This document shows, one piece after another, positions 1 to 57,370 of a stretch of 57,370 nucleotides of DNA (the stretch's first letter is position 1; each line of letters begins with the position of its first letter). A program made the translations under genes and the position numbers. The notes under the pieces were generated by a model that was not told the DNA's origin, did no database searches, and saw only the letters and a program-made list of their open reading frames with translations. The DNA lies in contig CANQAT010000001.1 in the NCBI GenBank assembly GCA_947588925.1, forward strand, positions 1 through 57,370. The letters run 5' to 3'. This DNA comes from an uncultured Bacilli bacterium (GTDB lineage Bacteria; Bacillota_I; Bacilli_A; RF39; UBA660).

Positions 1-99
1 TCGAGACTTTATAGTTTCGGCTTTTTTGATTTAATAATTATACATAATAAAAAAAGAGACTGATTATAAATCAATCACTTAATTTCCGAACAGCCCCTT
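1..99 (-). mobile_element. Outer ~99 bp (terminal inverted repeat plus adjacent interior) of an IS1182-like element that continues leftward out of the window
   Basis: Reverse complement of 1..99 matches 50167..50265 (left end of the IS at 50168..51085) at 97 of 99 positions. Terminal motif is AAGGGGYTGYTCGGAAATTAAGTGATTGAT. Confidence 0.8.
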
Positions 100-521
100 A
101 CAAAAACATAATTAAAGATGATAAGATTCGTTATTTGTTTTTGGATGAAATTCAGAATGTAGATAATTTTCAAAAAGTTGTTAATTCTTTGCGTGTTCAG
201 ATAAAGAATATTAGTGTATTTTTAACTGGATCTAATAGTAAAATGTTATTAGACGATTTATCATCTGTCTTATATGGTAGATCTGTTTTATTTAATATTA
301 ATCTACTATCTTATAAAGGAATTGTATTTTTAACCAAAAAAGATGGAAATATTAAATATATTCAAGTAACTTATGAAATGTTAGGTAATGATAATTCCAT
401 TGAAAGAGAGTTTGGAGCATATAAGCCTATTGAAGATAATTATCCAATATATGTTATTTCTCTTGATAAAATAGACTTATCTTGTGATGGTATTATTATT
501 GATTTTCTATTAAAAGATTAA
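100..521 (+). pseudogene. Remnant of an AAA+ ATPase of the COG1373/DUF4143 type, truncated at its 5' end by the IS and probably also internally deleted
   Basis: The frame stays open back to the IS end (~100) with no credible start or RBS. The Walker-B-like YLFLDEIQ sits at the extreme N terminus. Only ~130-140 aa remain, whereas this family is usually several hundred aa. Confidence 0.5.
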
Positions 522-680
522 TTTTAAAATAAAGTATTTAAATTGTACAAAATCATTAAATAATGCAATAAAAAATATACTTGTGATGAAACGAACTTAA
601 ATATCACTTAAAGAAACGACAATATAAATATATTTTTCACACTATTTTTAAATAATCATACTTTATAATAGGTGATTGTT

Positions 681-1880
681 ATGGATGAAAGAGCAAGTAA
701 AAAGGTCGTAATTGATGCTGGACACGGTGGGAATGATCCGGGTGCTAGTGGGAATGGGATTATTGAGAAAGAATACACTTTAAAGATATCTGAGTATATA
801 TATAATAGACTAAAAGAGTTAGGTTTAGATGTTAAAATGACTAGAACTACTGATGAGACTTTATCTCCAACTGAAAGAGTAAATAGAGTTTTAAATGCAT
901 TTGGTGATGATAGTTATGTGTTAGTTATTTCTAATCATATAAATGCAGGAGGTGGCGATGGTGCTGAAGTAATCTATGCCCTAAGAAACACTTCTACACT
1001 CTCAAACTTAATTTTAAACGAATTACAAAGTGAAGGTCAAAATATAAGAAAAGCATATCAAAGGCGACTTCCTAGTGATACTAGTAAAGATTACTATTTT
1101 ATGCAAAGAAATACGGGTAATACAGAAGCAATAACAGTAGAATATGGTTTTTTAGATAGTACAGGTGATGATGTAAATCAGCTAAAGAACAATTGGAAAA
1201 ATTACGCTGAAGCAGTTGTTAGAGCTATAGTAGAATATCTAAATCTAAACTATGTTCCAGTCCCAGGAGATAATTATTATACAGTAAAAAGTGGAGATAG
1301 TTTATGGAGCATATCTAAAAAGCTTGGTGTTACTGTAAACGAATTAAAAGAAGCCAATAATCTTACAAGTAATACACTCAAAATTGGTCAAGTATTAAAA
1401 ATACCAAGTAAAGAAATAATAGAAGATAACGTATACATAGTAAAAAGTGGGGATAGTCTATACAAAATAGCTCAAAACAACAATACAACAGTAGACGAGT
1501 TAAAAAGTTTAAACAACCTTACAAGCAATACATTAACCATAGGTCAAATACTTAAACTACCAAAAAAAGAAATGACAGAAGAAAATACATACATTGTAAA
1601 ATCAGGTGATAGTTTATATAAAATAGCAAATGAATACAATATTTCAGTAAGTGAACTTATGGACTTCAATAATCTAACAAGCACAAATCTTTCTATAGGT
1701 CAAGTTTTAAAAATTCCAACACAAACGAAATCAAATACGCAAGAAACATACACAGTAAAAAGTGGTGATAGCCTTTATAAGATAGCTCAGAAGTTTAATA
1801 CGACTGTAAATGAATTAAAAAGATTAAACAATTTAAAAACCACACTTTTAAGTATAGGTCAGGTCTTAAGAGTAAAATAA
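681..1880 (+). CDS. N-acetylmuramoyl-L-alanine amidase (Amidase_3 type) with four C-terminal LysM repeats
   Basis: VVIDAGHGGNDPGA and ISNHINAGG amidase motifs. Four tandem copies of YxVKSGDSLxxIAxxxxxxVxELxxxNNLTSxxLxIGQxLKIP. ATG at 681 is preceded by AGGTGA; the ORF track starts at GTG 672. Confidence 0.9.
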   Translation: MDERASKKVVIDAGHGGNDPGASGNGIIEKEYTLKISEYIYNRLKELGLDVKMTRTTDETLSPTERVNRVLNAFGDDSYVLVISNHINAGGGDGAEVIYALRNTSTLSNLILNELQSEGQNIRKAYQRRLPSDTSKDYYFMQRNTGNTEAITVEYGFLDSTGDDVNQLKNNWKNYAEAVVRAIVEYLNLNYVPVPGDNYYTVKSGDSLWSISKKLGVTVNELKEANNLTSNTLKIGQVLKIPSKEIIEDNVYIVKSGDSLYKIAQNNNTTVDELKSLNNLTSNTLTIGQILKLPKKEMTEENTYIVKSGDSLYKIANEYNISVSELMDFNNLTSTNLSIGQVLKIPTQTKSNTQETYTVKSGDSLYKIAQKFNTTVNELKRLNNLKTTLLSIGQVLRVK

Positions 1881-1884
1881 AAAA

Positions 1885-1915
1885 TCTTTAGTAATTTTTC
1901 TAAAGACTTTTTATT
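1885..1915. terminator. Hairpin plus T-run between convergent genes (bidirectional terminator candidate)
   Basis: TCTTTAG (1885..1891) pairs with CTAAAGA (1900..1906) and is followed by a T-rich run. Confidence 0.55.
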
Positions 1916-2419
1916 TTATAAATTCTCAAGTAAATAAGGAAATAAGAAGAATATAGCAGCGAATATAATTACAAAAAGTATAACTATAAAAACAACATTA
2001 GGACCACTCTTTTTTTCTTTTTTATTTACTGTGTTTTCAGCCTGTGTATTATTTATAAAGTCTTGTCTATTCTGATCTACAGTAGGAATACTCTGCATTT
2101 GTTGTTGTATACTATTCGCACTATTTATATTAGTTGAATCATTATTAGCTTGCTGAATTATAGGTTGCGGTTGTACTTGAGGCTGTATCTGTGGTTGCAT
2201 TTGTGGTTGTGGCTGTACTTGAGGTAGTGGTTGAACAGGTACATTCATTTGAAGATTTTCAACACCCTGTACTCCATTTACATCTTGTCTAGCAGGTTGT
2301 TCTATAGTAGTATTCATACCTTGATTGTTCATAACAGGCTGATTGTTAATATCATTTGTCCCTCCGCCTTGATATAAAGGCTGTCCAGTCATTGGATCAA
2401 AATTCATTCCATTATTCAT
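1916..2419 (-). CDS. Gln/Pro/Asn-rich protein with a C-terminal transmembrane anchor; function unknown
   Basis: Low-complexity PQVQPQPQMQPQIQPQVQPQP repeat. Hydrophobic C terminus VVFIVILFVIIFAAIFFLFPYLL. Confidence 0.5.
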   Translation of the reverse strand: MNNGMNFDPMTGQPLYQGGGTNDINNQPVMNNQGMNTTIEQPARQDVNGVQGVENLQMNVPVQPLPQVQPQPQMQPQIQPQVQPQPIIQQANNDSTNINSANSIQQQMQSIPTVDQNRQDFINNTQAENTVNKKEKKSGPNVVFIVILFVIIFAAIFFLFPYLLENL

Positions 2420-2430
2420 AAAATCCTCCT

Positions 2431-3216
2431 TTAATTACTATATAAAGTATCGTTGCTTGGCTTTAAAACCATTTGTTTTTGATATGTCTTTTCTTGAACA
2501 TTTTCATTTTCTTTAGTATTTTCATCACCTTTTATAATGAATTCACCATTTTCTTTTTGTATTTTTGCAATATTATTGTCCTTATCTACGATAATACCTT
2601 TATTTAAATCAACCCTTATAGGATCACTCTTGTCTTGCTGATACATAAGCGCAATACCGTATAGTTCTTTTTCTTCATTATTTAACATATCATAGTTAAT
2701 TTCAGATAAATAATTTAAATTAAATCCGTCATCTCTACTCTCTAATTCTTTAAACATGTTTTCTGTATTTTCTCTTATATTACTTGTTTGAAAAGATTCT
2801 CTTTCACTTTGCAGATCTTTCATTTGCTCTTCAATAGACTTGTTTTTATCAGAATTATCTATAAAGTACGATTTATCATCACCCTTGAAAGAATTATATT
2901 CTTTATTATCTATTTTTGTCGTTTTTATATTTTCTTTTTCAAAATCCTGTTTTGTTTTTGTTAATACTCTCATATTTTCAAGTATTCTTGTATAATCTTC
3001 TTCGGTCAAAGTATTTCCAAAGTGTTTAACAACATTTTCCATCCTATTATTTTTTAAGAAATTTTGATAATTTGTATTTTTGCTTATAAATTCTTCAAGA
3101 GAGTCGTATTTATTTTTATTGAGCAAATCCATAACTTTTCTAGATGCGGCAAGTTCTTGTGAACGCTTCATAGGAGTATCAAATATAGCTTTGTATTCTT
3201 TAAAATTATATACCAT
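2431..3216 (-). CDS. Hypothetical acidic protein
   Basis: Long ORF, 261 aa, tightly spaced with the downstream gene. No motif recognised. Confidence 0.45.
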   Translation of the reverse strand: MVYNFKEYKAIFDTPMKRSQELAASRKVMDLLNKNKYDSLEEFISKNTNYQNFLKNNRMENVVKHFGNTLTEEDYTRILENMRVLTKTKQDFEKENIKTTKIDNKEYNSFKGDDKSYFIDNSDKNKSIEEQMKDLQSERESFQTSNIRENTENMFKELESRDDGFNLNYLSEINYDMLNNEEKELYGIALMYQQDKSDPIRVDLNKGIIVDKDNNIAKIQKENGEFIIKGDENTKENENVQEKTYQKQMVLKPSNDTLYSN

Positions 3217-3319
3217 AAAATCACCTCTATACTATACAAGGCAAGTTTAACATATAATTTGCAAAAAAAACATAGAAAAAACTACTTAAATGTAGTTTTT
3301 AATCAAATTTTACATAATT

Positions 3320-4516
3320 TTACATTCTTTTTAAATAAGTTAAACATTCAACGTGGTACGTATTAGGAAACATATCAAAAGGCGTAATTTCTTCTATATT
3401 ATAATGTTTCTTTAACTCTTTTAAATCCCTTACCATAGTCATAGGATCACATGATACATAAATAATCTCTTTTGGATTAAGCTTTATAATATTGTTAATT
3501 CCTTCACTATTTAAACCATTTCTTGGAGGGTCAACAATAACTATATCAGGTTTAAAACTAGCCTTTAAGCATGCTTTTGTACTATCACCACATATAAAAT
3601 CAATATTAGATAATTTATTTATCTTCTTATTATATAAGGCGTCCTTAACCGCACTTTCATTTATTTCTATTCCAAGTACATTATTCTCATCACTCACAAA
3701 TATACCAATGGTTCCTGTCCCACAGTATAAATCTAATACGTTTTTACCAGTCTTAACATATTCTTTTATCTTATTATATAGCTTAGTTGTAGTATTTATA
3801 TTTACTTGAAAAAATGAGTCAGGTGATATAGCAAATCTATATTTACCTATATCTTCATATATATATTTATCACCATATAAATGCTTATAAGTATTATTAA
3901 ACTTTAAATAAATACTACTAGCAATATTTAAAATAGGTGTTATATCTATATCACTATCAGATGAATTTATAACTACCATAAGCTTGCTATTTCCAACTTT
4001 ACAAGTAATCTTATTTATATGTTTTAAATCTAACTCTTTTAAATATTTAATAGAATTATTTATAATCTCATCACTTATTACACATTTATTAACACATACT
4101 ATATCATATGTATCATTCTTAAAAAAGCCTAAATCTTTTTTTACTTGAAAAGTGACTTTGTTTCTATAATTAAAATTTTTATCACACTTAACGATATTAT
4201 TAATCTTTATATCATCATCTAAGTATTTACTAACTATATTCTTAATCTTATCCTCTTTAAACTTTAACTGGTTGGTGTAGCCCATATGCATTATATTACA
4301 TCCGCCACATTCATCATAATATGGACACACTATATCTACTCTTTCTTTAGATTTTTCTATATATTTTAAAACACTTGCCTCAATATAATTTTTCTTATCT
4401 TTTAATACTTTTATATCTACTATCTCTAAAGGCATGGCATTTTCAACAAATACAATCTTACCGTTTAATTTAGCAATACCTCTTCCATAATGGTCAAGTG
4501 AGTCAATTTTAATCAT
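3320..4516 (-). CDS. 23S rRNA (uracil-C5)-methyltransferase, RlmD/RumA family
   Basis: N-terminal TRAM-like domain, Fe-S cysteine cluster CPYYDECGGC, SAM motif LDLYCGTGTIG, DPPRNG, and catalytic-Cys region YVSCDPMT. Confidence 0.85.
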   Translation of the reverse strand: MIKIDSLDHYGRGIAKLNGKIVFVENAMPLEIVDIKVLKDKKNYIEASVLKYIEKSKERVDIVCPYYDECGGCNIMHMGYTNQLKFKEDKIKNIVSKYLDDDIKINNIVKCDKNFNYRNKVTFQVKKDLGFFKNDTYDIVCVNKCVISDEIINNSIKYLKELDLKHINKITCKVGNSKLMVVINSSDSDIDITPILNIASSIYLKFNNTYKHLYGDKYIYEDIGKYRFAISPDSFFQVNINTTTKLYNKIKEYVKTGKNVLDLYCGTGTIGIFVSDENNVLGIEINESAVKDALYNKKINKLSNIDFICGDSTKACLKASFKPDIVIVDPPRNGLNSEGINNIIKLNPKEIIYVSCDPMTMVRDLKELKKHYNIEEITPFDMFPNTYHVECLTYLKRM

Positions 4517-4540
4517 ACAACCACCAACACCATTATAGCA

Positions 4541-5152
4541 CTATTTCCCAGTTAATTTTAAAATATCGTATAAATTTTTATACATTTTACTAGACTTAGA
4601 TATCTTATTTATACTATCTAATATAACTTTTTTATTATTTTCGTGCTTCCCAAAACACTCAAAATAAATATAATTTAATTTCTTATCCTCTATATTTTTA
4701 AGTTCATTATCTACAAACTTTTCTTCGCTAATCTCTTTTCTTGTTTTAAATAGACTTTTCTCTTTTTTTATTATCTTATATTGAATTTCTCTTTCTTTAA
4801 TCCTTTCAATATTCTCTAGTATCTCTAACTCTTCATCAATAGATAGGCTAGATTTCTTTACGCTTTTACCATTCTTATCAAATTCTATTGCTATTATACT
4901 ATTACCATCCGTAAAAAGAGCTGAATAAGAAATTTTTTCACTCATATTCCATACTTCAGTTTTGTTATACATTTGAATTAGTAAATCTTCATCAATTTTT
5001 ACCTTATTATTAATTAAATTTTTTATAGTATCCTCATCAGTTTTAAATATAGGGATCTTTTTTATATGATATAGTTTATCACTCTTATTCCAATCAAAAA
5101 AATCATATAAAATCCCATTAAAGTTTAAGTATATATCATAAATATAGTTCAT
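4541..5152 (-). CDS. Hypothetical protein
   Basis: 203-aa ORF that overlaps the upstream small membrane ORF by 17 nt, suggesting operon organisation. Confidence 0.45.
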   Translation of the reverse strand: MNYIYDIYLNFNGILYDFFDWNKSDKLYHIKKIPIFKTDEDTIKNLINNKVKIDEDLLIQMYNKTEVWNMSEKISYSALFTDGNSIIAIEFDKNGKSVKKSSLSIDEELEILENIERIKEREIQYKIIKKEKSLFKTRKEISEEKFVDNELKNIEDKKLNYIYFECFGKHENNKKVILDSINKISKSSKMYKNLYDILKLTGK

Positions 5153-5354
5153 TTTTTCCTCCTATAGTAACAGATAAAATCATTATAACAATACCAACTA
5201 GCGCATTTAAACATTCAACTCTTCTAATTATAAAGTTTACATATTCAAAAAAATTATACCCAAAACTAAATAGATTTAAGTAACTAATTATATATACAAA
5301 TCCTATAGTAGTAAGTCCAAATCCTATAAGGAATAAAAATCCTCTAAGAAACAT
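5136..5354 (-). CDS. Small two-helix membrane protein
   Basis: 72 aa with two hydrophobic segments. It overlaps the start of the downstream gene. Confidence 0.4.
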   Translation of the reverse strand: MFLRGFLFLIGFGLTTIGFVYIISYLNLFSFGYNFFEYVNFIIRRVECLNALVGIVIMILSVTIGGKNELYL

Positions 5355-5438
5355 AAAACCACCTAATAAATTTTATTATATTGATACTTTTTTATTTATT
5401 ATTTAAAAAATTTATTATATAATTAATTAGGTGGTAGA

Positions 5439-6239
5439 ATGAAACTTTTAAAATACATATTTTTAGGATTTATACAAGGTATGACAGAGACAATACCAGT
5501 ATCATCTAGTGGACATTTGATGATATTTAAAAACTTAATTGATTTAGATGTAAGCTTTGATACTATTGCAATACTTACTAACTTTGGTTCGCTTATTGCA
5601 ATCATAATATTATTTTGGAATGATATAGTAAAAATTATCAAAGATTTCTTTAAATATCTAACTAAAAAAGATGAAAAGGCTAAAAGCGGTTATAAATATG
5701 CTTGGATGATAGTTTTAGGATGTATTCCAGCAGGTATAGCAGGTCTATTTGTAAGTTATTTTGATTTATTTGAAAAAATAGAAGATAATATAAAAGTGGT
5801 TGGATTATCTTTAATATTAACTGCTATACTATTGTTTATTATTAGAAATTTCAAAGGAAGGAAAGAAGATAATAAGATAGGTGTTAAAGAAGCTATAACA
5901 GTTGGGTGTTTTCAAATACTTGGGCTTTTACCCGGCATAAGTAGAAGTGGTTCTACTATTGTTGGAGGTATGAGTACAGGTTTAAAAAGAGATACTGCAT
6001 TTAAATATTCATTTATGCTTTATATACCTATGAGTATTGCTGCATTCATATTAGAAGTTAAAGATATAACTTTTGAATCTGGTTTAATTTTATATTACGC
6101 GGTAGCGGTATTAGTATCTTTAGTTGTGACTCTTTTAGTTACCAAATGGTTTAGACGTATTGTAAATAGTGGCAAATTAATATATTTTTCAGTTTATTGC
6201 TTTATAATTGGAACGCTTGTATTATTATTTTTAAAGTAA
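5439..6239 (+). CDS. uppP: Undecaprenyl-diphosphate phosphatase
   Basis: Signature motifs ETIPVSSSGHL and PGISRSGSTI in a polytopic 266-aa protein. Confidence 0.9.
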   Translation: MKLLKYIFLGFIQGMTETIPVSSSGHLMIFKNLIDLDVSFDTIAILTNFGSLIAIIILFWNDIVKIIKDFFKYLTKKDEKAKSGYKYAWMIVLGCIPAGIAGLFVSYFDLFEKIEDNIKVVGLSLILTAILLFIIRNFKGRKEDNKIGVKEAITVGCFQILGLLPGISRSGSTIVGGMSTGLKRDTAFKYSFMLYIPMSIAAFILEVKDITFESGLILYYAVAVLVSLVVTLLVTKWFRRIVNSGKLIYFSVYCFIIGTLVLLFLK

Positions 6240-6268
6240 TATTTTATAAAAATCAAAAAAGAATAACT

Positions 6269-6877
6269 TTACATATCAGTTATTCTTTTTACTTTATAAA
6301 TACCATGTCCAGAACTCTTTATATCTGCGTTATTTATTTCTTCGACAGTAACAGTAGTATTGATATTATAGAAATTTTTTAAATTATTTGTCATATCTTT
6401 ATAACGGTTAACTGCCTCATCATAATTTTTAGCTTTAATTAATTTCGTGATAGGTTTAATATATTTAAAAAATGCATTAGCAGCTATTTGATATTTCAAT
6501 GGATCATTACTTATATTTTTAGCAATAACAGGTCCAACTATATCGTATTCAACTAATATATCTTTATATTTTTCATCGTTTTGTAAAACGTTATTTCTAA
6601 ACCATCTTAAAGTTTCTATAAAAGTATTCTTTTCAGGCGCTTTTAAGATATCACATATTATAGTTGTTATGTAGCACCCGCCACTACTTTCATGATCTTT
6701 AGAATATTCCATTGCATTTTTAATCGAACCATTACTTCTTGAGTATGCAGTACAATATGAAGAACACTCAACATCATTAGCGGAATGCCTTTCACATCTT
6801 TTTTCACAATAGAACTTTCCATAACTATCTCCAGTACTTAAATCGAGATAAGTACATTCGCCACAAAATCTTGACAT
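6269..6877 (-). CDS. Cysteine-rich hypothetical protein: N-terminal zinc-ribbon-like cysteines plus a CYITT..LRWFRN-type domain
   Basis: CGEC..C..C..C..C pattern in the first 45 aa, then GGCYITTIICD followed by LRWFRNNVL. Confidence 0.5.
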   Translation of the reverse strand: MSRFCGECTYLDLSTGDSYGKFYCEKRCERHSANDVECSSYCTAYSRSNGSIKNAMEYSKDHESSGGCYITTIICDILKAPEKNTFIETLRWFRNNVLQNDEKYKDILVEYDIVGPVIAKNISNDPLKYQIAANAFFKYIKPITKLIKAKNYDEAVNRYKDMTNNLKNFYNINTTVTVEEINNADIKSSGHGIYKVKRITDM

Positions 6878-6963
6878 ATAATCCCTCCATAGTTAGATAT
6901 TTTATTACAAATTTTTTGATATGTCAAATTAAATTTATGGTATAATTAAGTAGGGTAGTATAT

Positions 6964-7350
6964 ATGGAAAAAATAAAAGATAAAGTTATACAATTAATAA
7001 TATATTTAATATCCTTTGCACTTAATTATTTAATATTTATATTGTTAATGTTTTTCTTTAAAAATAATATAGTAGGTATAAACATAGTTAATTTAATAGC
7101 TTGGGTTATTTCTATGTTATTTATCTTTTATATAGATAAGAAATTCGTTCCAGATTTAATAGATGAAAATAATAGTAGTGAGCTTTTTAAATTTATTCTT
7201 ATAAGAATTTTTAGTTTTATCATAGAAGCTCTTATAATATATATTTTCATAATAGTATTAAAAATGAACTATTATATAGTTAAATTAGTTAGTTTATCTT
7301 TACTATTCATATTAAATGAGTTTTATGTAAAACATATACAGTTTAAATAG
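6964..7350 (+). CDS. GtrA-family membrane protein
   Basis: 128 aa with four hydrophobic helices. Sits directly upstream of an LtaS-like sulfatase-fold protein, a typical pairing. Confidence 0.65.
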   Translation: MEKIKDKVIQLIIYLISFALNYLIFILLMFFFKNNIVGINIVNLIAWVISMLFIFYIDKKFVPDLIDENNSSELFKFILIRIFSFIIEALIIYIFIIVLKMNYYIVKLVSLSLLFILNEFYVKHIQFK

Positions 7351-7363
7351 TTGTTTTTGGGAG

Positions 7364-9295
7364 ATGTGTGCTTTAATGAAAAAAATTTTGCTTTGTAATT
7401 TATATAATTTTATATTTTTATCTTGGTTAGAACTCGTATTTCAACTAAGTGTTTTTGATGAATTTTCTAAGAGTTCTGTAATAAATATTTTCTTGTATAC
7501 ATTATTTTGCTCAGTACTAATAACAATATTAACCACATTTTTTAATAAAAAAGTAAATAAAGTAAACATTTATATAATATATACAATTTTGCCAGTTTTA
7601 TATAGTATACAACTAGTATTTAAAAATATGTTTAATACATTTTTTAGCTTTTCACTATTTGCCTTAACGGATCAAGCATTAGAGTTTAGCGGGACTATAT
7701 TTAAATTAATACTAAATAACATAATATTTATAATTTTATTCTTTGCGCCACTTATAATAACTATAATATTTAAAAATAAAATAGTAATAGAAAGAGTAAA
7801 AAATATTAAACATATACTTTTAGAAATTATACTTTTGCTTTTATCTATTACGACATTTCACCTATATTTAAACACTCAAAAAGGCGAGTATTTATCAGGT
7901 TATTCACTATATTATGAAGTAAATCAAAATTCATTAAATATTCAAAAATTAGGTGTATTAAATTCATATAAACTAGATTTATACCGAGTTATATTTGGAT
8001 TTAAAGAGAAAATAAAGAGTGTTAACACACAAGAAAATAAGCCTAAAGAAGATGATATTTTCGATTATGAATATAACAATTTAGATTTAAACCTTGATAA
8101 AATAAAAGATAAAAACTCAACAATTTATAATTATATCATACAAAATAGTGGGACTAAAAAGAATAAATATACTGGAATTTTTGAAGGAAAAAATCTAATT
8201 TACATAGTCGCAGAGTCATTTAGTGAAATTGCAATAGATAAAGACCTTACACCAACACTTTATAAACTTACTAATTCTGGATTTGTTTTTGATAATTTTT
8301 ATACGCCGAATTATTTAAGTACTATAGGTGGGGAATTTCAAGCTTTAACAGGACTTAGTGCAAGTCATGAGATATTGTCAACTTGGAGAAGTGGAAAGAA
8401 TTATTTTCCATTTGGACTTTCAAATGTCTTTGAAAACTTAGATTATAAAACGTATGCGTATCACGATCACTCAGGATATTTTCAAGATAGATATAAATAT
8501 TTAAGCGCATTAGGATTTGATAATTTTAAAGCGTGCTACTTCGGACTGGAAAAAGATATTAACTGCAATATATGGCCAGAAAGCGACGTTGAAATGATCG
8601 ATAAAACTACATCTGATTACTTGAATAGTGATGAACCATTTATGACATATTATATGACAGTATCAGGACATTTGGGATATACCTTTGGCAATGCGATGGC
8701 AAAAAAGCATAGAGATGAAGTAGAAGATCTACCATATAGTACTAGCGTTAAAGCATATCAGGCAACTCAAATTGAATTAGACCGTGCGCTTGAGTTATTA
8801 CTAGAAAGATTAGAAGAAGCAGGAAAGTTAGATGATACAGTAATAGTTATGTTAGCGGATCATTATCCATATGGGTTAACACTTTCTGAAATAAATGAGA
8901 TATCAAAGTATGAAAGAGACTCAATATTTGAAGTAAATCACAATAAACTTATCATATATAATTCTAAATTAAAAACAGTAAATATAGATAAGCCATGTGC
9001 CTCTATAGATGTACTTCCAACTGTATATAATTTATTTGGAATAGATTATGATTCAAGATTGTTTGCTGGAAGCGATATACTAAGTAATAATGAAGGTGTA
9101 GTATTATTTGAAAATAGATCTTGGATAAGTGATAAAGCAATATACGATAGTTCAAAGAACACATATAAAAGTAGAACGGGTGAAGATGTATCAAAAGACT
9201 ATATAGATCATATAAATAGTGTTGTAAACAATAAAATAGCATTTTCTAAAGAAATCATCAATAAAAATTTCTACTCTGTTATTTTTGAAAAATAA
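7364..9295 (+). CDS. LTA synthase family (LtaS-like) sulfatase-fold membrane protein
   Basis: About five N-terminal TM helices followed by an extracellular sulfatase-like domain (VAESFSE, MTVSGH, MLADHYPYG). The start could be 7364 or 7376. Confidence 0.75.
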   Translation: MCALMKKILLCNLYNFIFLSWLELVFQLSVFDEFSKSSVINIFLYTLFCSVLITILTTFFNKKVNKVNIYIIYTILPVLYSIQLVFKNMFNTFFSFSLFALTDQALEFSGTIFKLILNNIIFIILFFAPLIITIIFKNKIVIERVKNIKHILLEIILLLLSITTFHLYLNTQKGEYLSGYSLYYEVNQNSLNIQKLGVLNSYKLDLYRVIFGFKEKIKSVNTQENKPKEDDIFDYEYNNLDLNLDKIKDKNSTIYNYIIQNSGTKKNKYTGIFEGKNLIYIVAESFSEIAIDKDLTPTLYKLTNSGFVFDNFYTPNYLSTIGGEFQALTGLSASHEILSTWRSGKNYFPFGLSNVFENLDYKTYAYHDHSGYFQDRYKYLSALGFDNFKACYFGLEKDINCNIWPESDVEMIDKTTSDYLNSDEPFMTYYMTVSGHLGYTFGNAMAKKHRDEVEDLPYSTSVKAYQATQIELDRALELLLERLEEAGKLDDTVIVMLADHYPYGLTLSEINEISKYERDSIFEVNHNKLIIYNSKLKTVNIDKPCASIDVLPTVYNLFGIDYDSRLFAGSDILSNNEGVVLFENRSWISDKAIYDSSKNTYKSRTGEDVSKDYIDHINSVVNNKIAFSKEIINKNFYSVIFEK

Positions 9296-9324
9296 AGTGC
9301 AACTTAAATTCCGTTGCACTTTTT
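9296..9324. terminator. Hairpin plus T-run between convergent genes
   Basis: AGTGCAAC (9296..9303) pairs with GTTGCACT (9313..9320), then TTTT. It overlaps the last codons of the minus-strand ORF. Confidence 0.6.
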
Positions 9325-9993
9325 ACATAGACTAGCATTTTCTATATAATTATAAGAATAAAAACTTTTCATTAGCCTTTTGTTCAATTTAAAAAGTTCA
9401 ATCATATAGCTTTTCATAGCTATATTTATTTCATTAAAATTATCGTTTTTCACCATTTCTCCAGTTTTCTTACCTAATGCTATATAATCAATTAAAATTG
9501 TTTTATAACCTGTTTTTTCTAATAAATACATAAACGTTTTATTTAACTCATCTATGCTACAAGTAACTTTAGCATTTACCTTTTCTTGTAGTAGTGAATA
9601 GTTAGCTTTAATACCATAAGCTATATCAGAAGCTACTATATTCATAAGCCTTTCTCTAATAGATCTTGGACCAAAAAATCTTATTATTTGTCTATCATAA
9701 TTTACTTCTAATTTTATGAAATCATTAAGTATAGTATCTTTTGATAAATAACTGAATAAATCTACATTAACATCCATTTGGATATAAGATGGGCGATCAT
9801 CACTTAGCTCATTTGCACAACAGGCATGAGTTTTAAGTCCGCACTGCCACATTTCTTTTAAACAATTCTCTAAACCTAAAGATCCTTCAGCAAATTCTTT
9901 TAAAGCTTGTTTTCTATCATTAAGTGGTATTGTATCTAAATCAATAGGTAAGTGATTGTTATATTTCGTGCTTTTTTTACTAAAGTAAAACAT
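9304..9993 (-). CDS. Hypothetical protein
   Basis: 229-aa ORF. No motif recognised. Confidence 0.45.
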   Translation of the reverse strand: MFYFSKKSTKYNNHLPIDLDTIPLNDRKQALKEFAEGSLGLENCLKEMWQCGLKTHACCANELSDDRPSYIQMDVNVDLFSYLSKDTILNDFIKLEVNYDRQIIRFFGPRSIRERLMNIVASDIAYGIKANYSLLQEKVNAKVTCSIDELNKTFMYLLEKTGYKTILIDYIALGKKTGEMVKNDNFNEINIAMKSYMIELFKLNKRLMKSFYSYNYIENASLCKKCNGI

Positions 9994-10069
9994 AATAACA
10001 CCTTACAATCTAAAAAATTCAAATAAATCGCCTATATTATAGCACACTTTTAAATAAAAACAGCAAAAA

Positions 10070-10834
10070 TTATTTAAAATTTTTACTGTTTCGCTTAAAA
10101 ATCTTCTTTTTTTGAGCATTTTTTTCTTTTGAAGGATTGTTTTCATCAATTAATTGATGTTTTAAGTCCTCAAGTTTTTTCTTTCTTTTTTTGATATTGT
10201 CTTTGTTATCTTCTAAATAAGAATCAGGATCTATAGAATCATAATCTTCATCCATACTATATATTTCTATTAATCTTGCGGTTTCTTCTTTTAGATAATT
10301 AGATACTTTTTCCTTTTGCTTGTTAAGTGGTAGTTTAGCTGCGTCGCCTTCTACATGAAGAATTATAACATCATCAAACGATTCTCCTAATATATACATA
10401 ATTTCACTTTTTTCATTTTCATCATCAAACTTTATTGTTGATATGTTATCCTCTTCTTCATCTATATCTGTAGAAATTATAAGTGCATTTAGCGCAGTTT
10501 CTTTTCTTTTGAACATTTCTTTTTCTTCTTCAGTCATTTCCTCTAGTATACCTTCAATCTTTAATTGATCTAATAGTACAGGCTTTGACTGATTATAATC
10601 TATTACATTTTTAGATACTTGCAGTATGTTTAATATAGGAATAAACAATGGTAAAAGTTTAAGCTTTGTTAAATTAGGATAATTTTCCTTCTGCTCTTCT
10701 GATAATTTATAAAGGTTTACTTTATATCCTGCCTTTCCTGCGTCTTTAAATAACCTAAGTTCATTTGAAATTTCCATAACTATACTTGCAATACAAGTTC
10801 CTACATATAATATTATTAGTTCCATTATACTCAC
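10070..10834 (-). CDS. Hypothetical protein with an N-terminal TM segment and a highly charged C-terminal half
   Basis: 254-aa ORF with a hydrophobic N terminus and a Lys/Glu-rich tail. Confidence 0.45.
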   Translation of the reverse strand: MSIMELIILYVGTCIASIVMEISNELRLFKDAGKAGYKVNLYKLSEEQKENYPNLTKLKLLPLFIPILNILQVSKNVIDYNQSKPVLLDQLKIEGILEEMTEEEKEMFKRKETALNALIISTDIDEEEDNISTIKFDDENEKSEIMYILGESFDDVIILHVEGDAAKLPLNKQKEKVSNYLKEETARLIEIYSMDEDYDSIDPDSYLEDNKDNIKKRKKKLEDLKHQLIDENNPSKEKNAQKKKIFKRNSKNFK

Positions 10835-10926
10835 TTCCCCCTAACTAAGATTATAACATCTTTTTATATACTAAGAAAGTATTTGGTGAGAAAAATGTGA
10901 ATTAGAAAAAATATAAAATTTGTATA

Positions 10927-10954
10927 TTGACTTTAAATTAAGTTGTGTTATAAT
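10927..10954 (+). promoter_or_regulatory. Sigma-A-type promoter candidate with an extended -10
   Basis: TTGACT (10927..10932), 16-nt spacer, TGT-TATAAT (10946..10954). Confidence 0.5.
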
Positions 10955-10959
10955 ATTTA

Positions 10960-11007
10960 TAGGTTCAGTGATTTGCAACTTATTGTTGTGAATCCTACCT
11001 TTTTTTT
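10960..11007 (+). ncRNA. Hairpin plus T8 immediately downstream of the promoter: a short RNA or a leader attenuator upstream of the abi gene
   Basis: TAGGTTCA ... TGAATCCTA stem with an inner CAAC/GTTG pairing, followed by TTTTTTTT. Confidence 0.4.
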
Positions 11008-11065
11008 CGAATTTTTTTTAAAAAAATGAATATAACTAATTATGAACAGAAATGTTCAGTTCAGT

Positions 11066-11097
11066 GTCTAACAAGTTATTCTTGCTAGGCCTTTTTT
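11066..11097 (+). terminator. Second terminator-like hairpin in the abi leader
   Basis: CTAACAAG / CTTGCTAG stem with one mismatch, then GCC and TTTTTT. Confidence 0.4.
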
Positions 11098-11152
11098 GTT
11101 GTTTTCTAATTATGTTTATGATATTATATTTATTAAGAGGTGACTGCAATTG

Positions 11153-12097
11153 ATGTTAGTAAAGGAATACAAGAATCCAGATGAAATAATAAATATTTTA
11201 ACTTCACGTGGAATGTTATTTTCACAACCAATTGTTGCAAAAAAGCATTTAAATGAGATTAATTATTTCTTTCTTAAAGGGTATCAAAAATTATTGATAA
11301 AAAGAAACGATGGAGAAGAATATAAAAACAATTGTGATTTTAATGAATTAATTAATTTATATTTTTTTGATAAAGAGTTGAAAGCTTTATTACTAGAATA
11401 TTTATTAGATATTGAACAAAAAATAAAAACTGCTATGTCTAATATTATATCTGCAAAATATGGAGTTAAGGATAGAAGGTATTTAATGTCAAAAAACTTT
11501 GATACAAACAGTCCTTATTTGCAAACTGCATTATTAACTGTAAAAAATCAAAAAAAATCTTATGGAGAAAAAAATACCGCTGTCAAATATTATAAGGATA
11601 CTTATGGATATGTACCTTTTTATGTTTTATCAAAATGTTTAACATTTGGAGCAATAAAAAAATTATATAATGTAATGAAACAAGTGGATCAAGCTGCTAT
11701 TTGTAATCAAATCTTATTTATTAATATAAATAAAAAGAAAATAAGTAAAACAAAACAAATAATAGCTTTAGTGGCTGATGTAAGAAATATGTGTGCTCAT
11801 GATGAAATTGTTTTTGATTTTGTTCATAGAAGCATAGATATTGGAGAATTTCCAGAACATTCTATGTTTAACTTAAAAAGAACAAAAGAAGGCAATTTAA
11901 TTCAAGGCAGAAAAGATTTATTTGCATTATTATTGTGTATGAAATACTTAATGAATAGAACTGACTATAACAAGATGATACAAAAGTTAGATTCATTGAT
12001 AATAAAGACTTCTTCGAAATCTAAAGTTTATACCAAAGATGAATTAATTGAATATATGAATTTGCCTATAGATTATTTAAAAATAAGACAAATATAA
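11153..12097 (+). CDS. Abi-like (Abi_2, AbiD/AbiF-type) abortive-infection family protein
   Basis: Family-typical size and the conserved DVRNMCAHDE motif. GAGGTGA RBS lies 9 nt upstream of ATG 11153. Confidence 0.75.
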   Translation: MLVKEYKNPDEIINILTSRGMLFSQPIVAKKHLNEINYFFLKGYQKLLIKRNDGEEYKNNCDFNELINLYFFDKELKALLLEYLLDIEQKIKTAMSNIISAKYGVKDRRYLMSKNFDTNSPYLQTALLTVKNQKKSYGEKNTAVKYYKDTYGYVPFYVLSKCLTFGAIKKLYNVMKQVDQAAICNQILFININKKKISKTKQIIALVADVRNMCAHDEIVFDFVHRSIDIGEFPEHSMFNLKRTKEGNLIQGRKDLFALLLCMKYLMNRTDYNKMIQKLDSLIIKTSSKSKVYTKDELIEYMNLPIDYLKIRQI

Positions 12098-12320
12098 TTT
12101 CTTCATTCACACTTTATATTTTGATTTTAGGTGCTTTCTAGTGTAATTTATCATATCTTGTATATTTAACCAAAATCATATTTATTGTGGCATATAGGAC
12201 AAGCGCATACAATATTTCAGGTATTCCTAAACCGAGATGACTACGTTTTATATAGTGACTATTGGCCATGATAAAGGTACAGAAGCATGACAGTACATAC
12301 TATCTTTTTTACTTTCATTG

Positions 12321-12427
12321 GAATATCAGTTGATTTATGTTTATGCACTTTAATTTTTGTACAGTATTTTTGATTTAACTGTGTATTACTTTTAGATTTT
12401 GCACAATATTTCTGATTTATTGTGCAT
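12321..12427. repeat. Three degenerate direct repeats (core ATATYNNTGATTTA) spaced 40-42 bp apart; two of them form hairpins
   Basis: TGATTTA occurs at 12331, 12371 and 12413 with similar flanks. TGCACAA/TTGTGCA is a perfect 7-bp inverted repeat in the third unit. Confidence 0.45.
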
Positions 12428-12569
12428 TTCACAATTTTATATACGCTTTAACTTACTATTTTGTACTCCAATTATACTCCGAAGCATGCAAAATTGACGG
12501 AAAATGGAGTACAAATATGAAATTATTCCAGCAAAAATCCCTTATTTTATAAGGGATTATATATTTAAG

Positions 12570-12656
12570 TGGTGCCTGTGATCGGACTCGAACCGATACG
12601 ATATTGCTATCATTGGATTTTGAGTCCAACGCGTCTACCAATTTCACCACACAGGC
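12570..12656 (-). tRNA. tRNA-Leu (anticodon CAA), class II with a long variable arm and encoded CCA
   Basis: Acceptor GCCTGTG/CACAGGC, anticodon loop CUCAAAA, T-arm GGTTCGAGTCC, 3' ACCA. A hairpin AATCCCTTA/TAAGGGATT follows its 3' end. Confidence 0.9.
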
Positions 12657-12702
12657 AAGTAATTAAATTATATCATACTTTTTTATAATTTAATACCTTT
12701 TT

Positions 12703-13263
12703 TTATATTTCTTCTTTGTATTTTGACTCAAATAAATATTTTTCTTCGTCTGGTTCTTCATTTTTTTCAAATTCTATTTTTGGTAAATCTTCAATGCTTC
12801 CTAATCCAAAATAATCTAAGAACCTTTTTGTTATGTTATAAAGTCTTGGTCTACCAGGAGCTTCTGATCTTCCAACTTCTTCAATAAGTCCCTTTAAAAG
12901 TAGTTTTCTAACTACATAACTTGAGTTTACTCCTCTAATATTATCCACTTCAACTCTAGTTATAGGTGCATTATATGCAATTATTGCCAAAGTTTCTAAA
13001 GATGATTCACTTAATGGAGAATTCTCTTCATCTTCTAATAGCTTTTTATAGTATTCTTTGTGTTCCTTCTTTGTGGTTAATTTAAAAGCGTTTCCTAAAA
13101 ATTCAAGTTGTATGCCTCTATCTTGACTTTGATAATCATTATATAAATCTTGAATAGTTTTTTTAACTTCATCCACGCTAAACTCAGTTATTTTAACTAA
13201 CTGTTCTAATGATATTCCATCCTCACCACTTAAAAATAATAAACCTTCTATGATTGCTTTCAC
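12703..13263 (-). CDS. scpB: Segregation and condensation protein B
   Basis: Motifs LETLAIIAYNAPITRVEVDNIRGV and GRPRLYNITKRFLDYFGL. Coupled to scpA. Confidence 0.85.
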   Translation of the reverse strand: MKAIIEGLLFLSGEDGISLEQLVKITEFSVDEVKKTIQDLYNDYQSQDRGIQLEFLGNAFKLTTKKEHKEYYKKLLEDEENSPLSESSLETLAIIAYNAPITRVEVDNIRGVNSSYVVRKLLLKGLIEEVGRSEAPGRPRLYNITKRFLDYFGLGSIEDLPKIEFEKNEEPDEEKYLFESKYKEEI

Positions 13264-13982
13264 TACGATACACCTTTTTCTTTTACAATAATATTATTAA
13301 AATTACTTTCTTGCTCTATTTCAATTTCCTGATTTCTAGACATAGATAATATTGACAAAAAAGTTATTACTACATATTCTTTTGTTATTATATCAAATAA
13401 ATCTGTAAAATTAACTTTCTTTTTAATCTTTAGTATATTTTTAATCTCTTTACTTCTTTTGCTAATGCTATATTCTTTATTAGTTATTTTAGTATTTAAT
13501 GGTTTTTCTAACTCTTTATTTTCTAAAAACTTTGTCAAAGCATTAACTAAGTCATCTACGCTAACACCATAGTCTACTTTTTCATCTTCTCTAAATTCTA
13601 GTAAACTGTCTGGTTCTTTTGTATAAACTTCTTTTCTTTTTTCTTCAAATTCCTTAAAAGTACTTGAAATTTCTTTATACTTTTCATATTCTAACAATCT
13701 ATTAATTAACTTTTCTTTAGGATCTTCTTCAAACTCATCATCTTCAGTTTCTTTTTTTGGTAGTAGGGAAGATGATTTAATCTCAATTAATTCAGCTGCC
13801 ATTACGAGATATTCACTTGCAATATCCAAATTTAACTCACTCATATGGTTTATATAATCTAAATATTGTTTCGTTATTTCATCTATACTTATTTCATATA
13901 TATCTATATTTGACTGCTTTATTAAATGAAGTAATAAATCTAGAGGACCCTCAAATTCATTTATTTTTATTTCATATTTCAT
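13263..13982 (-). CDS. scpA: Segregation and condensation protein A
   Basis: N-terminal FEGPLDLLLHLI motif. Shares one nucleotide with the scpB start. Confidence 0.85.
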   Translation of the reverse strand: MKYEIKINEFEGPLDLLLHLIKQSNIDIYEISIDEITKQYLDYINHMSELNLDIASEYLVMAAELIEIKSSSLLPKKETEDDEFEEDPKEKLINRLLEYEKYKEISSTFKEFEEKRKEVYTKEPDSLLEFREDEKVDYGVSVDDLVNALTKFLENKELEKPLNTKITNKEYSISKRSKEIKNILKIKKKVNFTDLFDIITKEYVVITFLSILSMSRNQEIEIEQESNFNNIIVKEKGVS

Positions 13983-14113
13983 TAATTAACAACTCCACAA
14001 ATATTATAATTGATTTTTAAAATTTATACAACAAAATGTTAATAGTTATATAAAGATATATTTCATTTTTTGATTTTTTATTGTATACTTATATAAGGTA
14101 GATGGGTGATACT

Positions 14114-15715
14114 ATGATACTAAAAAAGCCTTATGCATTTTTCATTAAAATATTTAAACCATTACATTTAGTACTTGGAATAATTATTTTATATTCAATA
14201 ATTTTAAACAATAAAATATTAGAGTTTTTAAATACTTATCTGCACACTTCTTCTAGCGTTGTTGGACAAAATATACAAAGTACCTATATTAACTCTTTGA
14301 TATTTATAATACCAGTAATTATAATTGTACTTTCTATGATTATTTTGGGTATTATGTTTAGGAAAAAGAAACCAATATCATTTTATCTAATATGTATATT
14401 TGCATTCATTTTTGTCTTAATAATAAACGTTTATACTTCAAATTTCTTAAAAATGTTAGAAAGCTCTATTTTAGCTATTAAATCTATCAAACTTATCCAC
14501 GATTTAGTTTTGATTAACATTATGTTACAAAGTATTATAATGATATTTTTCATAACACGCGGAATGGGTCTTAATTTTAAAAAATTTGACTTTAACTCAG
14601 ATTTATCTAAGTTTGATATAAGTGAAAGCGATAAAGAAGAGTTTGAGGTAAGTGTAAATATAGACTTAGATGAATCAAAAAGACTAAGAAAAGAAAAAAT
14701 AAGAAACATAAAATATTTTTATGTAGAGAATCGTTTTAAAATAAATTTGGGATTAATTATAATTGTCCTTGTATCTTCTATAGTTGGAATTTACGCGTTT
14801 TTTGGAATTAATAAGTCAAAAAATGTAGAAGGAATAACATATTCTATTTCTAATTTTAATATAAAGGTAGATAAAACAACTATCCTAGATAAAGACTATT
14901 TAGGAAATAAGTTTAGTTCTAGTGATGATGTTTTGATCGCTTTAAATGTAGAACTCAGTTCAAATATAGAAAATAAGAATTTATCTTTAAGCAATTTTTA
15001 TCTAAATATAGATTCTACAAAATTTAAACCAACTATTAAATATAACAATCGTTTAATCGATTTAGGAAATGTATACAGCGAGGATACTTTAAATAAAGAA
15101 GCGAAAAATTATATACTTGCATATCAAATACCTTATAAATATGTAAATAGTTCTATGAAACTATCCTATAAAAATTTAGAAGATAGTATCGATATAAGTT
15201 TAAATCCAAAATATATGGAGGATAAATCTAATACCATTGTAAAAAAACTAGGTGATGAAATTTCATTTGAAGATACCCTAGGAGATATTAAATTTAAAAT
15301 AGATAATTATGAAATAGGTAAAAAGTTTTTGGTTAATTATAATTTTTGCCTTACTGGGAATAATTGTAGCCAAAACTGTATTCAAGATGGAAGCTGTATT
15401 TCATCTAGGGAGTATTTAACCCCATCAATAGATACTAATTATAAAAAAGAAGTGTTAAAATTAGATGTCAATTTTTCAAATAATAGTGAAATAAGCTCTA
15501 CTAATTTTTATACATTCTTAAATAAGTTTGGTTCTATAAGTTATAAAATAGGTGATACTTGGAATATTGAGGCTGGAAATTTTGAATATATAGAAAGCAA
15601 AAAAACTAATACTAAAAGTATGCATATAGGTATAAATTCTGCTGTAAGTGGGGCGGATGAGATTAAGCTTGTATTTAATATCAGAGATTATAGATACGAA
15701 TATATTCTAAAGTAG
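14114..15715 (+). CDS. Polytopic membrane protein with a large C-terminal extracytoplasmic domain; first gene of the Tad/T4SS locus
   Basis: About five N-terminal TM helices and another near residue 215, followed by a ~300-aa hydrophilic domain. ATG 14114 has better RBS spacing than 14102. Confidence 0.5.
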   Translation: MILKKPYAFFIKIFKPLHLVLGIIILYSIILNNKILEFLNTYLHTSSSVVGQNIQSTYINSLIFIIPVIIIVLSMIILGIMFRKKKPISFYLICIFAFIFVLIINVYTSNFLKMLESSILAIKSIKLIHDLVLINIMLQSIIMIFFITRGMGLNFKKFDFNSDLSKFDISESDKEEFEVSVNIDLDESKRLRKEKIRNIKYFYVENRFKINLGLIIIVLVSSIVGIYAFFGINKSKNVEGITYSISNFNIKVDKTTILDKDYLGNKFSSSDDVLIALNVELSSNIENKNLSLSNFYLNIDSTKFKPTIKYNNRLIDLGNVYSEDTLNKEAKNYILAYQIPYKYVNSSMKLSYKNLEDSIDISLNPKYMEDKSNTIVKKLGDEISFEDTLGDIKFKIDNYEIGKKFLVNYNFCLTGNNCSQNCIQDGSCISSREYLTPSIDTNYKKEVLKLDVNFSNNSEISSTNFYTFLNKFGSISYKIGDTWNIEAGNFEYIESKKTNTKSMHIGINSAVSGADEIKLVFNIRDYRYEYILK

Positions 15716-15723
15716 GTGACTAT

Positions 15724-16395
15724 ATGATAAAAAATATATTAAAAAAAGCTATATTTATATTTGTAATGTTTTTGTGTAATAAAACTGTATCTGCTCTTTC
15801 CTATGAAGGGTGTGACTATCAAACTATAGCTAATTTAAAAAACGTTATTAACAATATAAATATTTCTTATGACTATCACGAAGAGGACAATCAAGTGTAT
15901 TTTGATGTTACAATAAATAATATAATACCTCAAATTTACTTTGTAGATTCTAATGATGGAAAGACTTATTACTATAGTGATACAAATAGTGGAGAGATAA
16001 CAATTAAAAATTATACATATGCAAGTAACTATAAATTTTATTCAAATATAGATGAATGTAAAGGTCTTTCTATTGGGACTAAATACTATACGTTTCCTAC
16101 ATATAATAGATACTATAACGATCCATTATGTGAGGGAATTAATGACTTTGAGATGTGCAAAAAGTGGGTTAAGAGTAATGTTTCATATGATACATTTGTA
16201 AGTAGTGTTGTTAAATATAAAAATAGTTTTAATAATCAAGCCGTAATAGATGAACCTTTTGAATACGAAGAGAGTTTTAGCGATTATCTTGCAGAACTTT
16301 ACGTAAATTACTATTACTACTTTTTTATAGGCATTATAGTAATATGTGTTACTATAATTCTTATAAGTAGAAGAAAAAATAGATTTAAATTGTAA
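15724..16395 (+). CDS. Secreted cysteine-containing protein with a C-terminal TM anchor
   Basis: Signal-peptide-like N terminus and C-terminal YYYFFIGIIVICVTIILI followed by RRKNR. Confidence 0.5.
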   Translation: MIKNILKKAIFIFVMFLCNKTVSALSYEGCDYQTIANLKNVINNINISYDYHEEDNQVYFDVTINNIIPQIYFVDSNDGKTYYYSDTNSGEITIKNYTYASNYKFYSNIDECKGLSIGTKYYTFPTYNRYYNDPLCEGINDFEMCKKWVKSNVSYDTFVSSVVKYKNSFNNQAVIDEPFEYEESFSDYLAELYVNYYYYFFIGIIVICVTIILISRRKNRFKL

Positions 16396-16455
16396 TAATA
16401 ATATTGTTAAAAAGAACAATATGTGATAAAATTATTATGTACGGTAGGTGATATT

Positions 16456-16884
16456 TTGAGAGAGTCTATGTGGGGATATGCTGTTATGGTGTTAGGATTA
16501 CTAGCCATAGGCATAATTTGGTTTTTCGCGAATGCGACTAGAACTGATGAGCACAATTTTAATTTATTAAAAGAAACTGTTGAGGCTGCAATGGCAGATG
16601 CGGTTGATTTAGCAGCTTATAGAGCTGATGGAACTGTAAGAATAGAAGAAGAAAAATTTATTGAAAACTTTATTCGTAGATTTTCAGAAAATGCAGATCT
16701 ATCTAATACATACGTAGTTGAGGTATACGATGTAATTGAGGTTCCACCTAAAGTAAGCATAAGGGTATCAAGTATAAAGTCTCAAAACTTTTCACTACCA
16801 AACAGTCAAAACCCAGATGTTAGTCAAACTTTTGATTTTGATATAGTAAATAATATTGATGAAATACTGGAAACTAAATATTGA
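16456..16884 (+). CDS. Minor pilin / TadE-like candidate sharing the locus prepilin-like leader
   Basis: TTG start behind AGGTGA. The first codons TTGAGAGAGTCTATG are nearly identical to ATGAGAGAGTCTATG at 21502. Leader LRESMWG is followed by a hydrophobic helix. Confidence 0.5.
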   Translation: MRESMWGYAVMVLGLLAIGIIWFFANATRTDEHNFNLLKETVEAAMADAVDLAAYRADGTVRIEEEKFIENFIRRFSENADLSNTYVVEVYDVIEVPPKVSIRVSSIKSQNFSLPNSQNPDVSQTFDFDIVNNIDEILETKY

Positions 16885-16899
16885 GAGGAGAATAAAAAG

Positions 16900-17712
16900 A
16901 TGAATAATTTTGTTATAGGGTTAAAAAGATTTTTTACTAATAAAAATGTTGTAACAATAATTTTAGTTATTGTTATATTAGTTGTATTATATTATGGATA
17001 TAGTGGGAGTATAAAACAAAAAACAGATCCTGTCACTGTCCCAGTAGCTGCAAGAAAGATAGGACCACAGACAAAGCTAACATCAGACGATATCACTTAT
17101 GTTCAAGTAGCTAATAGTATGGTAAGTAAAAATGCACTTAGATATGTTGGAGATATTATTGATAAATATACTAATGTTAATGTTACTATTCCTGAGGGAA
17201 GTATGTTTTATAGTGAATGGTTAGATGTTCCTGAAAATATACCGGGCAACTGGATTGAACAAATAGACCGCGCATCAGGAGATCTTGGATATTACATGAG
17301 TGTTAGTATTGAAAGTACACTTGGTAAATCAGTACTTCCTAATTCATATATAGATATCTATATGAAAGCATTTGATGAAAATGGAACTATTATATTTGGT
17401 AAACTAATGAAAAACGTTAAAGTATTAGTAGTACACGATAGTGCAGGAAATAATATATTTGCTAATCCTGATGAAATTGGTGTTCCTGCAAAAATAGGAT
17501 TTGCTGTAAATAAAGATATGTATATTTTACTTAAAAAAGCAGAATTTTTAAATCTTGAATTAGTTTTAGCTCCTCGTGGATCTGAAGTACCAGCAGAAGA
17601 TTATGCGATAGTTACTAGTGCGACATTAAGAGATTATATTGACGCTCAGACTATAACTGTAGATGATGAGGTAATAACTGATACACCAAATACGGAACAA
17701 GAAGCAAGTTAG
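16900..17712 (+). CDS. CpaB/RcpC-like Flp pilus assembly protein (N-terminal TM plus SAF-like domain)
   Basis: TM anchor, then VPVAARKIGPQTKLTSDDITYVQV, which is typical of a SAF domain. Position is immediately upstream of the Tad ATPase. Confidence 0.6.
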   Translation: MNNFVIGLKRFFTNKNVVTIILVIVILVVLYYGYSGSIKQKTDPVTVPVAARKIGPQTKLTSDDITYVQVANSMVSKNALRYVGDIIDKYTNVNVTIPEGSMFYSEWLDVPENIPGNWIEQIDRASGDLGYYMSVSIESTLGKSVLPNSYIDIYMKAFDENGTIIFGKLMKNVKVLVVHDSAGNNIFANPDEIGVPAKIGFAVNKDMYILLKKAEFLNLELVLAPRGSEVPAEDYAIVTSATLRDYIDAQTITVDDEVITDTPNTEQEAS

Positions 17713-17721
17713 TGAGGAACC

Positions 17722-18843
17722 ATGACTGACAATATATTTGAAGGGATGGACTTTGGGCCTCTTAAAGAATATTTAGACAATGATGATATAACAGATATAT
17801 CTTATAGTAATAATGGACAAATTTGGTTAAGGACCTTATCAAAAGGTATATTTAGAATTGAAAACCCAGCTATAAACAATGCTTTTATAGAAAAACTCGC
17901 TTTTCAATGTTCAAATGTAATGGGTAAAAGCTTTAATGCTGCGCACCCTTTTCTCGATAGTGAAAGTTCTGAACTTCGTATGAATTTCGTACATGATTCA
18001 ATAGCAAGAAATGGAGTAGCATGCGTTATTCGTAAAACACCAGCTAAGATACGTCTTGAAAGAAACAAGATATTAAAAGAAAAATATATTACAGAAGATA
18101 TACTTGACTTTTTAATAACTTGTGTACACGGGCATTGCAATATAATCGTATGTGGAGAAACTGGATCAGGTAAAACTGAATTTGTTAAGTATTTGGCAGC
18201 TCATACATATGAAAATGAAAAGATAATAACTATTGAGGATACTTTGGAGTTGCACCTCGATAAAATATATCCAAATAGAGATATAGTTGCAATGAAAACA
18301 AATAATGTAGCTAGTTATACGGATGTTTTAGTAACTTGTATGAGACAAAATCCTAAATGGATTTTACTATCAGAGGTTCGTAGTGCGGAAGCAGTAATGG
18401 CCGTTAGAAACTCTATTTCATCAGGTCACAATATACTATCTACAATACATGCAGATAAAGCATCTTCTATACCTAATCGTATGTATAGCTTACTTGAGAC
18501 TAACCAAGATATAGACCAGTTTTTAAAATCAATTTATAGATATATACAATTAGGTGTATATATAAGAGGATATCAAGATAGGATTACAAAGCAGTTTGTA
18601 AGGGAAGTAGCGGAAGTAACAGAATTTTATGTAACAGATGATAATGAAGCAAAATATAATACTCTTTATAAAAAAACTCCAGATGGAAAAGTATATAGAA
18701 AGAACCCTAGTAAATATTTAATTGAATATTTAGAGTCTCAGGGTACTATGTTGCCATCAGGATTTATAAAGTCTGAATACGATAACAATTCAGAAGATGT
18801 AGAAGAAACAAAAACAAATTCAAGCGAAATAATTTTTGAATAG
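17722..18843 (+). CDS. CpaF/TadA-type (VirB11 superfamily) secretion ATPase
   Basis: Walker A GETGSGKT, Asp box ITIEDTLEL, Walker B WILLSEVR, His box GHNILSTIHA. Confidence 0.85.
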   Translation: MTDNIFEGMDFGPLKEYLDNDDITDISYSNNGQIWLRTLSKGIFRIENPAINNAFIEKLAFQCSNVMGKSFNAAHPFLDSESSELRMNFVHDSIARNGVACVIRKTPAKIRLERNKILKEKYITEDILDFLITCVHGHCNIIVCGETGSGKTEFVKYLAAHTYENEKIITIEDTLELHLDKIYPNRDIVAMKTNNVASYTDVLVTCMRQNPKWILLSEVRSAEAVMAVRNSISSGHNILSTIHADKASSIPNRMYSLLETNQDIDQFLKSIYRYIQLGVYIRGYQDRITKQFVREVAEVTEFYVTDDNEAKYNTLYKKTPDGKVYRKNPSKYLIEYLESQGTMLPSGFIKSEYDNNSEDVEETKTNSSEIIFE

Positions 18844-18855
18844 GAGAAGGGATTT

Positions 18856-19758
18856 ATGAATATAACTTTACTTTTTATAATTGTTTCTATATTGATTATA
18901 TTTATAATTATATATAGAAGTAGTATGGGTGAGCAAACTTATAAATTTATAAATAAACAATATCGCAGATTATATAGTAAAGTTTCTCCTTATACTTATA
19001 AAGAAATAAGAAAAAAAATTCGTGAATTAAAACAGGATTATACTGTTCAACAATATATTGGACAAGTACTAATATTTGCTCTTGGTGGAGGTATAATATC
19101 ATATCTATATTTTTACAATCTTGTAGTTGCTATAATATATGCAATAGCTGCTGTTGCAGTTGTTCCATATATAAACTACTTAAGATGTAAAAGATTATAT
19201 AGTGAATTTATATTTGAACAAATACAAGTATATACTACTAATACGATAATGGAATTTAATACAACTCAAAGCTTTGTAAAAGCACTAGAGGGTGTTTATT
19301 ATTCAGGAGTATTAGAAGACCCTGTTAAAGCTGATGTTAAAACTATGATAGACATGGCATATGAAAATGGAACCATAAATCAATCATTAGAGTTTATGCA
19401 AGAAAAATATGATTTTTATATGGTTAAGAATATGCACCAGTTGTTTTTACAAATTACTAATGAAGGTGCGAAAGATGTAAGCGATTCTTTAGAGAATATG
19501 TCTCTTGACATAGATATGTTAGTAGAGGCAGTTTATCGTGATAGAATAGATAGAGCAGCATTCTATAAAAAGTTTTTAATATTCGGTTTAGTACTATATT
19601 TAATGATAGGATTAGTTCAAATAATGTTAGGAGATACGTACCACAGTATGCTTGATCTTTGGTATGCGAGATTATTATTACATGTTATAGTCATAATAAA
19701 TTCATATTTCCTAATATCAGGAACAAAATATTATAATGAGAATGTGGGGGCTGAATAA
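18856..19758 (+). CDS. TadB-like platform protein (type II secretion system F family topology)
   Basis: 300 aa with TM, cytoplasmic helical domain and TM-pair architecture. Lies directly after the ATPase. Confidence 0.6.
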   Translation: MNITLLFIIVSILIIFIIIYRSSMGEQTYKFINKQYRRLYSKVSPYTYKEIRKKIRELKQDYTVQQYIGQVLIFALGGGIISYLYFYNLVVAIIYAIAAVAVVPYINYLRCKRLYSEFIFEQIQVYTTNTIMEFNTTQSFVKALEGVYYSGVLEDPVKADVKTMIDMAYENGTINQSLEFMQEKYDFYMVKNMHQLFLQITNEGAKDVSDSLENMSLDIDMLVEAVYRDRIDRAAFYKKFLIFGLVLYLMIGLVQIMLGDTYHSMLDLWYARLLLHVIVIINSYFLISGTKYYNENVGAE

Positions 19759-20549
19759 TGGAATTTGCAATTGTTGCTATAGCAGTTATTCTTATATTTG
19801 TCTGCAATAACATAATTAATCCAAAAAGTATACTTGGTCAGGTTAAACCATGGGTTAGAAGCTTGATGGAAAAAGATTATGAGTTCTTATTAAGAGTAAA
19901 GTATAAGGATAAAGATTTAGATATTAACGCACTATTTTCAAGAAGAATTAGGGATGGAATTTTAATAACAGCTTTTATAATATTTTTACTAGCTATAACA
20001 GGTTATTTAAACTATATGTTTGTAATATTTGCATTTGTTGCTGGTTTCTTGGTATTTAAAAGCAGTTATACAAAATTAAAAGGTTATTATAAAGCCAGAA
20101 TTCACTATATGGATTCTATGTTGCCATATTATTTGAAGAGTTTAGAGATTTTGGTTCAGCACTACACTGTTCCAGTAGCTATCTCAAGGAGTGTTGATAC
20201 AGCTCCTGAAATATTTAGACCGGGGCTTAGGAAGTTAGTTGCTAAAATTGATGAGGGAGATTCTAGTATTCAACCTTATTTGGATTTTGCAAATGAATAT
20301 CCAGTTAGAGATTCAATGAGAATGATGAGACTTTTGTATCGTTTAGGACTTGGTTCTAACGAGGATAAACACGATCAAATAATGATGTTTTCAAAAACGG
20401 TATCATCACTTCAAAATAAAGCTCGTGATATAAAATATAAAGAAAGACTTGAAGGCATGGAAAAAAGAACAATGCTTATGTTATTTGTAACAGGTGGAGG
20501 AGTTTTATTAGTATTATTCATGTCTATGAGTTTGATGATGGGTATATAG
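19758..20549 (+). CDS. TadC-like platform protein
   Basis: 263 aa with the same architecture as the preceding gene. ATG overlaps the upstream stop (TAATG). Confidence 0.6.
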   Translation: MEFAIVAIAVILIFVCNNIINPKSILGQVKPWVRSLMEKDYEFLLRVKYKDKDLDINALFSRRIRDGILITAFIIFLLAITGYLNYMFVIFAFVAGFLVFKSSYTKLKGYYKARIHYMDSMLPYYLKSLEILVQHYTVPVAISRSVDTAPEIFRPGLRKLVAKIDEGDSSIQPYLDFANEYPVRDSMRMMRLLYRLGLGSNEDKHDQIMMFSKTVSSLQNKARDIKYKERLEGMEKRTMLMLFVTGGGVLLVLFMSMSLMMGI

Positions 20550-20581
20550 TGTAAAAAAATGTAAATAATATTAATACAGTA

Positions 20582-20611
20582 TTGATTTTTATATATCTAT
20601 TAAGGTATAAT
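20582..20611 (+). promoter_or_regulatory. Promoter candidate for the Flp-sized pilin gene
   Basis: TTGATT, 18-nt spacer, TATAAT. A strong RBS GGTAGGTGAGG precedes ATG 20651. Confidence 0.5.
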
Positions 20612-20650
20612 ATAGTTAGTTATAGGTATTTAAAGGTAGGTGAGGTTTTA

Positions 20651-20872
20651 ATGAAAGAAGCAGCAGGAGAGGCAAATATGACTGTTATAACAATAGTTTT
20701 AATTGCAATAGTACTTGCAGTTGGAACTGTTATAGTTACTAATCTTATGAATAGTACTTCAAATAGTAGTGCTTGTACAGCATGTGGAGGTTATTGGAAA
20801 GGTGGAAAATGCCAAATTTCTGAAACTAACGCTGCTGAATTAGACTATTCTAGTTGTAAAGGTTCAAAATAA
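20651..20872 (+). CDS. Flp-sized (73 aa) pilin candidate with a cysteine-rich C-terminal tail
   Basis: MKEAAG leader, 25-aa hydrophobic helix, then a tail with five Cys (CTAC..C..C). Has its own promoter and terminator. Confidence 0.6.
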   Translation: MKEAAGEANMTVITIVLIAIVLAVGTVIVTNLMNSTSNSSACTACGGYWKGGKCQISETNAAELDYSSCKGSK

Positions 20873-20903
20873 ATGCTCGTTTTATAACAAGCATTTTTAT
20901 TTA
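20871..20903 (+). terminator. Intrinsic terminator after the pilin gene
   Basis: AAATGCTCGTT / AACAAGCATTT stem with one mismatch, followed by a T-run. Confidence 0.6.
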
Positions 20904-20977
20904 TAGCATTAAAAAATCAACTTTGAGCTATATATGACATTCTTTTGTAAACCCAGATTTATTTATTGATAATATCA

Positions 20978-21007
20978 TTGACAAAATAATTAAATAATTG
21001 GTATAAT
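20978..21007 (+). promoter_or_regulatory. Promoter candidate
   Basis: TTGACA, 18-nt spacer, TATAAT. Confidence 0.5.
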
Positions 21008-21033
21008 TGTTATGATAAAGGTAGGTAATTACA

Positions 21034-21489
21034 ATGAAAGAAAGTATAGGTTATTCAGTAACGCTCAATATAGTAATTATTTTTATACTTATTACGTTTA
21101 CTTTTCTTTCGGGTGTAATTATATATTTTAAGAGTAATAAGGTAAGCAATATTATAACTGAGACTATTGAAAAATATGAAGGATATAATACTTTTGCTCA
21201 AAGTGAAATATCACAAAAACTAGGTTCTATTGGATACATGAAAAAGCCACTAAAGAGTTGTCCTACTATTTCAGGATGTGAAAAACAGTATTCTGGTTCA
21301 GATGGATATTGCGTTTATGTATGTACTGAGGTTGAAAAAACTGCAGATACTTGTGATGTATATTACTATTACAGAATAAAAACTAGGATGATGATAAATA
21401 TTCCTATCATTAATGATTTGTTAGAAATTCCAATATATTCAAATACTAATAGAATGTATAATTTTGAAGATCAAAGTTTGTGCGGTTAG
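21034..21489 (+). CDS. Minor pilin / TadE-like candidate
   Basis: Leader MKESIG, then a hydrophobic helix and a Cys-containing globular part. Confidence 0.5.
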   Translation: MKESIGYSVTLNIVIIFILITFTFLSGVIIYFKSNKVSNIITETIEKYEGYNTFAQSEISQKLGSIGYMKKPLKSCPTISGCEKQYSGSDGYCVYVCTEVEKTADTCDVYYYYRIKTRMMINIPIINDLLEIPIYSNTNRMYNFEDQSLCG

Positions 21490-21501
21490 TGGAGTGATAC
21501 T

Positions 21502-22005
21502 ATGAGAGAGTCTATGGGAAATACTTTACTATTATATATAGTTATTATATTTTCTGGAATAATAATGTTATTCTTCGTTGGAATTTTATCTTATTCTAAA
21601 GCATATAAGGTAAAAAATAGAATTATAGAGATAATAGAAAAATATGGCAGTTATAGTAGCTGTTCAAATGGTGAAAAATGTGCAGTTTCTGAAATAAATG
21701 AAAGTTTAAAAGAGACGGGTTATAATGTAAGTTCAAAGGATTTGTGCAACAAAAGCTCTGTTCAAGACCATTTGAAAAAAGAGGTTGGTGTTGCTGGAAC
21801 GCCTGTTAGTCTAAATAATCCAACAAGTGGATATAATTATTGCGTTTTTGAAATTAATAACAAAACTTCATCAGTTACAAATCAAAATGCAGTATATTAT
21901 GTAGTTGTTACATTTGTACATTTCGATGTACCTATAATTGGAGATTTCATTAATATACCAGTGTATGGAGAAACTAAATATTTAGGTAAAAATTATAATT
22001 ATTAA
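21502..22005 (+). CDS. Minor pilin / TadE-like candidate
   Basis: Leader MRESMG, then a hydrophobic helix. Paralogous in layout to 21034..21489. Confidence 0.5.
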   Translation: MRESMGNTLLLYIVIIFSGIIMLFFVGILSYSKAYKVKNRIIEIIEKYGSYSSCSNGEKCAVSEINESLKETGYNVSSKDLCNKSSVQDHLKKEVGVAGTPVSLNNPTSGYNYCVFEINNKTSSVTNQNAVYYVVVTFVHFDVPIIGDFINIPVYGETKYLGKNYNY

Positions 22006-22020
22006 AAAGGGGAAATATAA

Positions 22021-23013
22021 ATGAATGTAATTGTATCGAATAAAAACCAAATGTTATTAGAAAACTTAGGAATAGATGTTATAAAAGAGATGAATGGTGA
22101 GTTTGATGTAGATGAGATAATTGCAACTTTTCAAAATTTCTTTTTTCAAAGAATGATACTAGATATAACTGCTATAAAAAATTATACAGATGTAACTAAT
22201 CTACAGAAATTATCTATTTCTTTAGATATGGATAAAGTAATCCTGCTATTAGATGGAACAGAATTAACTACAAATCCCACTTTCCTATCAAATTTAGTAT
22301 CTATGGGGATATATAATTTTGCTAAAAATATTGAGGGTATACAGTATTTATATAACACACCTAATAGTTATAGAGATGTTGCTCAGTTTCACAGAATAGA
22401 TTCTAATTTTGTAAATGCACAAATTTCAAATAAAAAACAACCTGTTGAACCTGCTCCTCAACCAGAATCAGAACCAGAATTCTATGGTACTAGAGTAATA
22501 GGTGTTAAAAACATTACTAAACAATCAGGTGCGAGTAGTCTTGTATACATGATGAAAAATGAACTTAGTAAAAATTATAGCGTAGTTGCGATAGAAGTAG
22601 ATAAGACAGATTTTAACTATTTTAGGGACAAAAGCATGATTTCAACCATTACTAGTGAAGTTGGAAGCGTTATAAACAAAAATAAGGATAAAAATGTAAT
22701 TCTAATCGATATTAATAATAGTATTGTAGCTGAAGGCTTTTGCCAGGAGGTTCTATATTTAATAGAGCCATCAATAATTAAATTACAAAAATTAATGGTT
22801 TTAAATGGAGCTGCTCTAAATAATTTAAAAAATAAAAAAGTAATATTAAATCAAAGTTTACTTAGTGAAAGTGAAGTTGCAAATTTTGAATATGAAGCTA
22901 GATTAAAAGTATTTTATAATTTAGCCCCTTTAAATGAAAGGGATAAAAAATTGCCTGAACTTAACAAGTTACTAGTTAAACTTGGATTTTCAAAGCAACA
23001 AAATGAAATTTGA
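22021..23013 (+). CDS. TadZ/CpaE-like protein: atypical receiver-like N domain, Pro-rich linker, and a ParA/MinD-like domain with a degenerate P-loop
   Basis: Linker QPVEPAPQPESEPE. GVKNITKQSGASS sits where KGGxGKT/S would be expected. Confidence 0.5.
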   Translation: MNVIVSNKNQMLLENLGIDVIKEMNGEFDVDEIIATFQNFFFQRMILDITAIKNYTDVTNLQKLSISLDMDKVILLLDGTELTTNPTFLSNLVSMGIYNFAKNIEGIQYLYNTPNSYRDVAQFHRIDSNFVNAQISNKKQPVEPAPQPESEPEFYGTRVIGVKNITKQSGASSLVYMMKNELSKNYSVVAIEVDKTDFNYFRDKSMISTITSEVGSVINKNKDKNVILIDINNSIVAEGFCQEVLYLIEPSIIKLQKLMVLNGAALNNLKNKKVILNQSLLSESEVANFEYEARLKVFYNLAPLNERDKKLPELNKLLVKLGFSKQQNEI

Positions 23014-23031
23014 TTAATTTTATAAAATTTA

Positions 23032-23060
23032 TTGACAATATTTGGTTTGGTAAGTATAAT
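23032..23060 (+). promoter_or_regulatory. Consensus sigma-A promoter
   Basis: TTGACA (23032..23037), 17-nt spacer, TATAAT (23055..23060). Confidence 0.6.
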
Positions 23061-23103
23061 ATGTACATATCAACCCTTTATTGCTGAAGAAGAGGTGAAT
23101 ATA

Positions 23104-23949
23104 ATGAAAAAAGCAGTATTACCACTGCTCGTCTTGCTTGTTGCGCTAACTTTTGGTATGAATGTTATCTCTGCAGATGAATGTACTGATTGTCAAAACA
23201 GTGGTAAGCCATGTGGATTATGTGGACGTTCATGTAAACTATATGATGATGGCGTGTGCAGAGTAAGCGATTATGATCAAGAATTATTTGACGCTGCAGA
23301 GTGTGCGAAAAATGCTAAAAGCTATAGTGAATGCAGTAAATGTACGGGTTATAGGTGGAATTCTAGTAGTTCTTCATGTGTCGTAGCAAGTTATGATGTT
23401 AATATTAATAGCGACTTAGTTTGCGAGTATGAAGGAAGGTACAATAATGTAGAAGTAACGTACACTATAGGCTTTAACAAAAATGATTCTGTGGTTGTCT
23501 ATAGAGATGGCTCTTTATTATCAAAGAAAGTTAGTCTGTCATATTTAGATAATATTGATACTTGTCCTAAAGATGAAAATATTTATATAAAAGAAAACAG
23601 TAATAGTATATCAATAAGAAGTAATGTAAGTTGTGGAAATATAGATTCAATACCAGCAAAATTTCCAGAGATTGTAAGTCTTATTGTTAGAATAATTCAA
23701 GTAGCTGTTCCAATAATACTTATATTAATGGGCATGATAGATTTATTTAAAGGTATAACAGCGCAAAAAGAAGATGAATTGAAAAAAGGACAACAGATGT
23801 TTATAAAGCGTTTAGTAGTTGGAGTTATAATATTCTTCGCGGTAATAATTGTTAAACTTTTAGTAAGCATTGTTGCAGACGCTGATACGTCAAATATAAC
23901 AAGTTGTATCGATTGCTTTTTAAGCGGTGTCGATAATTGTAGGAGGTAA
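23104..23949 (+). CDS. Paralog 1: secreted Cys-rich ectodomain fused to a C-terminal VirB2/TrbC-like two-helix module
   Basis: Signal peptide ending VISA. The mature N terminus DECTDCQNSGKPCGLCGRSCKLYDDGVCR is Cys-dense. C-terminal module VPIILILMGMIDLFKGITAQKEDELKKGQQMFIKRLVVGVIIFF, then CIDCFL. Confidence 0.65.
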   Translation: MKKAVLPLLVLLVALTFGMNVISADECTDCQNSGKPCGLCGRSCKLYDDGVCRVSDYDQELFDAAECAKNAKSYSECSKCTGYRWNSSSSSCVVASYDVNINSDLVCEYEGRYNNVEVTYTIGFNKNDSVVVYRDGSLLSKKVSLSYLDNIDTCPKDENIYIKENSNSISIRSNVSCGNIDSIPAKFPEIVSLIVRIIQVAVPIILILMGMIDLFKGITAQKEDELKKGQQMFIKRLVVGVIIFFAVIIVKLLVSIVADADTSNITSCIDCFLSGVDNCRR

Positions 23950-23952
23950 TTT

Positions 23953-24435
23953 ATGAAGAAAAAAATGTTATTAATTGTATTTACTATTTGTGCGTTTTGT
24001 TTTATGAGTATGCCTGTATTTGCTAAAAATATAGCTTCTTGTGATAGTGCGATTTCAAGTACTGTATTAATCGATGAGAAAATTCCAAATACTGTTAGTA
24101 CTATAGTAAATATAATAAAAGTTGTTGTTCCTATCTTACTAGTAATATTTGGTATGATAGATTTATTCAAAGGTATAACAGCTCAAAAAGAAGACGAATT
24201 GAAAAAGGGGCAGCAAATGTTTATAAAGCGTTTAGTTGCTGGAATAATTGTGTTCTTCGTATTTTCAATAGTTCAAATGTTAACTAGTTTAGTTGCTGGT
24301 GATGACAATACAGATATATTTACGTGTGTTAACTGTTTTATAAATAAAAAATGTACTTATAGAGCAGACAGTGAGGGTAATTGTGATGAAGGATTTACAC
24401 TATCAAATGGAGTATGTGTAAAAAATAATAATTAA
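23953..24435 (+). CDS. Paralog 2: short-ectodomain VirB2/TrbC-like two-helix protein
   Basis: Signal peptide, then the same module with a 28-aa stretch identical to paralog 1, then CVNCFI. Confidence 0.65.
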   Translation: MKKKMLLIVFTICAFCFMSMPVFAKNIASCDSAISSTVLIDEKIPNTVSTIVNIIKVVVPILLVIFGMIDLFKGITAQKEDELKKGQQMFIKRLVAGIIVFFVFSIVQMLTSLVAGDDNTDIFTCVNCFINKKCTYRADSEGNCDEGFTLSNGVCVKNNN

Positions 24436-24446
24436 GGGAGGTTTAT

Positions 24447-25562
24447 ATGGTTGAGGCCTTAAAAAAATTAGATAGAAAGTTTTTAATTATTGTCGGTTGT
24501 TTAATTTGTATACCTATTTTAATAATAATATTTCTTGCTATTGTACAGTCTTGCGGAAGTAAGACGTTATCCTATGAAAAGTATGAGGATAAAATGATTA
24601 GCGCAGCAGAGAAGTATTTTAAGAAAAAAAATATTATTCCAACAGAAGAATCAGAATTAGTTACTGTTAGTTTAGATGATTTAGTCTCTAATGGCTATAT
24701 TAAATCACCTGAAAAATTAGTTAAAGATAAATCTTGTACTGGAAATGTTAGTGTAAGAAGAAATGGTTCATCTATAGAGGAAAATGAAGGTGGATATTTA
24801 AATTATACTGTTCAGTTAAGCTGTGATAGTTATTCAACTAAAACTTTATCAAGTGTACTTAAAAATAGCCTTGTAAGTGAAGGTGAAGGTTTATATCAAG
24901 TTGGAGATATGTTCATATTTAAGGGTGATGATCCTAAAAATGTCGTAAGTATTTCAGATGAAATCTATAGAATTTTAAGTATAGATGAAAATAACATTTT
25001 AAAACTTTTAAAAGTTGAACCTGAAACTATTAATCATATGTGGGATAATAAATACAATACTGAAGTAAATAGTAGTGTTGGAAAAAATATATATGAAGAT
25101 AGTGTTATTTCAAAACGCTTAGAAGCAATATATAATGATTCAAAAAAATTTAAAGATTTAAAAGATAAAATTATATTAAAGGATATATGTATTGAAGCTA
25201 GAGATATAAATAATTATGATTTCATTACAAGTGAAGCTAGTTGCTCTAAAATATTAGAGAATCAACCTGTCTCACTAATAAACGTTTCTGATTTTGCTAA
25301 TGCAAGTTTAGACGCTGAGTGCTTAAATATTAATTCTAAATCTTGTAGAAATTACAATTATTTAAAAAATTATTCTCTATCTACATGGACAGTTAATGCG
25401 GTTTCTAATAACTCATATCAAGTTTATTATTTAGAGAACAATCTTGTAAGCTATATGGACGCTAATAATTATAACGAATATAATATAGTAATATATATCG
25501 ATGGTAATGAAAGAGAATTTACTGGTACAGGTAAACAGTCAGATCCATTTATTATTAAATAG
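24447..25562 (+). CDS. N-terminally anchored extracytoplasmic protein, function unknown
   Basis: Single TM helix (residues ~12-33) followed by a 335-aa hydrophilic domain with several Cys. Confidence 0.45.
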   Translation: MVEALKKLDRKFLIIVGCLICIPILIIIFLAIVQSCGSKTLSYEKYEDKMISAAEKYFKKKNIIPTEESELVTVSLDDLVSNGYIKSPEKLVKDKSCTGNVSVRRNGSSIEENEGGYLNYTVQLSCDSYSTKTLSSVLKNSLVSEGEGLYQVGDMFIFKGDDPKNVVSISDEIYRILSIDENNILKLLKVEPETINHMWDNKYNTEVNSSVGKNIYEDSVISKRLEAIYNDSKKFKDLKDKIILKDICIEARDINNYDFITSEASCSKILENQPVSLINVSDFANASLDAECLNINSKSCRNYNYLKNYSLSTWTVNAVSNNSYQVYYLENNLVSYMDANNYNEYNIVIYIDGNEREFTGTGKQSDPFIIK

Positions 25563-25573
25563 ATGAATTTGTA

Positions 25574-25602
25574 TTGACTTTTAATAAAAAATAAAATATA
25601 AT
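25574..25602 (+). promoter_or_regulatory. Near-consensus sigma-A promoter
   Basis: TTGACT (25574..25579), 17-nt spacer, TATAAT (25597..25602). Confidence 0.6.
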
Positions 25603-25623
25603 TAATGTAACGGAGGTATTTAT

Positions 25624-26025
25624 ATGAATTTTTTAGCTGCTAAAATGGGTGGACTTTATAATTGTGGAAATCTTGGATTTGATATTCCTGGTACATTTCC
25701 ATATATAGTACATCTTATTGTATTATTGATTAAAATTGTCGTTCCAATAATATTAATAATTTTTGGAATGCTTGATTTAGGAAAGGCTGTAGTTGCTTCT
25801 AAAGAAGATGAAATAAAGAAAGGTCAACAAACTTTTATAAAAAGACTTGTTGCCGCTATTGTGGTATTCTTCATAGTTCAAATAGTACAAATAATTGTTT
25901 CATTTGTTGCTTCTAGCTCAGGAGATGGTTCAACTATTTCTCAATGCTTTAACTGTTTTGTAAATGGAACTGTTGATAATGGAGAAAGAGGATGTAGCGT
26001 AAGCCCAAATAGTCCAATTAATTAA
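25624..26025 (+). CDS. Paralog 3: minimal VirB2/TrbC-like two-helix protein
   Basis: NCGNLGFDIP motif, then VPIILIIFGMLDLGKAVVASKEDEIKKGQQTFIKRLVAAIVVFF and CFNCFV. No large ectodomain. Confidence 0.65.
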   Translation: MNFLAAKMGGLYNCGNLGFDIPGTFPYIVHLIVLLIKIVVPIILIIFGMLDLGKAVVASKEDEIKKGQQTFIKRLVAAIVVFFIVQIVQIIVSFVASSSGDGSTISQCFNCFVNGTVDNGERGCSVSPNSPIN

Positions 26026-26030
26026 ATTTA

Positions 26031-26070
26031 AAAAGTGTAATATAATCATTGATTATTTACACTTTTTTTG
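26031..26070 (+). terminator. Strong intrinsic terminator
   Basis: About 16-bp stem AAAAGTGTAATATAATC / GATTATTTACACTTTT with one bulge, followed by T7. Confidence 0.7.
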
Positions 26071-26077
26071 TTATAAT
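26049..26077 (+). promoter_or_regulatory. Promoter candidate nested in the terminator, ahead of the T4SS core genes
   Basis: TTGATT, 17-nt spacer, TG-n-TATAAT (26069..26077). Confidence 0.45.
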
Positions 26078-26134
26078 TATGGTACAAGTGCGATTGTATA
26101 TTTTTTACGTGCAATCAAAGAGGAGGAGTAAATA

Positions 26135-28273
26135 ATGTTTGTTTTATCTATAAATACTTGGTTTCAAACATTAATGAGACAATTTTTCTTTAACATTGAT
26201 AAAATTGTATTTAATTTTATATCAACGTTATATGAATTTTTAACAACGATAGCAAGGACATCAATACTATCTCAGTCAGATATTCAACTAATTACTAATA
26301 GAATATATCAATTATTGGCTGTTTTTATGGTGTTTAAAGTTACTTTTTCTTTGATAATGTACGTAGTTAATCCTGATGACTTTTCTGATAAATCAAAAGG
26401 TGTTGGGAAGCTTGGACTTAATATAATGATTTCTTTAGGTGTTTTGATATTAACGCCATATATATTTAGTTATGCATATCGTTTTCAAACTATTATATTA
26501 GAAGATAATTCCTTAGCAACGTTGATAATGGGAGATACAGATGAGGATAAGGACGCTTTTAACACTGCAGGAGATAAGATGGCTTATATGACGTTAGCAC
26601 CGTTTTTTACACCTAATGTATCGATAGATAATTTGTACGAATGCGTGGAATTAACGGTTAAAACAACTACAGCTACAGGTACAGTTGTGAAATTTAATCC
26701 AGCCTGTTCTGGATTAAATGATAATTATGAACCAACTGACGATAGCGATTCGCTACAAAGTCTAGTTAACGATGAAAGATTTACAATGGAAGATTTAAAG
26801 ACTTATGTTGCGGGTGTGGAAAATAGCAATTTAGGTTTAATGTTTAGACAGGACATGGCAACCGCAATGGATGAAAATAAAAAAAATTATATCATAGATT
26901 ATAAGTACTTATTTAGTACAGCTATAGGGATTATTGTAATATTAATATTAATAAGTTTTTGCTTAGATGTAGCTGTTCGTAGTATTAAACTTGCGTTTTT
27001 ACAGCTTGTAGCTCCAATACCAATTATATCTTATGTAGATCCAAAAAGTGGTAAGGATGGTTTATTTAAAAAATGGTATCAGATGTGCTTTAAAACTTAC
27101 TTAAGTTTATTCATAAGACTTTTAGCTTTGTATTTTGCGGTTTTCATAATAAGCAAAATCGATAGAATGGTTGATATTGTAGACGGTTCTTATGTAACTA
27201 ATTTGTTTGTAAAAATATTTATTATAATTGGAGCTTTAATGTTTGCTAAACAATTACCAAAGATACTTGAAGGACTTGGAATTAAGCTAGATGGAGGCTT
27301 CCAATTAAATCCACTTAAGAAAATTGAAAATGAGGCTTTAGGTGGAAAACAGATAGCTAAGGCTGCGAGAGTTCCACTAAAATATGCAGGAAGAGGAGCT
27401 AAGGGATTAGTTGCCGGTGGATTGGCGGGTGCTGCTGCATTTGGAACTAATTTAATAGCAAGAAGGGGTAATGTATTTAGCGCAACTGCGGGTGCATTAA
27501 GTGCAACTGCTAGAGGTTTAAAAGGTGCCGTAAAAGGTGAAAAATTCGGTAAAAACTTTTCAAATTCGTATGGCGGCGCTATGAAGGCGAGAACTAATAG
27601 AGCCGATAGAAAGGATTTAGGAATAAATGCTTTTGATGTGGCAAGTGAAAATATTAAGAAGCGTTTATATATTCCTAACGAAGCGCAAAAAAATAAATTA
27701 ACTTTAGATCATTTAAATGAATATACATCTGCAGGTAAAACTGCAAAGACTAGGGCTGAAGGGGAAGTTGACAAGAAAGCAAGTATGATTGAAATTGATG
27801 GACAAAATTTAGGTGCTTTGAGAGATTCATATGAAATATTAAAAAATACACAAATAAAAAGAAGAACTGGAGAATCGGATGCTGCTTATCAAGCTAGAGT
27901 TGAACAACATGCACGTCTGGCTGCGGAAGCAAATGCAAAATATTTTAAAGCAAGAAAAAAAGCTGTAAATGCTTATGTTAATAGTGCTGATAATTTATCA
28001 CGATCTTCAATTTCTATTGGTGGTTCAACTATAACTGGATTTGATTCAGCATTCTCAGGGGATGCAGCAAGAGATGAAATTGTTGCATCAAACGTTGAAA
28101 AAATGAAACAGTTAAATTCAGATTACAGTATGCAGCAGCCAGTTAATTCTGAAGATATTGGTGCTACAATTCAAAATGCTGAAAATGAAACAGCTAGAAT
28201 TCAAGGAAGTAGAGAATACAGACAAGCAGAACTTATTTCTCAACAAGCACAAAAAGAAAAAAGTTCAAAATAA
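26135..28273 (+). CDS. VirB6/TrbL-like polytopic channel protein with a long basic Gly/Ala-rich and coiled-coil C-terminal tail
   Basis: Multiple TM helices. LDVAVRSIKLAFLQLVAPIPIISYV and WYQMCFKTYLSLFIRLLALYF resemble the TrbL/VirB6 core. The ~320-aa hydrophilic tail starts near residue 395. Confidence 0.6.
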   Translation: MFVLSINTWFQTLMRQFFFNIDKIVFNFISTLYEFLTTIARTSILSQSDIQLITNRIYQLLAVFMVFKVTFSLIMYVVNPDDFSDKSKGVGKLGLNIMISLGVLILTPYIFSYAYRFQTIILEDNSLATLIMGDTDEDKDAFNTAGDKMAYMTLAPFFTPNVSIDNLYECVELTVKTTTATGTVVKFNPACSGLNDNYEPTDDSDSLQSLVNDERFTMEDLKTYVAGVENSNLGLMFRQDMATAMDENKKNYIIDYKYLFSTAIGIIVILILISFCLDVAVRSIKLAFLQLVAPIPIISYVDPKSGKDGLFKKWYQMCFKTYLSLFIRLLALYFAVFIISKIDRMVDIVDGSYVTNLFVKIFIIIGALMFAKQLPKILEGLGIKLDGGFQLNPLKKIENEALGGKQIAKAARVPLKYAGRGAKGLVAGGLAGAAAFGTNLIARRGNVFSATAGALSATARGLKGAVKGEKFGKNFSNSYGGAMKARTNRADRKDLGINAFDVASENIKKRLYIPNEAQKNKLTLDHLNEYTSAGKTAKTRAEGEVDKKASMIEIDGQNLGALRDSYEILKNTQIKRRTGESDAAYQARVEQHARLAAEANAKYFKARKKAVNAYVNSADNLSRSSISIGGSTITGFDSAFSGDAARDEIVASNVEKMKQLNSDYSMQQPVNSEDIGATIQNAENETARIQGSREYRQAELISQQAQKEKSSK

Positions 28274-28290
28274 AAAGGGTGTGATACTAA

Positions 28291-28611
28291 ATGAACAATT
28301 CATATTTAATACCTGCAAATTCAAAGAAAAGTTTGCTTAAATTTGGAGCGTTTAATACGGTAGATTTAATAATATTTATATGTGGAATAGGAATATCATT
28401 CTTGCTGATGATGTTCCTTCCAATGAATAATTTCTGGGTTGCGGTAACTGCAATTATGCCGGGAATGATATGTGGTTTTCTGGTTATTCCGGTTCCTAAT
28501 TATCACAATGTTCGTACCGTAATAATGAATGCTTGGAATTTTTATACAACAAGGCAAAAATATATATGGAAGGGTTGGTGCTTTAACGATGGCGAAACAG
28601 ACAAAAAGTAG
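28291..28611 (+). CDS. PrgI/VirB3-like small two-TM protein
   Basis: 106 aa with two TM helices, immediately upstream of and overlapping VirB4. This arrangement is typical of Gram-positive T4SS loci. Confidence 0.6.
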   Translation: MNNSYLIPANSKKSLLKFGAFNTVDLIIFICGIGISFLLMMFLPMNNFWVAVTAIMPGMICGFLVIPVPNYHNVRTVIMNAWNFYTTRQKYIWKGWCFNDGETDKK

Positions 28612-29128
28612 ATATACTGATGTTCCTGTTAAGGACATCGCAAACGGTGTTATTGTTCTTGATAACAATCAAAAGGTTACTGGCGTAAAAATTATGCCAA
28701 GAAATATTTTCATACTAGATCAAGCTATGCAAGATGCAATAATTACTAATTTAAAAAATGTTTATAATGCTATTGATTATGAATTTTGGATTGTGGTTGC
28801 AGATAGACCTGTAGATATAAATGTTTACTTGTCTAATCTACAACTACAATATAATCAGTTAACTGATACTAAGAAAAGAAAATTAATTATGGAAGATATT
28901 AACAAGGCTAATATGTTTATGAAAAATAATGTTGTTGACACAGAGTATTTCTTGTTATTTAAAGAAAAGGATAATGATTTAATACAAAAAAGAATTCGTA
29001 ATTTGATTAACAACCTTGCTAGTGCAGGACTTACTGCATTTCAAACTAATAATGACGATTTAAGAATGATACTTGATAATTTCTTAAATGGTGGACAAAC
29101 TACTACTTTTGGGACGGTGTTAGCATGA
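28589..29128 (+). CDS. VirB4-type ATPase, N-terminal fragment encoded as a separate ORF
   Basis: IANGVIVLDNNQKVTGVKIMPRNIFILDQ resembles the N-terminal region of Firmicute VirB4/TcpF/PrgJ proteins. Ends in an ATGA overlap with the next ORF. Confidence 0.6.
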   Translation: MAKQTKSRYTDVPVKDIANGVIVLDNNQKVTGVKIMPRNIFILDQAMQDAIITNLKNVYNAIDYEFWIVVADRPVDINVYLSNLQLQYNQLTDTKKRKLIMEDINKANMFMKNNVVDTEYFLLFKEKDNDLIQKRIRNLINNLASAGLTAFQTNNDDLRMILDNFLNGGQTTTFGTVLA

Positions 29129-30912
29129 TGGATATTAGAAGTCAAATTGCTCCAAAAGGGCTAGAATTTAAATCAAACGAATTCATTATTAGTGATAAAT
29201 ATGCATGTATATTAACTATAATATCTTATCCTAAATTTATTTATCCAGGATACTTAAGTAGTTTAACAAGCATGTCAGGAATAAAGGTTGTAATTAAACA
29301 TATTCCACTTCCATTTAGTAGTATTAGTAAAATGTTAAATAAAGAACTTGCCGATTTAAGACAAAGATATCAGGATGAAAAAGATAATACAATAAAAGAG
29401 AGAATAAGACAAGATTATGAATCTTTAGAGTTGTTTATTAGCGATCTTGCCTCAAGTCAATCTAAGATATACGATTTTCAAATGCATGTTATGATAACTG
29501 CTGATACACAAGAAGAATTAGACGCTAAAAAAGTACAGGTTAAAAATTATTTAGAGGCAATGGAAATGAGAGCTATTCCTTTACGTTTCGAACAGGACAA
29601 AGTTCTTAAATCTATTTTGCCAATATATGGTAAACAGGATATCGAAGATAGAATTGGAACACCAATACCAGCACCTACGATAGCTGCAATGTATCCATTT
29701 ATATTTGATAGTATAAAAGATCCTGGATTATCCACTTTGCTTGGAATTGATTTTTCTGGAGGAGTTATCCTATTTAACCAATTCTTATATCAAATAAAGA
29801 AGGAGCACAACCGTAATAATGCTAATATGATTATTTTAGGAACATCCGGAAGTGGTAAATCTACCGCTGCTAAATTACTTTTAAGAAGTCATATTAGAAA
29901 CAACAATCAAATAGTAGTAATTGATCCAGAGGGCGAACTTGAAGACATGACAAGGACATTTGATGGAGATTTCATAAGCCTTGGTAAGGGTGGATCATAC
30001 GGTATGATAAATCCTCTTGAAGTAATTATGGACGCAGATGAAGACGAGATGAAACAAGGATTAGGATATACTGTATTTACTAGAACACTTCAAACTATTA
30101 AAGCATTCTTAAAATATTATGATCCAAGTATCACTGAGGATGTAGTTAATATGTTTAGTGAAGTAGTACAAGAAACATATAAAAGATTTGGTATAGATTT
30201 TGAATCAGATTTTACTAAGTATAAGTCTGAAGATTATCCAACATTTAAAGATGTATACGCAACTATACGTGGAAGAATTCTTTCTATGCCAGAAAAGACT
30301 CAAGAAAAAGATGTTTTAGAAAAACTTGAAATAAAAATAAGACCAATTGTTAACGAGTTAAAATATTATTTTGATGGGCATACAACGATAAAGCCTAGAA
30401 GTAATTTTATAGTATTTAATATAAAAGAACTTATGAATGCGGACGCAAACATAAGAAATGCATTATTCTTCAATATACTTAAGTATGCATGGGGACTTAC
30501 ACTTGATAGTTCAGTAAATACTGTAATGATGGTAGATGAAGCGCATGTTCTTCTAAGTGGAGGAAATACACTTGGCGCAGATTTCTTAGCTCAAATCCAA
30601 AGAAGAGCTCGTAAATACAATACAGGTACAATAATAATCACACAACAACCAACAGATTTTAGTGATCCTAGTGTTATTACACAAGGTAAGGCAATATTTG
30701 ATAATGCTTCTTATTACTTAGTAATGGGATTAAAGAAACAAGCTGTTGATGATTTAGCAAAATTAATAGATTTAAATGACAATGAAAAAGAAAGTATAAA
30801 ACAATATTCTCAAGGAGAAGCCTTATTCGTATGTGGATCTAGGCGTATGAGAATAAATGTAATAGTATCAGATGAAGAGCTAGATTCATTTGGTAGTGGT
30901 GGAGGATTATAG
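29125..30912 (+). CDS. VirB4-type ATPase, C-terminal (motor) part
   Basis: Walker A GTSGSGKST and Walker B VMMVDEAH. 595 aa. Confidence 0.85.
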   Translation: MMDIRSQIAPKGLEFKSNEFIISDKYACILTIISYPKFIYPGYLSSLTSMSGIKVVIKHIPLPFSSISKMLNKELADLRQRYQDEKDNTIKERIRQDYESLELFISDLASSQSKIYDFQMHVMITADTQEELDAKKVQVKNYLEAMEMRAIPLRFEQDKVLKSILPIYGKQDIEDRIGTPIPAPTIAAMYPFIFDSIKDPGLSTLLGIDFSGGVILFNQFLYQIKKEHNRNNANMIILGTSGSGKSTAAKLLLRSHIRNNNQIVVIDPEGELEDMTRTFDGDFISLGKGGSYGMINPLEVIMDADEDEMKQGLGYTVFTRTLQTIKAFLKYYDPSITEDVVNMFSEVVQETYKRFGIDFESDFTKYKSEDYPTFKDVYATIRGRILSMPEKTQEKDVLEKLEIKIRPIVNELKYYFDGHTTIKPRSNFIVFNIKELMNADANIRNALFFNILKYAWGLTLDSSVNTVMMVDEAHVLLSGGNTLGADFLAQIQRRARKYNTGTIIITQQPTDFSDPSVITQGKAIFDNASYYLVMGLKKQAVDDLAKLIDLNDNEKESIKQYSQGEALFVCGSRRMRINVIVSDEELDSFGSGGGL

Positions 30913-30929
30913 AATAGGAGGTGTTATTA

Positions 30930-32930
30930 GTGAATCAAACAGAAAATATAGAAAGTCCAGCAAACAAATTTGGTACTAATTCTAGTAATTCAGCCGATAA
31001 GTTAAGGAAGATTGCTGAAACTTCTGGAATAAATAATTATAATAGTTTGCACGATAATAATAAGTTAGAAGAAAAATTAAAAGGATTAAAAAATCAAAAA
31101 TATCCTAATGTTCCTCATTATGATTCAACTAATAACACACCCTCTATAAATAATTCACAAAGCAATAACAAAATTAGGAAATCAACTACTTTTAATCCAA
31201 ACCCAAGCGGGAAAAATAATAGTAATATGGCTCAAAAGCTTGCCTCTAAGGGTTTAAACAAAGCGGGAGTTCCAAAACCTATTGCGAGTGAAGTGGCAAA
31301 GAATGGGCTTTCCAATGCTAAATTTGGGAATCCAATGTTAAATGCTTTTAGCTCATTATTAGGAAATAAAAAAGATGAACTTGAGGAACAATCACTTAAT
31401 GTAGGCGTTACAGCTGAATTAAAAAAGCATTTAAAACTTGCAGTTATTATTCTTACAGTAGCGTTTCCAACAATATTTGTTTGTCTTTTTACAGTAGCTT
31501 CTCAAGTTTATTATAAATCATATAATTTAGGATTATCTGACGCACTTCTTAGCGATGAGGACGCTTCTGATAAAATAAATAAGAAGATTGATGATGGAGA
31601 TATTGATAGCGAGGTTACTGATGAAGATGCAAGTGATGTTGAAGCATATAATTACTCTAGTAATTCAATTTTAGCTTTCAATTATGATAAAAGTCTTTTT
31701 AGGTATAATAAGTTAGCTTCTTCTAATTTAGTTTTAGCTAAGACTTCAACATATTTAGATAGAAAATATAATGAAGCTAGCTTAGATGATTTAGAAGATT
31801 TTTTCCCTGATATTGGAAACTATGCAGATGAATATGGGGAAAATTTAGTTTATGATTTCTTCTTTAAAATGTATAATATATATAACTTTTATAAGAGTGA
31901 ATATAATGGCGTTGAACTAGATTTGCCACTATTAATGTCAACACTTCTTGTACAATCTGAAGATATGGGAGAGGTATTTAGATCAAATTTAAGTGAAGAA
32001 GATACAAAAGTAAGTGGTTGGAAAATGCCTGTTCAAGATTATTCTTATGATAAAGATTGGAGTAATCAAAAGTTAAGTCCAACAGACAGTACACATGATA
32101 TGGAAATTTTGGCTCAGCACATGATTTCAAAAAAAGTTAATGAGTATTGTGTAAATTCATATGGTGAGGTTACAAAGTCTAATATACTAAAAGATAGCGC
32201 AATTGGGACTCAAAGTTTAACATGTGAAAATGGTGAGACTTACGAGGTATCTGATCCATATTATGAACGTGATTTAGACAAATATGATGAATTTTTAAAG
32301 GAATTTATAGAGAAAAAATATTTTATAGATGAAAGTGTTGATGAACCCCAAAAACCAGATGATGGCGATGGTGGGGATGAAAAACCTGATGAAAATCCTG
32401 GAGTAGTTCCACCCACACCAAGTACTGGTGTATGGAGAAACTGGAAACAGTGTGGACAATCTTGGAGTAAAGATATTGTTCCAAAAAGTAATTCAACTAT
32501 GTGTAGTATAGGTTGTCTTATTACATCTGTTACTATTCAAATAGCTAGGAGTGGGACTGCTACAGTAGTTACTCCAATAGATCCAGGCGTTGCTTTAAAA
32601 AAATATAGTTTTGCTAGTGGTGGGAACTTTGTGTGGTCAAGTACTACAAAGTTAGCTCCTAATTTTCAATATAGGACATCTATTAATTTGTCTGGAATGA
32701 CAAGAGAAGGTATAGCAAAAAAACTATCTAGTTATGATCCATCAAAATATTATATAGTATTAGCTGTTTCAAAATTAGATAGGAATAAGGTACACCACTA
32801 TGTAGCTTTTGATTACGTAGATTTATCTGATAATGAAATATATATGATAGATCCTGGATTAAATAATAATCCAAAGTTATATTCAGTTTATAAAGTTTAT
32901 AAAGCGTATATCTATATGAAAAAGGATTAG
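30930..32930 (+). CDS. Membrane protein with an Asn/Ser-rich cytoplasmic N terminus, one TM helix, an extracellular region, an acidic Pro/Gly linker and a C-terminal papain-fold (C39/CHAP-like) cysteine peptidase candidate
   Basis: GTG 30930 lies 8 nt after AGGAGG. Candidate catalytic Cys is in NSTMCSIGCLITS, His in VHHYVAFDY and Asp in YMIDPG. Confidence 0.5.
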   Translation: MNQTENIESPANKFGTNSSNSADKLRKIAETSGINNYNSLHDNNKLEEKLKGLKNQKYPNVPHYDSTNNTPSINNSQSNNKIRKSTTFNPNPSGKNNSNMAQKLASKGLNKAGVPKPIASEVAKNGLSNAKFGNPMLNAFSSLLGNKKDELEEQSLNVGVTAELKKHLKLAVIILTVAFPTIFVCLFTVASQVYYKSYNLGLSDALLSDEDASDKINKKIDDGDIDSEVTDEDASDVEAYNYSSNSILAFNYDKSLFRYNKLASSNLVLAKTSTYLDRKYNEASLDDLEDFFPDIGNYADEYGENLVYDFFFKMYNIYNFYKSEYNGVELDLPLLMSTLLVQSEDMGEVFRSNLSEEDTKVSGWKMPVQDYSYDKDWSNQKLSPTDSTHDMEILAQHMISKKVNEYCVNSYGEVTKSNILKDSAIGTQSLTCENGETYEVSDPYYERDLDKYDEFLKEFIEKKYFIDESVDEPQKPDDGDGGDEKPDENPGVVPPTPSTGVWRNWKQCGQSWSKDIVPKSNSTMCSIGCLITSVTIQIARSGTATVVTPIDPGVALKKYSFASGGNFVWSSTTKLAPNFQYRTSINLSGMTREGIAKKLSSYDPSKYYIVLAVSKLDRNKVHHYVAFDYVDLSDNEIYMIDPGLNNNPKLYSVYKVYKAYIYMKKD

Positions 32931-32937
32931 TGATAAA

Positions 32938-33585
32938 ATGAAGAAATTAGTATTGTTTACTTTTATAGTTCTACTTTTATCTGGATGTACTGCTAATTAT
33001 GAAATTAACTTAAAGGATGATAAAGTAGAGGAAAAACTAACGATTATAGAGACTAATAAAAGCATATTTGATAAAGAACTTGATACAGGGTGGACAATAA
33101 GACAAAGTTTTGAATCAATGCTTGAAGGCGATGAATTTGGTGAGGAGAATTATAATGTTAAATCACTTATTACAGATGATCAACTTGGAATTGAATATAC
33201 ATCCAAATCAGCTCTTTCAATACTAAATTCATCTATTGTAAATCAGTGTTATAGAAACCCAAGTGTATCTATTAGTAATAATATTATATCAATTGATACT
33301 GGTTCTAATTTTGAGTGTTACGACTTTTATGAAAACTTAGAAAGTGTTAGAGTTGTGTTTAAAACAAACCATAAGGTTATTTCAACAAATAGTGATTCTA
33401 AAGAAGGTAATTCTTATATTTGGAATATAACAAAAGATGGAAATAAAACTATTCAAATAACTTATGATGACTCTATAACAAAAAAAAGTATAATACCTTA
33501 TATAATAATAGGTATAGTAGCGGTTGTTATAATAATTTCAGGATGTTTTGTACTTAAAAAAGTAAAAAATAAAAATAGTTTTTAA
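32938..33585 (+). CDS. Lipoprotein with an additional C-terminal TM anchor
   Basis: Lipobox LLLSGC at residues 12-17. C-terminal IPYIIIGIVAVVIIISGCFVL. Confidence 0.6.
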   Translation: MKKLVLFTFIVLLLSGCTANYEINLKDDKVEEKLTIIETNKSIFDKELDTGWTIRQSFESMLEGDEFGEENYNVKSLITDDQLGIEYTSKSALSILNSSIVNQCYRNPSVSISNNIISIDTGSNFECYDFYENLESVRVVFKTNHKVISTNSDSKEGNSYIWNITKDGNKTIQITYDDSITKKSIIPYIIIGIVAVVIIISGCFVLKKVKNKNSF

Positions 33586-33602
33586 ATTTTGGAGGTGAGA
33601 TA

Positions 33603-35033
33603 ATGTTAAAAAAGATTTTATTACTTATAATGGTGTTTTCAACATTATTTTGCCTTAATTTTAATATTGTTTTTGCATATGAATTTATTAATCCTGATAA
33701 TGAGGGATTAGTATATGATAAAATAAATGAAATATATGACGCAAAAGATCAATATGAAGATTTAGCAGGTGATTATGAGGAAGTTACTGTAATAAATGCA
33801 AATAACTTTGCATATTGGTGGCCTGTTGGAAGTGAAGAAACTTTTGAAAAAAATGGGAAATTGTATGCAACTGGAGATCCTATGTCAACTACAGTAACAT
33901 CTACATTTGGTGGAAGAGATGACCCACATGGATCAGGTGCTTCAGATACACATTATGGACTTGATATCGGTAATGGAGGACATAGTGCAGGAGAAGTAAA
34001 TGTTATCGCTACTAAATCAGGAGAGGTAGTATATCCAATAAACCCTTCACAAACATCTTATCAAGATACCTCTAATAGATATGATGGTGGTGGGTACGGT
34101 AATTATGTTAAAATTAAACATAGTGATGGTACTTATACACTCTATGGACATTTAGCTCAAAACAGTATAAGAGTTTTTGCAGGTGAAGTAGTAGAGCAAG
34201 GACAAGTTATAGGTAAAATGGGAACTAGTGGAAACTCGACTGGTGTTCATTTACATTTTGAAATAAGAGTGGGTGCGGATTCTAGCAGGAATGCTGTTGA
34301 TCCAACAAAATATGTAGATAGTGAAAATCCAAGACCTTTAATTTCAGATGGTAGTAATTTTTCAATAAATACAACTACTTTATCTAAAGACGAGTTCGTT
34401 TCAAAAATGAATGATTATTGTGATAGATCAGGTAAAAAAGGTTTCTGTAGTACATTTAAAGAAAATGCAGAAGAGATATATGATGTATCAGTTGCTAATA
34501 ACATTAATCCAGAATTAGTAGTTGTAACAGCAGGAGCAGAGCAAAATTGGTCTTTGAGTTCTGCTTGTAGTTATACCAATAATTATTGGGGAATTGGAAT
34601 AAATAATGGAGAAGGGTGTAACTCAGGAGGAAAGTATTCTTCTCTTAAAGAAGGTATAATAGCTTATTCTAATTTATTATCCGAATATGGAGTAGGTGGT
34701 AAATACGAGGGAGCTATTACTAGCAGATATAATGAAAGAGAAAGTGCTGGATGTGGAATTGAAGGACATGGACTTCCGGGTTCATTAACTGGTATGCAGT
34801 CTATGTATTCTTGGTTAGGAAATTATAGATATAATCCGGGTAACTGGGGACTAGGCGGTTGTTCATATTTGAATGTCATGTATGGAGATTCTTATTGTTC
34901 TACTAAAGTAACTTGTGATGATTACGATAACTGTCCTCAAGAATCTAAGACTACAGTTTGTGAGCAAAATGATTATACAGCTTGGCAAGTACAAACTAAG
35001 TTACAAATTAGATATGATATTTTTGGACTATAG
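33603..35033 (+). CDS. Secreted bifunctional peptidoglycan hydrolase candidate: M23 (LytM) metallopeptidase plus a lysozyme/glucosaminidase-like C-terminal domain
   Basis: M23 motifs HYGLDIG and GVHLHFEI. C-terminal AGAEQNWS ... NNYWGIGI resembles a GH73-type catalytic region. Confidence 0.7.
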   Translation: MLKKILLLIMVFSTLFCLNFNIVFAYEFINPDNEGLVYDKINEIYDAKDQYEDLAGDYEEVTVINANNFAYWWPVGSEETFEKNGKLYATGDPMSTTVTSTFGGRDDPHGSGASDTHYGLDIGNGGHSAGEVNVIATKSGEVVYPINPSQTSYQDTSNRYDGGGYGNYVKIKHSDGTYTLYGHLAQNSIRVFAGEVVEQGQVIGKMGTSGNSTGVHLHFEIRVGADSSRNAVDPTKYVDSENPRPLISDGSNFSINTTTLSKDEFVSKMNDYCDRSGKKGFCSTFKENAEEIYDVSVANNINPELVVVTAGAEQNWSLSSACSYTNNYWGIGINNGEGCNSGGKYSSLKEGIIAYSNLLSEYGVGGKYEGAITSRYNERESAGCGIEGHGLPGSLTGMQSMYSWLGNYRYNPGNWGLGGCSYLNVMYGDSYCSTKVTCDDYDNCPQESKTTVCEQNDYTAWQVQTKLQIRYDIFGL

Positions 35034-35041
35034 GTGGTATT

Positions 35042-35551
35042 ATGGACAAAGAAAAAAGGAATAAAATAATAGCTATAATAATACTAGTAATTGCTATAAT
35101 TGTTGTAATAGTATTAAATATTATATATGGAAATAAATCTAAAGAAGAAGTTATAGATACTAAAACTATTAGTATAGTTAAGGATAATGATGATTTTTTC
35201 ACTGTATCATCTTGTGTTTCTAAATATTTAAACTATTTATCAATTAATGATACAGAAAGTTTACTAACACTTTTAAGTAAAAATTATAAAGAAGAAAACA
35301 ACATTACTTCAAATAATATTTATTCATATATAAAAGATGTATACTCAAATCCTAACTTTTCTCCAAATAAAATGTATGTTCAAAGACTAGGTAAGACTAT
35401 ATATAAATATTATGTTTATGGTACTATAGAGCAAGAAGTTATAAATGAAATAAGTGAAGGTATAGATTATTATATAATTGTCATATTAGATGAATCAAAT
35501 ACGACATTTGCTATAGAACCATATAATGGAGAAATATTTATGAGGAGATGA
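35042..35551 (+). CDS. N-terminally anchored small protein; VirB8/TcpC-like (NTF2-fold) candidate
   Basis: Single TM helix plus a ~130-aa domain with a helix-then-strands pattern. The call rests on position in the T4SS module only. Confidence 0.3.
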   Translation: MDKEKRNKIIAIIILVIAIIVVIVLNIIYGNKSKEEVIDTKTISIVKDNDDFFTVSSCVSKYLNYLSINDTESLLTLLSKNYKEENNITSNNIYSYIKDVYSNPNFSPNKMYVQRLGKTIYKYYVYGTIEQEVINEISEGIDYYIIVILDESNTTFAIEPYNGEIFMRR

Positions 35552-35555
35552 TATA

Positions 35556-36050
35556 GTGAAAAAAACATCGAAGAATATTTTACTTATTGTATTAGTAGGA
35601 GTGTTTGTATTTTTACTAGCATTTTATATAATACGTGAGATTATAGCTAGTAGGGATATTTATGTAGAACCATCTCTAAGAGATGAAGAGTACAATATGG
35701 TACCTAAAGTTTATGATATTAATGAATATTCTAAAGTAGAAATATCTGATCAGCAGATGACTCAAATTTATTTGAATTTATATATAAATGATACTAAAAA
35801 TGATTTAGAAAAGTCTTATAATTCTTTAAATGAAGAATATAGAGAAGCTAAATTTAGTAGTTTTGATGAATATACTTCTTATGTAAATTCAAATAGATTT
35901 TCTAACAATTTATCAAGGTATTATGTAAATTATAAATATGGTGATAAAGTATATTATGCTTATGATAGCAATAATAATCTATATATATTTAAAACAAACG
36001 GTGTTATGCAATACGAGGTATATTTAGATGATTATACGGTAGAAATATAA
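35556..36050 (+). CDS. N-terminally anchored small protein; second VirB8/TcpC-like candidate
   Basis: Same architecture and size as the preceding gene. GTG start. Confidence 0.3.
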   Translation: MKKTSKNILLIVLVGVFVFLLAFYIIREIIASRDIYVEPSLRDEEYNMVPKVYDINEYSKVEISDQQMTQIYLNLYINDTKNDLEKSYNSLNEEYREAKFSSFDEYTSYVNSNRFSNNLSRYYVNYKYGDKVYYAYDSNNNLYIFKTNGVMQYEVYLDDYTVEI

Positions 36051-36059
36051 GGTGATAAA

Positions 36060-38087
36060 ATGAGATTAAGATTTAGAGCAGACGCAAAAGATGTATTAAT
36101 ATTTTGTATATTTGCTGTAGCATGGTTATTTGTAGTTTCATTAGCTGTTGCAAATGTTTCTCTTTTCTTAGATGGAGAATCATTCACACTTAACTTTTTA
36201 ATTGGTTTTAGCTCACACAATATAGCTACAACTCTTATACTTTTCTTTGCTGGAATAATTGCAGCCTTTGCAGGGGTTAAATCTGTATTTATTGAAAAAG
36301 AAGACGATACGACAGGAATAGGACTTGCAATAGGAAAGAAAAAAGAGAAGAATTATTCAAGATGGGCAAGAGATAATGAAATAAAAAAAGGTTTAGATGT
36401 AAAAGCTGTCGATCCTTTAGCTCCTAAAGCTGACGCAGCAGGAATACCACTTATAATGACGCCTAAAAAAGTTTGGGTAGATAATGGTGGGTACCACAAT
36501 ATAGTAATAGGTTCTACTGGTGCCGGAAAAACTCAGACAACAGTTTTGCCTATGGTTAATTTACTTGCTAAACACGATGAATCTATGATTATAACAGACC
36601 CTAAAGGCGAAATATATGAAAACACTGCCAATTATTTAAAGAGTTTAGGATATAATATAGTACTTTTAAACTTCCGTGATCCACAACAAGGAAATGCTTG
36701 GAATCCAATGTATTTGCCATATTCATTATATCAAAGTGACAATATAGATAAGTCAATAGAATTACTTGAAGACTTAGCAGCCAATATTCTTCATGATCCA
36801 ACTGCTAAGGGTCAAGATCCATTCTGGGAAAATACATCTGCAGATTATTTTGCAGGACTTGCATGTGCATTATTCGAAGATGCAAAACCAGAAGAGATCA
36901 ATCTTAATAGTATAAGTTTGATGACTACGGTAGGAGAGGAAAAGCTTGCTAATACAACCTATATAAAAGATTATTTCAGTTATAAAGATCCCGGAAGTAC
37001 TGCATATACTAAAGCTTCTTCCACTTTGATGGCTCCATCAGAAACTAAAGGAAGTATATTATCAGTATTTAAACAAAAAATTCAATTATTCGCTTCACGT
37101 GCTAATCTATCTGAAATGTTATCAAATAATGACTTTGATATGAGAGATATAGGTAGAAAAAAAACAGCTGTATTTATAGTTATTCAAGATGAAAAGACTA
37201 CATATCATTCACTTGTAACAATATTCTTGAAACAGTGCTACGAAACACTTATATCAGTAGCTCAAGAATCTGGAGGAAAACTTCCTCATAGAACAAACTT
37301 CATCCTTGATGAGTTTGCAAACATGCCTCCTTTAAAAGATGTTACTACAATGGTAACTGCAGCTCGTTCAAGAAACATAAGATTTACATTTATCATTCAA
37401 AACTTTGCTCAATTATACGAAGTTTATGGAAAAGAAAATGGTGAAACAATAAAAGGTAACTGTGGTAACATAGTATACTTGATAAGTACAGAGTTATCCG
37501 CACTAGAAGAGATAAGTAAGATGTGTGGAGAGGTAAAATCTAAAGAAAAGGAAAAAACTTCATCCACACCTTTAGTAACTGTAAGTGATTTACAGAGATT
37601 ATCACAGTGGGAAACTATTATATTAAGACTTAGAACAATGCCTTTTAAAACTAAATTAACTCCAAATTTTAAAATGAGTTGGGGTCATAGTTTTCCTAAG
37701 GCTGAATATCCAAAAAGAGAGAAAATACCTGTACAGACTTTTGATTTAAAAAGTTATGTAAATAAAAGAAGAGAAGAAAAAATTAATAGTATGTTAAATG
37801 GGGATTCTGATGTTAAGGGTATGCCATCACCATTTGAAAGAGGACCATTTAATCCATTTATTGGGCCTAATAAGCCAAATGAAGATAAATTTGATGTCGA
37901 TGATCTAGTTAAGAGAATAGACGCTAAAATTGCTGAACTTGAAGAAGAAGAAAGACAAGAAAAGGCTAAATTGGAAAACCAAGATACTATTGATATAAAG
38001 ACAAATGAAAAGCCTGATGTTCAAGAATTTTCTAATGATGAAATTACAGATGATCAATTCTTTGATGATTTCTTCTCAGATGAATAA
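36060..38087 (+). CDS. VirD4/TraG-family type IV coupling protein
   Basis: Two N-terminal TM helices, Walker A GSTGAGKT, Walker B FILDEFANM, acidic C-terminal tail. Confidence 0.85.
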   Translation: MRLRFRADAKDVLIFCIFAVAWLFVVSLAVANVSLFLDGESFTLNFLIGFSSHNIATTLILFFAGIIAAFAGVKSVFIEKEDDTTGIGLAIGKKKEKNYSRWARDNEIKKGLDVKAVDPLAPKADAAGIPLIMTPKKVWVDNGGYHNIVIGSTGAGKTQTTVLPMVNLLAKHDESMIITDPKGEIYENTANYLKSLGYNIVLLNFRDPQQGNAWNPMYLPYSLYQSDNIDKSIELLEDLAANILHDPTAKGQDPFWENTSADYFAGLACALFEDAKPEEINLNSISLMTTVGEEKLANTTYIKDYFSYKDPGSTAYTKASSTLMAPSETKGSILSVFKQKIQLFASRANLSEMLSNNDFDMRDIGRKKTAVFIVIQDEKTTYHSLVTIFLKQCYETLISVAQESGGKLPHRTNFILDEFANMPPLKDVTTMVTAARSRNIRFTFIIQNFAQLYEVYGKENGETIKGNCGNIVYLISTELSALEEISKMCGEVKSKEKEKTSSTPLVTVSDLQRLSQWETIILRLRTMPFKTKLTPNFKMSWGHSFPKAEYPKREKIPVQTFDLKSYVNKRREEKINSMLNGDSDVKGMPSPFERGPFNPFIGPNKPNEDKFDVDDLVKRIDAKIAELEEEERQEKAKLENQDTIDIKTNEKPDVQEFSNDEITDDQFFDDFFSDE

Positions 38088-38144
38088 ACTATTTAACTTT
38101 ATATTCTTTAATCATGCTCATATACTGTAGTAGGGTGGTTATTT

Positions 38145-38432
38145 ATGTTTGAAAGTATTTCTACTACTGAACTTAAAGATATGGGCTATATCAATATAAT
38201 TGACATAAGAAGTATTGAAAAATATAATAATGGACATATAACGGGTGCGATTAATATACCTATGGAACAATTATTAATTAGACCTGAAAAATACTTAGAT
38301 AAAACTCAAAAATATTATATATATTGTCAAAAAGGAATACAAAGTAGAAAACTTTGCCAAATACTTGTTAATAATGGATATAGTGTTACTAACATATCTG
38401 GCGGTTATGAGTCATGGATAATAAATGGATAA
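38145..38432 (+). CDS. Single-domain rhodanese-like sulfurtransferase
   Basis: 95 aa. Active-site loop YCQKGIQS. Confidence 0.75.
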   Translation: MFESISTTELKDMGYINIIDIRSIEKYNNGHITGAINIPMEQLLIRPEKYLDKTQKYYIYCQKGIQSRKLCQILVNNGYSVTNISGGYESWIING

Positions 38433-38457
38433 GATTACTAATTCTTATCCATTTTTC
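38427..38457 (+). terminator. Intrinsic terminator
   Basis: GGATAAG / CTTATCC stem followed by ATTTTT. Confidence 0.55.
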
Positions 38458-38492
38458 CATTATTCATGATATAATAATATAGGTGATATGAT

Positions 38493-39557
38493 ATGGAATA
38501 TGTAATACTTGTTTTATTAATTATAATACTTGTAATGTTGGTAATTTTAATTCTTAAAAAGAATAACAATTCAGATGATAAAATAAATAAACTAGAAGTA
38601 GATATGATAAAAGAAATAGGAGATTTCAAAAATGATTTTACTCGTAGTTTGACTAGTGATTTTAACAATCAAACTGAAAAAATAGACGCAAGACTTAGAT
38701 ATATCAATGATAAAGTAAATGAAAGATTAGATGAAAATTTTGAAAGAACTAATAAGACATTTAATAGTGTTTTAGAAAGATTATCAAAAATAGATGAGGC
38801 ACAAAAAAAGATTGATACATTATCAGGAGATATAGTATCACTTCAAAGCGTATTAACAGATAAAAAAACAAGAGGAATATTTGGAGAAGTTAATTTGGAG
38901 CACATCCTATCAAACGTATTTGGTAAAAATAATACTAAAATATTTCAAATGCAATATACATTTAATAATGGCGCAATAGCAGATTCTGTTTTGTTTACTC
39001 CAGAACCTTTAGGTACTATAGCAATAGATTCTAAGTTTCCTTTGGAGCACTTCCAAATAATGGTAGATAGAAATAATAGTAATGAAGTAAGAGCTGAAGC
39101 TGAAAAATTATTTAAGCAAGATATGAAGAAACACATCGATGATATATGTAATAAGTATATAATACCAGGAGTTACAAGTGATCAAGCAATTTTGTTTTTG
39201 CCTGCTGAAGCAATTTTTGCAGAAATTAATGCTTATCATACAGAAATACTTGAATATGCTTATAAAAAAAGAGTTTGGATAACAAGCCCTACAACTTTAA
39301 TTAGTACACTTACTACAATACAAATAATACTTAAAAATATAGAAAGAGATAAGTATGCTAAAGTAATTCATAATGAATTAAAACTATTGGATGAAGAATT
39401 TAAAAGATATAAAGATAGATGGGATAAATTATATAGAAGTATTGAAACAGTAAGTAAAGATGTAAAAGATATACATACTACTACTGAGAAAATTACTAAA
39501 AGATTTGATAGTATAAACCAAGTACAGATAGGAGAATTAAATGATAAAGAAAATTAA
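38493..39557 (+). CDS. rmuC: DNA recombination protein RmuC
   Basis: N-terminal TM and coiled coil. Conserved IDSKFPLEHF and ILFLPAEAIFAEI regions. Confidence 0.8.
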   Translation: MEYVILVLLIIILVMLVILILKKNNNSDDKINKLEVDMIKEIGDFKNDFTRSLTSDFNNQTEKIDARLRYINDKVNERLDENFERTNKTFNSVLERLSKIDEAQKKIDTLSGDIVSLQSVLTDKKTRGIFGEVNLEHILSNVFGKNNTKIFQMQYTFNNGAIADSVLFTPEPLGTIAIDSKFPLEHFQIMVDRNNSNEVRAEAEKLFKQDMKKHIDDICNKYIIPGVTSDQAILFLPAEAIFAEINAYHTEILEYAYKKRVWITSPTTLISTLTTIQIILKNIERDKYAKVIHNELKLLDEEFKRYKDRWDKLYRSIETVSKDVKDIHTTTEKITKRFDSINQVQIGELNDKEN

Positions 39558-40131
39558 TTATTTACTTGTAGTTATATCTATAATTGGTAGTTTTTACTTT
39601 GTATTTACTAAAGACAATAGTATTGTATTAATTTTAAAAGATGCATCTATAGTTATTACAATAAATGCATTATACATTATTCAAAAAATTTTTAAAGTTA
39701 AAATTAATGATGGATTGATATTTTTCTATATATTATTCATTTTCATCGCACATTTTTTGGGTGTGACATGTGAGTTATATAATAAAATATATTGGTTTGA
39801 TAAGTTCTCACATTTTATATCAGGAATATTGACATCATTTGTAGCTATATATATTTTAGTAAAAAGCAAGTGCGATAAAAAAATACTTTTTAACATACTT
39901 TTTATAATATCATTTTCCCTTGCAATAGCTGCTTTTTGGGAAGTATTTGAGTATCTTGCTAGCTATTATTTTAATGTAGATCCACAAAAAGTAGTTATGA
40001 CTGGAGTAACAGATACAATGGGTGATATAATAGTCGCACTCCTTGGGACAGTATTAGTATCTATATGTTACTATTATGAAAATATATTAAAATACAATTT
40101 AATTGTAAAAAAATTTGAAAAAATGATATAA
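39541..40131 (+). CDS. Polytopic membrane protein (DUF2238/YjdF-like)
   Basis: FDKFSHFISG, FWEVFEY and DTMGDIIVALLG motifs in a ~6-TM protein. Confidence 0.45.
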   Translation: MIKKINYLLVVISIIGSFYFVFTKDNSIVLILKDASIVITINALYIIQKIFKVKINDGLIFFYILFIFIAHFLGVTCELYNKIYWFDKFSHFISGILTSFVAIYILVKSKCDKKILFNILFIISFSLAIAAFWEVFEYLASYYFNVDPQKVVMTGVTDTMGDIIVALLGTVLVSICYYYENILKYNLIVKKFEKMI

Positions 40132-40170
40132 AATATGATACAATTATATCAGTACTGGAGGTGTTTGTAA

Positions 40171-41244
40171 ATGAAAAAGAAACTATATTTAATATTAACC
40201 TTTTTATTCATATTTATTGGAATACAAACTGTAAATGCATTAGATGAATGTTATACATGTCAAATGAGTGGTACACCATGTGAATCATGTGGAAGTATGT
40301 GTAAAGAATTTGATGATGGGATATGTAGAATAAAAAATGATGACCAAGAGTTAAATGATCCTGCCCATTATATGTGTGAGTACATGGGTGATTTTACTAA
40401 TTTATTAACTGATGAAGTAAATAAAGTTATGATAAGACTAGAATACAATAAAGAAACAGGTGATGTAGAGTTAACACCTGAAACTGGCATTCTTTTAGGC
40501 CTATATTCAACAATCCCGCCGTATTATTCATTTCTCGCTGATTCTCTAAAAATAACTGCAGCAGAAAATTTGGGGAAATGCCCTTCTAAAATTTATGTTG
40601 CGTATTCTCCATTTATTACAATATCTGGAAATGGAAATAGAATTGATGGTCTTTCTGATTTTATAAATTATATTGGTGATAAAGATATTTTTAATACTGG
40701 ATGTCAAAACTTGACTGTATATCAAGATAGATTTGATAATGCAATTAGTAAATACAAAGAATGTAAATTAAGTGGAAAAAATAGTGCTACATGTTTATCT
40801 TCTGCGATATCTGAGGTAAATTCTAGTGAGGATTTGTTAAAGACATATTGTGATTCAATACTCCAATCATATACTTATGATGGCGCGTTTGAAGAAGACT
40901 GCATAGTTGGTTGCCTAGGTGCGAGTAGGCGCATAAATGAAGCAAAAAAAGATAGTGGATTATCAAGTGGCGCAGGAGATTGTGGATTCTCATCAAGAGT
41001 ATTAGTTTGGATAAATAACATAATGAGATGGATAAAGTATATATTACCAGTTATAGTAATAATACTTGGAATAGCAGACTTTATAAAAGCAATGTCTGCA
41101 GATAAAGAAGATGAGATGAAAAAAGCTCAAGGAAGATTTGTAAAAAGGTTAATTTCAGCTGCTATTGTATTTGTAGTACCGCTATTAATAGAATTTATAT
41201 TAAATATGATGGGATTTAGATACGACTCATGTAGTCTATTCTAA
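40171..41244 (+). CDS. Paralog 4 (orphan): Cys-rich ectodomain plus VirB2/TrbC-like two-helix module
   Basis: The mature N terminus DECYTCQMSGTPCESCGSMCKEFDDGICR is homologous to paralog 1. C-terminal LPVIVIILGIADFIKAMSADKEDEMKKAQGRFVKRLISAAIVFV. Confidence 0.6.
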   Translation: MKKKLYLILTFLFIFIGIQTVNALDECYTCQMSGTPCESCGSMCKEFDDGICRIKNDDQELNDPAHYMCEYMGDFTNLLTDEVNKVMIRLEYNKETGDVELTPETGILLGLYSTIPPYYSFLADSLKITAAENLGKCPSKIYVAYSPFITISGNGNRIDGLSDFINYIGDKDIFNTGCQNLTVYQDRFDNAISKYKECKLSGKNSATCLSSAISEVNSSEDLLKTYCDSILQSYTYDGAFEEDCIVGCLGASRRINEAKKDSGLSSGAGDCGFSSRVLVWINNIMRWIKYILPVIVIILGIADFIKAMSADKEDEMKKAQGRFVKRLISAAIVFVVPLLIEFILNMMGFRYDSCSLF

Positions 41245-41296
41245 TCCTTTTTATTTACCCTTTTTTACATATTTTAAATAAATTTTATTAAAAGTA

Positions 41297-41326
41297 TTGA
41301 AACAAAGGCCAAAAATACTTTATAAT
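41297..41326 (+). promoter_or_regulatory. Promoter candidate for rnr
   Basis: TTGAAA, 18-nt spacer, TATAAT. It lies inside the 5' extension of the ORF-track call. Confidence 0.45.
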
Positions 41327-41341
41327 ATAATTGGTGATAAT

Positions 41342-43432
41342 ATGGAAGATAAAATATTAAACATATTAAATAGTGAAGATAAAGCATTCGATGTATCAGA
41401 GATAGAAGATATACTTGGTCTAAATACAGTTGATGAATTAAAAGAACTATTAAAAGTGTTAAATAAATTAGAAAATGAATATAAAATTTATAGGACTAAA
41501 AAAGAAAAATATATGTTATTTAAAAACAGTAACCTTAAATTAGGTAAATTACTTGGAACTAAGAAAAGTTATGCATTTGTAGACATTGATGGTGATGAAG
41601 ACGTATTTATCAAGGAAGAAAACTTAAATGGTGCGATTAATAACGATGAAGTAATCGTTGAAATAACTTCAAAAAAAGGTCTTAAACTAGAGGGTAGAAT
41701 AGTTAGAGTAGTCGAAAGAAAAGTTAGCCAGTTTGTAGGTAAAGTCTATTATAAAAAGAATAAATGCCTAGTAGATTTAGACGATAAAAAGTTTAACATA
41801 AATATAATAGTTGATAGTGATAAAACACTAGGAGCTGTAAGCGGACATAAAGTTATAGTAAGACTCTTAAATAAAATAGATAATAATAATTATAGAGGAG
41901 CTATTATTAAAATACTTGGGCATGTAGATGATCCCGGGGTTGATATTTTAAGTATTGCAGCTAAATACGATATAGAAGATGAATTCCCTAAAGAAGTAAA
42001 AGAGGAATTAAAAAATATTCCTTCATCAGTTCTAAAGAAAGAATATGAAAATAGAACAGATCTAACTGACCAAATGATATTTACTATAGATGGCGATGAC
42101 ACTAAAGATATAGATGACGCTGTCTCTATAGAAAAACTTTCAAACGGAAATTATAAACTAGGTGTACATATTGCAGATGTAAGCTATTATGTAAAAGAAA
42201 ATAGTGCTTTAGATAAAGAAGCAGAAAAACGCGGAACAAGCGTATATTTAGCAAATACAGTAATACCTATGTTGCCACATGAATTATCTAATGGTATATG
42301 TTCACTAAATCCTAATGTAGATAGACTTGCTATAAGCTGCGTTATGGAAATAGATGAAACAGGTGAGGTAGTAAAATACGATATATTTGAAAGCGTTATA
42401 AGATCTAGAATACAGATGACTTATAAAAAAGTAAATAGTATCTTAGAAGATAACGTAATTCCAACAGGATATGAGCCTTATGTAAATAGTTTAAAAATGA
42501 TGAGTGAACTTTCTAATATCTTAAGAGAAAATAAAATAAAAAAAGGATATATAGACTTCGATATAGATGAAGCTAAGATAATAACAGATGAAAAGGGAGA
42601 AGCAATAGATGTAGTTTTAAGAAATAGAGGCGTTGGAGAAAACTTAATCGAAGACTTTATGATAGTTGCAAATGAAACCGTTGCAAGACACATAACATAC
42701 CTAGAATATCCATTCATATATCGTGTACACGGTGAGCCTTCTATAGAAAAGATAAATAACTTTTTAAACTTTGTCAGTTTACTTGGATATAATGTTCATA
42801 AAATAAAGAAAATTACTCCAAAAGCTATTCAAGAATTACTTGATGAACTTAAAGGTGTTAAGGAATACGATATACTATCATCACTCCTTTTAAGAAGTAT
42901 GCAAAAAGCTGTATACGATAGCGTAAATATAGGTCACTTTGGACTTGCCAGTAAATGTTATACACACTTTACATCTCCAATTAGAAGATATCCAGATACA
43001 ACAGTACATAGATTACTTAGAACATATCTATTTAATAAAAATATAAGTGTAGATAATATTAAATATTGGGAAGAAAAATTATCTCCTCTTTCGTTGCACC
43101 TCTCTGAAAGAGAAAGAGCCAGTATAGAATGTGAAAGAGAAGTAGACGATATGAAGATGGCAGAATATATGGAAAAACATATCGGTGAAGAATTTAGAGG
43201 TGTAGTATCTGGAGTTATGAGCTTTGGAATATTTGTAGAACTTCCAAACAAAATAGAGGGACTAGTTAAAATAGATGATTTAACAGATGATTACTATACA
43301 TATAATGAAGCAACTTATTCACTTGTTGGAAACAATAATAAACGTGGTTATAGATTAGGTGATGAGGTTAAAGTTATAGTAAAAGCTGCAAGCAAAGTAA
43401 ATCAGACAATAGACTTTATTATAAAGAGATAG
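41342..43432 (+). CDS. rnr: Ribonuclease R
   Basis: RNB catalytic region FTIDGDDTKDIDDAVS and a C-terminal S1 domain (GVVSGVMSFGIFVEL). Confidence 0.9.
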   Translation: MEDKILNILNSEDKAFDVSEIEDILGLNTVDELKELLKVLNKLENEYKIYRTKKEKYMLFKNSNLKLGKLLGTKKSYAFVDIDGDEDVFIKEENLNGAINNDEVIVEITSKKGLKLEGRIVRVVERKVSQFVGKVYYKKNKCLVDLDDKKFNINIIVDSDKTLGAVSGHKVIVRLLNKIDNNNYRGAIIKILGHVDDPGVDILSIAAKYDIEDEFPKEVKEELKNIPSSVLKKEYENRTDLTDQMIFTIDGDDTKDIDDAVSIEKLSNGNYKLGVHIADVSYYVKENSALDKEAEKRGTSVYLANTVIPMLPHELSNGICSLNPNVDRLAISCVMEIDETGEVVKYDIFESVIRSRIQMTYKKVNSILEDNVIPTGYEPYVNSLKMMSELSNILRENKIKKGYIDFDIDEAKIITDEKGEAIDVVLRNRGVGENLIEDFMIVANETVARHITYLEYPFIYRVHGEPSIEKINNFLNFVSLLGYNVHKIKKITPKAIQELLDELKGVKEYDILSSLLLRSMQKAVYDSVNIGHFGLASKCYTHFTSPIRRYPDTTVHRLLRTYLFNKNISVDNIKYWEEKLSPLSLHLSERERASIECEREVDDMKMAEYMEKHIGEEFRGVVSGVMSFGIFVELPNKIEGLVKIDDLTDDYYTYNEATYSLVGNNNKRGYRLGDEVKVIVKAASKVNQTIDFIIKR

Positions 43433-43449
43433 ACTTTATCTCTTTTTTG
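43424..43449 (+). terminator. Terminator candidate
   Basis: AAGAGAT / ATCTCTT stem followed by TTTTT. Confidence 0.5.
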
Positions 43450-43473
43450 TTCTATAATTGTATTGGTGAAATT

Positions 43474-44577
43474 ATGGCTAAGAAAAGAAGAAAATTAAAA
43501 GGTAGTGTGTATTTAGTTTTAATATTAATAGTAGTACTTTCTATAGGCGTAGTTAATATATCAAGAGGAAGAAAAAATGTAAGTATAAATAATGATGATA
43601 CACCTGTTATTAACCAACCATCTTTAAAAAGAATGTCTTTGGTAGCAGTAGGAGATGTATTAATTCATGAAAGTGTTTATAAAGACGCTTTAAATAGTGA
43701 TGGTACTTATAATTTCCATAAGATGTTTACAGAAATAGAACCTATAATAAAAAAATATGATTTAAAATTCTGTAATCAAGAATCAACTATAGGAGGGGAA
43801 GCTTTAGGTATTAGTGGTTATCCTAGTTTCAATTCACCTGATGAAATAGGTGATGAAATCGTAAATCTTGGTTTTAACTTGATAAGTCTTGCAAACAATC
43901 ATGCCTTAGATAAAGGAGTAGACGCTATAAAATACTCTAATAGCTACTGGAAAACCAAAGATGTAATAACTGCGGGAACTTATTCTAGCGCAAGTGAAAG
44001 AGATAATATCAAAGTGTATGAAAAAAATGGTATAAAGTATGCATTTTTAGCTTACACAACTATATCTAATAGAACGCCCAGTAATGATTATATTTTAAAT
44101 ATGTATAGCGCAACTAAAGCTAAAAAAGATATAGAAAGTATAAAAGATAAAGTAGATGTTATAATAGTTTCGATGCACTGGGGAGTAGAAGATTCAAATA
44201 CTGTATCAGAATCACAAAAACAAATAGCAGAGTATCTATCTAGTTTGGGTGTAAACATAATAATTGGGCACCACCCTCATGTAGTACAAAAAGTATCTTA
44301 TGTAGGAGATACACTAGTTATATATTCACTAGGTAATTTTATATCAAATCAATTATCTATTGGGATTAATAACGGAATAGGACTTATTTATGGTATAGAT
44401 ATAGTAGTAAAAGATGGTAAAGTTTCATTTGAAAATGAGTATAAAGAGTTAATACTTTCATATGCATTAAATAGTACTAACTTTAAAGTAATACCATTTT
44501 CAAAACTTAACGATAATTTACTAAATAATTATAAAAGTTATGAAAAAAAGTATATGAGTATAGTAAATGGAGAATAG
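43474..44577 (+). CDS. CapA-family (PGA_cap metallophosphatase-like) membrane-anchored protein, copy 1
   Basis: N-terminal TM helix. Motifs ANNHALDKG, MHWGVE and GHHPHV. Confidence 0.75.
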   Translation: MAKKRRKLKGSVYLVLILIVVLSIGVVNISRGRKNVSINNDDTPVINQPSLKRMSLVAVGDVLIHESVYKDALNSDGTYNFHKMFTEIEPIIKKYDLKFCNQESTIGGEALGISGYPSFNSPDEIGDEIVNLGFNLISLANNHALDKGVDAIKYSNSYWKTKDVITAGTYSSASERDNIKVYEKNGIKYAFLAYTTISNRTPSNDYILNMYSATKAKKDIESIKDKVDVIIVSMHWGVEDSNTVSESQKQIAEYLSSLGVNIIIGHHPHVVQKVSYVGDTLVIYSLGNFISNQLSIGINNGIGLIYGIDIVVKDGKVSFENEYKELILSYALNSTNFKVIPFSKLNDNLLNNYKSYEKKYMSIVNGE

Positions 44578-44578
44578 T

Positions 44579-45679
44579 ATGAAAAAGTATTTGTTTATAA
44601 TTAGTTTTATAGCTTTAGCTTGTATTTTATTGCTCGTATTTTACAAACCTAAAGAAAGTGAAACATTGCCAGAAGAGCCTATAATAGATTATTATGAGCC
44701 ACAAGAAAAAAGGATGTCTTTGGTCGCTTTAGGAGATGCTCTTATACATAGTGGTGTGTATACAGACGCTTATATAGGTAATGGAAATTATGACTTTAGT
44801 GATATGTTTACTTATATAGAACCAATAATAAAAAATTACGATTTAAGATATTACAATCAGGAAACTATTATAGGTGGTAAAAACTTAGGTATATCTAATT
44901 TTCCAACATTCAATTCGCCTGATGAAATAGGACTTAATTTAATGGATATAGGTTTTAATTTAATAAGTCTAGCAAACAACCATGCACTTGATAAAGGAGA
45001 AAAGGGTATACTTTACTCAGTTGATTTTTGGAAGAGTAAAGATGTAGTAACTAGTGGTCAATCATCATCTTTTGAAGATAGAAATGATATAAAAGTGTAT
45101 GAGAAAAATGGTATAAAGTATGCATTTATAGCTTATACAGATGGAACAAACGGAATAAGCATTCCAAATGGGGAAGAATATTTAGTAAATGTATATTCAC
45201 CCGATCAAGCTAAAGAAGATATAGAAAGTATAAAAGATAAAGTAGATGTTATAATAGTTTCGATGCACTGGGGAGTAGAGTATACACATATTCCAAATGA
45301 TAGACAAAAAGAAGAAGCTAAATATTTATCAAGTTTAGGTGTAAATGTAATAATAGGTTCACATCCTCACGTAATTCAACCAATAGATTTTATAGATAAT
45401 ACACTTGTTATATATTCATTAGGTAATTTTATATCTTCACAAAGAATACTTGGATTAGATAAAATAATAGGACTTTTAGTAGGGGTTGATATAGTTGTTA
45501 AAGATGACTCAGTATCTTTTGAAAACTTAAATTATAAACTATTATATACATACGATAATAACTATAAAAACTATAGTGTAATTCCATTTGAAAACTTAAC
45601 AGAAGATATATTAAAGAATTATAAGAGTATAGAACAAGAGTATATACAAATTGTAGAAAATGAGGTAATTTATGATTGA
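44579..45679 (+). CDS. CapA-family protein, copy 2 (tandem paralog)
   Basis: Same motifs (ANNHALDKG, MHWGVE, GSHPHV). A 64-nt block is identical to copy 1. Confidence 0.75.
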   Translation: MKKYLFIISFIALACILLLVFYKPKESETLPEEPIIDYYEPQEKRMSLVALGDALIHSGVYTDAYIGNGNYDFSDMFTYIEPIIKNYDLRYYNQETIIGGKNLGISNFPTFNSPDEIGLNLMDIGFNLISLANNHALDKGEKGILYSVDFWKSKDVVTSGQSSSFEDRNDIKVYEKNGIKYAFIAYTDGTNGISIPNGEEYLVNVYSPDQAKEDIESIKDKVDVIIVSMHWGVEYTHIPNDRQKEEAKYLSSLGVNVIIGSHPHVIQPIDFIDNTLVIYSLGNFISSQRILGLDKIIGLLVGVDIVVKDDSVSFENLNYKLLYTYDNNYKNYSVIPFENLTEDILKNYKSIEQEYIQIVENEVIYD

Positions 45680-46118
45680 GATAAAAAATAAAAAAGCAAC
45701 ATTTGATTATTTTATAGAAGAAGAAATAGAATGTGGTATAGTACTTAAGGGAACAGAGATTAAATCTATTAGAAATGGTTTAGCAAATATAAAAGATTGC
45801 TACGCAATTATAAAAAATAATGAAGTATTTTTACTTAATATGTTTATTGCTAAATACGATGACGCTAGTATTTTTAATCACGATGAAAGAAGGACTAGAA
45901 AACTCTTACTAAATAAAAAAGAAATATTAAAATTAAAAGATAAAGTAGAGGTTAGTGGTTATACCTTAATACCTATAAAAGTATATTTTAAAGGTAACAA
46001 AGTTAAAGTGTTACTAGGGCTTGGAAAGGGTAAGAAGACATACGATAAAAGAAATTCATTAAAAGAAAAAGATATTAAAAGAGAAATAACGAGAACTTTA
46101 AAGGAAAATAACAAATAA
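45672..46118 (+). CDS. smpB: SsrA-binding protein
   Basis: NKKATFDYFIEE..ECGIVLKGTEIKSIR and RTRKLLLNKKEI motifs. Confidence 0.9.
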   Translation: MIEIKNKKATFDYFIEEEIECGIVLKGTEIKSIRNGLANIKDCYAIIKNNEVFLLNMFIAKYDDASIFNHDERRTRKLLLNKKEILKLKDKVEVSGYTLIPIKVYFKGNKVKVLLGLGKGKKTYDKRNSLKEKDIKREITRTLKENNK

Positions 46119-46197
46119 TTTGTATAAAAAACTTGCATTTTTAATTTATTTATTATATACTTATGTTGTGAAATGATAACGGAAGGAGATGCTTTTT

Positions 46198-46455
46198 ATG
46201 AAAATAACGTCAGTCAATGTTCACAAAAAAAATGATGATACTAGAATGAAAGGGATAGCTTCAGTTTTGCTAGATGATTGCTTTGTAATTAGAGATATAA
46301 GAATCATTGAAGGAAAAGATGGCTTATTCATTGCAATGCCAAGCAGAAAGAACGCTGAGGGTGAATATCATGATATAGCTCATCCAATAAATACTGAAAC
46401 AAGAAAAATGTTTGAGGACGCTATATTTGAAGAATATAATAAAGTAGAAGAATAA
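46198..46455 (+). CDS. spoVG: Septation/regulatory protein SpoVG
   Basis: MKITSVNVHK..MKGIASVLLDDCFVIRDIRIIEGKDGLFIAMPSRK. RBS GGAAGGAG. Confidence 0.9.
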   Translation: MKITSVNVHKKNDDTRMKGIASVLLDDCFVIRDIRIIEGKDGLFIAMPSRKNAEGEYHDIAHPINTETRKMFEDAIFEEYNKVEE

Positions 46456-46460
46456 TACTA

Positions 46461-46480
46461 AAACTCGAAAGAGTTTTTTT
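46461..46480 (+). terminator. Intrinsic terminator after spoVG
   Basis: AAACTC-GAAA-GAGTTT followed by T-run. Confidence 0.65.
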
Positions 46481-46522
46481 CATATCTTTTTTTAACATTC
46501 ATATACTCTAATAGGTGATACA

Positions 46523-46807
46523 ATGGACAAGGATATAGTAACTGTTAATCATAACATTAATATTACACAAAGAAAAAATATAACTATTAGTGGTGTTAAA
46601 AAGATTGAAAATTTTGATGAATCTGAATTCTTACTCGAAACTAATATGGGATATTTAATGATTAAAGGAACAAATTTAGAAATAATAAAATTAGACACAT
46701 ATCAAGGAGACGTATCCATTAAAGGAAAAGTAAATAGTTTAAATTATTTAGAAGAGGGTAAGATGAAAGACAAACAAGAAAGTGTGTTTTCTAAACTGTT
46801 TAAATGA
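46523..46807 (+). CDS. yabP: Sporulation protein YabP
   Basis: ITISGVKKIENFDESEFLLETNMGYLMIKG matches the family pattern. ATGA overlap with the next gene. Confidence 0.8.
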   Translation: MDKDIVTVNHNINITQRKNITISGVKKIENFDESEFLLETNMGYLMIKGTNLEIIKLDTYQGDVSIKGKVNSLNYLEEGKMKDKQESVFSKLFK

Positions 46808-47091
46808 TAGATTTACAACTTCAACTTAAATTACTCATATTTTCCTTTATATTTGGATTTATGTTCTCTTTTTCTTTAGAAATTTTTAATAAATATTCGA
46901 AGAGATTTTCAAAATCTATTGAGATAATATTATCATTTATATTCATTTTATTCATGTCAGTAATATACTTTTTAGGTATTCAAAAAATAGGATATGCTAT
47001 ATTCCATATATATTCTATTTTAAGCATAATACTTGGGTTTTATATATATGAGATTATAGTTAAACTAATTGCAAAACCTCCTAAAAGATGA
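46804..47091 (+). CDS. yabQ: Spore cortex biosynthesis membrane protein YabQ
   Basis: 95-aa three-TM protein in the conserved yabP-yabQ-divIC order. Confidence 0.65.
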   Translation: MIDLQLQLKLLIFSFIFGFMFSFSLEIFNKYSKRFSKSIEIILSFIFILFMSVIYFLGIQKIGYAIFHIYSILSIILGFYIYEIIVKLIAKPPKR

Positions 47092-47112
47092 TATACTTTA
47101 TAGGGTGATAAT

Positions 47113-47541
47113 ATGGCTAGAAGAGTCGTACCAAGAATTTCTAAAAGAAGGTTAATGGTTTTAGGAACTGCCAGTTTGATTGCTATAGTATTTTTCATCT
47201 TTAGTTTAGTATATAATATATATACAATATATACTTTGACAAATGAAAAAAAAGATTTAATATCTTTTTATGAGCAATTACAAGCTGACGCAGAAGATAT
47301 AAAGCTTTTTAAAGAAAAACTTAGCGATAGTAAATATTTAGCTGATTATGCTCGGGAGCACTTCCAATATTCTACTGATGGAGAATATATATTAGAATTT
47401 GATGAAGATGATACTAAAGAGGTAATAAATAATATATCTAGTGATATAAATAAAAATTATATGGTATTAGGACTTATTGTTCTCATTGCCTTAATATTTA
47501 TATACATCTTATTTAAAGGTAGAAAGAAATCAAAAAAATAA
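47113..47541 (+). CDS. divIC: Septum formation initiator (DivIC/FtsB family)
   Basis: N-terminal TM helix and coiled-coil segment. Synteny after yabQ. Confidence 0.6.
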   Translation: MARRVVPRISKRRLMVLGTASLIAIVFFIFSLVYNIYTIYTLTNEKKDLISFYEQLQADAEDIKLFKEKLSDSKYLADYAREHFQYSTDGEYILEFDEDDTKEVINNISSDINKNYMVLGLIVLIALIFIYILFKGRKKSKK

Positions 47542-47546
47542 AGAGA

Positions 47547-48089
47547 CTATAATTTAACAGTCCCTTTTTCATTATCTAAATTATTTCCGTCAAAATAATC
47601 TTTTGCTTTATATCCTTTAATCATAGCTATTATATTTGATGGACAAGTTTTAACGAGTTTATTGTAGTCAGTAACAATATCATTATAATATTTTCTTAGT
47701 CCAACTATTTCTGATTCTGATTCCATAAGGTTTATATCGATTCTCATAAACTCTTCATTTGTCTGTAAATTTTCATATTTTTCTTTTATAGCATGAAATT
47801 CATTAATGGCGTCATATAAACTTCTATCTAGTTCAAAATTAGTTAACTTTTTTGATCTTAATTTTACAATTCCTTCTAGTATTTCTTCATCTGTATTTAT
47901 ATTAGCTTTAATTATACCAATAGATTTATTTAATAGATCAAATCTTTTTCTTAAAACTGCGTCTATACTTACATCTGCTTCATTTATTCTTATTATATAA
48001 TCTTGAAAGTGATTATAAGTAGCTATTAAAAGTATTAAAACTAAACATACAACAATTACTATTGAAAGCGTTATTATTGCTATACTCAT
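47547..48089 (-). CDS. lemA: LemA family protein
   Basis: N-terminal TM helix. Family-typical helical region, NKLVKTCPSNIIA. Confidence 0.75.
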   Translation of the reverse strand: MSIAIITLSIVIVVCLVLILLIATYNHFQDYIIRINEADVSIDAVLRKRFDLLNKSIGIIKANINTDEEILEGIVKLRSKKLTNFELDRSLYDAINEFHAIKEKYENLQTNEEFMRIDINLMESESEIVGLRKYYNDIVTDYNKLVKTCPSNIIAMIKGYKAKDYFDGNNLDNEKGTVKL

Positions 48090-48140
48090 ATTACCACCTA
48101 AAATAATTATAGCAAATTTCTACTTTTCAATCAATACTTT

Positions 48141-48524
48141 TTATAAGTTTTGACCAGTAGATGGATAAAATTGTGGGACTGTATTTATTTCCTCATCAAA
48201 TTTAATATAATCCACATATATCATTAGTAAAAGGTACCAATTTCCTGTAGTTGGGTCACTTAATATAATATGATCTCTACCTGATTGTTCTATAATACCA
48301 GTAAATACCTTATCCTTCCATTCACCTGAATCTGCAAATGATTGATAAACAGATACTCTTTTTCCTCTATTTACTCTTAATATGTTTTCTATATATGATT
48401 GTTCATTAGGTACATATTCTTGTGAAGTAGTAGGTGCCATACTTTGATTAGGTGTTGGAATATTCCCAGAATAAATAGGACTTCCCGGGAATTTTGAATT
48501 GTTATTTAAATAATTATTGTTCAT
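48141..48524 (-). CDS. gerQ: Spore coat protein GerQ family
   Basis: SYIENILRVNRGKRVSVY ... GIIEQSGRDHIILSDPTTGNWYLLLMIYVDYIKFDEEI. Confidence 0.7.
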   Translation of the reverse strand: MNNNYLNNNSKFPGSPIYSGNIPTPNQSMAPTTSQEYVPNEQSYIENILRVNRGKRVSVYQSFADSGEWKDKVFTGIIEQSGRDHIILSDPTTGNWYLLLMIYVDYIKFDEEINTVPQFYPSTGQNL

Positions 48525-48593
48525 AAAATCATCCTTTCTTTAAAATATATTTAAAAATATAAAAAAATATGATACAATTATGGTGGTGATCAA

Positions 48594-49157
48594 ATGAAAG
48601 TTAGTATAGGTGTTTCAAATAGACATGTTCACTTAACAAAAGAACATTTGAGTATTTTGTTTGGTGAGGATTATAAGTTAGAAAAGAAAAATGATTTAAA
48701 CCAACCTGGACAGTTTTCATCAACTGCAGTTGTAACAATAAAAACAGATAAATCTGAAATAGATAATGTTAGAGTTTTAGGACCAATTAGAAATTATACT
48801 CAGGTTGAAATTAGTAAAACTGATGCATATAAATTAGGACTTAATCCACCAGTTAGAAACTCTGGAGATTTAGAGGGAAGTAGTCCGATTAAAATAGTAG
48901 GTCCAAAAGGATGTGTAGATCTAAAGTCCGGTTGTATTATAGCGACTCGCCATATACATATTTTGCCTAGTCAATTAAAAATGTATAACTTAGAAGGCAA
49001 GGAAACTGTTAATGTAAAATTAAATGGAGAAAAAGGCGGTATAATTACTAATGTATATTTGAAAGTGAGTGATGAAGCTTTCTTTGAGCTACATATAGAT
49101 ACAGATGACGCAAATGCACATTTGGTAAAAAATGGGGATATAGGTGAGATTATATGA
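48594..49157 (+). CDS. pduL: Phosphate propanoyl/acetyltransferase PduL
   Basis: Duplicated PduL signature: VSNRHVHL, and later ATRHIHI. Confidence 0.8.
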   Translation: MKVSIGVSNRHVHLTKEHLSILFGEDYKLEKKNDLNQPGQFSSTAVVTIKTDKSEIDNVRVLGPIRNYTQVEISKTDAYKLGLNPPVRNSGDLEGSSPIKIVGPKGCVDLKSGCIIATRHIHILPSQLKMYNLEGKETVNVKLNGEKGGIITNVYLKVSDEAFFELHIDTDDANAHLVKNGDIGEII

Positions 49158-50167
49158 AAAAGATAAAATATTTAATATTTGTATTAGCTCTTTTCTTATT
49201 TACAGCAAGTAGCGTACATGCTAGTACATGTACATACACGGATGGGCAATTAACTGCAACAGTTACAATTGATTCAAAATCTAACGCTTCTGCCAAAATT
49301 AAAGGATATCTAAATTCAACTGATGAAACAGATATTAGCATAACAGATGATGTTGACAACTGGGGTAAAATCTTTAATCCTAAATTAGGTCCAAGTCCTA
49401 AAATAAAATTTAATGCCAAATCATATTACGAACTTCATAAAGAATGCCCTGAATATGCTATATTTGCAGATATTCCATGGGGTGAGGGAGGAACATGGGA
49501 ATTTAAATTTGCTCTATTTTCTGAACAATTTAAAGCTGAATTTGAAAAATATGGGAAAAAAACACAAGGATATGCTATAATGGAAATTGTTGGAGGCACT
49601 GATCCACAACCATCATTTGAACCACATTCGTGTATAGACTTTCCAATAAATGTTTGTACTAACGGTTCCTGTGAAAAATCATGTGAACATAATTCAAAAT
49701 TTTCTTGTATTTGGAATGAAACAGACCAAGGAAGTTACTGTAATACTGATAATTTGCTTTATATTAGTTGCGCAGACGCATTTGATATGCCACATCAAAT
49801 TCCTCAAATATTAAGCTTTATATTTAACCTGCTTAAGATAGGAACTCCGATCATTCTTATAATAGTAAGTATTATATCTTTAGTAAAAGCACTAGCTGCT
49901 TCAAAAGATGATGAAATTAAAAAGGCGCAACACTCTCTTATTAGAAAACTTATTGCTGGAGCTTTAGTATTCTTTATAGCTTCAATTGTACAACTCGTTA
50001 TTTCTATAGTAGCTGATTCTTCTGAAACAGAAAATGTTTCAACTTGTATAGACTGTTTGTTAAATAACGATTGTGAAAGCAGTATGTACTATAAGACAAA
50101 TGTAGGCGGAACAACAGTTTGTACATATCTTGAAAGTGGAGAAGAAAAAACTTGTGATGATAATTAA
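49154..50167 (+). CDS. Paralog 5 (orphan): Cys-rich ectodomain plus VirB2/TrbC-like two-helix module
   Basis: Signal peptide, then SCADAFDMPHQIP ... TPIILIIVSIISLVKALAASKDDEIKKAQHSLIRKLIAGALVFF and CIDCLL. ATGA overlap with the pduL stop. Confidence 0.6.
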   Translation: MKKIKYLIFVLALFLFTASSVHASTCTYTDGQLTATVTIDSKSNASAKIKGYLNSTDETDISITDDVDNWGKIFNPKLGPSPKIKFNAKSYYELHKECPEYAIFADIPWGEGGTWEFKFALFSEQFKAEFEKYGKKTQGYAIMEIVGGTDPQPSFEPHSCIDFPINVCTNGSCEKSCEHNSKFSCIWNETDQGSYCNTDNLLYISCADAFDMPHQIPQILSFIFNLLKIGTPIILIIVSIISLVKALAASKDDEIKKAQHSLIRKLIAGALVFFIASIVQLVISIVADSSETENVSTCIDCLLNNDCESSMYYKTNVGGTTVCTYLESGEEKTCDDN

Positions 50168-51085
50168 AGGGGTTGTTCGGAAATTAAGTGATTGATTTAT
50201 AATCAGTCTCTTTTTTTATTATGTATAATTATTAAATCAAAAAAGTCGAAACTATAAAGTCTCGACAAAATGTGATACAATATTCTTGTCTAGAGAAATG
50301 AGGTATCACATAAACTATTTTACTACAAATAGATTTTTATTTCTAGTCCCCTCAGACGATTGTATTGAGGAATTTGAAAAAATGGATAAGTTTGTTGAAC
50401 TTTTGAATAAATCTGGAATTGGAAAAATAATTGAACAAGAACATAAAAAGTATAAAAAAGCAAATTTTGGAAAACCCAACTATAATCTTTATAATATGAT
50501 GGCAACTGTAATTTATTGTTATACAAAATTTAGAGCTACTCTAAGAGAAATGGAAACTTTATGCAAATTTGATTTGCGAGTAATTTATTTAATGCAACAA
50601 ACAATTCCAGACCATGTTGTCATATGTGATTTTATTAATAAATATATTATTCCTCATCAATATGAAATATTTACGATGATTAATAAGGCAATAATAAATG
50701 AACTTAAGTTAGATATGTCCATTCAATATAATGATGGTACAAAAATAGAAGCTAATGCTAATAAATATAAATTCGTATGGAAACCAACAACTTATCATAA
50801 AAAATTGGATGTTAAAATTAAAGATTTATTAGTTAAAATGAATATTAAGTTTAAAAGTAAAAACTTGATAAAATTATTTCAATTTAATGAATTTATAAAA
50901 GAATATACTACTATAAAACATGATATATGTATAAATAATATACCAAGTGGAAGAGGGAAAAAATTAAAAGATAATTATTGGAATACGCCTTCTAATTTAA
51001 AAGAAGAAAAATTTCCTTTCCCAAAACAAAAAAAGAAAAAAGAGACTGACAAGAAATCAATCACTTAATTTCCGAGCAGTCCCTT
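50168..51085 (+). mobile_element. Internally deleted IS1182-like insertion sequence (~0.92 kb) with ~45-bp imperfect terminal inverted repeats
   Basis: Left end AAGGGGTTGTTCGGAAATTAAGTGATTGATTT..TCAGTCTC. The right end (51041..51085) is its imperfect reverse complement. Confidence 0.75.
50298..51068 (+). pseudogene. Truncated IS1182/IS5-like transposase: N-terminal DUF772-type region only, no complete DDE domain
   Basis: FGKPNYNLYNMM..LREMETLCKFDLRVIYLM..IPDHVVICDF and DGTKIEANANKYKFVW. The ORF runs into the right inverted repeat after only ~256 aa. Confidence 0.6.
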
Positions 51086-51311
51086 TTTTCATTAAAGGTA
51101 ATACAAAATGTGTCAAATTGTAATCATTTTTGCAAGTGTGAAAATAAATTAGCACCATTTTTTTCGATAAAATGCCTTGTAATACAAGGGTTTTCAAAAA
51201 AATTGGTGCAACTCCCATATCCTGTTGAAAATAAAAACTTGTTAAATTTAGTGTTTTTATATATTTATATTTAAAATATAATTAAAAATTATAAATATTT
51301 TAACAGACTAA

Positions 51312-52409
51312 TCACTCATCATTTTCATCATCTGTTTTTCTAAAATCTAATTTATAATTATTATCATCAGATTTTTCAAAAACTACATCTTCAATACCAA
51401 TTTCTGCAAGTTTATCATATGTCAATATTTCATTTTCTTCTAATCTTAATACTTCTCTTAATAACCATGCACCTAACTCACTATTTGGGTTAGACATTAA
51501 TGCTTTCCCATTGTCTTGACATAATTTCATAGACATTTCCTTCCCATTAGGAAGCAAAACATTAAACGAAGTATCCCTACTTGGAAAGAAATCTTTATAT
51601 TTTTCTCTAATTTTCTTATTGAATGGTATATAAACTTCATCTATATTTCTGCTTCTTCCACCAGCATTCCATTGGTTTAAACCACTTTTTGGATAGACTA
51701 ATTTAACTCCATTTTTTTCAGAATATAATGGAATAACAGCTACTTCATCTTCAGTTATTGTTACTAATGAGTCTATTCCTTTTCTTAATACTTCAAATGG
51801 ATTAGTAGCTACTTTGACAAAAACACTATCATAATATTCATCTGTATTAAAACGTTTAAGTAAAACACTCTTTGATATATTAAAATTATACTCATGAAGT
51901 CCATCAGTAAAAATTAAAGAAGTATCTGAAGTATTAATTATTTTTATATTTGAAATATCTATTTTATCCATAGGCTCTTCGTAAAAATGAAAACCTTTTT
52001 TATTTCTAATAACACAGTGATATATCATTTTAGATAACCCATATGTAGCCATAGTAGATTCGATACGATCATTTCTTAATTCAGCTATTTTTTTGATTTT
52101 TTCTAATCCTTCTAAATCAGAATATGATTTTCTAGCTTTATTAAATTCCGCAATTTTCTGCCATGTTTTTTTATTGCCTTCAGTAAATGTCTTTATTCCA
52201 ATTCCAATATTATTTAATTTTGCATCAGCTGTAACACAAGATCTAGCAAGATTTGTAGCACCAAAACATTCACAATATAAATTTTCAGGAACTCTATAAT
52301 CGAGCCATGGATCATCATTTTCACTAAATAATAATGACAATGAGCCAATTAATTTTAAGTTATTTTTGTAATCTTCGAATTTGCTTTTATCATAATTAAT
52401 TATCTGCAT
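51312..52409 (-). CDS. Type II restriction endonuclease candidate (specificity unknown)
   Basis: 365-aa ORF overlapping the 3' end of the C5-methyltransferase gene by 14 nt. Possible PD-(D/E)xK-like segment TADAKLNNIGIGIKT. The call rests mainly on context. Confidence 0.55.
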   Translation of the reverse strand: MQIINYDKSKFEDYKNNLKLIGSLSLLFSENDDPWLDYRVPENLYCECFGATNLARSCVTADAKLNNIGIGIKTFTEGNKKTWQKIAEFNKARKSYSDLEGLEKIKKIAELRNDRIESTMATYGLSKMIYHCVIRNKKGFHFYEEPMDKIDISNIKIINTSDTSLIFTDGLHEYNFNISKSVLLKRFNTDEYYDSVFVKVATNPFEVLRKGIDSLVTITEDEVAVIPLYSEKNGVKLVYPKSGLNQWNAGGRSRNIDEVYIPFNKKIREKYKDFFPSRDTSFNVLLPNGKEMSMKLCQDNGKALMSNPNSELGAWLLREVLRLEENEILTYDKLAEIGIEDVVFEKSDDNNYKLDFRKTDDENDE

Positions 52410-53385
52410 TTTCTGTCTCCTTTATCGCATCTAATATTTTTTCAGCAACCCTTTTTATTACATTAACAGACACCGCATTCCCAGCTTGTTTATAAATTCT
52501 AGAATCAGCCAATTCTTTTGGAACAATGAAATTTTCAGGGAATCCTTGAAGCATTAAACATTCAATAGGTAATAATTTTCTAATTTTATTATAATTTGTA
52601 TATATTAAAGGTACATTATGCCCTCCCATACCCATATTTGCGGTTAATGTTGGACATAACCCATTTTTATTTTCTCTAACATAAACTCTTCTATATTGAT
52701 AAACAGTATTATGTTCTTTTATATTATCACTTAATAATTTATAACATTTTTTATCTTGTTCGTATAAGTATTTTTTTGGAACTTCTTTTTCCCAATCAAC
52801 GATTTTATCTATAGTATTTTTTAATTGAATCTTTCTAGGCCATTTAAAGTTATTATAATCATTTTCATTAAGAAAACCTATTATAAAAATTCTCTCTCTA
52901 TTTTGAGGTAAATCTCCATATTCACAAGTGTTTAAAACTTTTGATTCAACAAAATATCCGTAATGCTCCAATGTTTCTTTAATTACTTTAAATGTATTTC
53001 CATTATCATGCGTTTTCAAGTTTTTTACATTTTCTAAAAATAATATTCTTGGTTTATTGTTATTTTCAGCCATTTCTTTTACTAATCTCATTATTTGGAA
53101 AAACATATTGCCACGATCATCTTCAAAGCCTTTCCTATATCCCGCAATAGAAAATGGTTGACAAGGAAAACCAGCTGATAAAACATCAACTTTAGGTATA
53201 TCTTTTCCTTTTATGTTACATATATCATCAACTACAAGCTTAATGTCTTTATGATTTAAATTAAATGTAACAGCACAATATTTGTCTATTTCATTAGCCC
53301 ATATTGGTTTAAATCCAGCATTTTTAAATCCTAAATCTATTCCACCAATTCCAGCGAATAAACTTGCCATTTTTAATTTTTTCAT
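52396..53385 (-). CDS. DNA (cytosine-5)-methyltransferase
   Basis: Motif I FAGIGG, IV GFPCQPFS, VI ENVKNL, VIII QNRERIFIIG, X GNAVSVNV. Confidence 0.9.
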   Translation of the reverse strand: MKKLKMASLFAGIGGIDLGFKNAGFKPIWANEIDKYCAVTFNLNHKDIKLVVDDICNIKGKDIPKVDVLSAGFPCQPFSIAGYRKGFEDDRGNMFFQIMRLVKEMAENNNKPRILFLENVKNLKTHDNGNTFKVIKETLEHYGYFVESKVLNTCEYGDLPQNRERIFIIGFLNENDYNNFKWPRKIQLKNTIDKIVDWEKEVPKKYLYEQDKKCYKLLSDNIKEHNTVYQYRRVYVRENKNGLCPTLTANMGMGGHNVPLIYTNYNKIRKLLPIECLMLQGFPENFIVPKELADSRIYKQAGNAVSVNVIKRVAEKILDAIKETENADN

Positions 53386-53750
53386 AACACACCGCCTATC
53401 TCTAATAACATTATATCATTTATAATTAACATTTGCATCAATTTAATATAAATTTTTTAAATTCAATACATTTTTAAATATTATCAAATACAAAAATATT
53501 GTTTATTTTAGACATAGTTGCAGATATATATATTAAACTTTCATATTTAAGTTTATTGTTTTTCCTTTTTATCTAAAATGTTTTCAAATTGAAACATAAA
53601 TAGCTTCCTAGGCTCTCAGATAATCAATATCATAATTCCCAATATATGCAATAACTTTTCGTTTTCTAAAGTATGTACAGTAATTAGTATAATAAGCGTT
53701 AGAAATCTTAATTTCTAACGCTTTTTAAACTTTTTAAATTATTAAAAAAA

Positions 53751-53786
53751 ACTGAGTAGAAATTATTCATTTCCGCTCAGCCCCTT
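53751..53786. repeat. Degenerate solo IS terminal repeat abutting and overlapping the clpP stop codon
   Basis: ACTGAGTAGAAATTATTCA-TTTCCGCTCAGCCCCTT aligns to the IS end at 59..99 with 30 of 36 matches and one 5-nt gap. It has the same orientation as the right end at 51041..51085. Confidence 0.5.
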
Positions 53787-54358
53787 TTCTTTTCTATTAT
53801 TTCATCGATTATTCCGTATCTTAAAGCTTCTTCTGCGCTCATGAAATTATCTCTATCTGTATCTTTTTCTATTTCTTCTAAATTTTTATCAGTATTACTG
53901 GCAAGTATCTTATTTAACTTATCTTTAGTTTTAAGAATATGCTCTGCAGCTATTTTAATTTCAGTAGCCTGTCCTTCTGCGCCCCCTAAAGGTTGATGTA
54001 TCATAACCTCACTATTAGGTAGTATTAATCTTTTTCCTTTTTTTCCACTTGAAAGTAAGAATGCCGCCATAGACGCACATATTCCAATTCCAATAGTAGA
54101 TATATCACTATTAATATAATTCATCGTATCATATATTGCCATTCCATCTGTAACGCTCCCACCGGGTGAATTTATATAAACACTAATATCTTCATTGTTT
54201 AGTGAATCTAAATATAAAAGTTGTGCGACTACACTATTAGCTAGATTATTATCAATTTCTCCATTAATTATTATAATTCTATCCTTTAAAAGCCTTGAAT
54301 AAATATCATATACTCTTTCCCCACTACTTACTTTATCTATAACTGTTGGTACTATCAT
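53777..54358 (-). CDS. clpP: ATP-dependent Clp protease proteolytic subunit
   Basis: [15 protein letters not shown], catalytic Ser in [11 protein letters not shown] and His in MIHQP. The start at MIVPTV is preferred over the longer ORF-track call. Confidence 0.9.
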
Positions 54359-54466
54359 ATTCTCATCTCCTATGTATATAATAGTAATAAATAACATATT
54401 TATACCGAAAATTAGTCGACAAAGTATTTTTTTTTTGGTAAAATATTAATGAAAGTAGAGGATACT

Positions 54467-56131
54467 ATGGATAAAAAATTTAAAGTTACATATAGGGGCA
54501 ATGAGGTAATTGAATTTGAAGAAGGTACAACTTTTAAAGAGATATCTGAACACTTTAAACACAACTATAATTACGATATATTAGTGGCTAAAGTAGATAA
54601 CGACTTAACTGATTTAAGTGATACTCTAAAGAAAAGATGTACAATAGATTTCTTTGATAGAAGCTCATCAGTTGGAAATTCAATATATATTAGAGGAGCT
54701 ATATTTATACTTATTTTAGCTGTAAGGAATATACTTGGTGAGGATGTGGATGTTGTGACGGAGCACTCCATAGATAGAGGTATTTACTGTACAATTAATG
54801 GAGCTAAAATAAATAAAGATATAATAAATAAAATATATAAAGAGATGAAATCTATTACAGAAGAAGACTATATATTTACAAAACTTAGTGTATCTAGACT
54901 AGACGCTATTAAATATTTTAAAAAGCAAAATAAATTAGATAAAGTAAACGTTTTAAAATATATTTCAAACACTTATATAAATTTATATAGAATAAGTGAT
55001 ATGTATGATTATTTCTACAGTAAAATGCCTTATAGTACTAAACAGATTAACGATTATAAATTAACATATATTAAAGATGATGGATTTGTAATATCCCTCC
55101 CAGATACAGTTAATCCTGAGTGTACCCTTGATTATACACACCATGAAAAAGTATTTGATACATTCTTAGATTATACTAAATGGGGAAGAGTGCTTGGAGT
55201 GGAACACGCAGCTGATTTAAATAGGGTAGTATCTAAAGCAGAGGTTACAGAACTTATCAATTTGGCAGAAGCGCATTATGACTCACAACTAGCTCATATA
55301 GCAGATGAAATATATAATAGTAAAAGAAATATTAAAGTAGTTTTAATAGCAGGACCATCATCGAGTGGTAAAACAACTACTGCTAAAAAACTAGATATAT
55401 ATTTAAGAAGTAAAGGTTTTATAACACACCCAATAGGCTTAGATGATTATTTTGTAGATTTAAATCACCGAGTTTTAGATGAAAATGGTAAACCTGATTT
55501 TGAATCTATAAATGCTTTAGATGTAGATTTATTTAATCAAAACCTATCAGACTTATTAGAAGGTAAAAGAGTTAGTCTACCTACATATAACTTCTTACTA
55601 GCTAAAAGAGAATACAACGGTAGATACCTACAGTTGGGTGAGAAAGATATAATAATAGTAGAGGGGTTGCACGCCTTAAACGATGAACTTACTATGTCTA
55701 TTAGTAAAGATAATAAATATAAAATATATATAAGCCCACTTACTCAGTTAAACATAGATAAACATAATCATATACATACGAGTGATATTAGAAAACTAAG
55801 AAGAATATGTAGAGATAATAGAACAAGAGGTCACGGGGCTTTAGAAACACTTAGAATGTGGCCACAAGTTATTGCTGGTGAAAGAAATAACATATATAAA
55901 TTTCAAGATGATGTAGATACAGTTATAAATTCATCACTCATATACGAAATAGGGGTATTAAAGACTTATGTTGAACCATTATTATTTAATGTATCAGAGG
56001 ATGATAAGGAATATCCTGAGGCTTTAAGACTTATAAATTTCTTAAGAAATTTCTTGCCAATACCGAGTGATGATGTTCCAGCTGATTCAGTTTTAAGAGA
56101 ATTTATAGGGGGAAGTTGCTTTAAAAATTAA
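54467..56131 (+). CDS. TGS-like N-terminal domain fused to a uridine-kinase-family P-loop nucleoside kinase
   Basis: P-loop GPSSSGKTTTAKKL and IIVEGLHALND. Confidence 0.65.
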   Translation: MDKKFKVTYRGNEVIEFEEGTTFKEISEHFKHNYNYDILVAKVDNDLTDLSDTLKKRCTIDFFDRSSSVGNSIYIRGAIFILILAVRNILGEDVDVVTEHSIDRGIYCTINGAKINKDIINKIYKEMKSITEEDYIFTKLSVSRLDAIKYFKKQNKLDKVNVLKYISNTYINLYRISDMYDYFYSKMPYSTKQINDYKLTYIKDDGFVISLPDTVNPECTLDYTHHEKVFDTFLDYTKWGRVLGVEHAADLNRVVSKAEVTELINLAEAHYDSQLAHIADEIYNSKRNIKVVLIAGPSSSGKTTTAKKLDIYLRSKGFITHPIGLDDYFVDLNHRVLDENGKPDFESINALDVDLFNQNLSDLLEGKRVSLPTYNFLLAKREYNGRYLQLGEKDIIIVEGLHALNDELTMSISKDNKYKIYISPLTQLNIDKHNHIHTSDIRKLRRICRDNRTRGHGALETLRMWPQVIAGERNNIYKFQDDVDTVINSSLIYEIGVLKTYVEPLLFNVSEDDKEYPEALRLINFLRNFLPIPSDDVPADSVLREFIGGSCFKN

Positions 56132-56142
56132 GGAGGAATAAT

Positions 56143-57150
56143 ATGATAAGAGTAGCAATTAATGGATTTGGAAGAATAGGAAGACTAATATTTAGAATAA
56201 TGGAGGAAGACCCTAGTTTTGAGGTAGTAGCTATAAATGATTTAACGGACGCAGAGCAACTAGCATACCTACTTAAATATGATACAAGTCATGGTAATTA
56301 TAGAGTTGATGATATAAGCTTTGATGAAAATAATATTATTGTAGGTAGTAGAAAGATAAGAGTGTATAGTGAGACTGACCCATCTAATTTGCCATGGGGT
56401 GAACTTAAGATAGATGAGGTATTTGAATGTACTGGACACTTTACAGATAAAGATAAAGCATATGCTCATATAAATGCAGGAGCTAAAAAAGTTATAATAA
56501 GCGCACCTGCTAAAGGAGATTTAAAGACTATTGTTTATAATGTAAATGAAAATACTCTAGATGGTAGTGAAAAGGTCATAAGCGCAGCTTCATGTACTAC
56601 AAACTGTCTTGCTCCAGTACTTAATGTAATAGAGAAAAATATTGGTATAGTAAAAGGATTTATGACTACGGTCCATGCTTATACAAATGATCAAGCAACT
56701 CTTGATATAGCTCATAAAAAGGGAATAAATGCAAGACGTGGCAGGGCATGTGCGGCAAACATAGTACCATCATCAACAGGAGCTGCTTCTGCTATAGGTC
56801 TTGTTATTCCATCACTAAAAGGTAAGATGGATGGAGGAGCCCTAAGAGTACCTGTTACAACAGGGTCTGTTATAGATTTAACACTAGAACTTAAAAGAAA
56901 TACAACAGTTGATGAAATCAATAAATTATTTATAGATAATTCAAATGAAACTATTAAATTAACTTTTGATCCAATAGTATCAAGTGATATAAAAGGCTCT
57001 CATTTAGGTAGTTTAGTAGATGGACAGTTAACTAAAGTTGTTGAAGTAGATGGAAAACAATTAGTTAAAATAATTGCTTGGTATGATAATGAGATGGGTT
57101 ATTCAGCTCAAATGGTTAGAACTGCTAAATACTTTGGTAATTTAATGTAA
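56143..57150 (+). CDS. gap: Glyceraldehyde-3-phosphate dehydrogenase, type I
   Basis: NGFGRIGR, active site SCTTNCLAP, WYDNEMGYS. Confidence 0.95.
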   Translation: MIRVAINGFGRIGRLIFRIMEEDPSFEVVAINDLTDAEQLAYLLKYDTSHGNYRVDDISFDENNIIVGSRKIRVYSETDPSNLPWGELKIDEVFECTGHFTDKDKAYAHINAGAKKVIISAPAKGDLKTIVYNVNENTLDGSEKVISAASCTTNCLAPVLNVIEKNIGIVKGFMTTVHAYTNDQATLDIAHKKGINARRGRACAANIVPSSTGAASAIGLVIPSLKGKMDGGALRVPVTTGSVIDLTLELKRNTTVDEINKLFIDNSNETIKLTFDPIVSSDIKGSHLGSLVDGQLTKVVEVDGKQLVKIIAWYDNEMGYSAQMVRTAKYFGNLM

Positions 57151-57170
57151 AGTAAATGTATATATACTAG

Positions 57171-57230
57171 AGAAATAGATAATAATAAACATGAGGAAAT
57201 ATAAGGGTTTATTTATTATCTATTCTTTTA
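57171..57230 (+). terminator. Long hairpin terminator after gap
   Basis: AGAAATAGATAATAATAAAC pairs with GTTTATTTATTATCTATTCT (small bulges), followed by TTTT. Confidence 0.6.
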
Positions 57231-57288
57231 AAAAAACTGTTGCAAAGAAGCACATCACAAATTTTTCAAAAAAATTTAGCTCACCCCC

Positions 57289-57317
57289 TTGACAGGGGGG
57301 GGGGGGGATGATAGAAT
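57289..57317 (+). promoter_or_regulatory. Near-consensus promoter whose 17-nt spacer is mostly a G13 homopolymer
   Basis: TTGACA (57289..57294), G13 plus ATGA (57295..57311), TAGAAT (57312..57317). AAGGAGG RBS at 57337..57343. Confidence 0.6.
57295..57307. repeat. Poly-G tract (13 nt)
   Basis: 13 consecutive G in an otherwise very AT-rich window. Preceded by CCCCC-TTGACA, so a C5/G5 stem is also possible. Confidence 0.9.
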
Positions 57318-57348
57318 AGAAGTGTAAGTATAAAATAAGGAGGTTACT

Positions 57349-57370
57349 ATGAAAAATAAAGGTTTTACAC
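57349..57370 (+). CDS. 5' end of a type IV pilin/pseudopilin-like gene (partial; runs out of the window)
   Basis: The first seven codons read MKNKGFT, and the next codon starts with C. This matches the class III leader K-G/F-T-L-x-E. Confidence 0.5.

What the first reader, a model, noticed from the sequence alone, without database searches (positions are those of the whole stretch)
14114..38087. 24-kb single-strand locus fusing a Tad-type pilus module to a Gram-positive T4SS module, with no relaxase or integrase in the window
All 24 ORFs from 14114 to 38087 are on the + strand, and most junctions are overlaps or gaps under 30 nt.

The first part (16456..23013) reads as a Tad/type IVc pilus kit. 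It has a CpaB-like SAF protein, a CpaF/TadA ATPase (GETGSGKT, ITIEDTLEL, GHNILSTIHA), two TadB/TadC-like platform proteins, a 73-aa Flp-sized pilin with its own promoter and terminator, three minor-pilin candidates and a TadZ-like protein.

The second part (23104..38087) reads as a Firmicute-type T4SS. It has VirB2-like two-helix proteins, a VirB6/TrbL-like protein, a PrgI/VirB3-like protein, VirB4 (GTSGSGKS, MMVDEAH), two cell-wall hydrolases and a VirD4 coupling protein (GSTGAGKT, FILDEFANM).

Several things are absent from the whole 57-kb window: a relaxase, an integrase or recombinase, replication or partition genes, an LPXTG adhesin or sortase, and a prepilin peptidase. The flanks are core genes: scpA/scpB upstream and rhodanese-rmuC-rnr downstream.

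Gram-positive conjugation systems are normally described as pilus-less and carried on ICEs or plasmids together with a relaxase, and Tad loci are normally separate. A chromosomal hybrid with a coupling protein but no relaxase could be a domesticated machine for something other than classical conjugation. Possibilities include protein or effector export, or DNA uptake or release, as with the Helicobacter ComB system or the archaeal Ced importer. Only one VirB11-superfamily ATPase is present, so it might serve both halves.
Basis: partly seen in the sequence, partly recalled or inferred. Interest (0 to 1): 0.85.

Follow-up and report, generated by a model that had tools for sequence, protein, structure and literature searches.

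The report
Chromosomal secretion machine with built-in pilus kit
A group of uncultured, small-genome gut bacteria all keep, at one fixed chromosomal site, a conjugation-type secretion machine fused to a pilus-building kit but with no DNA-nicking enzyme beside it, which suggests a plasmid transfer apparatus turned into a permanent cell-contact organelle.

Summary
There are 25 co-oriented ORFs from 14102 to 38087. They include an FlaI/CpaF/VirB11-type ATPase, a VirB6-like protein, VirB4 (split), VirD4, a bifunctional wall hydrolase and VirB2-like proteins. No relaxase, integrase or LPXTG protein lies anywhere in the window.

The "Tad" half is mostly supported:
- A deep-alignment AlphaFold model of the 300-aa membrane protein matches only GspF/PilC platform domains, and the 263-aa protein is its paralog.
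- All 22 orthologs of the 270-aa protein weakly hit CpaB.
- Four proteins share an M-[KR]-E-[SA]-x-G leader followed by a hydrophobic helix.
- TadZ is not supported, the Flp G/XXXXEY motif is absent, and no prepilin peptidase was found.

Two points change the interpretation. First, the whole locus is syntenic in about 40 species-level MAGs of uncultured gut Bacilli. It sits between scpAB and a rhodanese gene and diverges about as much as those housekeeping neighbours, so it is core and not a decayed ICE. Second, the hybrid layout is not unique. The pLS20, pBS72 and pZB18-type Gram-positive conjugative plasmids carry the homologous block, annotated as "VirB11 plus unknown membrane proteins", next to their T4SS and a MOBP relaxase.

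The closest known concept is the relaxase-less chromosomal T4SS of Patescibacteria. The substrate is unknown.

The parts
14102..15715 (+). First gene of the run. 537 aa, polytopic N-terminus plus a large extracytoplasmic domain. Function unknown.
   Evidence: No Pfam or NCBIfam hit. A 39%-identical homolog sits at the same position after scpA in other species.
15724..16395 (+). 223-aa secreted, Cys-containing protein with a C-terminal TM helix. Function unknown.
   Evidence: No family hit. Conserved position in related loci.
16456..16884 (+). DUF5411 protein, a pilin-like candidate. N-terminus MRESMWG followed by a hydrophobic helix.
   Evidence: PF17424, E 3e-47. The leader motif is conserved in orthologs. 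The start is fixed by the 23-nt repeat shared with the 21502 gene. The gene before the ATPase on pZB18 also weakly hits DUF5411 (E 0.006).
16900..17712 (+). CpaB/RcpC-like SAF-domain protein with an N-terminal TM helix.
   Evidence: TIGR03177 pilus_cpaB is hit by 22/22 orthologs (best E 1.6e-11; window E 8.5e-5) and flgA_cterm by 20/22. All are below the curated cut-off.
17722..18843 (+). The only secretion ATPase of the FlaI/CpaF/VirB11 group in the window.
   Evidence: T2SSE, E 1e-26. NCBIfam: VirB11 117 bits, TadA-conjugal 95, TrbB 93, FlaI 85. PDB: FlaI 68 bits, CpaF 68, HP0525 61. Nearest plasmid relatives are 'CpaF/VirB11 family' genes of Gram-positive conjugative plasmids. Orthologs are 71-91% identical, with the Walker A motif intact in 28/28.
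18856..19758 (+). TadB-like platform protein: a single divergent T2SSF-like cytoplasmic domain between TM helices.
   Evidence: No direct Pfam, NCBIfam or PDB sequence hit. A family profile reaches a PF00482 protein at E 1.6e-5. hhalign gives 51% probability. 8/67 family members give weak T2SSF hits. The AlphaFold model (pLDDT 76) matches EpsF, PilC and OutF cytoplasmic domains with probability 0.90-0.99 and TM 0.63-0.71. Homologous to the ORF after VirB11 on pBS72.
19758..20549 (+). TadC-like protein, a paralog of the preceding platform protein.
   Evidence: hhalign of its ortholog profile against the TadB-like family: probability 77%, E 2e-5, 159 colinear columns. Weak colinear match to the second ORF after the ATPase on pZB18 (E 0.011).
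20651..20872 (+). 73-aa major-pilin candidate.
   Evidence: The N-terminus MKEAAGEANMTVITIVLIAIV is nearly invariant in 32 orthologs, while the C-terminal part is variable and Cys-rich. It has its own promoter-like site and a terminator-like hairpin.
20978..21007 (+). Perfect 12/12 extended sigma-70-type promoter match ahead of the minor-pilin genes.
   Evidence: The overall number of promoter-like sites is no higher than in shuffles, so only the perfect matches in intergenic position are noted.
21034..21489 (+). 151-aa minor-pilin candidate (MKESIG plus a hydrophobic helix).
   Evidence: The leader is conserved in 37 orthologs. The ortholog in L002 carries a C-terminal RicinB lectin domain (E 2e-14).
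21502..22005 (+). 167-aa minor-pilin candidate (MRESMG plus a hydrophobic helix).
   Evidence: The leader is conserved in 37 orthologs.
22021..23013 (+). 330-aa cytoplasmic protein. The TadZ/ParA-like reading is not confirmed.
   Evidence: No Pfam, NCBIfam or PDB hit. 1/36 orthologs hits CbiA at E 0.046. hhalign against a ParA-like protein aligns only the P-loop region (E 0.008, probability 5%), and the Walker lysine is missing. The protein is well conserved, mostly 50-85% identical to the window protein, down to 35-37% in two lineages.
23032..23060 (+). Perfect 12/12 promoter match ahead of the VirB2-like gene array.
23104..23949 (+). VirB2-like protein with a large Cys-rich ectodomain.
   Evidence: Shares the two-TM C-terminal domain (VPIILI..G..DL.K...A.KEDE.KKGQ..FIKRLV) with four paralogs.
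23953..24435 (+). VirB2-like protein, 160 aa.
   Evidence: T4SS_pilin PF18895, E 0.002. Paralog alignment. 72% nucleotide-identical repeat with the previous gene.
24447..25562 (+). 371-aa bitopic extracytoplasmic protein. Function unknown.
   Evidence: No hit. Present in 34 related loci.
25624..26025 (+). VirB2-like protein, 133 aa.
   Evidence: Paralog alignment.
26135..28273 (+). VirB6/TrbL-like channel protein with a long C-terminal extension.
   Evidence: TrbL_4, 34 bits, above cut-off. Mycoplasma ICE families NF045848 and NF045889.
28291..28611 (+). VirB3/PrgI-like protein.
   Evidence: PrgI, E 0.004. Aligns to positions 2-95 of the fused Mycoplasma VirB4 model.
28589..29128 (+). VirB4 N-terminal domain as a separate ORF.
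   Evidence: NF045975 positions 104-276. The split with ATGA or TAATG overlap is conserved in 36/36 loci.
29125..30912 (+). VirB4 ATPase domain.
   Evidence: NF045975, 353 bits, positions 295-891; CD1110 family, 186 bits. Orthologs are 78-96% identical, with both Walker motifs present in 36/36.
30921..32930 (+). 669-aa protein with a mid-sequence TM helix and a C-terminal Cys/His domain. Possible second wall hydrolase.
   Evidence: No profile hit. Proteins at the same position in L035 and L043 carry CHAP domains. Inference only.
32938..33585 (+). Lipoprotein with a C-terminal TM helix.
   Evidence: Lipobox. One to three paralogs in related loci.
33603..35033 (+). Bifunctional peptidoglycan hydrolase, the VirB1 equivalent.
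   Evidence: Peptidase_M23, E 5e-22; Glucosaminidase, E 9e-5.
35042..36050 (+). Two paralogous bitopic proteins (169 and 164 aa). VirB8-like by size and topology only.
   Evidence: They align with each other. No Pfam or PDB match.
36060..38087 (+). VirD4 coupling protein with an invariant acidic-aromatic C-terminal tail.
   Evidence: NF045973, 296 bits, above cut-off; T4SS-DNA_transf, E 3e-57. The tail ..DD.FFDDFF is conserved in 13/13 orthologs after a hypervariable linker.
40171..41244 (+). Additional VirB2-like paralog outside the finding's interval.
   Evidence: PF18895, 27.8 bits, above cut-off. Alignment.
49154..50167 (+). Additional VirB2-like paralog outside the finding's interval.
   Evidence: PF18895, E 0.001. 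Alignment.

Best explanation
The locus is a vertically inherited chromosomal relative of the pLS20/pBS72/pZB18-type Gram-positive conjugation apparatus. It is one machine made of two parts.

(a) A type-IV-filament (Tad/archaeal-type) module. It comprises one FlaI/CpaF/VirB11-group ATPase, two single-domain T2SSF-like platform proteins, a CpaB-like SAF protein, and four proteins with a short M-[KR]-E-[SA]-x-G leader plus a hydrophobic helix.

(b) A monoderm T4SS. It comprises VirB3, a split VirB4, VirB6, a wall hydrolase, VirD4 and several VirB2-like proteins.

Inferred working model:
1. The ATPase and platform pair assemble the small pilin, with minor pilins that in some species carry lectin domains, into a filament or pseudopilus. 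This crosses the wall and captures a partner cell.
2. The hydrolase opens the wall locally.
3. VirB4, VirB6, VirB3 and the VirB2-like proteins form the channel.
4. VirD4 feeds in a cytoplasmic substrate, recruited through its conserved acidic-aromatic tail.

No relaxase, oriT or recombinase is linked to the locus in the window or within the sequenced stretch of any related locus. The locus sits at a fixed core position. It therefore does not mobilise itself and is kept as a host organelle for contact-dependent transfer.

Shown: gene content, homologies, synteny, conservation. Inferred: filament assembly, leader cleavage, direction and nature of the substrate.
For: - Component identities.
- Platform fold.
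- CpaB-like protein.
- Shared leader motif in four families across 18-37 orthologs each.
- Synteny of the whole block in about 40 species-representative MAGs, with ATPase 71-91%, VirB4 78-96% and VirD4 45-94% identity.
- scpBA upstream in at least five species groups and rhodanese downstream in six loci plus the window.
- Locus proteins diverge about as much as the neighbours. Against L002, scpA is 74%, scpB 68%, ATPase 86% and TadB-like 79% identical. Against L011, rhodanese is 73%, rmuC 83% and VirD4 86% identical.
- No att-like repeats and no sharp compositional break.
- Catalytic motifs are intact in all orthologs.
- The VirB4 split is conserved in 36/36 loci.
- The homologous ATPase-platform-small-protein block lies inside plasmid conjugation operons (PMC8557374 lists pLS20 genes 36-41 as VirB11 plus unknowns).
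- Surface parts are variable while the motor is conserved.
Against: - No prepilin peptidase is in the window, and cleavage after the conserved Gly is unproven.
- The pilin lacks the Flp EY motif and the Glu5 of classical type IV pilins.
- T2SSF homology rests on weak sequence signals and on a model of moderate confidence; the Foldseek E-values are about 1 even though probabilities are 0.9-0.99.
- TadZ and VirB8 equivalents are not demonstrated.
- A relaxase could lie elsewhere in these genomes; only plus or minus 10 kb was seen in relatives.
- There are no expression or phenotype data.
- The order-level taxonomy of the hosts is not established here.
Confidence: 0.6

Rival explanations
1. The locus is still a DNA-conjugation machine. 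It works with a relaxase and oriT encoded elsewhere in the genome, or with an unrecognised DNA-processing enzyme. It would serve mobilisable elements or chromosomal transfer, as Mycoplasma ICE-encoded T4SSs do in mycoplasma chromosomal transfer.
For: - VirD4 of the CD1115 conjugal family scores above its cut-off.
- VirB4 and VirB6 score best against Mycoplasma ICE families. For those elements the cited review lists only VirD4-, VirB4-, VirB6- and VirB3-like components as recognisable homologs of the VirB-type machinery, and they move chromosomal DNA (PMC12857230).
- The conserved acidic-aromatic VirD4 tail resembles the F TraD tail that docks the relaxosome protein TraM (own knowledge).
- Integrated elements with recombinases sit just beyond scpB in relatives.
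Against: - No relaxase lies within the 57-kb window or within the sequenced stretch (up to plus or minus 10 kb) of any of the roughly 40 related loci.
- There are no ssb, primase, topoisomerase or other DNA-processing genes of the kind seen beside the plasmid versions.
- A fixed core position in an entire clade is unusual for a conjugation system.
Confidence: 0.27
2. Two independent systems happen to be neighbours: an adhesive Tad-type pilus and a separate T4SS.
For: - Internal promoters precede the pilin genes and the VirB2 array.
- Tad pili alone exist as conserved clusters in other uncultured gut Firmicutes (TANB77, PMC11680825).
Against: - The same juxtaposition and order are kept in about 40 species.
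- The juxtaposition recurs inside single conjugation operons on unrelated plasmids of Bacillus, Enterococcus and others.
- Only one VirB11-group ATPase is present.
- The ATPase's nearest relatives are the plasmid T4SS-linked ones, not stand-alone CpaF.
Confidence: 0.07
3. A DNA-uptake or DNA-release system, like ComB of Helicobacter, Ced of archaea or the gonococcal GGI.
For: - It is chromosomal and has no linked relaxase.
- It has a type-IV-filament module of the kind used for DNA uptake elsewhere.
- rmuC lies two genes downstream.
Against: - The review groups DNA-uptake systems among the T4SSs that lack a VirD4-like coupling protein (PMC12857230), whereas VirD4 here is among the best conserved genes.
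- No ComEC- or ComEA-like gene is in the locus.
- rmuC adjacency is seen in only one other locus.
Confidence: 0.04
4. A decayed, immobilised ICE remnant with no current function.
For: Conjugation-type genes are present without a relaxase or integrase.
Against: - All 25 ORFs are intact.
- Walker motifs are intact in all orthologs.
- The motor proteins are 71-96% identical across species (VirD4 45-94%).
- The locus is at the same position relative to scpAB and rhodanese.
- There are no att repeats.
Confidence: 0.02

Closest known systems
Conjugation operons of pLS20-family (pLS20, pBS72) and pZB18-type Gram-positive plasmids
   Same: The order is comparable. On pZB18 it runs: a small N-terminal-TM protein (a weak DUF5411 hit on pZB18), a VirB11/CpaF-type ATPase, two membrane proteins of about 240-280 aa, small N-terminal-TM proteins, a VirB2-like protein, then VirD4, VirB6, VirB3, VirB4 and a bifunctional hydrolase. 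On pBS72 the two membrane proteins flank the ATPase instead. An adhesin gene heads the operon in some relatives. The ATPase and the TadB-like protein are demonstrably homologous to the window's (PMC8557374).
   Different: - The plasmids carry a MobP2 relaxase, replication genes and regulation genes; the window locus has none and is chromosomal and core.
- The T4SS half here is closer to Mycoplasma ICE families than to pLS20 (VirB4 only 21% identical to the pZB18 VirB4).
- VirB4 is split into three ORFs.
- A CpaB-like protein and multiple VirB2-like paralogs are present.
- In the papers read here, the plasmid genes are listed as 'unknown', not as Tad-like.
Chromosomal T4SS of Patescibacteria (Saccharibacteria)
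   Same: Both are monoderm MPF-FATA-type T4SSs encoded on the chromosome of small-genome, uncultured or host-dependent bacteria. Both usually lack a relaxase and have arrays of divergent VirB2-like T4SS_pilin (PF18895) genes (PMC12102498, PMC12857230).
   Different: - The host phylum differs.
- Here a type-IV-filament module with its own ATPase is built into the same locus, whereas in Saccharibacteria the T4P loci are separate.
- Essentiality and epibiosis are shown there and unknown here.
- The phylogenetic relation of the VirB4s was not tested.
Tad (type IVc) pilus systems
   Same: Both have an ATPase of the FlaI/CpaF clade, two single-domain platform paralogs, a CpaB-like SAF protein, a very small pilin, and pseudopilins sharing its leader motif.
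   Different: - There is no G/XXXXEY Flp motif.
- No TadV peptidase is in the window.
- TadZ is not confirmed.
- No curated Tad model reaches its cut-off.
- The module is physically and evolutionarily tied to a T4SS.
Mycoplasma ICE (MICE) T4SS
   Same: These are the best-scoring NCBIfam families for VirB4 (NF045975) and VirB6 (NF045848, NF045889). For MICE the cited review lists only VirD4-, VirB4-, VirB6- and VirB3-like components as recognisable homologs of the VirB-type machinery. The host clade is related to Mycoplasmatales (PMC12857230; PMC10868615).
   Different: - Scores are below the equivalog cut-offs.
- In MICE, VirB3 and VirB4 are fused; here they are split.
- MICE are mobile and, from my own knowledge, carry a DDE recombinase. 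They have no wall hydrolase and no filament module.
IncI (R64) thin pilus plus T4SS, and the PAPI-1 island
   Same: These are precedents for a type IV pilus cooperating with a T4SS or with VirB4/VirD4 for transfer, especially in liquid (PMC12857230).
   Different: They are Gram-negative and use type IVb pili with their own full gene sets. The two systems are encoded in separate clusters, and relaxases are present.

Membership tests
Tad / type IVc pilus (type IV filament superfamily) | TadA/CpaF-type secretion ATPase | tested here: inconclusive
   T2SSE passes its Pfam cut-off (93.7 against 24.9 bits). The sub-family is ambiguous: VirB11 117 bits, TadA-conjugal 95, TrbB 93, FlaI 85, all far below their cut-offs. 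In PDB, FlaI and CpaF score about equally and both above HP0525.
Tad / type IVc pilus (type IV filament superfamily) | TadB/TadC platform proteins with a T2SSF domain | tested here: inconclusive
   No direct Pfam, NCBIfam or PDB-sequence hit. Support comes from a profile hit to a PF00482 protein at E 1.6e-5, hhalign at 51% probability, weak T2SSF hits in 8/67 members, Foldseek matches only to EpsF, PilC and OutF domains at probability 0.90-0.99, and paralogy of the two proteins.
Tad / type IVc pilus (type IV filament superfamily) | Flp pilin with the G/XXXXEY processing motif | tested here: not met
   The N-terminus is MKEAAG/EANMTVITIV with no EY. It does have a short leader ending in a conserved Gly before a hydrophobic helix, shared with three other proteins.
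Tad / type IVc pilus (type IV filament superfamily) | Dedicated prepilin peptidase (TadV/FppA, family A24) | tested here: not met
   None found among ORFs of 90 aa or more in the window. The rest of the genome could not be searched.
Tad / type IVc pilus (type IV filament superfamily) | CpaB/RcpC SAF-domain protein | tested here: inconclusive
   TIGR03177 is hit by 22/22 orthologs, colinear over about 145 residues, best E 1.6e-11, but below the 71-bit cut-off.
Tad / type IVc pilus (type IV filament superfamily) | TadZ/CpaE (receiver-like domain plus atypical ParA/MinD ATPase) | tested here: inconclusive
   No Pfam, NCBIfam or PDB hit. Only a 29-column P-loop-region match to a ParA-like protein (E 0.008, probability 5%), with the Walker lysine absent.
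Monoderm (MPF-FATA-type) conjugative T4SS | VirB4 ATPase | tested here: met
   AAA_10, P-loop_TraG and DUF87 are above their cut-offs. NF045975 scores 353 bits and CD1110 186 bits. It is encoded as N-domain and ATPase-domain ORFs.
Monoderm (MPF-FATA-type) conjugative T4SS | VirD4 coupling protein | tested here: met
   NF045973 scores 296 bits against a 250-bit cut-off. T4SS-DNA_transf scores 195 bits.
Monoderm (MPF-FATA-type) conjugative T4SS | VirB6-like polytopic channel protein, VirB3/PrgI-like protein and a wall hydrolase | tested here: met
   TrbL_4 scores 34.2 against 27 bits. PrgI is weak (E 0.004) but aligns to the VirB3 part of the fused Mycoplasma model. M23 plus Glucosaminidase are present.
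Monoderm (MPF-FATA-type) conjugative T4SS | VirB8-like (NTF2-fold) bitopic protein | tested here: inconclusive
   There are two paralogous bitopic proteins of the right size (35042-36050) but no profile or PDB match.
Self-transmissible conjugative element (ICE or plasmid) | Relaxase and oriT linked to the T4SS | tested here: not met
   No relaxase family hit for any ORF of the window. Nothing relaxase-like was seen among extra ORFs in about 40 related loci: all were inspected by eye and ten were scanned with Pfam.
Self-transmissible conjugative element (ICE or plasmid) | Integrase or recombinase, att repeats, and empty sites in relatives | tested here: not met
   No recombinase in the window. 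There are no flanking direct repeats beyond chance. Every relative examined has the locus at the same place.
pLS20-family conjugation operon | Homologs of genes 36-41 (VirB11 plus flanking membrane and small proteins) next to VirD4, VirB6 and VirB4 | tested here: met
   The ATPase's best plasmid hits are this family. The TadB-like family links to the pBS72 ORF at E 2e-14 to 5e-7 through intermediates and to Enterococcus, Bacillus and Clostridium proteins. The gene table is in PMC8557374.
pLS20-family conjugation operon | MobP2 relaxase, Rco/Rap/Phr regulation, plasmid replicon | tested here: not met
   Absent from the window; present on pBS72 and pZB18.
Patescibacteria-type chromosomal T4SS | Chromosomal, relaxase-less, with several VirB2-like T4SS_pilin genes | tested here: met
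   Five paralogs share the PF18895-type domain, one of them above the cut-off. No relaxase is present, and the position is core.
Patescibacteria-type chromosomal T4SS | VirB4 inside the Patescibacteria clade; essential for epibiotic growth | not testable with these tools

The most novel reading that the evidence does not exclude
A type-IV-filament module is an integral, so far unrecognised part of a whole class of monoderm T4SSs: the pLS20-family and pZB18-type plasmids and this locus. In a clade of small-genome gut Bacilli related to Mycoplasmatales, the combined machine has been domesticated. It would be a core, relaxase-independent organelle for attaching to another cell and exchanging material with it, a Firmicute counterpart of the essential T4SS of epibiotic Patescibacteria. 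That would imply that these abundant uncultured gut bacteria live in obligate physical association with partner cells.
Probability: 0.2. Interest if true: 0.9.

Novelty: new variant of a known kind. Interest (0 to 1): 0.72.

Why it matters
1. It gives a second, independent case, outside Patescibacteria, of a conjugation-type T4SS fixed in the chromosome of reduced-genome uncultured bacteria without a linked relaxase. That points to a general route by which small-genome symbionts reuse conjugation machines.

2. It suggests that the "VirB11" of pLS20-type plasmids is the motor of a Tad-like filament module with platform proteins and pilin-like subunits. These genes are listed as unknown in the pLS20 family description. 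How Gram-positive donors find recipients without a recognised pilus is an open question, and pLS20 needs a fluid environment for transfer (PMC11730352). The homologous genes can be deleted and imaged directly in Bacillus subtilis.

3. The variable, Cys-rich or lectin-bearing surface parts and the invariant VirD4 tail give concrete handles for finding the target and the substrate.

Tried and rejected
- Direct Pfam and NCBIfam scans of the two platform-like proteins, the three small proteins and the TadZ-like protein gave nothing.
- Ortholog-profile searches against PDB sequences gave nothing for the TadB-like, TadC-like, TadZ-like, CpaB-like and VirB8-like sets.
- hhalign between the shallow TadB-like and TadC-like profiles matched only the N-terminal TM helix.
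- hhalign of the shallow profiles against single plasmid proteins was negative or marginal.
- The first AlphaFold model, from a shallow alignment of sequences at least 78% identical, was poor (pLDDT 55). Its Foldseek hits were meaningless and were discarded.
- Pfam on remote representatives of the TadB-like family gave nothing.
- tblastn of window proteins against pZB18 found only the ATPase, VirB4 and VirD4.
- The TANB77 'conserved pilus cluster' paper was checked as a possible prior description. It was rejected because it describes a different layout (a fused TadB-TadC protein, seven pilin-like proteins of 143-236 aa, no T4SS genes in the passages retrieved).
- Literature searches for RF39 or uncultured Bacilli combined with T4SS or pili found no description of this locus.
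- Rfam and ARAGORN found only tRNA-Leu.
- A direct-repeat search found no att-like pair.
- The count of promoter-like sites is no higher than in shuffles, so only the two perfect matches are reported.

Full report
**What is there**

The window has about 27% G+C. From 14102 to 38087 there are 25 consecutive + strand ORFs. Nineteen of the 24 junctions are overlaps or gaps under 30 nt.

Profile searches identify the following:
- a secretion ATPase (17722-18843; T2SSE, E 1e-26);
- a VirB6/TrbL-like protein (26135-28273; TrbL_4 above cut-off);
- a PrgI/VirB3-like protein (28291-28611);
- VirB4 (29125-30912, preceded by its N-domain as a separate ORF ending at 29128);
- an M23 plus glucosaminidase hydrolase (33603-35033);
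- a VirD4 coupling protein (36060-38087; NF045973 at 296 bits, above cut-off).

Five proteins share a two-helix C-terminal domain of the T4SS_pilin (PF18895) type. Three are inside the locus and two are outside it, at 40171-41244 and 49154-50167. One of them passes the Pfam cut-off.

Nothing in the 57 kb resembles a relaxase, recombinase, replication or partition protein, sortase, LPXTG protein or A24 peptidase. No att-like direct repeats flank the locus.

**Is the first half really Tad-like?**

The ATPase is equidistant from FlaI and CpaF in PDB (68 bits each), ahead of VirB11 HP0525 at 61 bits. Its best NCBIfam model is VirB11, far below cut-off. It belongs to the FlaI/CpaF/VirB11 group but cannot be placed more finely.

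The 300-aa and 263-aa membrane proteins gave no hit in Pfam, NCBIfam or PDB sequence profiles. A first AlphaFold model from a shallow alignment was useless.

An exhaustive representative search found only 249 relatives among 1.84 billion proteins. Several remote full-length relatives match the ORF directly after the VirB11-like gene of plasmid pBS72, at E 2e-14 to 5e-7. A profile including these remote members gave further evidence:
- It recovered "hypothetical" proteins of Enterococcus, Clostridium, Bacillus, Niallia and Virgibacillus, and one PF00482 (T2SSF) protein at E 1.6e-5.
- hhalign to that T2SSF protein covers the cytoplasmic domain (probability 51%).
- Eight of 67 family members give weak T2SSF hits.
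- With this deeper alignment the model reached pLDDT 76 and pTM 0.70.
- The only Foldseek matches with high probability (0.90-0.99; target TM 0.63-0.71; rmsd 3.2-3.5 Å) are the cytoplasmic domains of EpsF/GspF, PilC and OutF, although the E-values are about 1.

The 263-aa protein is a paralog of this family (hhalign 77%, E 2e-5, 159 columns). I conclude that the two proteins are divergent single-domain T2SSF-like platform proteins, as TadB and TadC are. The confidence is moderate.

The 270-aa protein hits the CpaB model in 22 of 22 orthologs (best E 1.6e-11) and the FlgA SAF model in 20 of 22, always below cut-off.

Four families begin with M-[KR]-E-[SA]-x-G followed by a hydrophobic helix in essentially all orthologs. 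They are the 73-aa protein, the 151-aa protein, the 167-aa protein and the DUF5411 protein. A 23-nt repeat fixes the DUF5411 start at TTG 16456. This looks like a short class-III-type leader. However, the Flp EY motif is absent, and no peptidase is at hand.

The TadZ assignment failed every test. Only the P-loop region aligns to a ParA-like protein, and the Walker lysine is missing.

**Comparative genomics**

A scan of one genome per species found 42 loci. Nearly all are from MAGs labelled uncultured Bacilli, Bacillota or Tenericutes, from rabbit, human, mouse, ruminant and other animal guts. One is a closed 1.54-Mb chromosome.

tblastn of all window proteins shows the same gene order from DUF5411 to VirD4 in about 40 of them. 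Identities are:
- ATPase 71-91%
- TadB-like 64-89%
- VirB4 78-96%
- VirD4 45-94%

The pilins, VirB2-like proteins, VirB6 tail and hydrolases vary much more.

scpB-scpA lies immediately upstream in at least five species groups. The DNA beyond scpB differs from one to the next: serine recombinase, PcfJ/K, or Abi. A rhodanese gene follows VirD4 in six loci as well as in the window.

Neighbouring housekeeping genes diverge about as much as the locus. Against L002, scpA is 74% and scpB 68% identical. Against L011, rhodanese is 73% and rmuC 83% identical. Walker motifs are intact throughout. The three-ORF arrangement VirB3 / VirB4-N / VirB4-C, with ATGA or TAATG overlaps, is kept in 36 of 36 loci.

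The region between the TadZ-position gene and VirB6 holds a variable number of signal-peptide, Cys-rich and VirB2-like genes. Several species-specific additions point to diversifying surface parts on a conserved motor:
- In one species the 151-aa minor pilin has gained a RicinB lectin domain.
- In another a YfhO glycosyltransferase sits next to the pilin gene.
- In others a SpaA-domain adhesin heads the locus.

**The hybrid is not unique**

The nearest plasmid homologs of the ATPase are "CpaF/VirB11 family" genes of Gram-positive conjugative plasmids from Enterococcus, Listeria, Lactococcus, Bacillus, Virgibacillus and Paraclostridium.

On pZB18 the ATPase is followed by two membrane proteins of about 240-280 aa; on pBS72 two such proteins flank it. 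Small N-terminal-TM proteins lie nearby (one on pZB18 is a weak DUF5411 hit). On pZB18 the block is followed by a VirB2-like gene. Both plasmids also carry VirD4, a pLS20_p028-type VirB6, a VirB3-like protein, VirB4, a bifunctional hydrolase and a MobP2 relaxase.

The description of the pLS20 family lists gene 37 as a putative VirB11. It notes this as unusual for Gram-positive systems, and it lists genes 36 and 38-41 as unknown membrane proteins (PMC8557374). I found no paper in the library that reads this block as Tad-like.

The T4SS half of the window is closer to Mycoplasma ICE families than to pLS20 (VirB4 only 21% identical to the pZB18 VirB4). This fits a host clade near Mycoplasmatales. 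RF39, RFN20 and ML615J-28 are such orders, with walled and sporulating members (PMC10868615). The exact order was not determined here.

**How it most likely works**

Shown: the parts list, the homologies, and core, vertical conservation.

Inferred:
1. The single ATPase and the TadB/TadC-like pair assemble the 73-aa protein and three minor subunits into a wall-spanning filament or pseudopilus that mediates contact.
2. The hydrolase or hydrolases open the wall.
3. VirB4, VirB3, VirB6 and the VirB2-like proteins form the channel.
4. VirD4 delivers a cytoplasmic substrate.

The extreme C-terminus of VirD4 (..ITDDQFFDDFF..) is invariant in 13 of 13 orthologs, after a hypervariable linker, and is absent from the plasmid VirD4s. 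By analogy with the F TraD tail (my own knowledge) it should dock a conserved partner.

Because the locus has no linked relaxase, oriT or recombinase, it does not move itself. Whether it exports protein, or moves DNA with a relaxase encoded elsewhere, cannot be decided here. I put about 0.6 on the domesticated contact-dependent transfer organelle and about 0.27 on trans-acting DNA conjugation or chromosomal transfer. The remaining rivals are minor.

**Comparison with known systems, and novelty**

The closest known mechanism and relatives are the pLS20/pBS72/pZB18-type conjugation systems. The closest known concept is the chromosomal, mostly relaxase-less T4SS of Patescibacteria, with its VirB2-like pilin arrays, which is essential for epibiotic growth of a Saccharibacterium (PMC12102498, PMC12857230).

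The locus fails the membership tests for a self-transmissible element and for a canonical Tad system: no Flp motif, no peptidase in the window, and TadZ not confirmed. It passes those for a monoderm T4SS.

I rate it a new variant of a known kind. It is interesting for two reasons. It extends T4SS domestication to abundant gut Bacilli. It also makes the role of a filament module in Gram-positive conjugation directly testable in pLS20.

**Limits**

- No whole genome of the clade could be searched.
- Structure-based evidence rests on one model of moderate confidence.
- No expression or functional data exist.

Noticed in passing
window 38040-38087 (C-terminus of VirD4): The last roughly 14 residues (ITDDQFFDDFFSDE) are invariant in all 13 complete orthologs, although the preceding 60 or so residues are hypervariable. 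The tail is absent from the pZB18 and pBS72 VirD4 proteins. It looks like a docking peptide for an unknown partner.
   Followed up: partly
window 40171-41244 and 49154-50167: Two further VirB2-like / T4SS_pilin paralogs with large Cys-rich ectodomains lie among housekeeping genes, outside the finding's interval. The system's parts are therefore not all in one block.
   Followed up: partly
window 28291-30912; 36 related loci: VirB3-like, VirB4 N-domain and VirB4 ATPase domain are three overlapping ORFs (ATGA or TAATG junctions) in every relative. The best-matching Mycoplasma ICE model has all three fused in one 894-position protein.
   Followed up: yes
L002:13340-14269; L034:3543-6023; L054:2395-5151: There are species-specific additions to the filament half. 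These are a RicinB lectin domain on the 151-aa minor-pilin ortholog, a YfhO-family glycosyltransferase between the platform genes and the pilin gene, and a 918-aa SpaA-domain protein at the head of the locus.
   Followed up: partly
window 11150-12656; L003, L005, L052 upstream of scpB: The DNA just beyond scpB and tRNA-Leu(CAA) differs between relatives: Abi_2 in the window, and a large serine recombinase or PcfJ/PcfK/DnaB-like genes elsewhere. It looks like an integration hot spot, separate from the locus.
   Followed up: partly
window 16448-16470 and 21494-21516: A 23-nt repeat (91% identical) covers the ribosome-binding region and the first codons (M-R-E-S-M) of the DUF5411 gene and the 167-aa minor-pilin gene.
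   Followed up: yes
L041:9203-9739; L042:7833-8690: A ToxN toxin gene and a RhuM/Fic gene are inserted in the variable VirB2-like region of two distant relatives.
   Followed up: no
window 50286-53385: A transposase fragment (DUF772) lies next to a restriction-modification pair: an NgoFVII-like endonuclease, and a neighbouring ORF read from its sequence, without a profile scan, as a cytosine methyltransferase.
   Followed up: no
window 45672-46523: An ORF read from its sequence as smpB (not profile-scanned) is present, but neither ARAGORN nor Rfam finds a tmRNA gene anywhere in the window. The 405-nt gap after it has no assigned feature.
   Followed up: no
L046 (OZ007038.1 102931-124298 of 1538818): In the one closed chromosome the locus lies about 0.1 Mb from coordinate 1. 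If that record starts at dnaA, the position would echo the origin-proximal T4SS of some Patescibacteria. This could not be checked.
   Followed up: no

Follow-up and report, generated by a model that had tools for sequence, protein, structure and literature searches.

In a 57,370-nt window of DNA from an uncultured Bacilli bacterium, three adjacent open reading frames (ORFs) on the forward strand share a two-helix module joined to outer parts of very different size, which raises the question of what kind of membrane protein they encode. An earlier note on this DNA placed the three ORFs correctly and gave the right lengths for the second and third, whereas the first, listed there at 282 aa, encodes 281 aa, the figure of 282 being its codons with the stop. 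The answer we favor, which we hold to be fairly probable, is that they form a pilin-like array of a type IV secretion system (T4SS), a machine for the transfer of DNA or protein, VirB2-class by topology and gene position and distantly related to PF18895 (T4SS_pilin), within a chromosomal T4SS locus, where a bare major subunit would be accompanied by variants that display heads.

A two-helix module with exchangeable heads

Paralogs 1, 2 and 3 share a module of ~95 aa, with 45 invariant columns in the alignment and the motifs described in the earlier note: helix 1 reads VPI(I/L)L..GM.DL.K(G/A), the loop A.KEDE.KKGQQ.FIKRLV, and helix 2 is followed by a CxxC motif (CIDCFL, CVNCFI or CFNCFV). When a profile of the three modules was run against all window ORFs, each of these paralogs was recovered at E 1e-50 to 5e-53, a likeness far beyond chance, together with the two further copies that had been noted outside the locus (paralog 5, E 5e-30; paralog 4, E 4e-17), and this search shows the modules of all five window copies to be homologous to one another. 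Modules 1 and 2 are 72% identical in DNA over 265 nt, so their likeness does not stem from a recent duplication or gene conversion. AlphaFold2 (AF2) predicts the module monomer as a hairpin (helices 24–57 and 61–98, pLDDT 80) in which the N- and C-tails make a small shared cap. The loop contains six K/R residues and each tail one, placing the loop on the cytoplasmic side by the positive-inside rule, and this loop is the most conserved stretch of the family in every copy, including those with heads. Four cysteines (C14, C108, C111 and C124) reach 90% conservation or more in the family, and the number of extracytoplasmic cysteines is even in all five copies; in paralog 4 a single cysteine lies on either side of the hairpin.

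The outer parts differ in kind as well as size. Paralog 1 has a signal-peptide-like N-terminus of ~24 aa and a head that spans residues ~25–180 and holds 13 of the protein’s 16 cysteines, where the earlier note gave ~200 aa. The ~45-aa head ascribed to paralog 2 is mostly a signal peptide of 23–24 aa, with ~20 mature residues ahead of the module, and the Cys-rich part is instead the C-terminal tail; paralog 3 is almost headless, as had been noted. Across the family, a signal-peptide-like start is seen in 79 of the 85 members whose module is preceded by more than 40 residues, compared with 0 of 25 bare members, and in 7 of 138 members the extension is C-terminal instead, consistent with both termini lying outside. 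Many array members carry Cys-rich heads of 70–470 aa, none of which matches any Pfam family or PDB fold. These heads are modular and fast-changing: module A is common to paralogs 1 and 4, where it opens the head of the latter, and to relatives P0126/P0127, module B is common to paralog 1 and relatives P0021 and P0122–P0125, module A is missing from the nearest species, whose VirB4 is 96% identical, and 69 heads fall into 27 clusters. The idea of one scaffold with interchangeable heads thus holds across the family.

Table. Features of the locus and of the two distant paralogs, in window coordinates
Feature	Position	Strand	Length (aa)	Remarks
Tad-like pilus gene set	16900..23013	+		Immediately before the array; also includes a CpaB-like protein, two polytopic membrane proteins and a 330-aa protein without matches
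ATPase of the CpaF/FlaI/VirB11 clade	17722-18843	+		Tad-like set
Flp-like protein	20651-20872	+		Tad-like set
Two TadE-like proteins	21034-21489, 21502-22005	+		Tad-like set
Sigma-70-like promoter	23032..23060	+		12/12 (perfect), before paralog 1; consensus match only
Paralog 1	23104..23949	+	281 (282 codons with stop)	N to C: signal peptide, Cys-rich module A (~25-95), beta-rich module B (~105-173), ‘SCGN’ linker, two-helix pilin-like module, CxxC tail
Paralog 2	23953..24435	+	160	Signal peptide, ~20-aa N-tail, pilin-like module, ~35-aa Cys-rich C-terminal tail
Conserved protein within the array	24447..25562	+	371	One N-terminal TM helix and ~330-aa outer domain (predicted)
Sigma-70-like promoter	25574..25602	+		11/12, before paralog 3; consensus match only
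Paralog 3	25624..26025	+	133	Bare pilin-like module without signal peptide, directly 5′ of VirB6
VirB6/TrbL-like channel protein	26135..28273	+	712	~300-aa hydrophilic C-terminal extension; PF19597 (TrbL_4) E 2.3e-8, over cut-off
PrgI/VirB3-like small membrane protein	28291..28611	+		PF12666 E 0.0037, sub-threshold; syntenic in 60 loci
TraC-like N-terminal protein	28589-29128	+		Followed by VirB4; stretch 28589..30912 matches PF26593, PF12846, PF19044
VirB4 ATPase	29125-30912	+		See TraC-like protein
669-aa membrane protein (no family match), lipoprotein, M23 peptidase/glucosaminidase	30921..35033	+		The last a cell-wall hydrolase (VirB1-like role)
VirD4 coupling protein	36060..38087	+		PF02534 E 3e-57
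Paralog 4	40171..41244	+	357	Between DUF2238 and RNase R
Paralog 5	49154..50167	+	337	Directly 3′ of PduL; head unrelated

The chromosomal T4SS locus and its distribution

The array lies directly 5′ of genes for VirB6, PrgI/VirB3, VirB4, cell-wall hydrolases and VirD4, its three module copies and one intervening gene standing 3.1 kb upstream of VirB4, with 110 nt between the end of paralog 3 and VirB6. The best NCBIfam matches of VirB6 are the Mollicutes ICE VirB6-like models NF045848 and NF045889 (E 2e-13 and 3e-12, sub-threshold). Strong Shine-Dalgarno sequences precede the ATG of each of paralogs 1–3 by 6–9 nt, and paralogs 1 and 3 are also preceded by sigma-70-like sites, a class of site that is no commoner overall than in shuffled sequence. 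The 24-kb locus is chromosomal, with ScpAB at one end and RmuC, RNase R and SmpB at the other; the genes for paralogs 4 and 5 stand outside it. No relaxase or integrase domain was recognizable among the scanned window ORFs, which also include the sporulation genes YabP, YabQ and GerQ. The host is a low-GC, spore-forming gut bacterium of the class Bacilli.

Family members form 9,417 clusters at 50% identity, and a tblastn search of 72,556 plasmids gave no match to the module. The loci that we compared come from MAGs nearly all labeled Bacilli, ‘Tenericutes’, Erysipelotrichaceae or Mycoplasmatota incertae sedis, with a few stray labels. Synteny of the 24-kb locus is kept in 50–69 of 77 loci of gut Bacilli MAGs, a set that includes L001/L002 from the window’s own strain; the Tad-like set and the array are syntenic in 49–69 of the 77, or 49–68 outside that strain, the order VirB6-PrgI-VirB4 in ~60, and VirD4 falls inside the fetched flank in 11. 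Elsewhere a locus has 2–6 module copies on a constant plan, in which 2–5 variable copies are followed by a ~370-aa gene, a bare copy of 121–134 aa at the position of paralog 3 (in most loci) and VirB6. The 371-aa protein itself has same-position orthologs in 48 loci and no match in Pfam, NCBIfam or PDB sequences. The chromosomal site is conserved across species, and VirB4 identity across loci is 78–96%; between species, the predicted outer proteins (pilin-like proteins, VirB6 and the 371-aa protein) are 37–55% identical and the ATPases 80–83%.

Family assignment and competing readings

The earlier note had called the module VirB2-like and proposed comparing it with the T4SS_pilin and TrbC/VirB2 families. 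PF18895 (71 model positions, gathering cut-off 26.6 bits) was passed by paralog 4, at 27.8 bits in full length and 31.8 bits for the module alone, whereas paralogs 5 (21.8 bits) and 2 (20.3 bits, its top match) scored below the cut-off, paralog 3 reached 10.3 bits and paralog 1 gave no match; the matches of paralogs 4, 5 and 2 cover nearly the whole model, at positions 3–71. Among relatives, 54 of 105 short ones (E<=0.01; best 1.6e-7) and 20 of 66 long ones (E<=0.001; best 4.6e-7) matched PF18895, which for those 54 is the sole convincing family match, and of 8 close relatives of module 4, 4 have this annotation precomputed. Many members are also matched at E ~1e-3 to 1e-4 by ‘noise’ families of hydrophobic proteins (7tm_1 and TctB among them), and against this background only the top PF18895 scores are clearly distinct. 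The helix-charged loop-helix architecture of PF18895, ~70 residues long, is present in the module by hydropathy and AF2, and the array has the T4SS neighbors VirB4 and VirB6 expected of that family. On sequence evidence, the module would thus be a distant PF18895 member, an assignment that reaches paralogs 1–3 by transitive homology through paralog 4, because the five window modules are mutually homologous. Canonical TrbC/VirB2 identity found no support: no window module matched PF04956 at E<=10, nor did any of 171 relatives at E<=0.01, and hhalign against a 3-sequence alignment of Agrobacterium-type VirB2 gave a probability of 0.1–0.3%. The comparison with PrgF gave 0.6%, a profile search of PDB sequences with the module found no match, and Foldseek searches of the PDB with two models returned nothing at E<0.1 and no conjugative pilin, a bare helical hairpin carrying little signal. 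The VirB2-like label is supported by the predicted hairpin, the distant PF18895 relationship and the gene position.

The head-bearing copies could instead be membrane-anchored surface proteins that never polymerize, with the hairpin as an anchor or VirB6 dock and the heads as adhesins, receptors or exclusion factors. The heads, at 160–470 aa, are indeed large beside the module, there is no structural or profile likeness to solved pili, and paralogs 4 and 5 lie away from the T4SS, at conserved sites beside housekeeping genes. Field et al. (PMC10868615) report a lack of sortases in related uncultured orders, which would call for another mode of anchoring. However, a single TM helix would do for that purpose, the conservation of the loop in every copy is unexpected for a mere anchor, and dozens of species retain head-bearing copies in a tandem arrangement with VirB6 and the bare copy; we regard the anchor explanation as rather unlikely.

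We think it improbable that this is a lineage-specific two-TM family unrelated to pilins (a Tad-like component or substrate, a holin- or bacteriocin-like protein or an immunity factor) whose PF18895 matches reflect hydrophobic composition. Four of the five window copies fail to reach the Pfam cut-off, other TM families match at noise level, the Tad-like genes show the same degree of synteny with the array, and the NCBIfam pilin-like model of Mbov_0395 (NF045849) is matched by 2 of 105 relatives (best E 0.0046) and by no window copy. Nevertheless, no other family comes near PF18895 in score or in number of matches, and its matches are in register over the full model; the place right before VirB6/VirB3/VirB4 is that of PrgF and of the Mollicutes ICE pilin-like genes; and no lysis or toxin genes adjoin the family. 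Tad pilins are built with a single N-terminal helix, and genes of that one-helix type are present separately at 20651–22005. A role as T4SS substrates, with the C-terminal module as recognition or translocation signal and the N-terminal domains as effectors, would fit the fusion of variable domains to a conserved C-terminal part, the presence of VirD4 and the failure to find a relaxase in the window. We consider it very improbable, since the heads have Sec-type signal peptides and numerous paired cysteines, which point to Sec export and oxidation outside rather than VirD4 delivery from the cytoplasm, and two hydrophobic TM helices are unlike known T4SS signals.

If the array does encode pilin-like subunits, each protein would insert in the membrane as a hairpin with both termini outside and the K-E-D-E-x-K-K-G-Q loop in the cytoplasm. 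Paralog 3 is most likely the major subunit, given that it has no signal peptide, has its own promoter-like site and lies directly before VirB6; it would be pulled from the membrane and polymerized on VirB6 so that the loop lines the lumen. In the signal-peptide copies (paralogs 1, 2, 4 and 5), the same module may enter or cap the filament or dock on the machine, and the disulfide-rich outer domains would thereby stick outward as exchangeable adhesin or recognition heads. The two outer tails are probably stapled to each other through the cysteine conserved just before helix 1 and those after helix 2. A pilus may not readily accommodate a 160-aa globular head on each of its subunits. As a tentative and rather doubtful extension, we suggest that gut Bacilli of the RF39/RFN20/ML615J-28 type (uncultured, small-genome and spore-forming) possess a vertically inherited core machine in which a Tad pilus and a T4SS are fused, and that its VirB2-class pilus, made of a bare subunit and fast-evolving adhesin-pilin fusions, might serve contact-dependent exchange with cells rather than plasmid conjugation, the heads choosing the partner. 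On this extended reading, no ‘modular pilins’ of the T4SS filament class would have been known before such fusions, and the role of the machine would parallel that of the T4SS with its pilin array that is essential in epibiotic Patescibacteria.

Comparison with known systems

The closest precedents are the T4SS pilin arrays of Patescibacteria and PrgF of pCF10. The view that such an arrangement lies outside the textbook description of Gram-positive T4SSs has been partly overtaken by PrgF (bioRxiv 10.64898/2025.12.18.695078) and by the Patescibacteria VirB2 arrays (PMC12102498, PMC10633639); the combination of the two-helix module with very different Cys-rich outer domains, which recurs in many uncultured gut Bacilli, nevertheless appears undescribed for this pilin class. 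Reports on Ca. Southlakia epibionticum and TM7x (PMC10633639, PMC12102498, PMC12857230) describe VirB2-like pilin arrays in monoderm hosts with small genomes and a type IV-filament system alongside, in chromosomal T4SSs related to Gram-positive systems, where 2–11 divergent pilin genes detected with PF18895 either follow one another directly or are interrupted by a non-pilin gene and a relaxase is usually absent. The present system agrees with these in its monoderm host, from a lineage that likewise has small genomes, in its chromosomal T4SS of Gram-positive affinity, in the Tad-like filament genes alongside, in the use of PF18895 to detect the pilin-like genes, and in having three divergent copies, with one other gene among them, near virB4, with no relaxase found in the window, but its host belongs to the class Bacilli, VirD4 is present, the Tad-like set is physically fused to the locus, and the Cys-rich heads of 70–470 aa with signal peptides are not reported in the excerpts of those papers.

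PrgF is a VirB2-like protein essential for pCF10 conjugation, encoded two genes upstream of PrgH (bioRxiv 10.64898/2025.12.18.695078). Paralog 3 resembles it (PrgF_B2), and the small two-TM VirB2-like proteins of conjugative plasmids in Gram-positive bacteria, in having two TM helices, no signal peptide and a charged loop of ~20 residues that is the most constrained part, and in a gene that adjoins virB6 upstream of prgI/virB4. By the features of the PrgF_B2 type (50–150 aa, two TM helices, charged loop, no signal peptide, near virB6), paralog 3 belongs, paralog 2 (160 aa, signal peptide) is borderline and paralog 1 (281 aa) falls outside. PrgF differs in being a 75-aa protein (paralog 3 has 133 aa) encoded in single copy on a plasmid with a relaxase, as opposed to 3–6 chromosomal copies, several with large outer domains. 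With Gram-negative TrbC/VirB2/TraA, the module shares the helix-loop-helix hairpin with termini outside and loop inside (here predicted), a leader peptide in most copies and a gene before virB3/virB4, but profile, profile-profile and fold searches gave no similarity, the loop of ~20 residues is much longer, a disulfide staple is proposed here in place of cyclization or acetylation machinery, and the heads are a new feature.

Modular pilins of another class are the PilB and PilC type IV pilins of Streptococcus sanguinis, with grafted adhesin modules, and the R64 thin pilus has PilV shufflon tip adhesins. The concept is alike, a conserved polymerization module with exchangeable adhesive modules that set target specificity, but those proteins belong to the type IV filament superfamily, with one N-terminal helix, a prepilin peptidase and C-terminal grafts, whereas the scaffold here would be a T4SS VirB2-class hairpin with mostly N-terminal heads. 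R64 is mentioned in one Patescibacteria report (PMC12102498). Finally, in the Mollicutes ICE pair of Mbov_0395 (pilin-like, NF045849) and Mbov_0396/MMCAP2_0566 (VirB6-like), unlike the present locus, which is no ICE in that neither an integrase nor a relaxase turned up in the window and its chromosomal site is fixed across species, the genes travel in an ICE; like it, the pair has the pilin-like gene before VirB6, the hosts are phylogenetically related, and it is these VirB6-like models that the VirB6 here matches best.

The two-helix module and its relation to T4SS_pilin

The three adjacent ORFs of the pilin array are real genes at the coordinates given by an earlier note, each with an ATG preceded 6–9 nt upstream by a GGAGGT-type Shine-Dalgarno sequence, and the common module that this note had described in them was borne out: the alignment of their last ~95 residues has 45 invariant columns and contains every motif quoted there. 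An HMM built from the three modules scored them at E 1e-50 to 5e-53 and recovered both of the further copies that had been announced, paralog 5 (337 aa, E 5e-30) and paralog 4 (357 aa, E 4e-17), with no other window ORF below E 0.29. Modules 1 and 2 are only 72% identical in nucleotide sequence, so we regard them as old paralogs and rejected recent duplication or gene conversion. Each module has two TM helices by hydropathy, and the intervening loop carries six K/R vs one in each tail, which by the positive-inside rule would make the loop cytoplasmic and put both termini on the outside. An AF2 model built with 105 relatives (pLDDT 79.9) has helices at 24–57 and 61–98 and a small cap in which an N-tail strand pairs with a C-tail strand. 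Conservation in the family is highest in the loop and at the end of helix 1 (G48, M49, D51, K54, A58, K60, E61–I64, K65, K66, G67, Q68, F71, K73, R74). Conservation reaches at least 90% for four cysteines, one ahead of helix 1 and three past helix 2, the number of extracytoplasmic cysteines is even in all five window copies, and paralog 4 has exactly one on either side of the hairpin; from these positions and counts we propose that a disulfide may join both outer tails of the hairpin.

The proposed likeness to TrbC/VirB2 and T4SS_pilin held in part: T4SS_pilin (PF18895) was the top Pfam match for paralogs 2, 4 and 5, but canonical TrbC/VirB2 (PF04956) was absent from the window modules even at E ≤ 10. 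Paralog 4 exceeds the PF18895 gathering score of 26.6 bits (27.8 bits at full length, 31.8 bits for the module only), paralogs 5, 2 and 3 fall under it (21.8, 20.3 and 10.3 bits), and paralog 1 has no match to this family. In the wider family PF18895 was matched by 54 of the 105 short relatives (best E 1.6e-7) and by 20 of the 66 long ones (best E 4.6e-7), and of eight close relatives of module 4, four have it as a precomputed annotation. Relatives also match unrelated Pfam TM families, at E around 1e-3 to 1e-4, which leaves only the strongest PF18895 scores as decisive; the three array ORFs are members by transitive homology. At the level of sequence, we take homology of the hairpin module to T4SS_pilin as established. 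When the family was aligned by hhalign with three VirB2/TrbC sequences (Agrobacterium, Acetobacter and Acidiphilium) or with PrgF, the VirB2-like protein of pCF10, probabilities were <1% and 0.6%, both weak negatives from shallow alignments. Foldseek gave no significant PDB match for two AF2 models (hairpin and head), the family profile found only chance matches among PDB sequences, and NCBIfam gave essentially nothing for the module. Weak NCBIfam matches of pilin modules to VirB6-like models were also seen (13 of 105 to NF045848), and bare short relatives of module 4 (95–143 aa) that carry PF18895 occur elsewhere.

Outer domains ahead of the module

Among 138 cluster representatives, the extension ahead of the module exceeds 100 residues in 60 and measures 41–100 residues in 25, and seven have a C-terminal extension of >100 residues instead. 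A signal-peptide-like start occurs in 79 of the 85 members with an N-extension >40 residues and in none of the 25 bare members, and we consider it established that a predicted signal peptide is present only where the ectodomain needs export. The Cys-rich head attributed to paralog 1 is present, with 13 cysteines and a signal-peptide-like start, but spans ~160 residues rather than ~200; the ~45-aa head attributed to paralog 2 proved to be mostly signal peptide, with a Cys-rich tail at the C-terminus instead; paralog 3, correctly described as almost headless, also has no signal peptide. Cysteine makes up 5% of the heads.

The head of paralog 1 consists of two modules, A (Cys-rich, residues ~25–95), which is 45% identical to the start of the paralog 4 head and forms the entire head of the relatives P0126 and P0127, and B, a beta domain with a C.Y...CPK signature common to the relatives P0021 and P0122–P0125. 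AF2 gave paralog 1 a pLDDT of 75, with a folded beta domain at 105–173 (pLDDT 80–90). Module A is missing from the ortholog of the nearest species, whose VirB4 is nevertheless 96% identical, and 69 heads from related loci fall into 27 clusters, 20 of them singletons; the only two same-species contigs are 99.99–100% identical. That the outer domains are fast-evolving and shuffled is, as judged by sequence comparison, established. Scanned against Pfam, the heads of 66 relatives gave no domain match, and precomputed dockerin matches (PF00404) in the heads of two remote relatives, P0171 and P0174, hint that some heads could be Ca-binding or cohesin-binding modules.

The locus and its distribution

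The T4SS locus is 24 kb in size and lies within one complete MAG contig of 57,370 bp. The Tad-like set looks complete and comprises a CpaB-like protein, an ATPase of the CpaF/FlaI/VirB11 clade, two polytopic membrane proteins without a Pfam match, an Flp-like protein with four cysteines, two TadE-like proteins and a 330-aa protein with neither PDB sequence relatives nor family matches; no prepilin peptidase was seen. The ATPase may work for the Tad filament, for the T4SS as a VirB11, or for both. After VirB6 come PrgI/VirB3-like, TraC-like, VirB4, a 669-aa membrane protein, a lipoprotein, an M23/glucosaminidase hydrolase, two small TM proteins and VirD4. ScpA/ScpB border the locus on one side and rhodanese, RmuC, DUF2238, paralog 4, RNase R, CapA and SmpB on the other, with YabP, YabQ, DivIC, GerQ, PduL, paralog 5, ClpP and GAPDH further out. 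The window ORFs scanned showed neither a relaxase nor an integrase domain. At its C-terminus the VirB6-like protein is extended by ~300 hydrophilic residues rich in Ala, Lys and Gly (‘extended VirB6’). Inside the array, the 371-aa protein crosses the membrane once and has a large outer domain; it is kept in 48 loci, is without family match or PDB sequence relative, and might be a tip component or one like VirB5 or VirB8. The two genes that open the locus in ~25 loci encode proteins without a family match.

Features of the window and identity of their products across related loci
Feature	Coordinates	Median identity to window protein	Remarks
Abi_2 protein adjoining tRNA-Leu(CAA), DUF772 transposase fragment, NgoFVII-like restriction enzyme and C-5 cytosine methylase	11150–12097, 12570–12656, 50286–53385		outside T4SS locus
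Two opening genes	14102–16395		537-aa polytopic, large outer domain; 223-aa secreted, Cys-rich, C-terminal TM helix
DUF5411	16423–16884		follows opening genes
Tad-like set	16900–23013		directly 5′ of pilin array
Tad-like ATPase		80%	
Flp-like protein		55%	
TadE-like proteins		37% and 39%	
330-aa protein	22021		
Sigma-70 consensus site	20978–21007		precedes TadE-like genes
Sigma-70 consensus site	23032–23060		precedes paralog 1
Sigma-70 consensus site	25574–25602		precedes paralog 3
Paralog 1	23104–23949 (+)		
Paralog 2	23953–24435 (+)		
371-aa protein	24447–25562	42%	
Paralog 3	25624–26025 (+)		bare
VirB6/TrbL_4	26135–28273	41%	first T4SS gene 3′ of paralog 3
TraC-like		76%	
VirB4	29125–30912	83%	range 78–96%
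Paralog 4	40171–41244		
RNase R	41297–43432		66–82% identical in same loci
YabP, YabQ, GerQ	46523–48524 and 45672–46523 (with gap after SmpB)		
Paralog 5	49154–50167		

A profile search of 1.84 billion cluster representatives returned 9,417 clusters (50% identity) at E ≤ 1e-3 and 4,803 at E ≤ 1e-10, and a word-indexed search returned >5,157 clusters at 90% identity, none with a functional name, the few named ones being ‘hypothetical protein’. Relatives are encoded by 333 stretches from GTDB species representatives, nearly all from gut MAGs labelled Bacilli, ‘Tenericutes’, Erysipelotrichaceae or Mycoplasmatota incertae sedis. Eight loci (L007, L034, L037, L045, L055, L061, L074, L077) are labelled Bacteroidaceae, Muribaculaceae or Roseburia yet have a low-GC Bacilli-type locus; such stray labels are likely to come from binning or labelling error in public records. 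In 79 loci we counted 260 module-bearing ORFs, usually ordered as 2–5 tandem copies with variable N-termini, the 371-aa ortholog, a bare copy of 121–134 aa and VirB6, often with an extra copy of 370–450 aa between the last two. Synteny extends from the Tad-like genes across the array to VirB4 in 49–69 of 77 loci. VirB4 is conserved above the housekeeping RNase R, an indication that the machine is under strong selection in this lineage. Far from being strays, paralogs 4 and 5 are stable genes at conserved chromosomal sites, the former flanked by DUF2238 and RNase R in three loci and the latter placed after PduL in four, and one locus keeps the run VirB4...VirD4–rhodanese–RmuC–DUF2238–paralog–RNase R (sites seen in the related loci L060, L063, L066, L069 and L078). 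The module had no tblastn match in 72,556 plasmids and a megablast of 10 kb against plasmids gave none either, so a known conjugative plasmid or ICE was rejected; VirB4 is at most 29% identical to Gram-positive plasmid VirB4. The T4SS/pilin locus is thus chromosomal and inherited vertically, and is no mobile element.

Proposed assembly, precedents and flanking genes

The position of the array genes resembles that of known VirB2-like genes. Assembly of PrgF on VirB6 has been proposed, and both pilin termini lie on the outer face in published pilus structures (bioRxiv 10.64898/2025.12.18.695078). We propose that the bare copy ahead of VirB6 would be the major subunit, assembled on VirB6, and that head-bearing copies would co-assemble with or cap the filament, on which they may present adhesin or recognition domains. 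The main rival reading keeps the head-bearing copies in the membrane as anchored surface proteins. Under the filament model that we prefer, variant and major subunits may be controlled separately, which would fit the promoter-like sites ahead of paralogs 1 and 3; these are perfect or near-perfect sigma-70 matches in intergenic gaps, consensus matches only, and the total count of promoter-like sites is not above shuffled expectation.

Monoderm T4SSs were described as pilus-less until 2023–2025, when Patescibacteria arrays and PrgF altered that view, and a 2025 review still treats Patescibacteria as the sole exception among monoderms. These are the closest precedents for the window array: according to PMC12102498, PMC10633639 and PMC12857230, Patescibacteria T4SSs are chromosomal and relaxase-poor, with 2–11 divergent VirB2-like pilins in arrays that are essential in Southlakia. 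The TANB77 ‘conserved pilin’ cluster (PMC11680825) is different, being Tad-only, from Clostridia and described with no mention of a T4SS. In our literature searches we met no published account of VirB2-class pilins fused to large ectodomains, nor of the Bacilli system of the window, and we rate as new here the host group of this T4SS pilin array, its modular heads and the fused Tad-like set. Since PMC12102498 left open co-option of Patescibacterial pilins from outside the Gram-positive T4SS class, a very large unannotated T4SS_pilin-related family in gut Bacilli bears on their origin. The pilin module serves as a carrier for interchangeable outer domains, rich in putative disulfides, which suggests how target choice and attachment could work for a Gram-positive T4SS in lineages reported to be without sortase-anchored adhesins; the orders RF39, RFN20 and ML615J-28 are described as thin-walled and partly sporulating, with sortases lacking in RFN20 and ML615J-28 (PMC10868615). 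The MAG of the window probably belongs to one of these three orders. A chromosomal location, no recognisable relaxase and a VirB4 more conserved than RNase R point to a lifestyle function of the machine in these abundant uncultured gut bacteria, and because the heads are predicted to be exposed, are variable and occur on common gut organisms, they are candidates for host or phage recognition.

In the flanks, neither ARAGORN nor Rfam found a tmRNA in the ~400 nt that follow SmpB. This MAG is of the small-genome type and has the sporulation genes YabP, YabQ and GerQ; the defence and mobile elements of the window lie outside the T4SS locus.

Follow-up and report, generated by a model that had tools for sequence, protein, structure and literature searches.

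A 13-nt poly-G tract in the spacer of a predicted promoter: a candidate contingency switch for a prepilin-type gene in uncultured gut Bacilli

How does a run of 13 consecutive G residues come to lie between the two hexamers of what looks like a promoter, in DNA with little G or C to spare? The run (G13, plus strand, 57295-57307) occurs near the end of a contig from an uncultured Bacilli bacterium, in the window analysed here, i.e. the whole stretch of 57,370 nt (27.7% GC, G fraction 0.156). The initial annotation took it for a slippage-prone promoter spacer ahead of a type IV prepilin-like gene. The reading that we prefer, and judge moderately probable, is that G13 acts as a promoter-spacer contingency switch of the kind known from porA and tp0126, on a strain-variable gene with a prepilin leader.

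The nearest GAPDH genes among GTDB species representatives come from low-GC gut bacteria known only as MAGs; the closest relatives are labelled 'uncultured Bacilli', 'uncultured Tenericutes', 'Mycoplasma sp. CAG:611' and 'Coprobacillus sp. CAG:605', and the top match, at 95% identity, is from a rabbit-gut MAG (L002). We place the host in a low-GC lineage of uncultured gut Bacilli that is represented solely by MAGs. The window is chromosomal DNA, with chromosomal genes that include those for ScpA/B, BacA, RNase R, SmpB, RmuC and ClpP, and 587 GAPDH relatives were retrieved from genome contigs. Upstream of G13 lies the conserved gene for glyceraldehyde-3-phosphate dehydrogenase, gap (plus strand, 56143-57150, a 335-aa ORF); the Pfam domains Gp_dh_N and Gp_dh_C were matched on the identical gap copy in the contig L001.

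Between gap and the end of the window, all features considered are on the plus strand. RNA folding of 57148-57300 predicts an intrinsic terminator for gap, an AT-rich hairpin with a T run (57169-57232), whose long stem (57169-57228) is followed by UUUU (z = -2.8). This predicted terminator sets the downstream gene apart as its own transcription unit. Beyond it come an A/T-rich stretch at about -60 to -41 which, judged by its composition, may be an UP element (57264-57283), a C5 run (57284-57288) abutting the -35 hexamer TTGACA (57289-57294, 6/6 matches to consensus), G13 itself, which takes up 13 of the 17 spacer positions, the ATGA (57308-57311) that completes the spacer to exactly 17 nt, and the -10 hexamer TAGAAT (57312-57317, 5/6). 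The last of these forms part of a TG-extended -10 element, TGATAGAAT (57309-57317, with the TG at 57309-57310).

A consensus scan predicts a promoter here with 11/12 matches, a 17-nt spacer and TG before the second hexamer, and this is the best promoter-like site within the final 1.4 kb of the window. The initial description of a perfect -35 and a good -10 separated by 17 nt agrees with the sequence and with a script check. By its elements it would be a strong promoter of the sigma-A type. We infer that the promoter is used, with transcription probably starting near 57324. An AAGGAGG ribosome binding site (RBS; 57337-57343) lies 5 nt ahead of an ATG start codon (57349-57351), from which an ORF beginning MKNKGFT is read; RBS and codons are as first described, with the start moved to 57349 from about 57350. 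Promoter-spacer switches have a homopolymer of about 8 nt or more, able to slip, between the -35 and -10 hexamers; G13 is a tract of this sort and lies between the two hexamers of the predicted promoter. A second promoter-like site, ATGATA-17-TAAAAT (57308-57336, 9/12), was considered and rejected, as its transcription start would fall inside the RBS. There is no Rfam match in the window, which rejects a known RNA family, and no paralogous copies of the 5' UTR were found in the window or the fetched loci.

A run of this length is far outside what the base composition would give. Across all 57,370 nt no other run of G or C exceeds 5, and composition predicts about 2e-6 runs like G13, which bears out the earlier remark that it is very unexpected in DNA so rich in A and T. 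Promoter-like sites of at least 11/12 number 14 in the window, counting both strands, and a random 13-mer would fall wholly within the spacer of one of the 14 with p ~6e-4. Given both the rarity of the run and its placement in a spacer, neither the tract nor its position is an accident of composition.

Similar arrangements were sought more widely. Neither the viral contigs nor the JGI metagenomes scanned contain the 34-mer 3' of the tract, and the viral contigs likewise lack TTGACA-G11-N(1-8)-TANAAT. Scanning for C5-TTGACA-G9 or longer returned one irrelevant viral contig and four unrelated JGI contigs of 64-68% GC, about the number predicted by composition. In these four contigs (L084-L087), C5-6-TTGACA-G10-11 is intergenic and all have at least 10 G: L084 3719-3739, and on the minus strand L085 near 244-264, L086 near 1939-1960 and L087 near 4209-4230. 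Around the L084 motif there is another inverted repeat, GGACA...TGTCC, and the L085 motif has a TAGATT box at 18 nt.

Is the tract real, and is it 13 nt long? An independent contig, L001 (ERZ27059666, ENA), matches 6,091 nt of the window at 100% identity and also has 13 G, with its end exactly at the 13th. Exact look-ups with GAPDH, a PRK-domain protein and ClpP all led to the same three ENA contigs only (L001, L082 and L083), none of which crosses G13: L001 ends there, L083 ends at 57207 and L082 diverges. The tract is 13 G in both assemblies that reach it, i.e. the window and L001, a length that may err by one, as homopolymers in short-read assemblies can. Several circumstances would suit a sequencing or assembly artefact, be it a poly-G tail from two-colour chemistry, a chimeric join or a miscounted homopolymer: L001 ends within the G run (+0) and taken alone would fit a two-colour poly-G tail, the window ends 63 nt past its tract, the related contig L052 ends 75 nt past a G10 tract of its own, and coverage is low (3.5x for L001, about 3.5-4.3x in the other contigs of this strain). 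Dark-cycle poly-G, however, is added at the 3' ends of reads, without genomic continuation, and could not yield G13 followed by 63 nt of coherent same-strand sequence with a -10, an RBS, an ATG and a leader. The window contig moreover requires reads of at least k-mer length spanning both flanks; at least 13 G occur with identical flanks in two assemblies; the hexamers would form no promoter were the tract absent or far shorter; and analogous tracts are present at homologous positions in several independent assemblies produced by different assemblers. We consider an artefact of any of these kinds quite improbable, and a two-colour poly-G, against which the initial annotation had warned, very unlikely.

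The end of L001 fits a branch in the de Bruijn graph, if the reads carry G13 and longer variants, and fits as well a loss of usable reads over a long G run at low coverage. Under either explanation the break is caused by the tract itself, and it is no evidence for biological heterogeneity. That contigs end close to poly-G in the window, L052 and L001 may just as well be due to the difficulty of sequencing across G runs.

Alignment and mismatch lists place G13 in a strain-variable segment (plus strand, 57138-57370), about 160 nt from its start. Upstream of 57138, no more than 5 SNPs separate L082 from the window; from that position, within the last gap codons, the two diverge completely. The window, L001 and L083 have the segment in common. 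GAPDH ends in ...GNLM* in the window type and in ...GNI*, with a different terminator, in the type found in L082 and L002; rpsU comes after gap in L002, and the end of L082 resembles that of L002. As L082 diverges while L001 and L083 share the window's version, the block of terminator, G13 promoter and gene is an accessory insert directly after gap. The recombination breakpoint in the last gap codons is sharp (window 57138-57370 against L082 7938-8013 and L002 10995-11400).

A second poly-G promoter was found in L052 (12546-12667; 70% GAPDH identity), with the arrangement TTGACA-TAAGCT-G10-TG-TAAAAT. Its spacer measures 18 nt, which G9 would make 17 nt, and its score is 11/12. It directly follows a terminator and lies upstream of MKENKKKIILAI..., the downstream protein having an N-terminal signal- or anchor-like sequence. 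The L052 segment is missing from relatives of 93% identity, which have the S10 operon there instead.

The position of both promoters near insert edges bears on whether G13 is a real but fixed tract and not a switch: a spacer of constant length, a DNA structure, a protein-binding site or a scar at the edge of the insert. The C5 run and G13 might then form a hairpin or cruciform over the -35 hexamer, or the tract some other G-rich structure, and the 17-nt spacing would merely be the working state. Such a tract is compatible with the same length of 13 in both assemblies, with the location of G13 about 160 nt within a strain-variable segment and of the L052 G10 promoter likewise at an inserted-segment edge, and with the presence of C5-TTGACA-G10/11 in unrelated high-GC contigs. 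The four high-GC matches, though, are about as many as composition predicts, and related poly-G tracts in the lineage vary in length (below). A run of 13 G in 28% GC DNA should also decay fast unless selected or recent and, to our knowledge, G tracts of about 13 nt are intrinsically unstable in every system studied. Nor does the structural version gain from folding. Pairing of the C5 run with the G run across the -35, as first suggested, gives a DNA fold of -7.1 kcal/mol against -5.3 +/- 1.4 for shuffled sequences (z = -1.3), no stabler than chance, and we rejected the hairpin as a significant structure. We hold a fixed tract to be unlikely, and continue with the switch as the preferred reading.

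What would be switched? The ORF is cut by the window end, leaving seven codons and one base (plus strand, 57349-57370, the base being C at 57370). Its product starts M-K-N-K-G|F-T, i.e. a short, basic leader with a terminal Gly and Phe at +1, and is predicted from these residues to have a prepilin-type leader (class III signal peptide) cleaved between G and F. MKNKGFTLIE-like leaders are too common to serve for ranking a true gene. In at least eight related MAGs, a gene after or near gap starts with K/R-G/A-F-T-L-[IV]-E and a hydrophobic helix; it follows gap in L008, L010, L013, L016, L017, L045 and L063, and is elsewhere in the gap locus in L005. Four of the seven gap-adjacent relatives scanned pass the curated cut-off of TIGR02532, the model for the N-terminal cleavage/methylation domain of prepilin-type proteins, while none of the seven reaches that of the equivalog models (ComGC, PilA, GspG). 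These proteins range from ~120 aa to 440-500 aa, some with adhesin-like C-terminal domains, and their genes are often solitary or encode large adhesin-like domains.

Beyond residue 7, then, a prepilin-type surface protein is what the leader and the synteny with gap would predict, and this part of the initial annotation is supported. Its expectation of a pilus or competence operon is not one that we assert, given the absence of equivalog matches. In the 57-kb window, no recognisable genes for a prepilin peptidase or for pilus assembly (PilB/ComGA-type ATPase, platform protein) were found; the one ATPase of the T2SSE family in the window, a VirB11-like protein (17722-18843), belongs to a conjugative type IV secretion system (T4SS) block. 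Where relatives have a prepilin-type gene behind gap, its promoter is in every case without a G tract, so G13 is not conserved at this position.

For the G13 promoter, the switch would work as follows. With 13 G, the hexamers would be optimally spaced at 17 nt, giving a high or ON state. Slipped-strand mispairing at replication would add or remove G; at 16 or 18 nt the -35 would be turned about 34 degrees against the -10, and hexamers so misaligned would be expected to lower transcription, or with larger changes to abolish it. Expression of a surface or pilus-like protein would thus be switched, or its volume adjusted, stochastically and in a heritable, reversible way. A spacer of 16 or 18 nt might still leave partial activity, owing to the TG-extended -10, and the response would then be graded and not all-or-none.

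The closest models for such a mechanism are two poly-G promoters. For porA of Neisseria meningitidis, a passage in PMC7864442 describes poly-G between the -35 and -10, the length of which sets spacing and transcription, with 17 nt optimal; van der Ende 1995 is the work cited for porA in a passage of PMC5084427. The likeness lies in a poly-G within the spacer of a sigma-70-type promoter at a surface-protein gene; porA differs in belonging to a Gram-negative pathogen, in its shorter tract (9-11 G), in encoding a porin and in having effects that are experimental, those of the window's G13 being predicted. In Treponema pallidum, also according to PMC7864442, tp0126 has poly-G between -35 and -10 and is transcribed best at 17 nt; the genome has many poly-G tracts, linked to an equal number of genes, and the majority of these tracts are of variable length. 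The related MAGs described below show a similar family-wide use of poly-G, whereas T. pallidum is a spirochete and its tracts have 7-12 G; at tprE/G/J and tprL the poly-G lies just upstream of the transcription start, and not in the spacer as in the window.

Bordetella pertussis fim2 and fim3 have a poly-C of ~13-15 nt in a fimbrial promoter, and its length gates transcription. The initial annotation drew its analogy to these, which holds in that a homopolymer gates a promoter, yet porA and tp0126, with poly-G between -35 and -10, are closer. In the fim promoters, the tract separates the binding region of an activator (BvgA) from the -10. This dependence on an activator puts fim mechanistically one step further away, and with a perfect -35 and an extended -10 no activator need be invoked for the window. 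In Mycoplasma hyorhinis, poly-A in the -35/-10 spacer switches the vlp surface-protein genes combinatorially, and the Mollicutes are placed within the Bacilli in GTDB. The vlp genes are the phylogenetically nearest precedent, from a low-GC relative, and differ in having poly-A and lipoprotein targets. The Vlp system is among those cited in a passage of PMC11868660.

Does poly-G recur in this lineage? In the ~0.75 Mb of low-GC loci fetched via GAPDH alone, runs of G or C reach 9 nt or more at four places, where ~0.03 are expected. All four have the G on the sense strand. L001 ends in its tract; the other three, which have downstream sequence, each lie at the 5' end of a gene whose product is secreted or membrane-anchored. 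The run-length spectrum of the fetched loci, which is biased by targeted retrieval, peaks at 9-10 and shows no decay from 7.

A rabbit-gut MAG (GCA_947627435.1, L017) has a conserved leader of ~100 nt ahead of at least six genes, five encoding proteins of ~490 aa with a PF07963 prepilin N-terminus and the sixth one of 418 aa. The leaders (L017 15884-16030; L095 2890-2981; L096 9819-9914; L097 9880-9976, 12503-12600 and 17384-17479) have the order sigma-70-type promoter, conserved hairpin region, then G9-11, TAA, CCCTC and T7-10, the stretch from the G tract on being scored as an intrinsic terminator. From paralogue to paralogue within this one MAG, the tracts are G9, G10, G10, G10, G10 and G11. 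The leader matches no Rfam family; it is a candidate for a cis-regulatory element or attenuator of a new type, in which the poly-G arm is variable. Homologues of the L017 16030-17523 product (P0025-P0144) have a C-terminal domain common to thousands of proteins without the prepilin leader, some of which have phage tail-collar (PF12571) or Mtd_N (PF18454) domains. The shared domain is a hint that the ~490-aa proteins join a receptor-binding, possibly DGR-diversified, module to a prepilin signal.

These leaders raise the question of whether G13, too, works in RNA, as an attenuator element on a transcript from further upstream, since in the leaders G9-11 pairs with a C/U run and is scored as a terminator stem at six genes, five of them prepilin-type. 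The window's tract has no C/U run after it, having ATGATAGAAT instead; its C5 is upstream, so that a hairpin would be without a U tail. Searched by nhmmer with a profile of the L017-type leader, the window gives no match, nor has it one in Rfam, and the gap terminator stands between gap and the tract, with no other good promoter upstream. The lack of a C/U run and of a profile match disfavour an attenuator here, and we give the idea very little credence. A spacer switch remains our preferred reading of G13.

Elsewhere, poly-G is found inside ORFs. In L041 (1865-3062), G9 lies in the 5' end of an ORF, and G8 or G11 would restore a protein of 398 aa that has a membrane helix at its N-terminus and a Laminin_G_3 domain, and of which full-length homologues were found. 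L098-L101 carry tandem paralogues (L098 2501-3960; L099/L100/L101 840-3890) that all begin MKNNYKLKVNS-(G)n, with tracts of G8-G11, of which lengths 8 and 11 keep the reading frame and lengths 9 and 10 break it; the proteins have an N-terminal membrane helix and Laminin_G_3 or ALK_LTK_GRD domains. L099 and L100 align over 3,600 nt with 0 mismatches, but the tract of the third gene is G9 in the one and G8 in the other. As far as the assembled sequences can be trusted, this is a direct between-sample polymorphism as expected of contingency loci, an assembly error being possible. Taken as a whole, the set resembles a classic family of contingency genes that are switched at translation, here in MAGs of gut Bacilli. 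Campylobacter jejuni, with its low-GC genome (~30%), has many G8-G13 tracts at surface-structure genes; most of these are intragenic, which makes them like the tandem genes of L098-L101 and unlike the promoter tract of the window.

Tentatively, and with some doubt, we suggest that this lineage runs a poly-G 'phasome' in the manner of Campylobacter or Treponema on prepilin-type and other surface-protein genes, with at least three architectures. These may be (i) the promoter spacer, as in the G13 of the window and the G10 of L052, (ii) the 5' arm of a leader terminator, with G9-11 at six or more genes of one MAG, and (iii) 5' coding tracts in tandem paralogues, with G8-G11 in on and off states. 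The window tract may then be one switch of a combinatorial surface variation in commensals of the animal and human gut. Full-text literature searches found no paper describing such a poly-G system in this lineage.

The mechanism itself is textbook, so that the gain lies in scope and not in principle; what is new is the gut Bacilli host, the prepilin-type target and the hint of three poly-G architectures. If confirmed, phase variation by simple sequence repeats would extend beyond Neisseria, Haemophilus, Campylobacter, Treponema and Mycoplasma to genome-reduced gut Bacilli, and prepilin-type surface proteins would form a variable interface with host, phage or DNA uptake. There is also a practical side: poly-G tracts break short-read assemblies and yield apparent frameshifts and truncated genes in MAGs (L041, L099-L101), and for this reason the surface-protein repertoires of these MAGs are systematically under-annotated.

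Several features in other parts of the window are also of note. A block on one strand (14102-38087) encodes the conjugative T4SS and is probably an integrated conjugative element; besides the VirB11-like ATPase it includes a TrbL/VirB6-like protein (26135-28273), a VirB4-like protein (29125-30912), an M23/glucosaminidase hydrolase (33603-35033) and the coupling protein VirD4 (36060-38087). Two more loci, 40171-41244 and the more weakly matching 49154-50167, encode proteins with a T4SS_pilin domain. In the region 50286-53385, an IS-like transposase ORF with a TTG start, for which L082 gave a weak DUF772 match, adjoins a restriction-modification pair, i.e. an NgoFVII-like endonuclease (51312-52409) and a C5 DNA methyltransferase (52396-53385); the contigs L001 and L083 start near this transposase. 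An Abi_2 abortive-infection-like gene lies at 11150-12097. A GerQ spore-coat-like gene (48141-48524), taken together with Spo0A-like regulators found in the relatives L017, L052 and L088, suggests that the lineage may sporulate.
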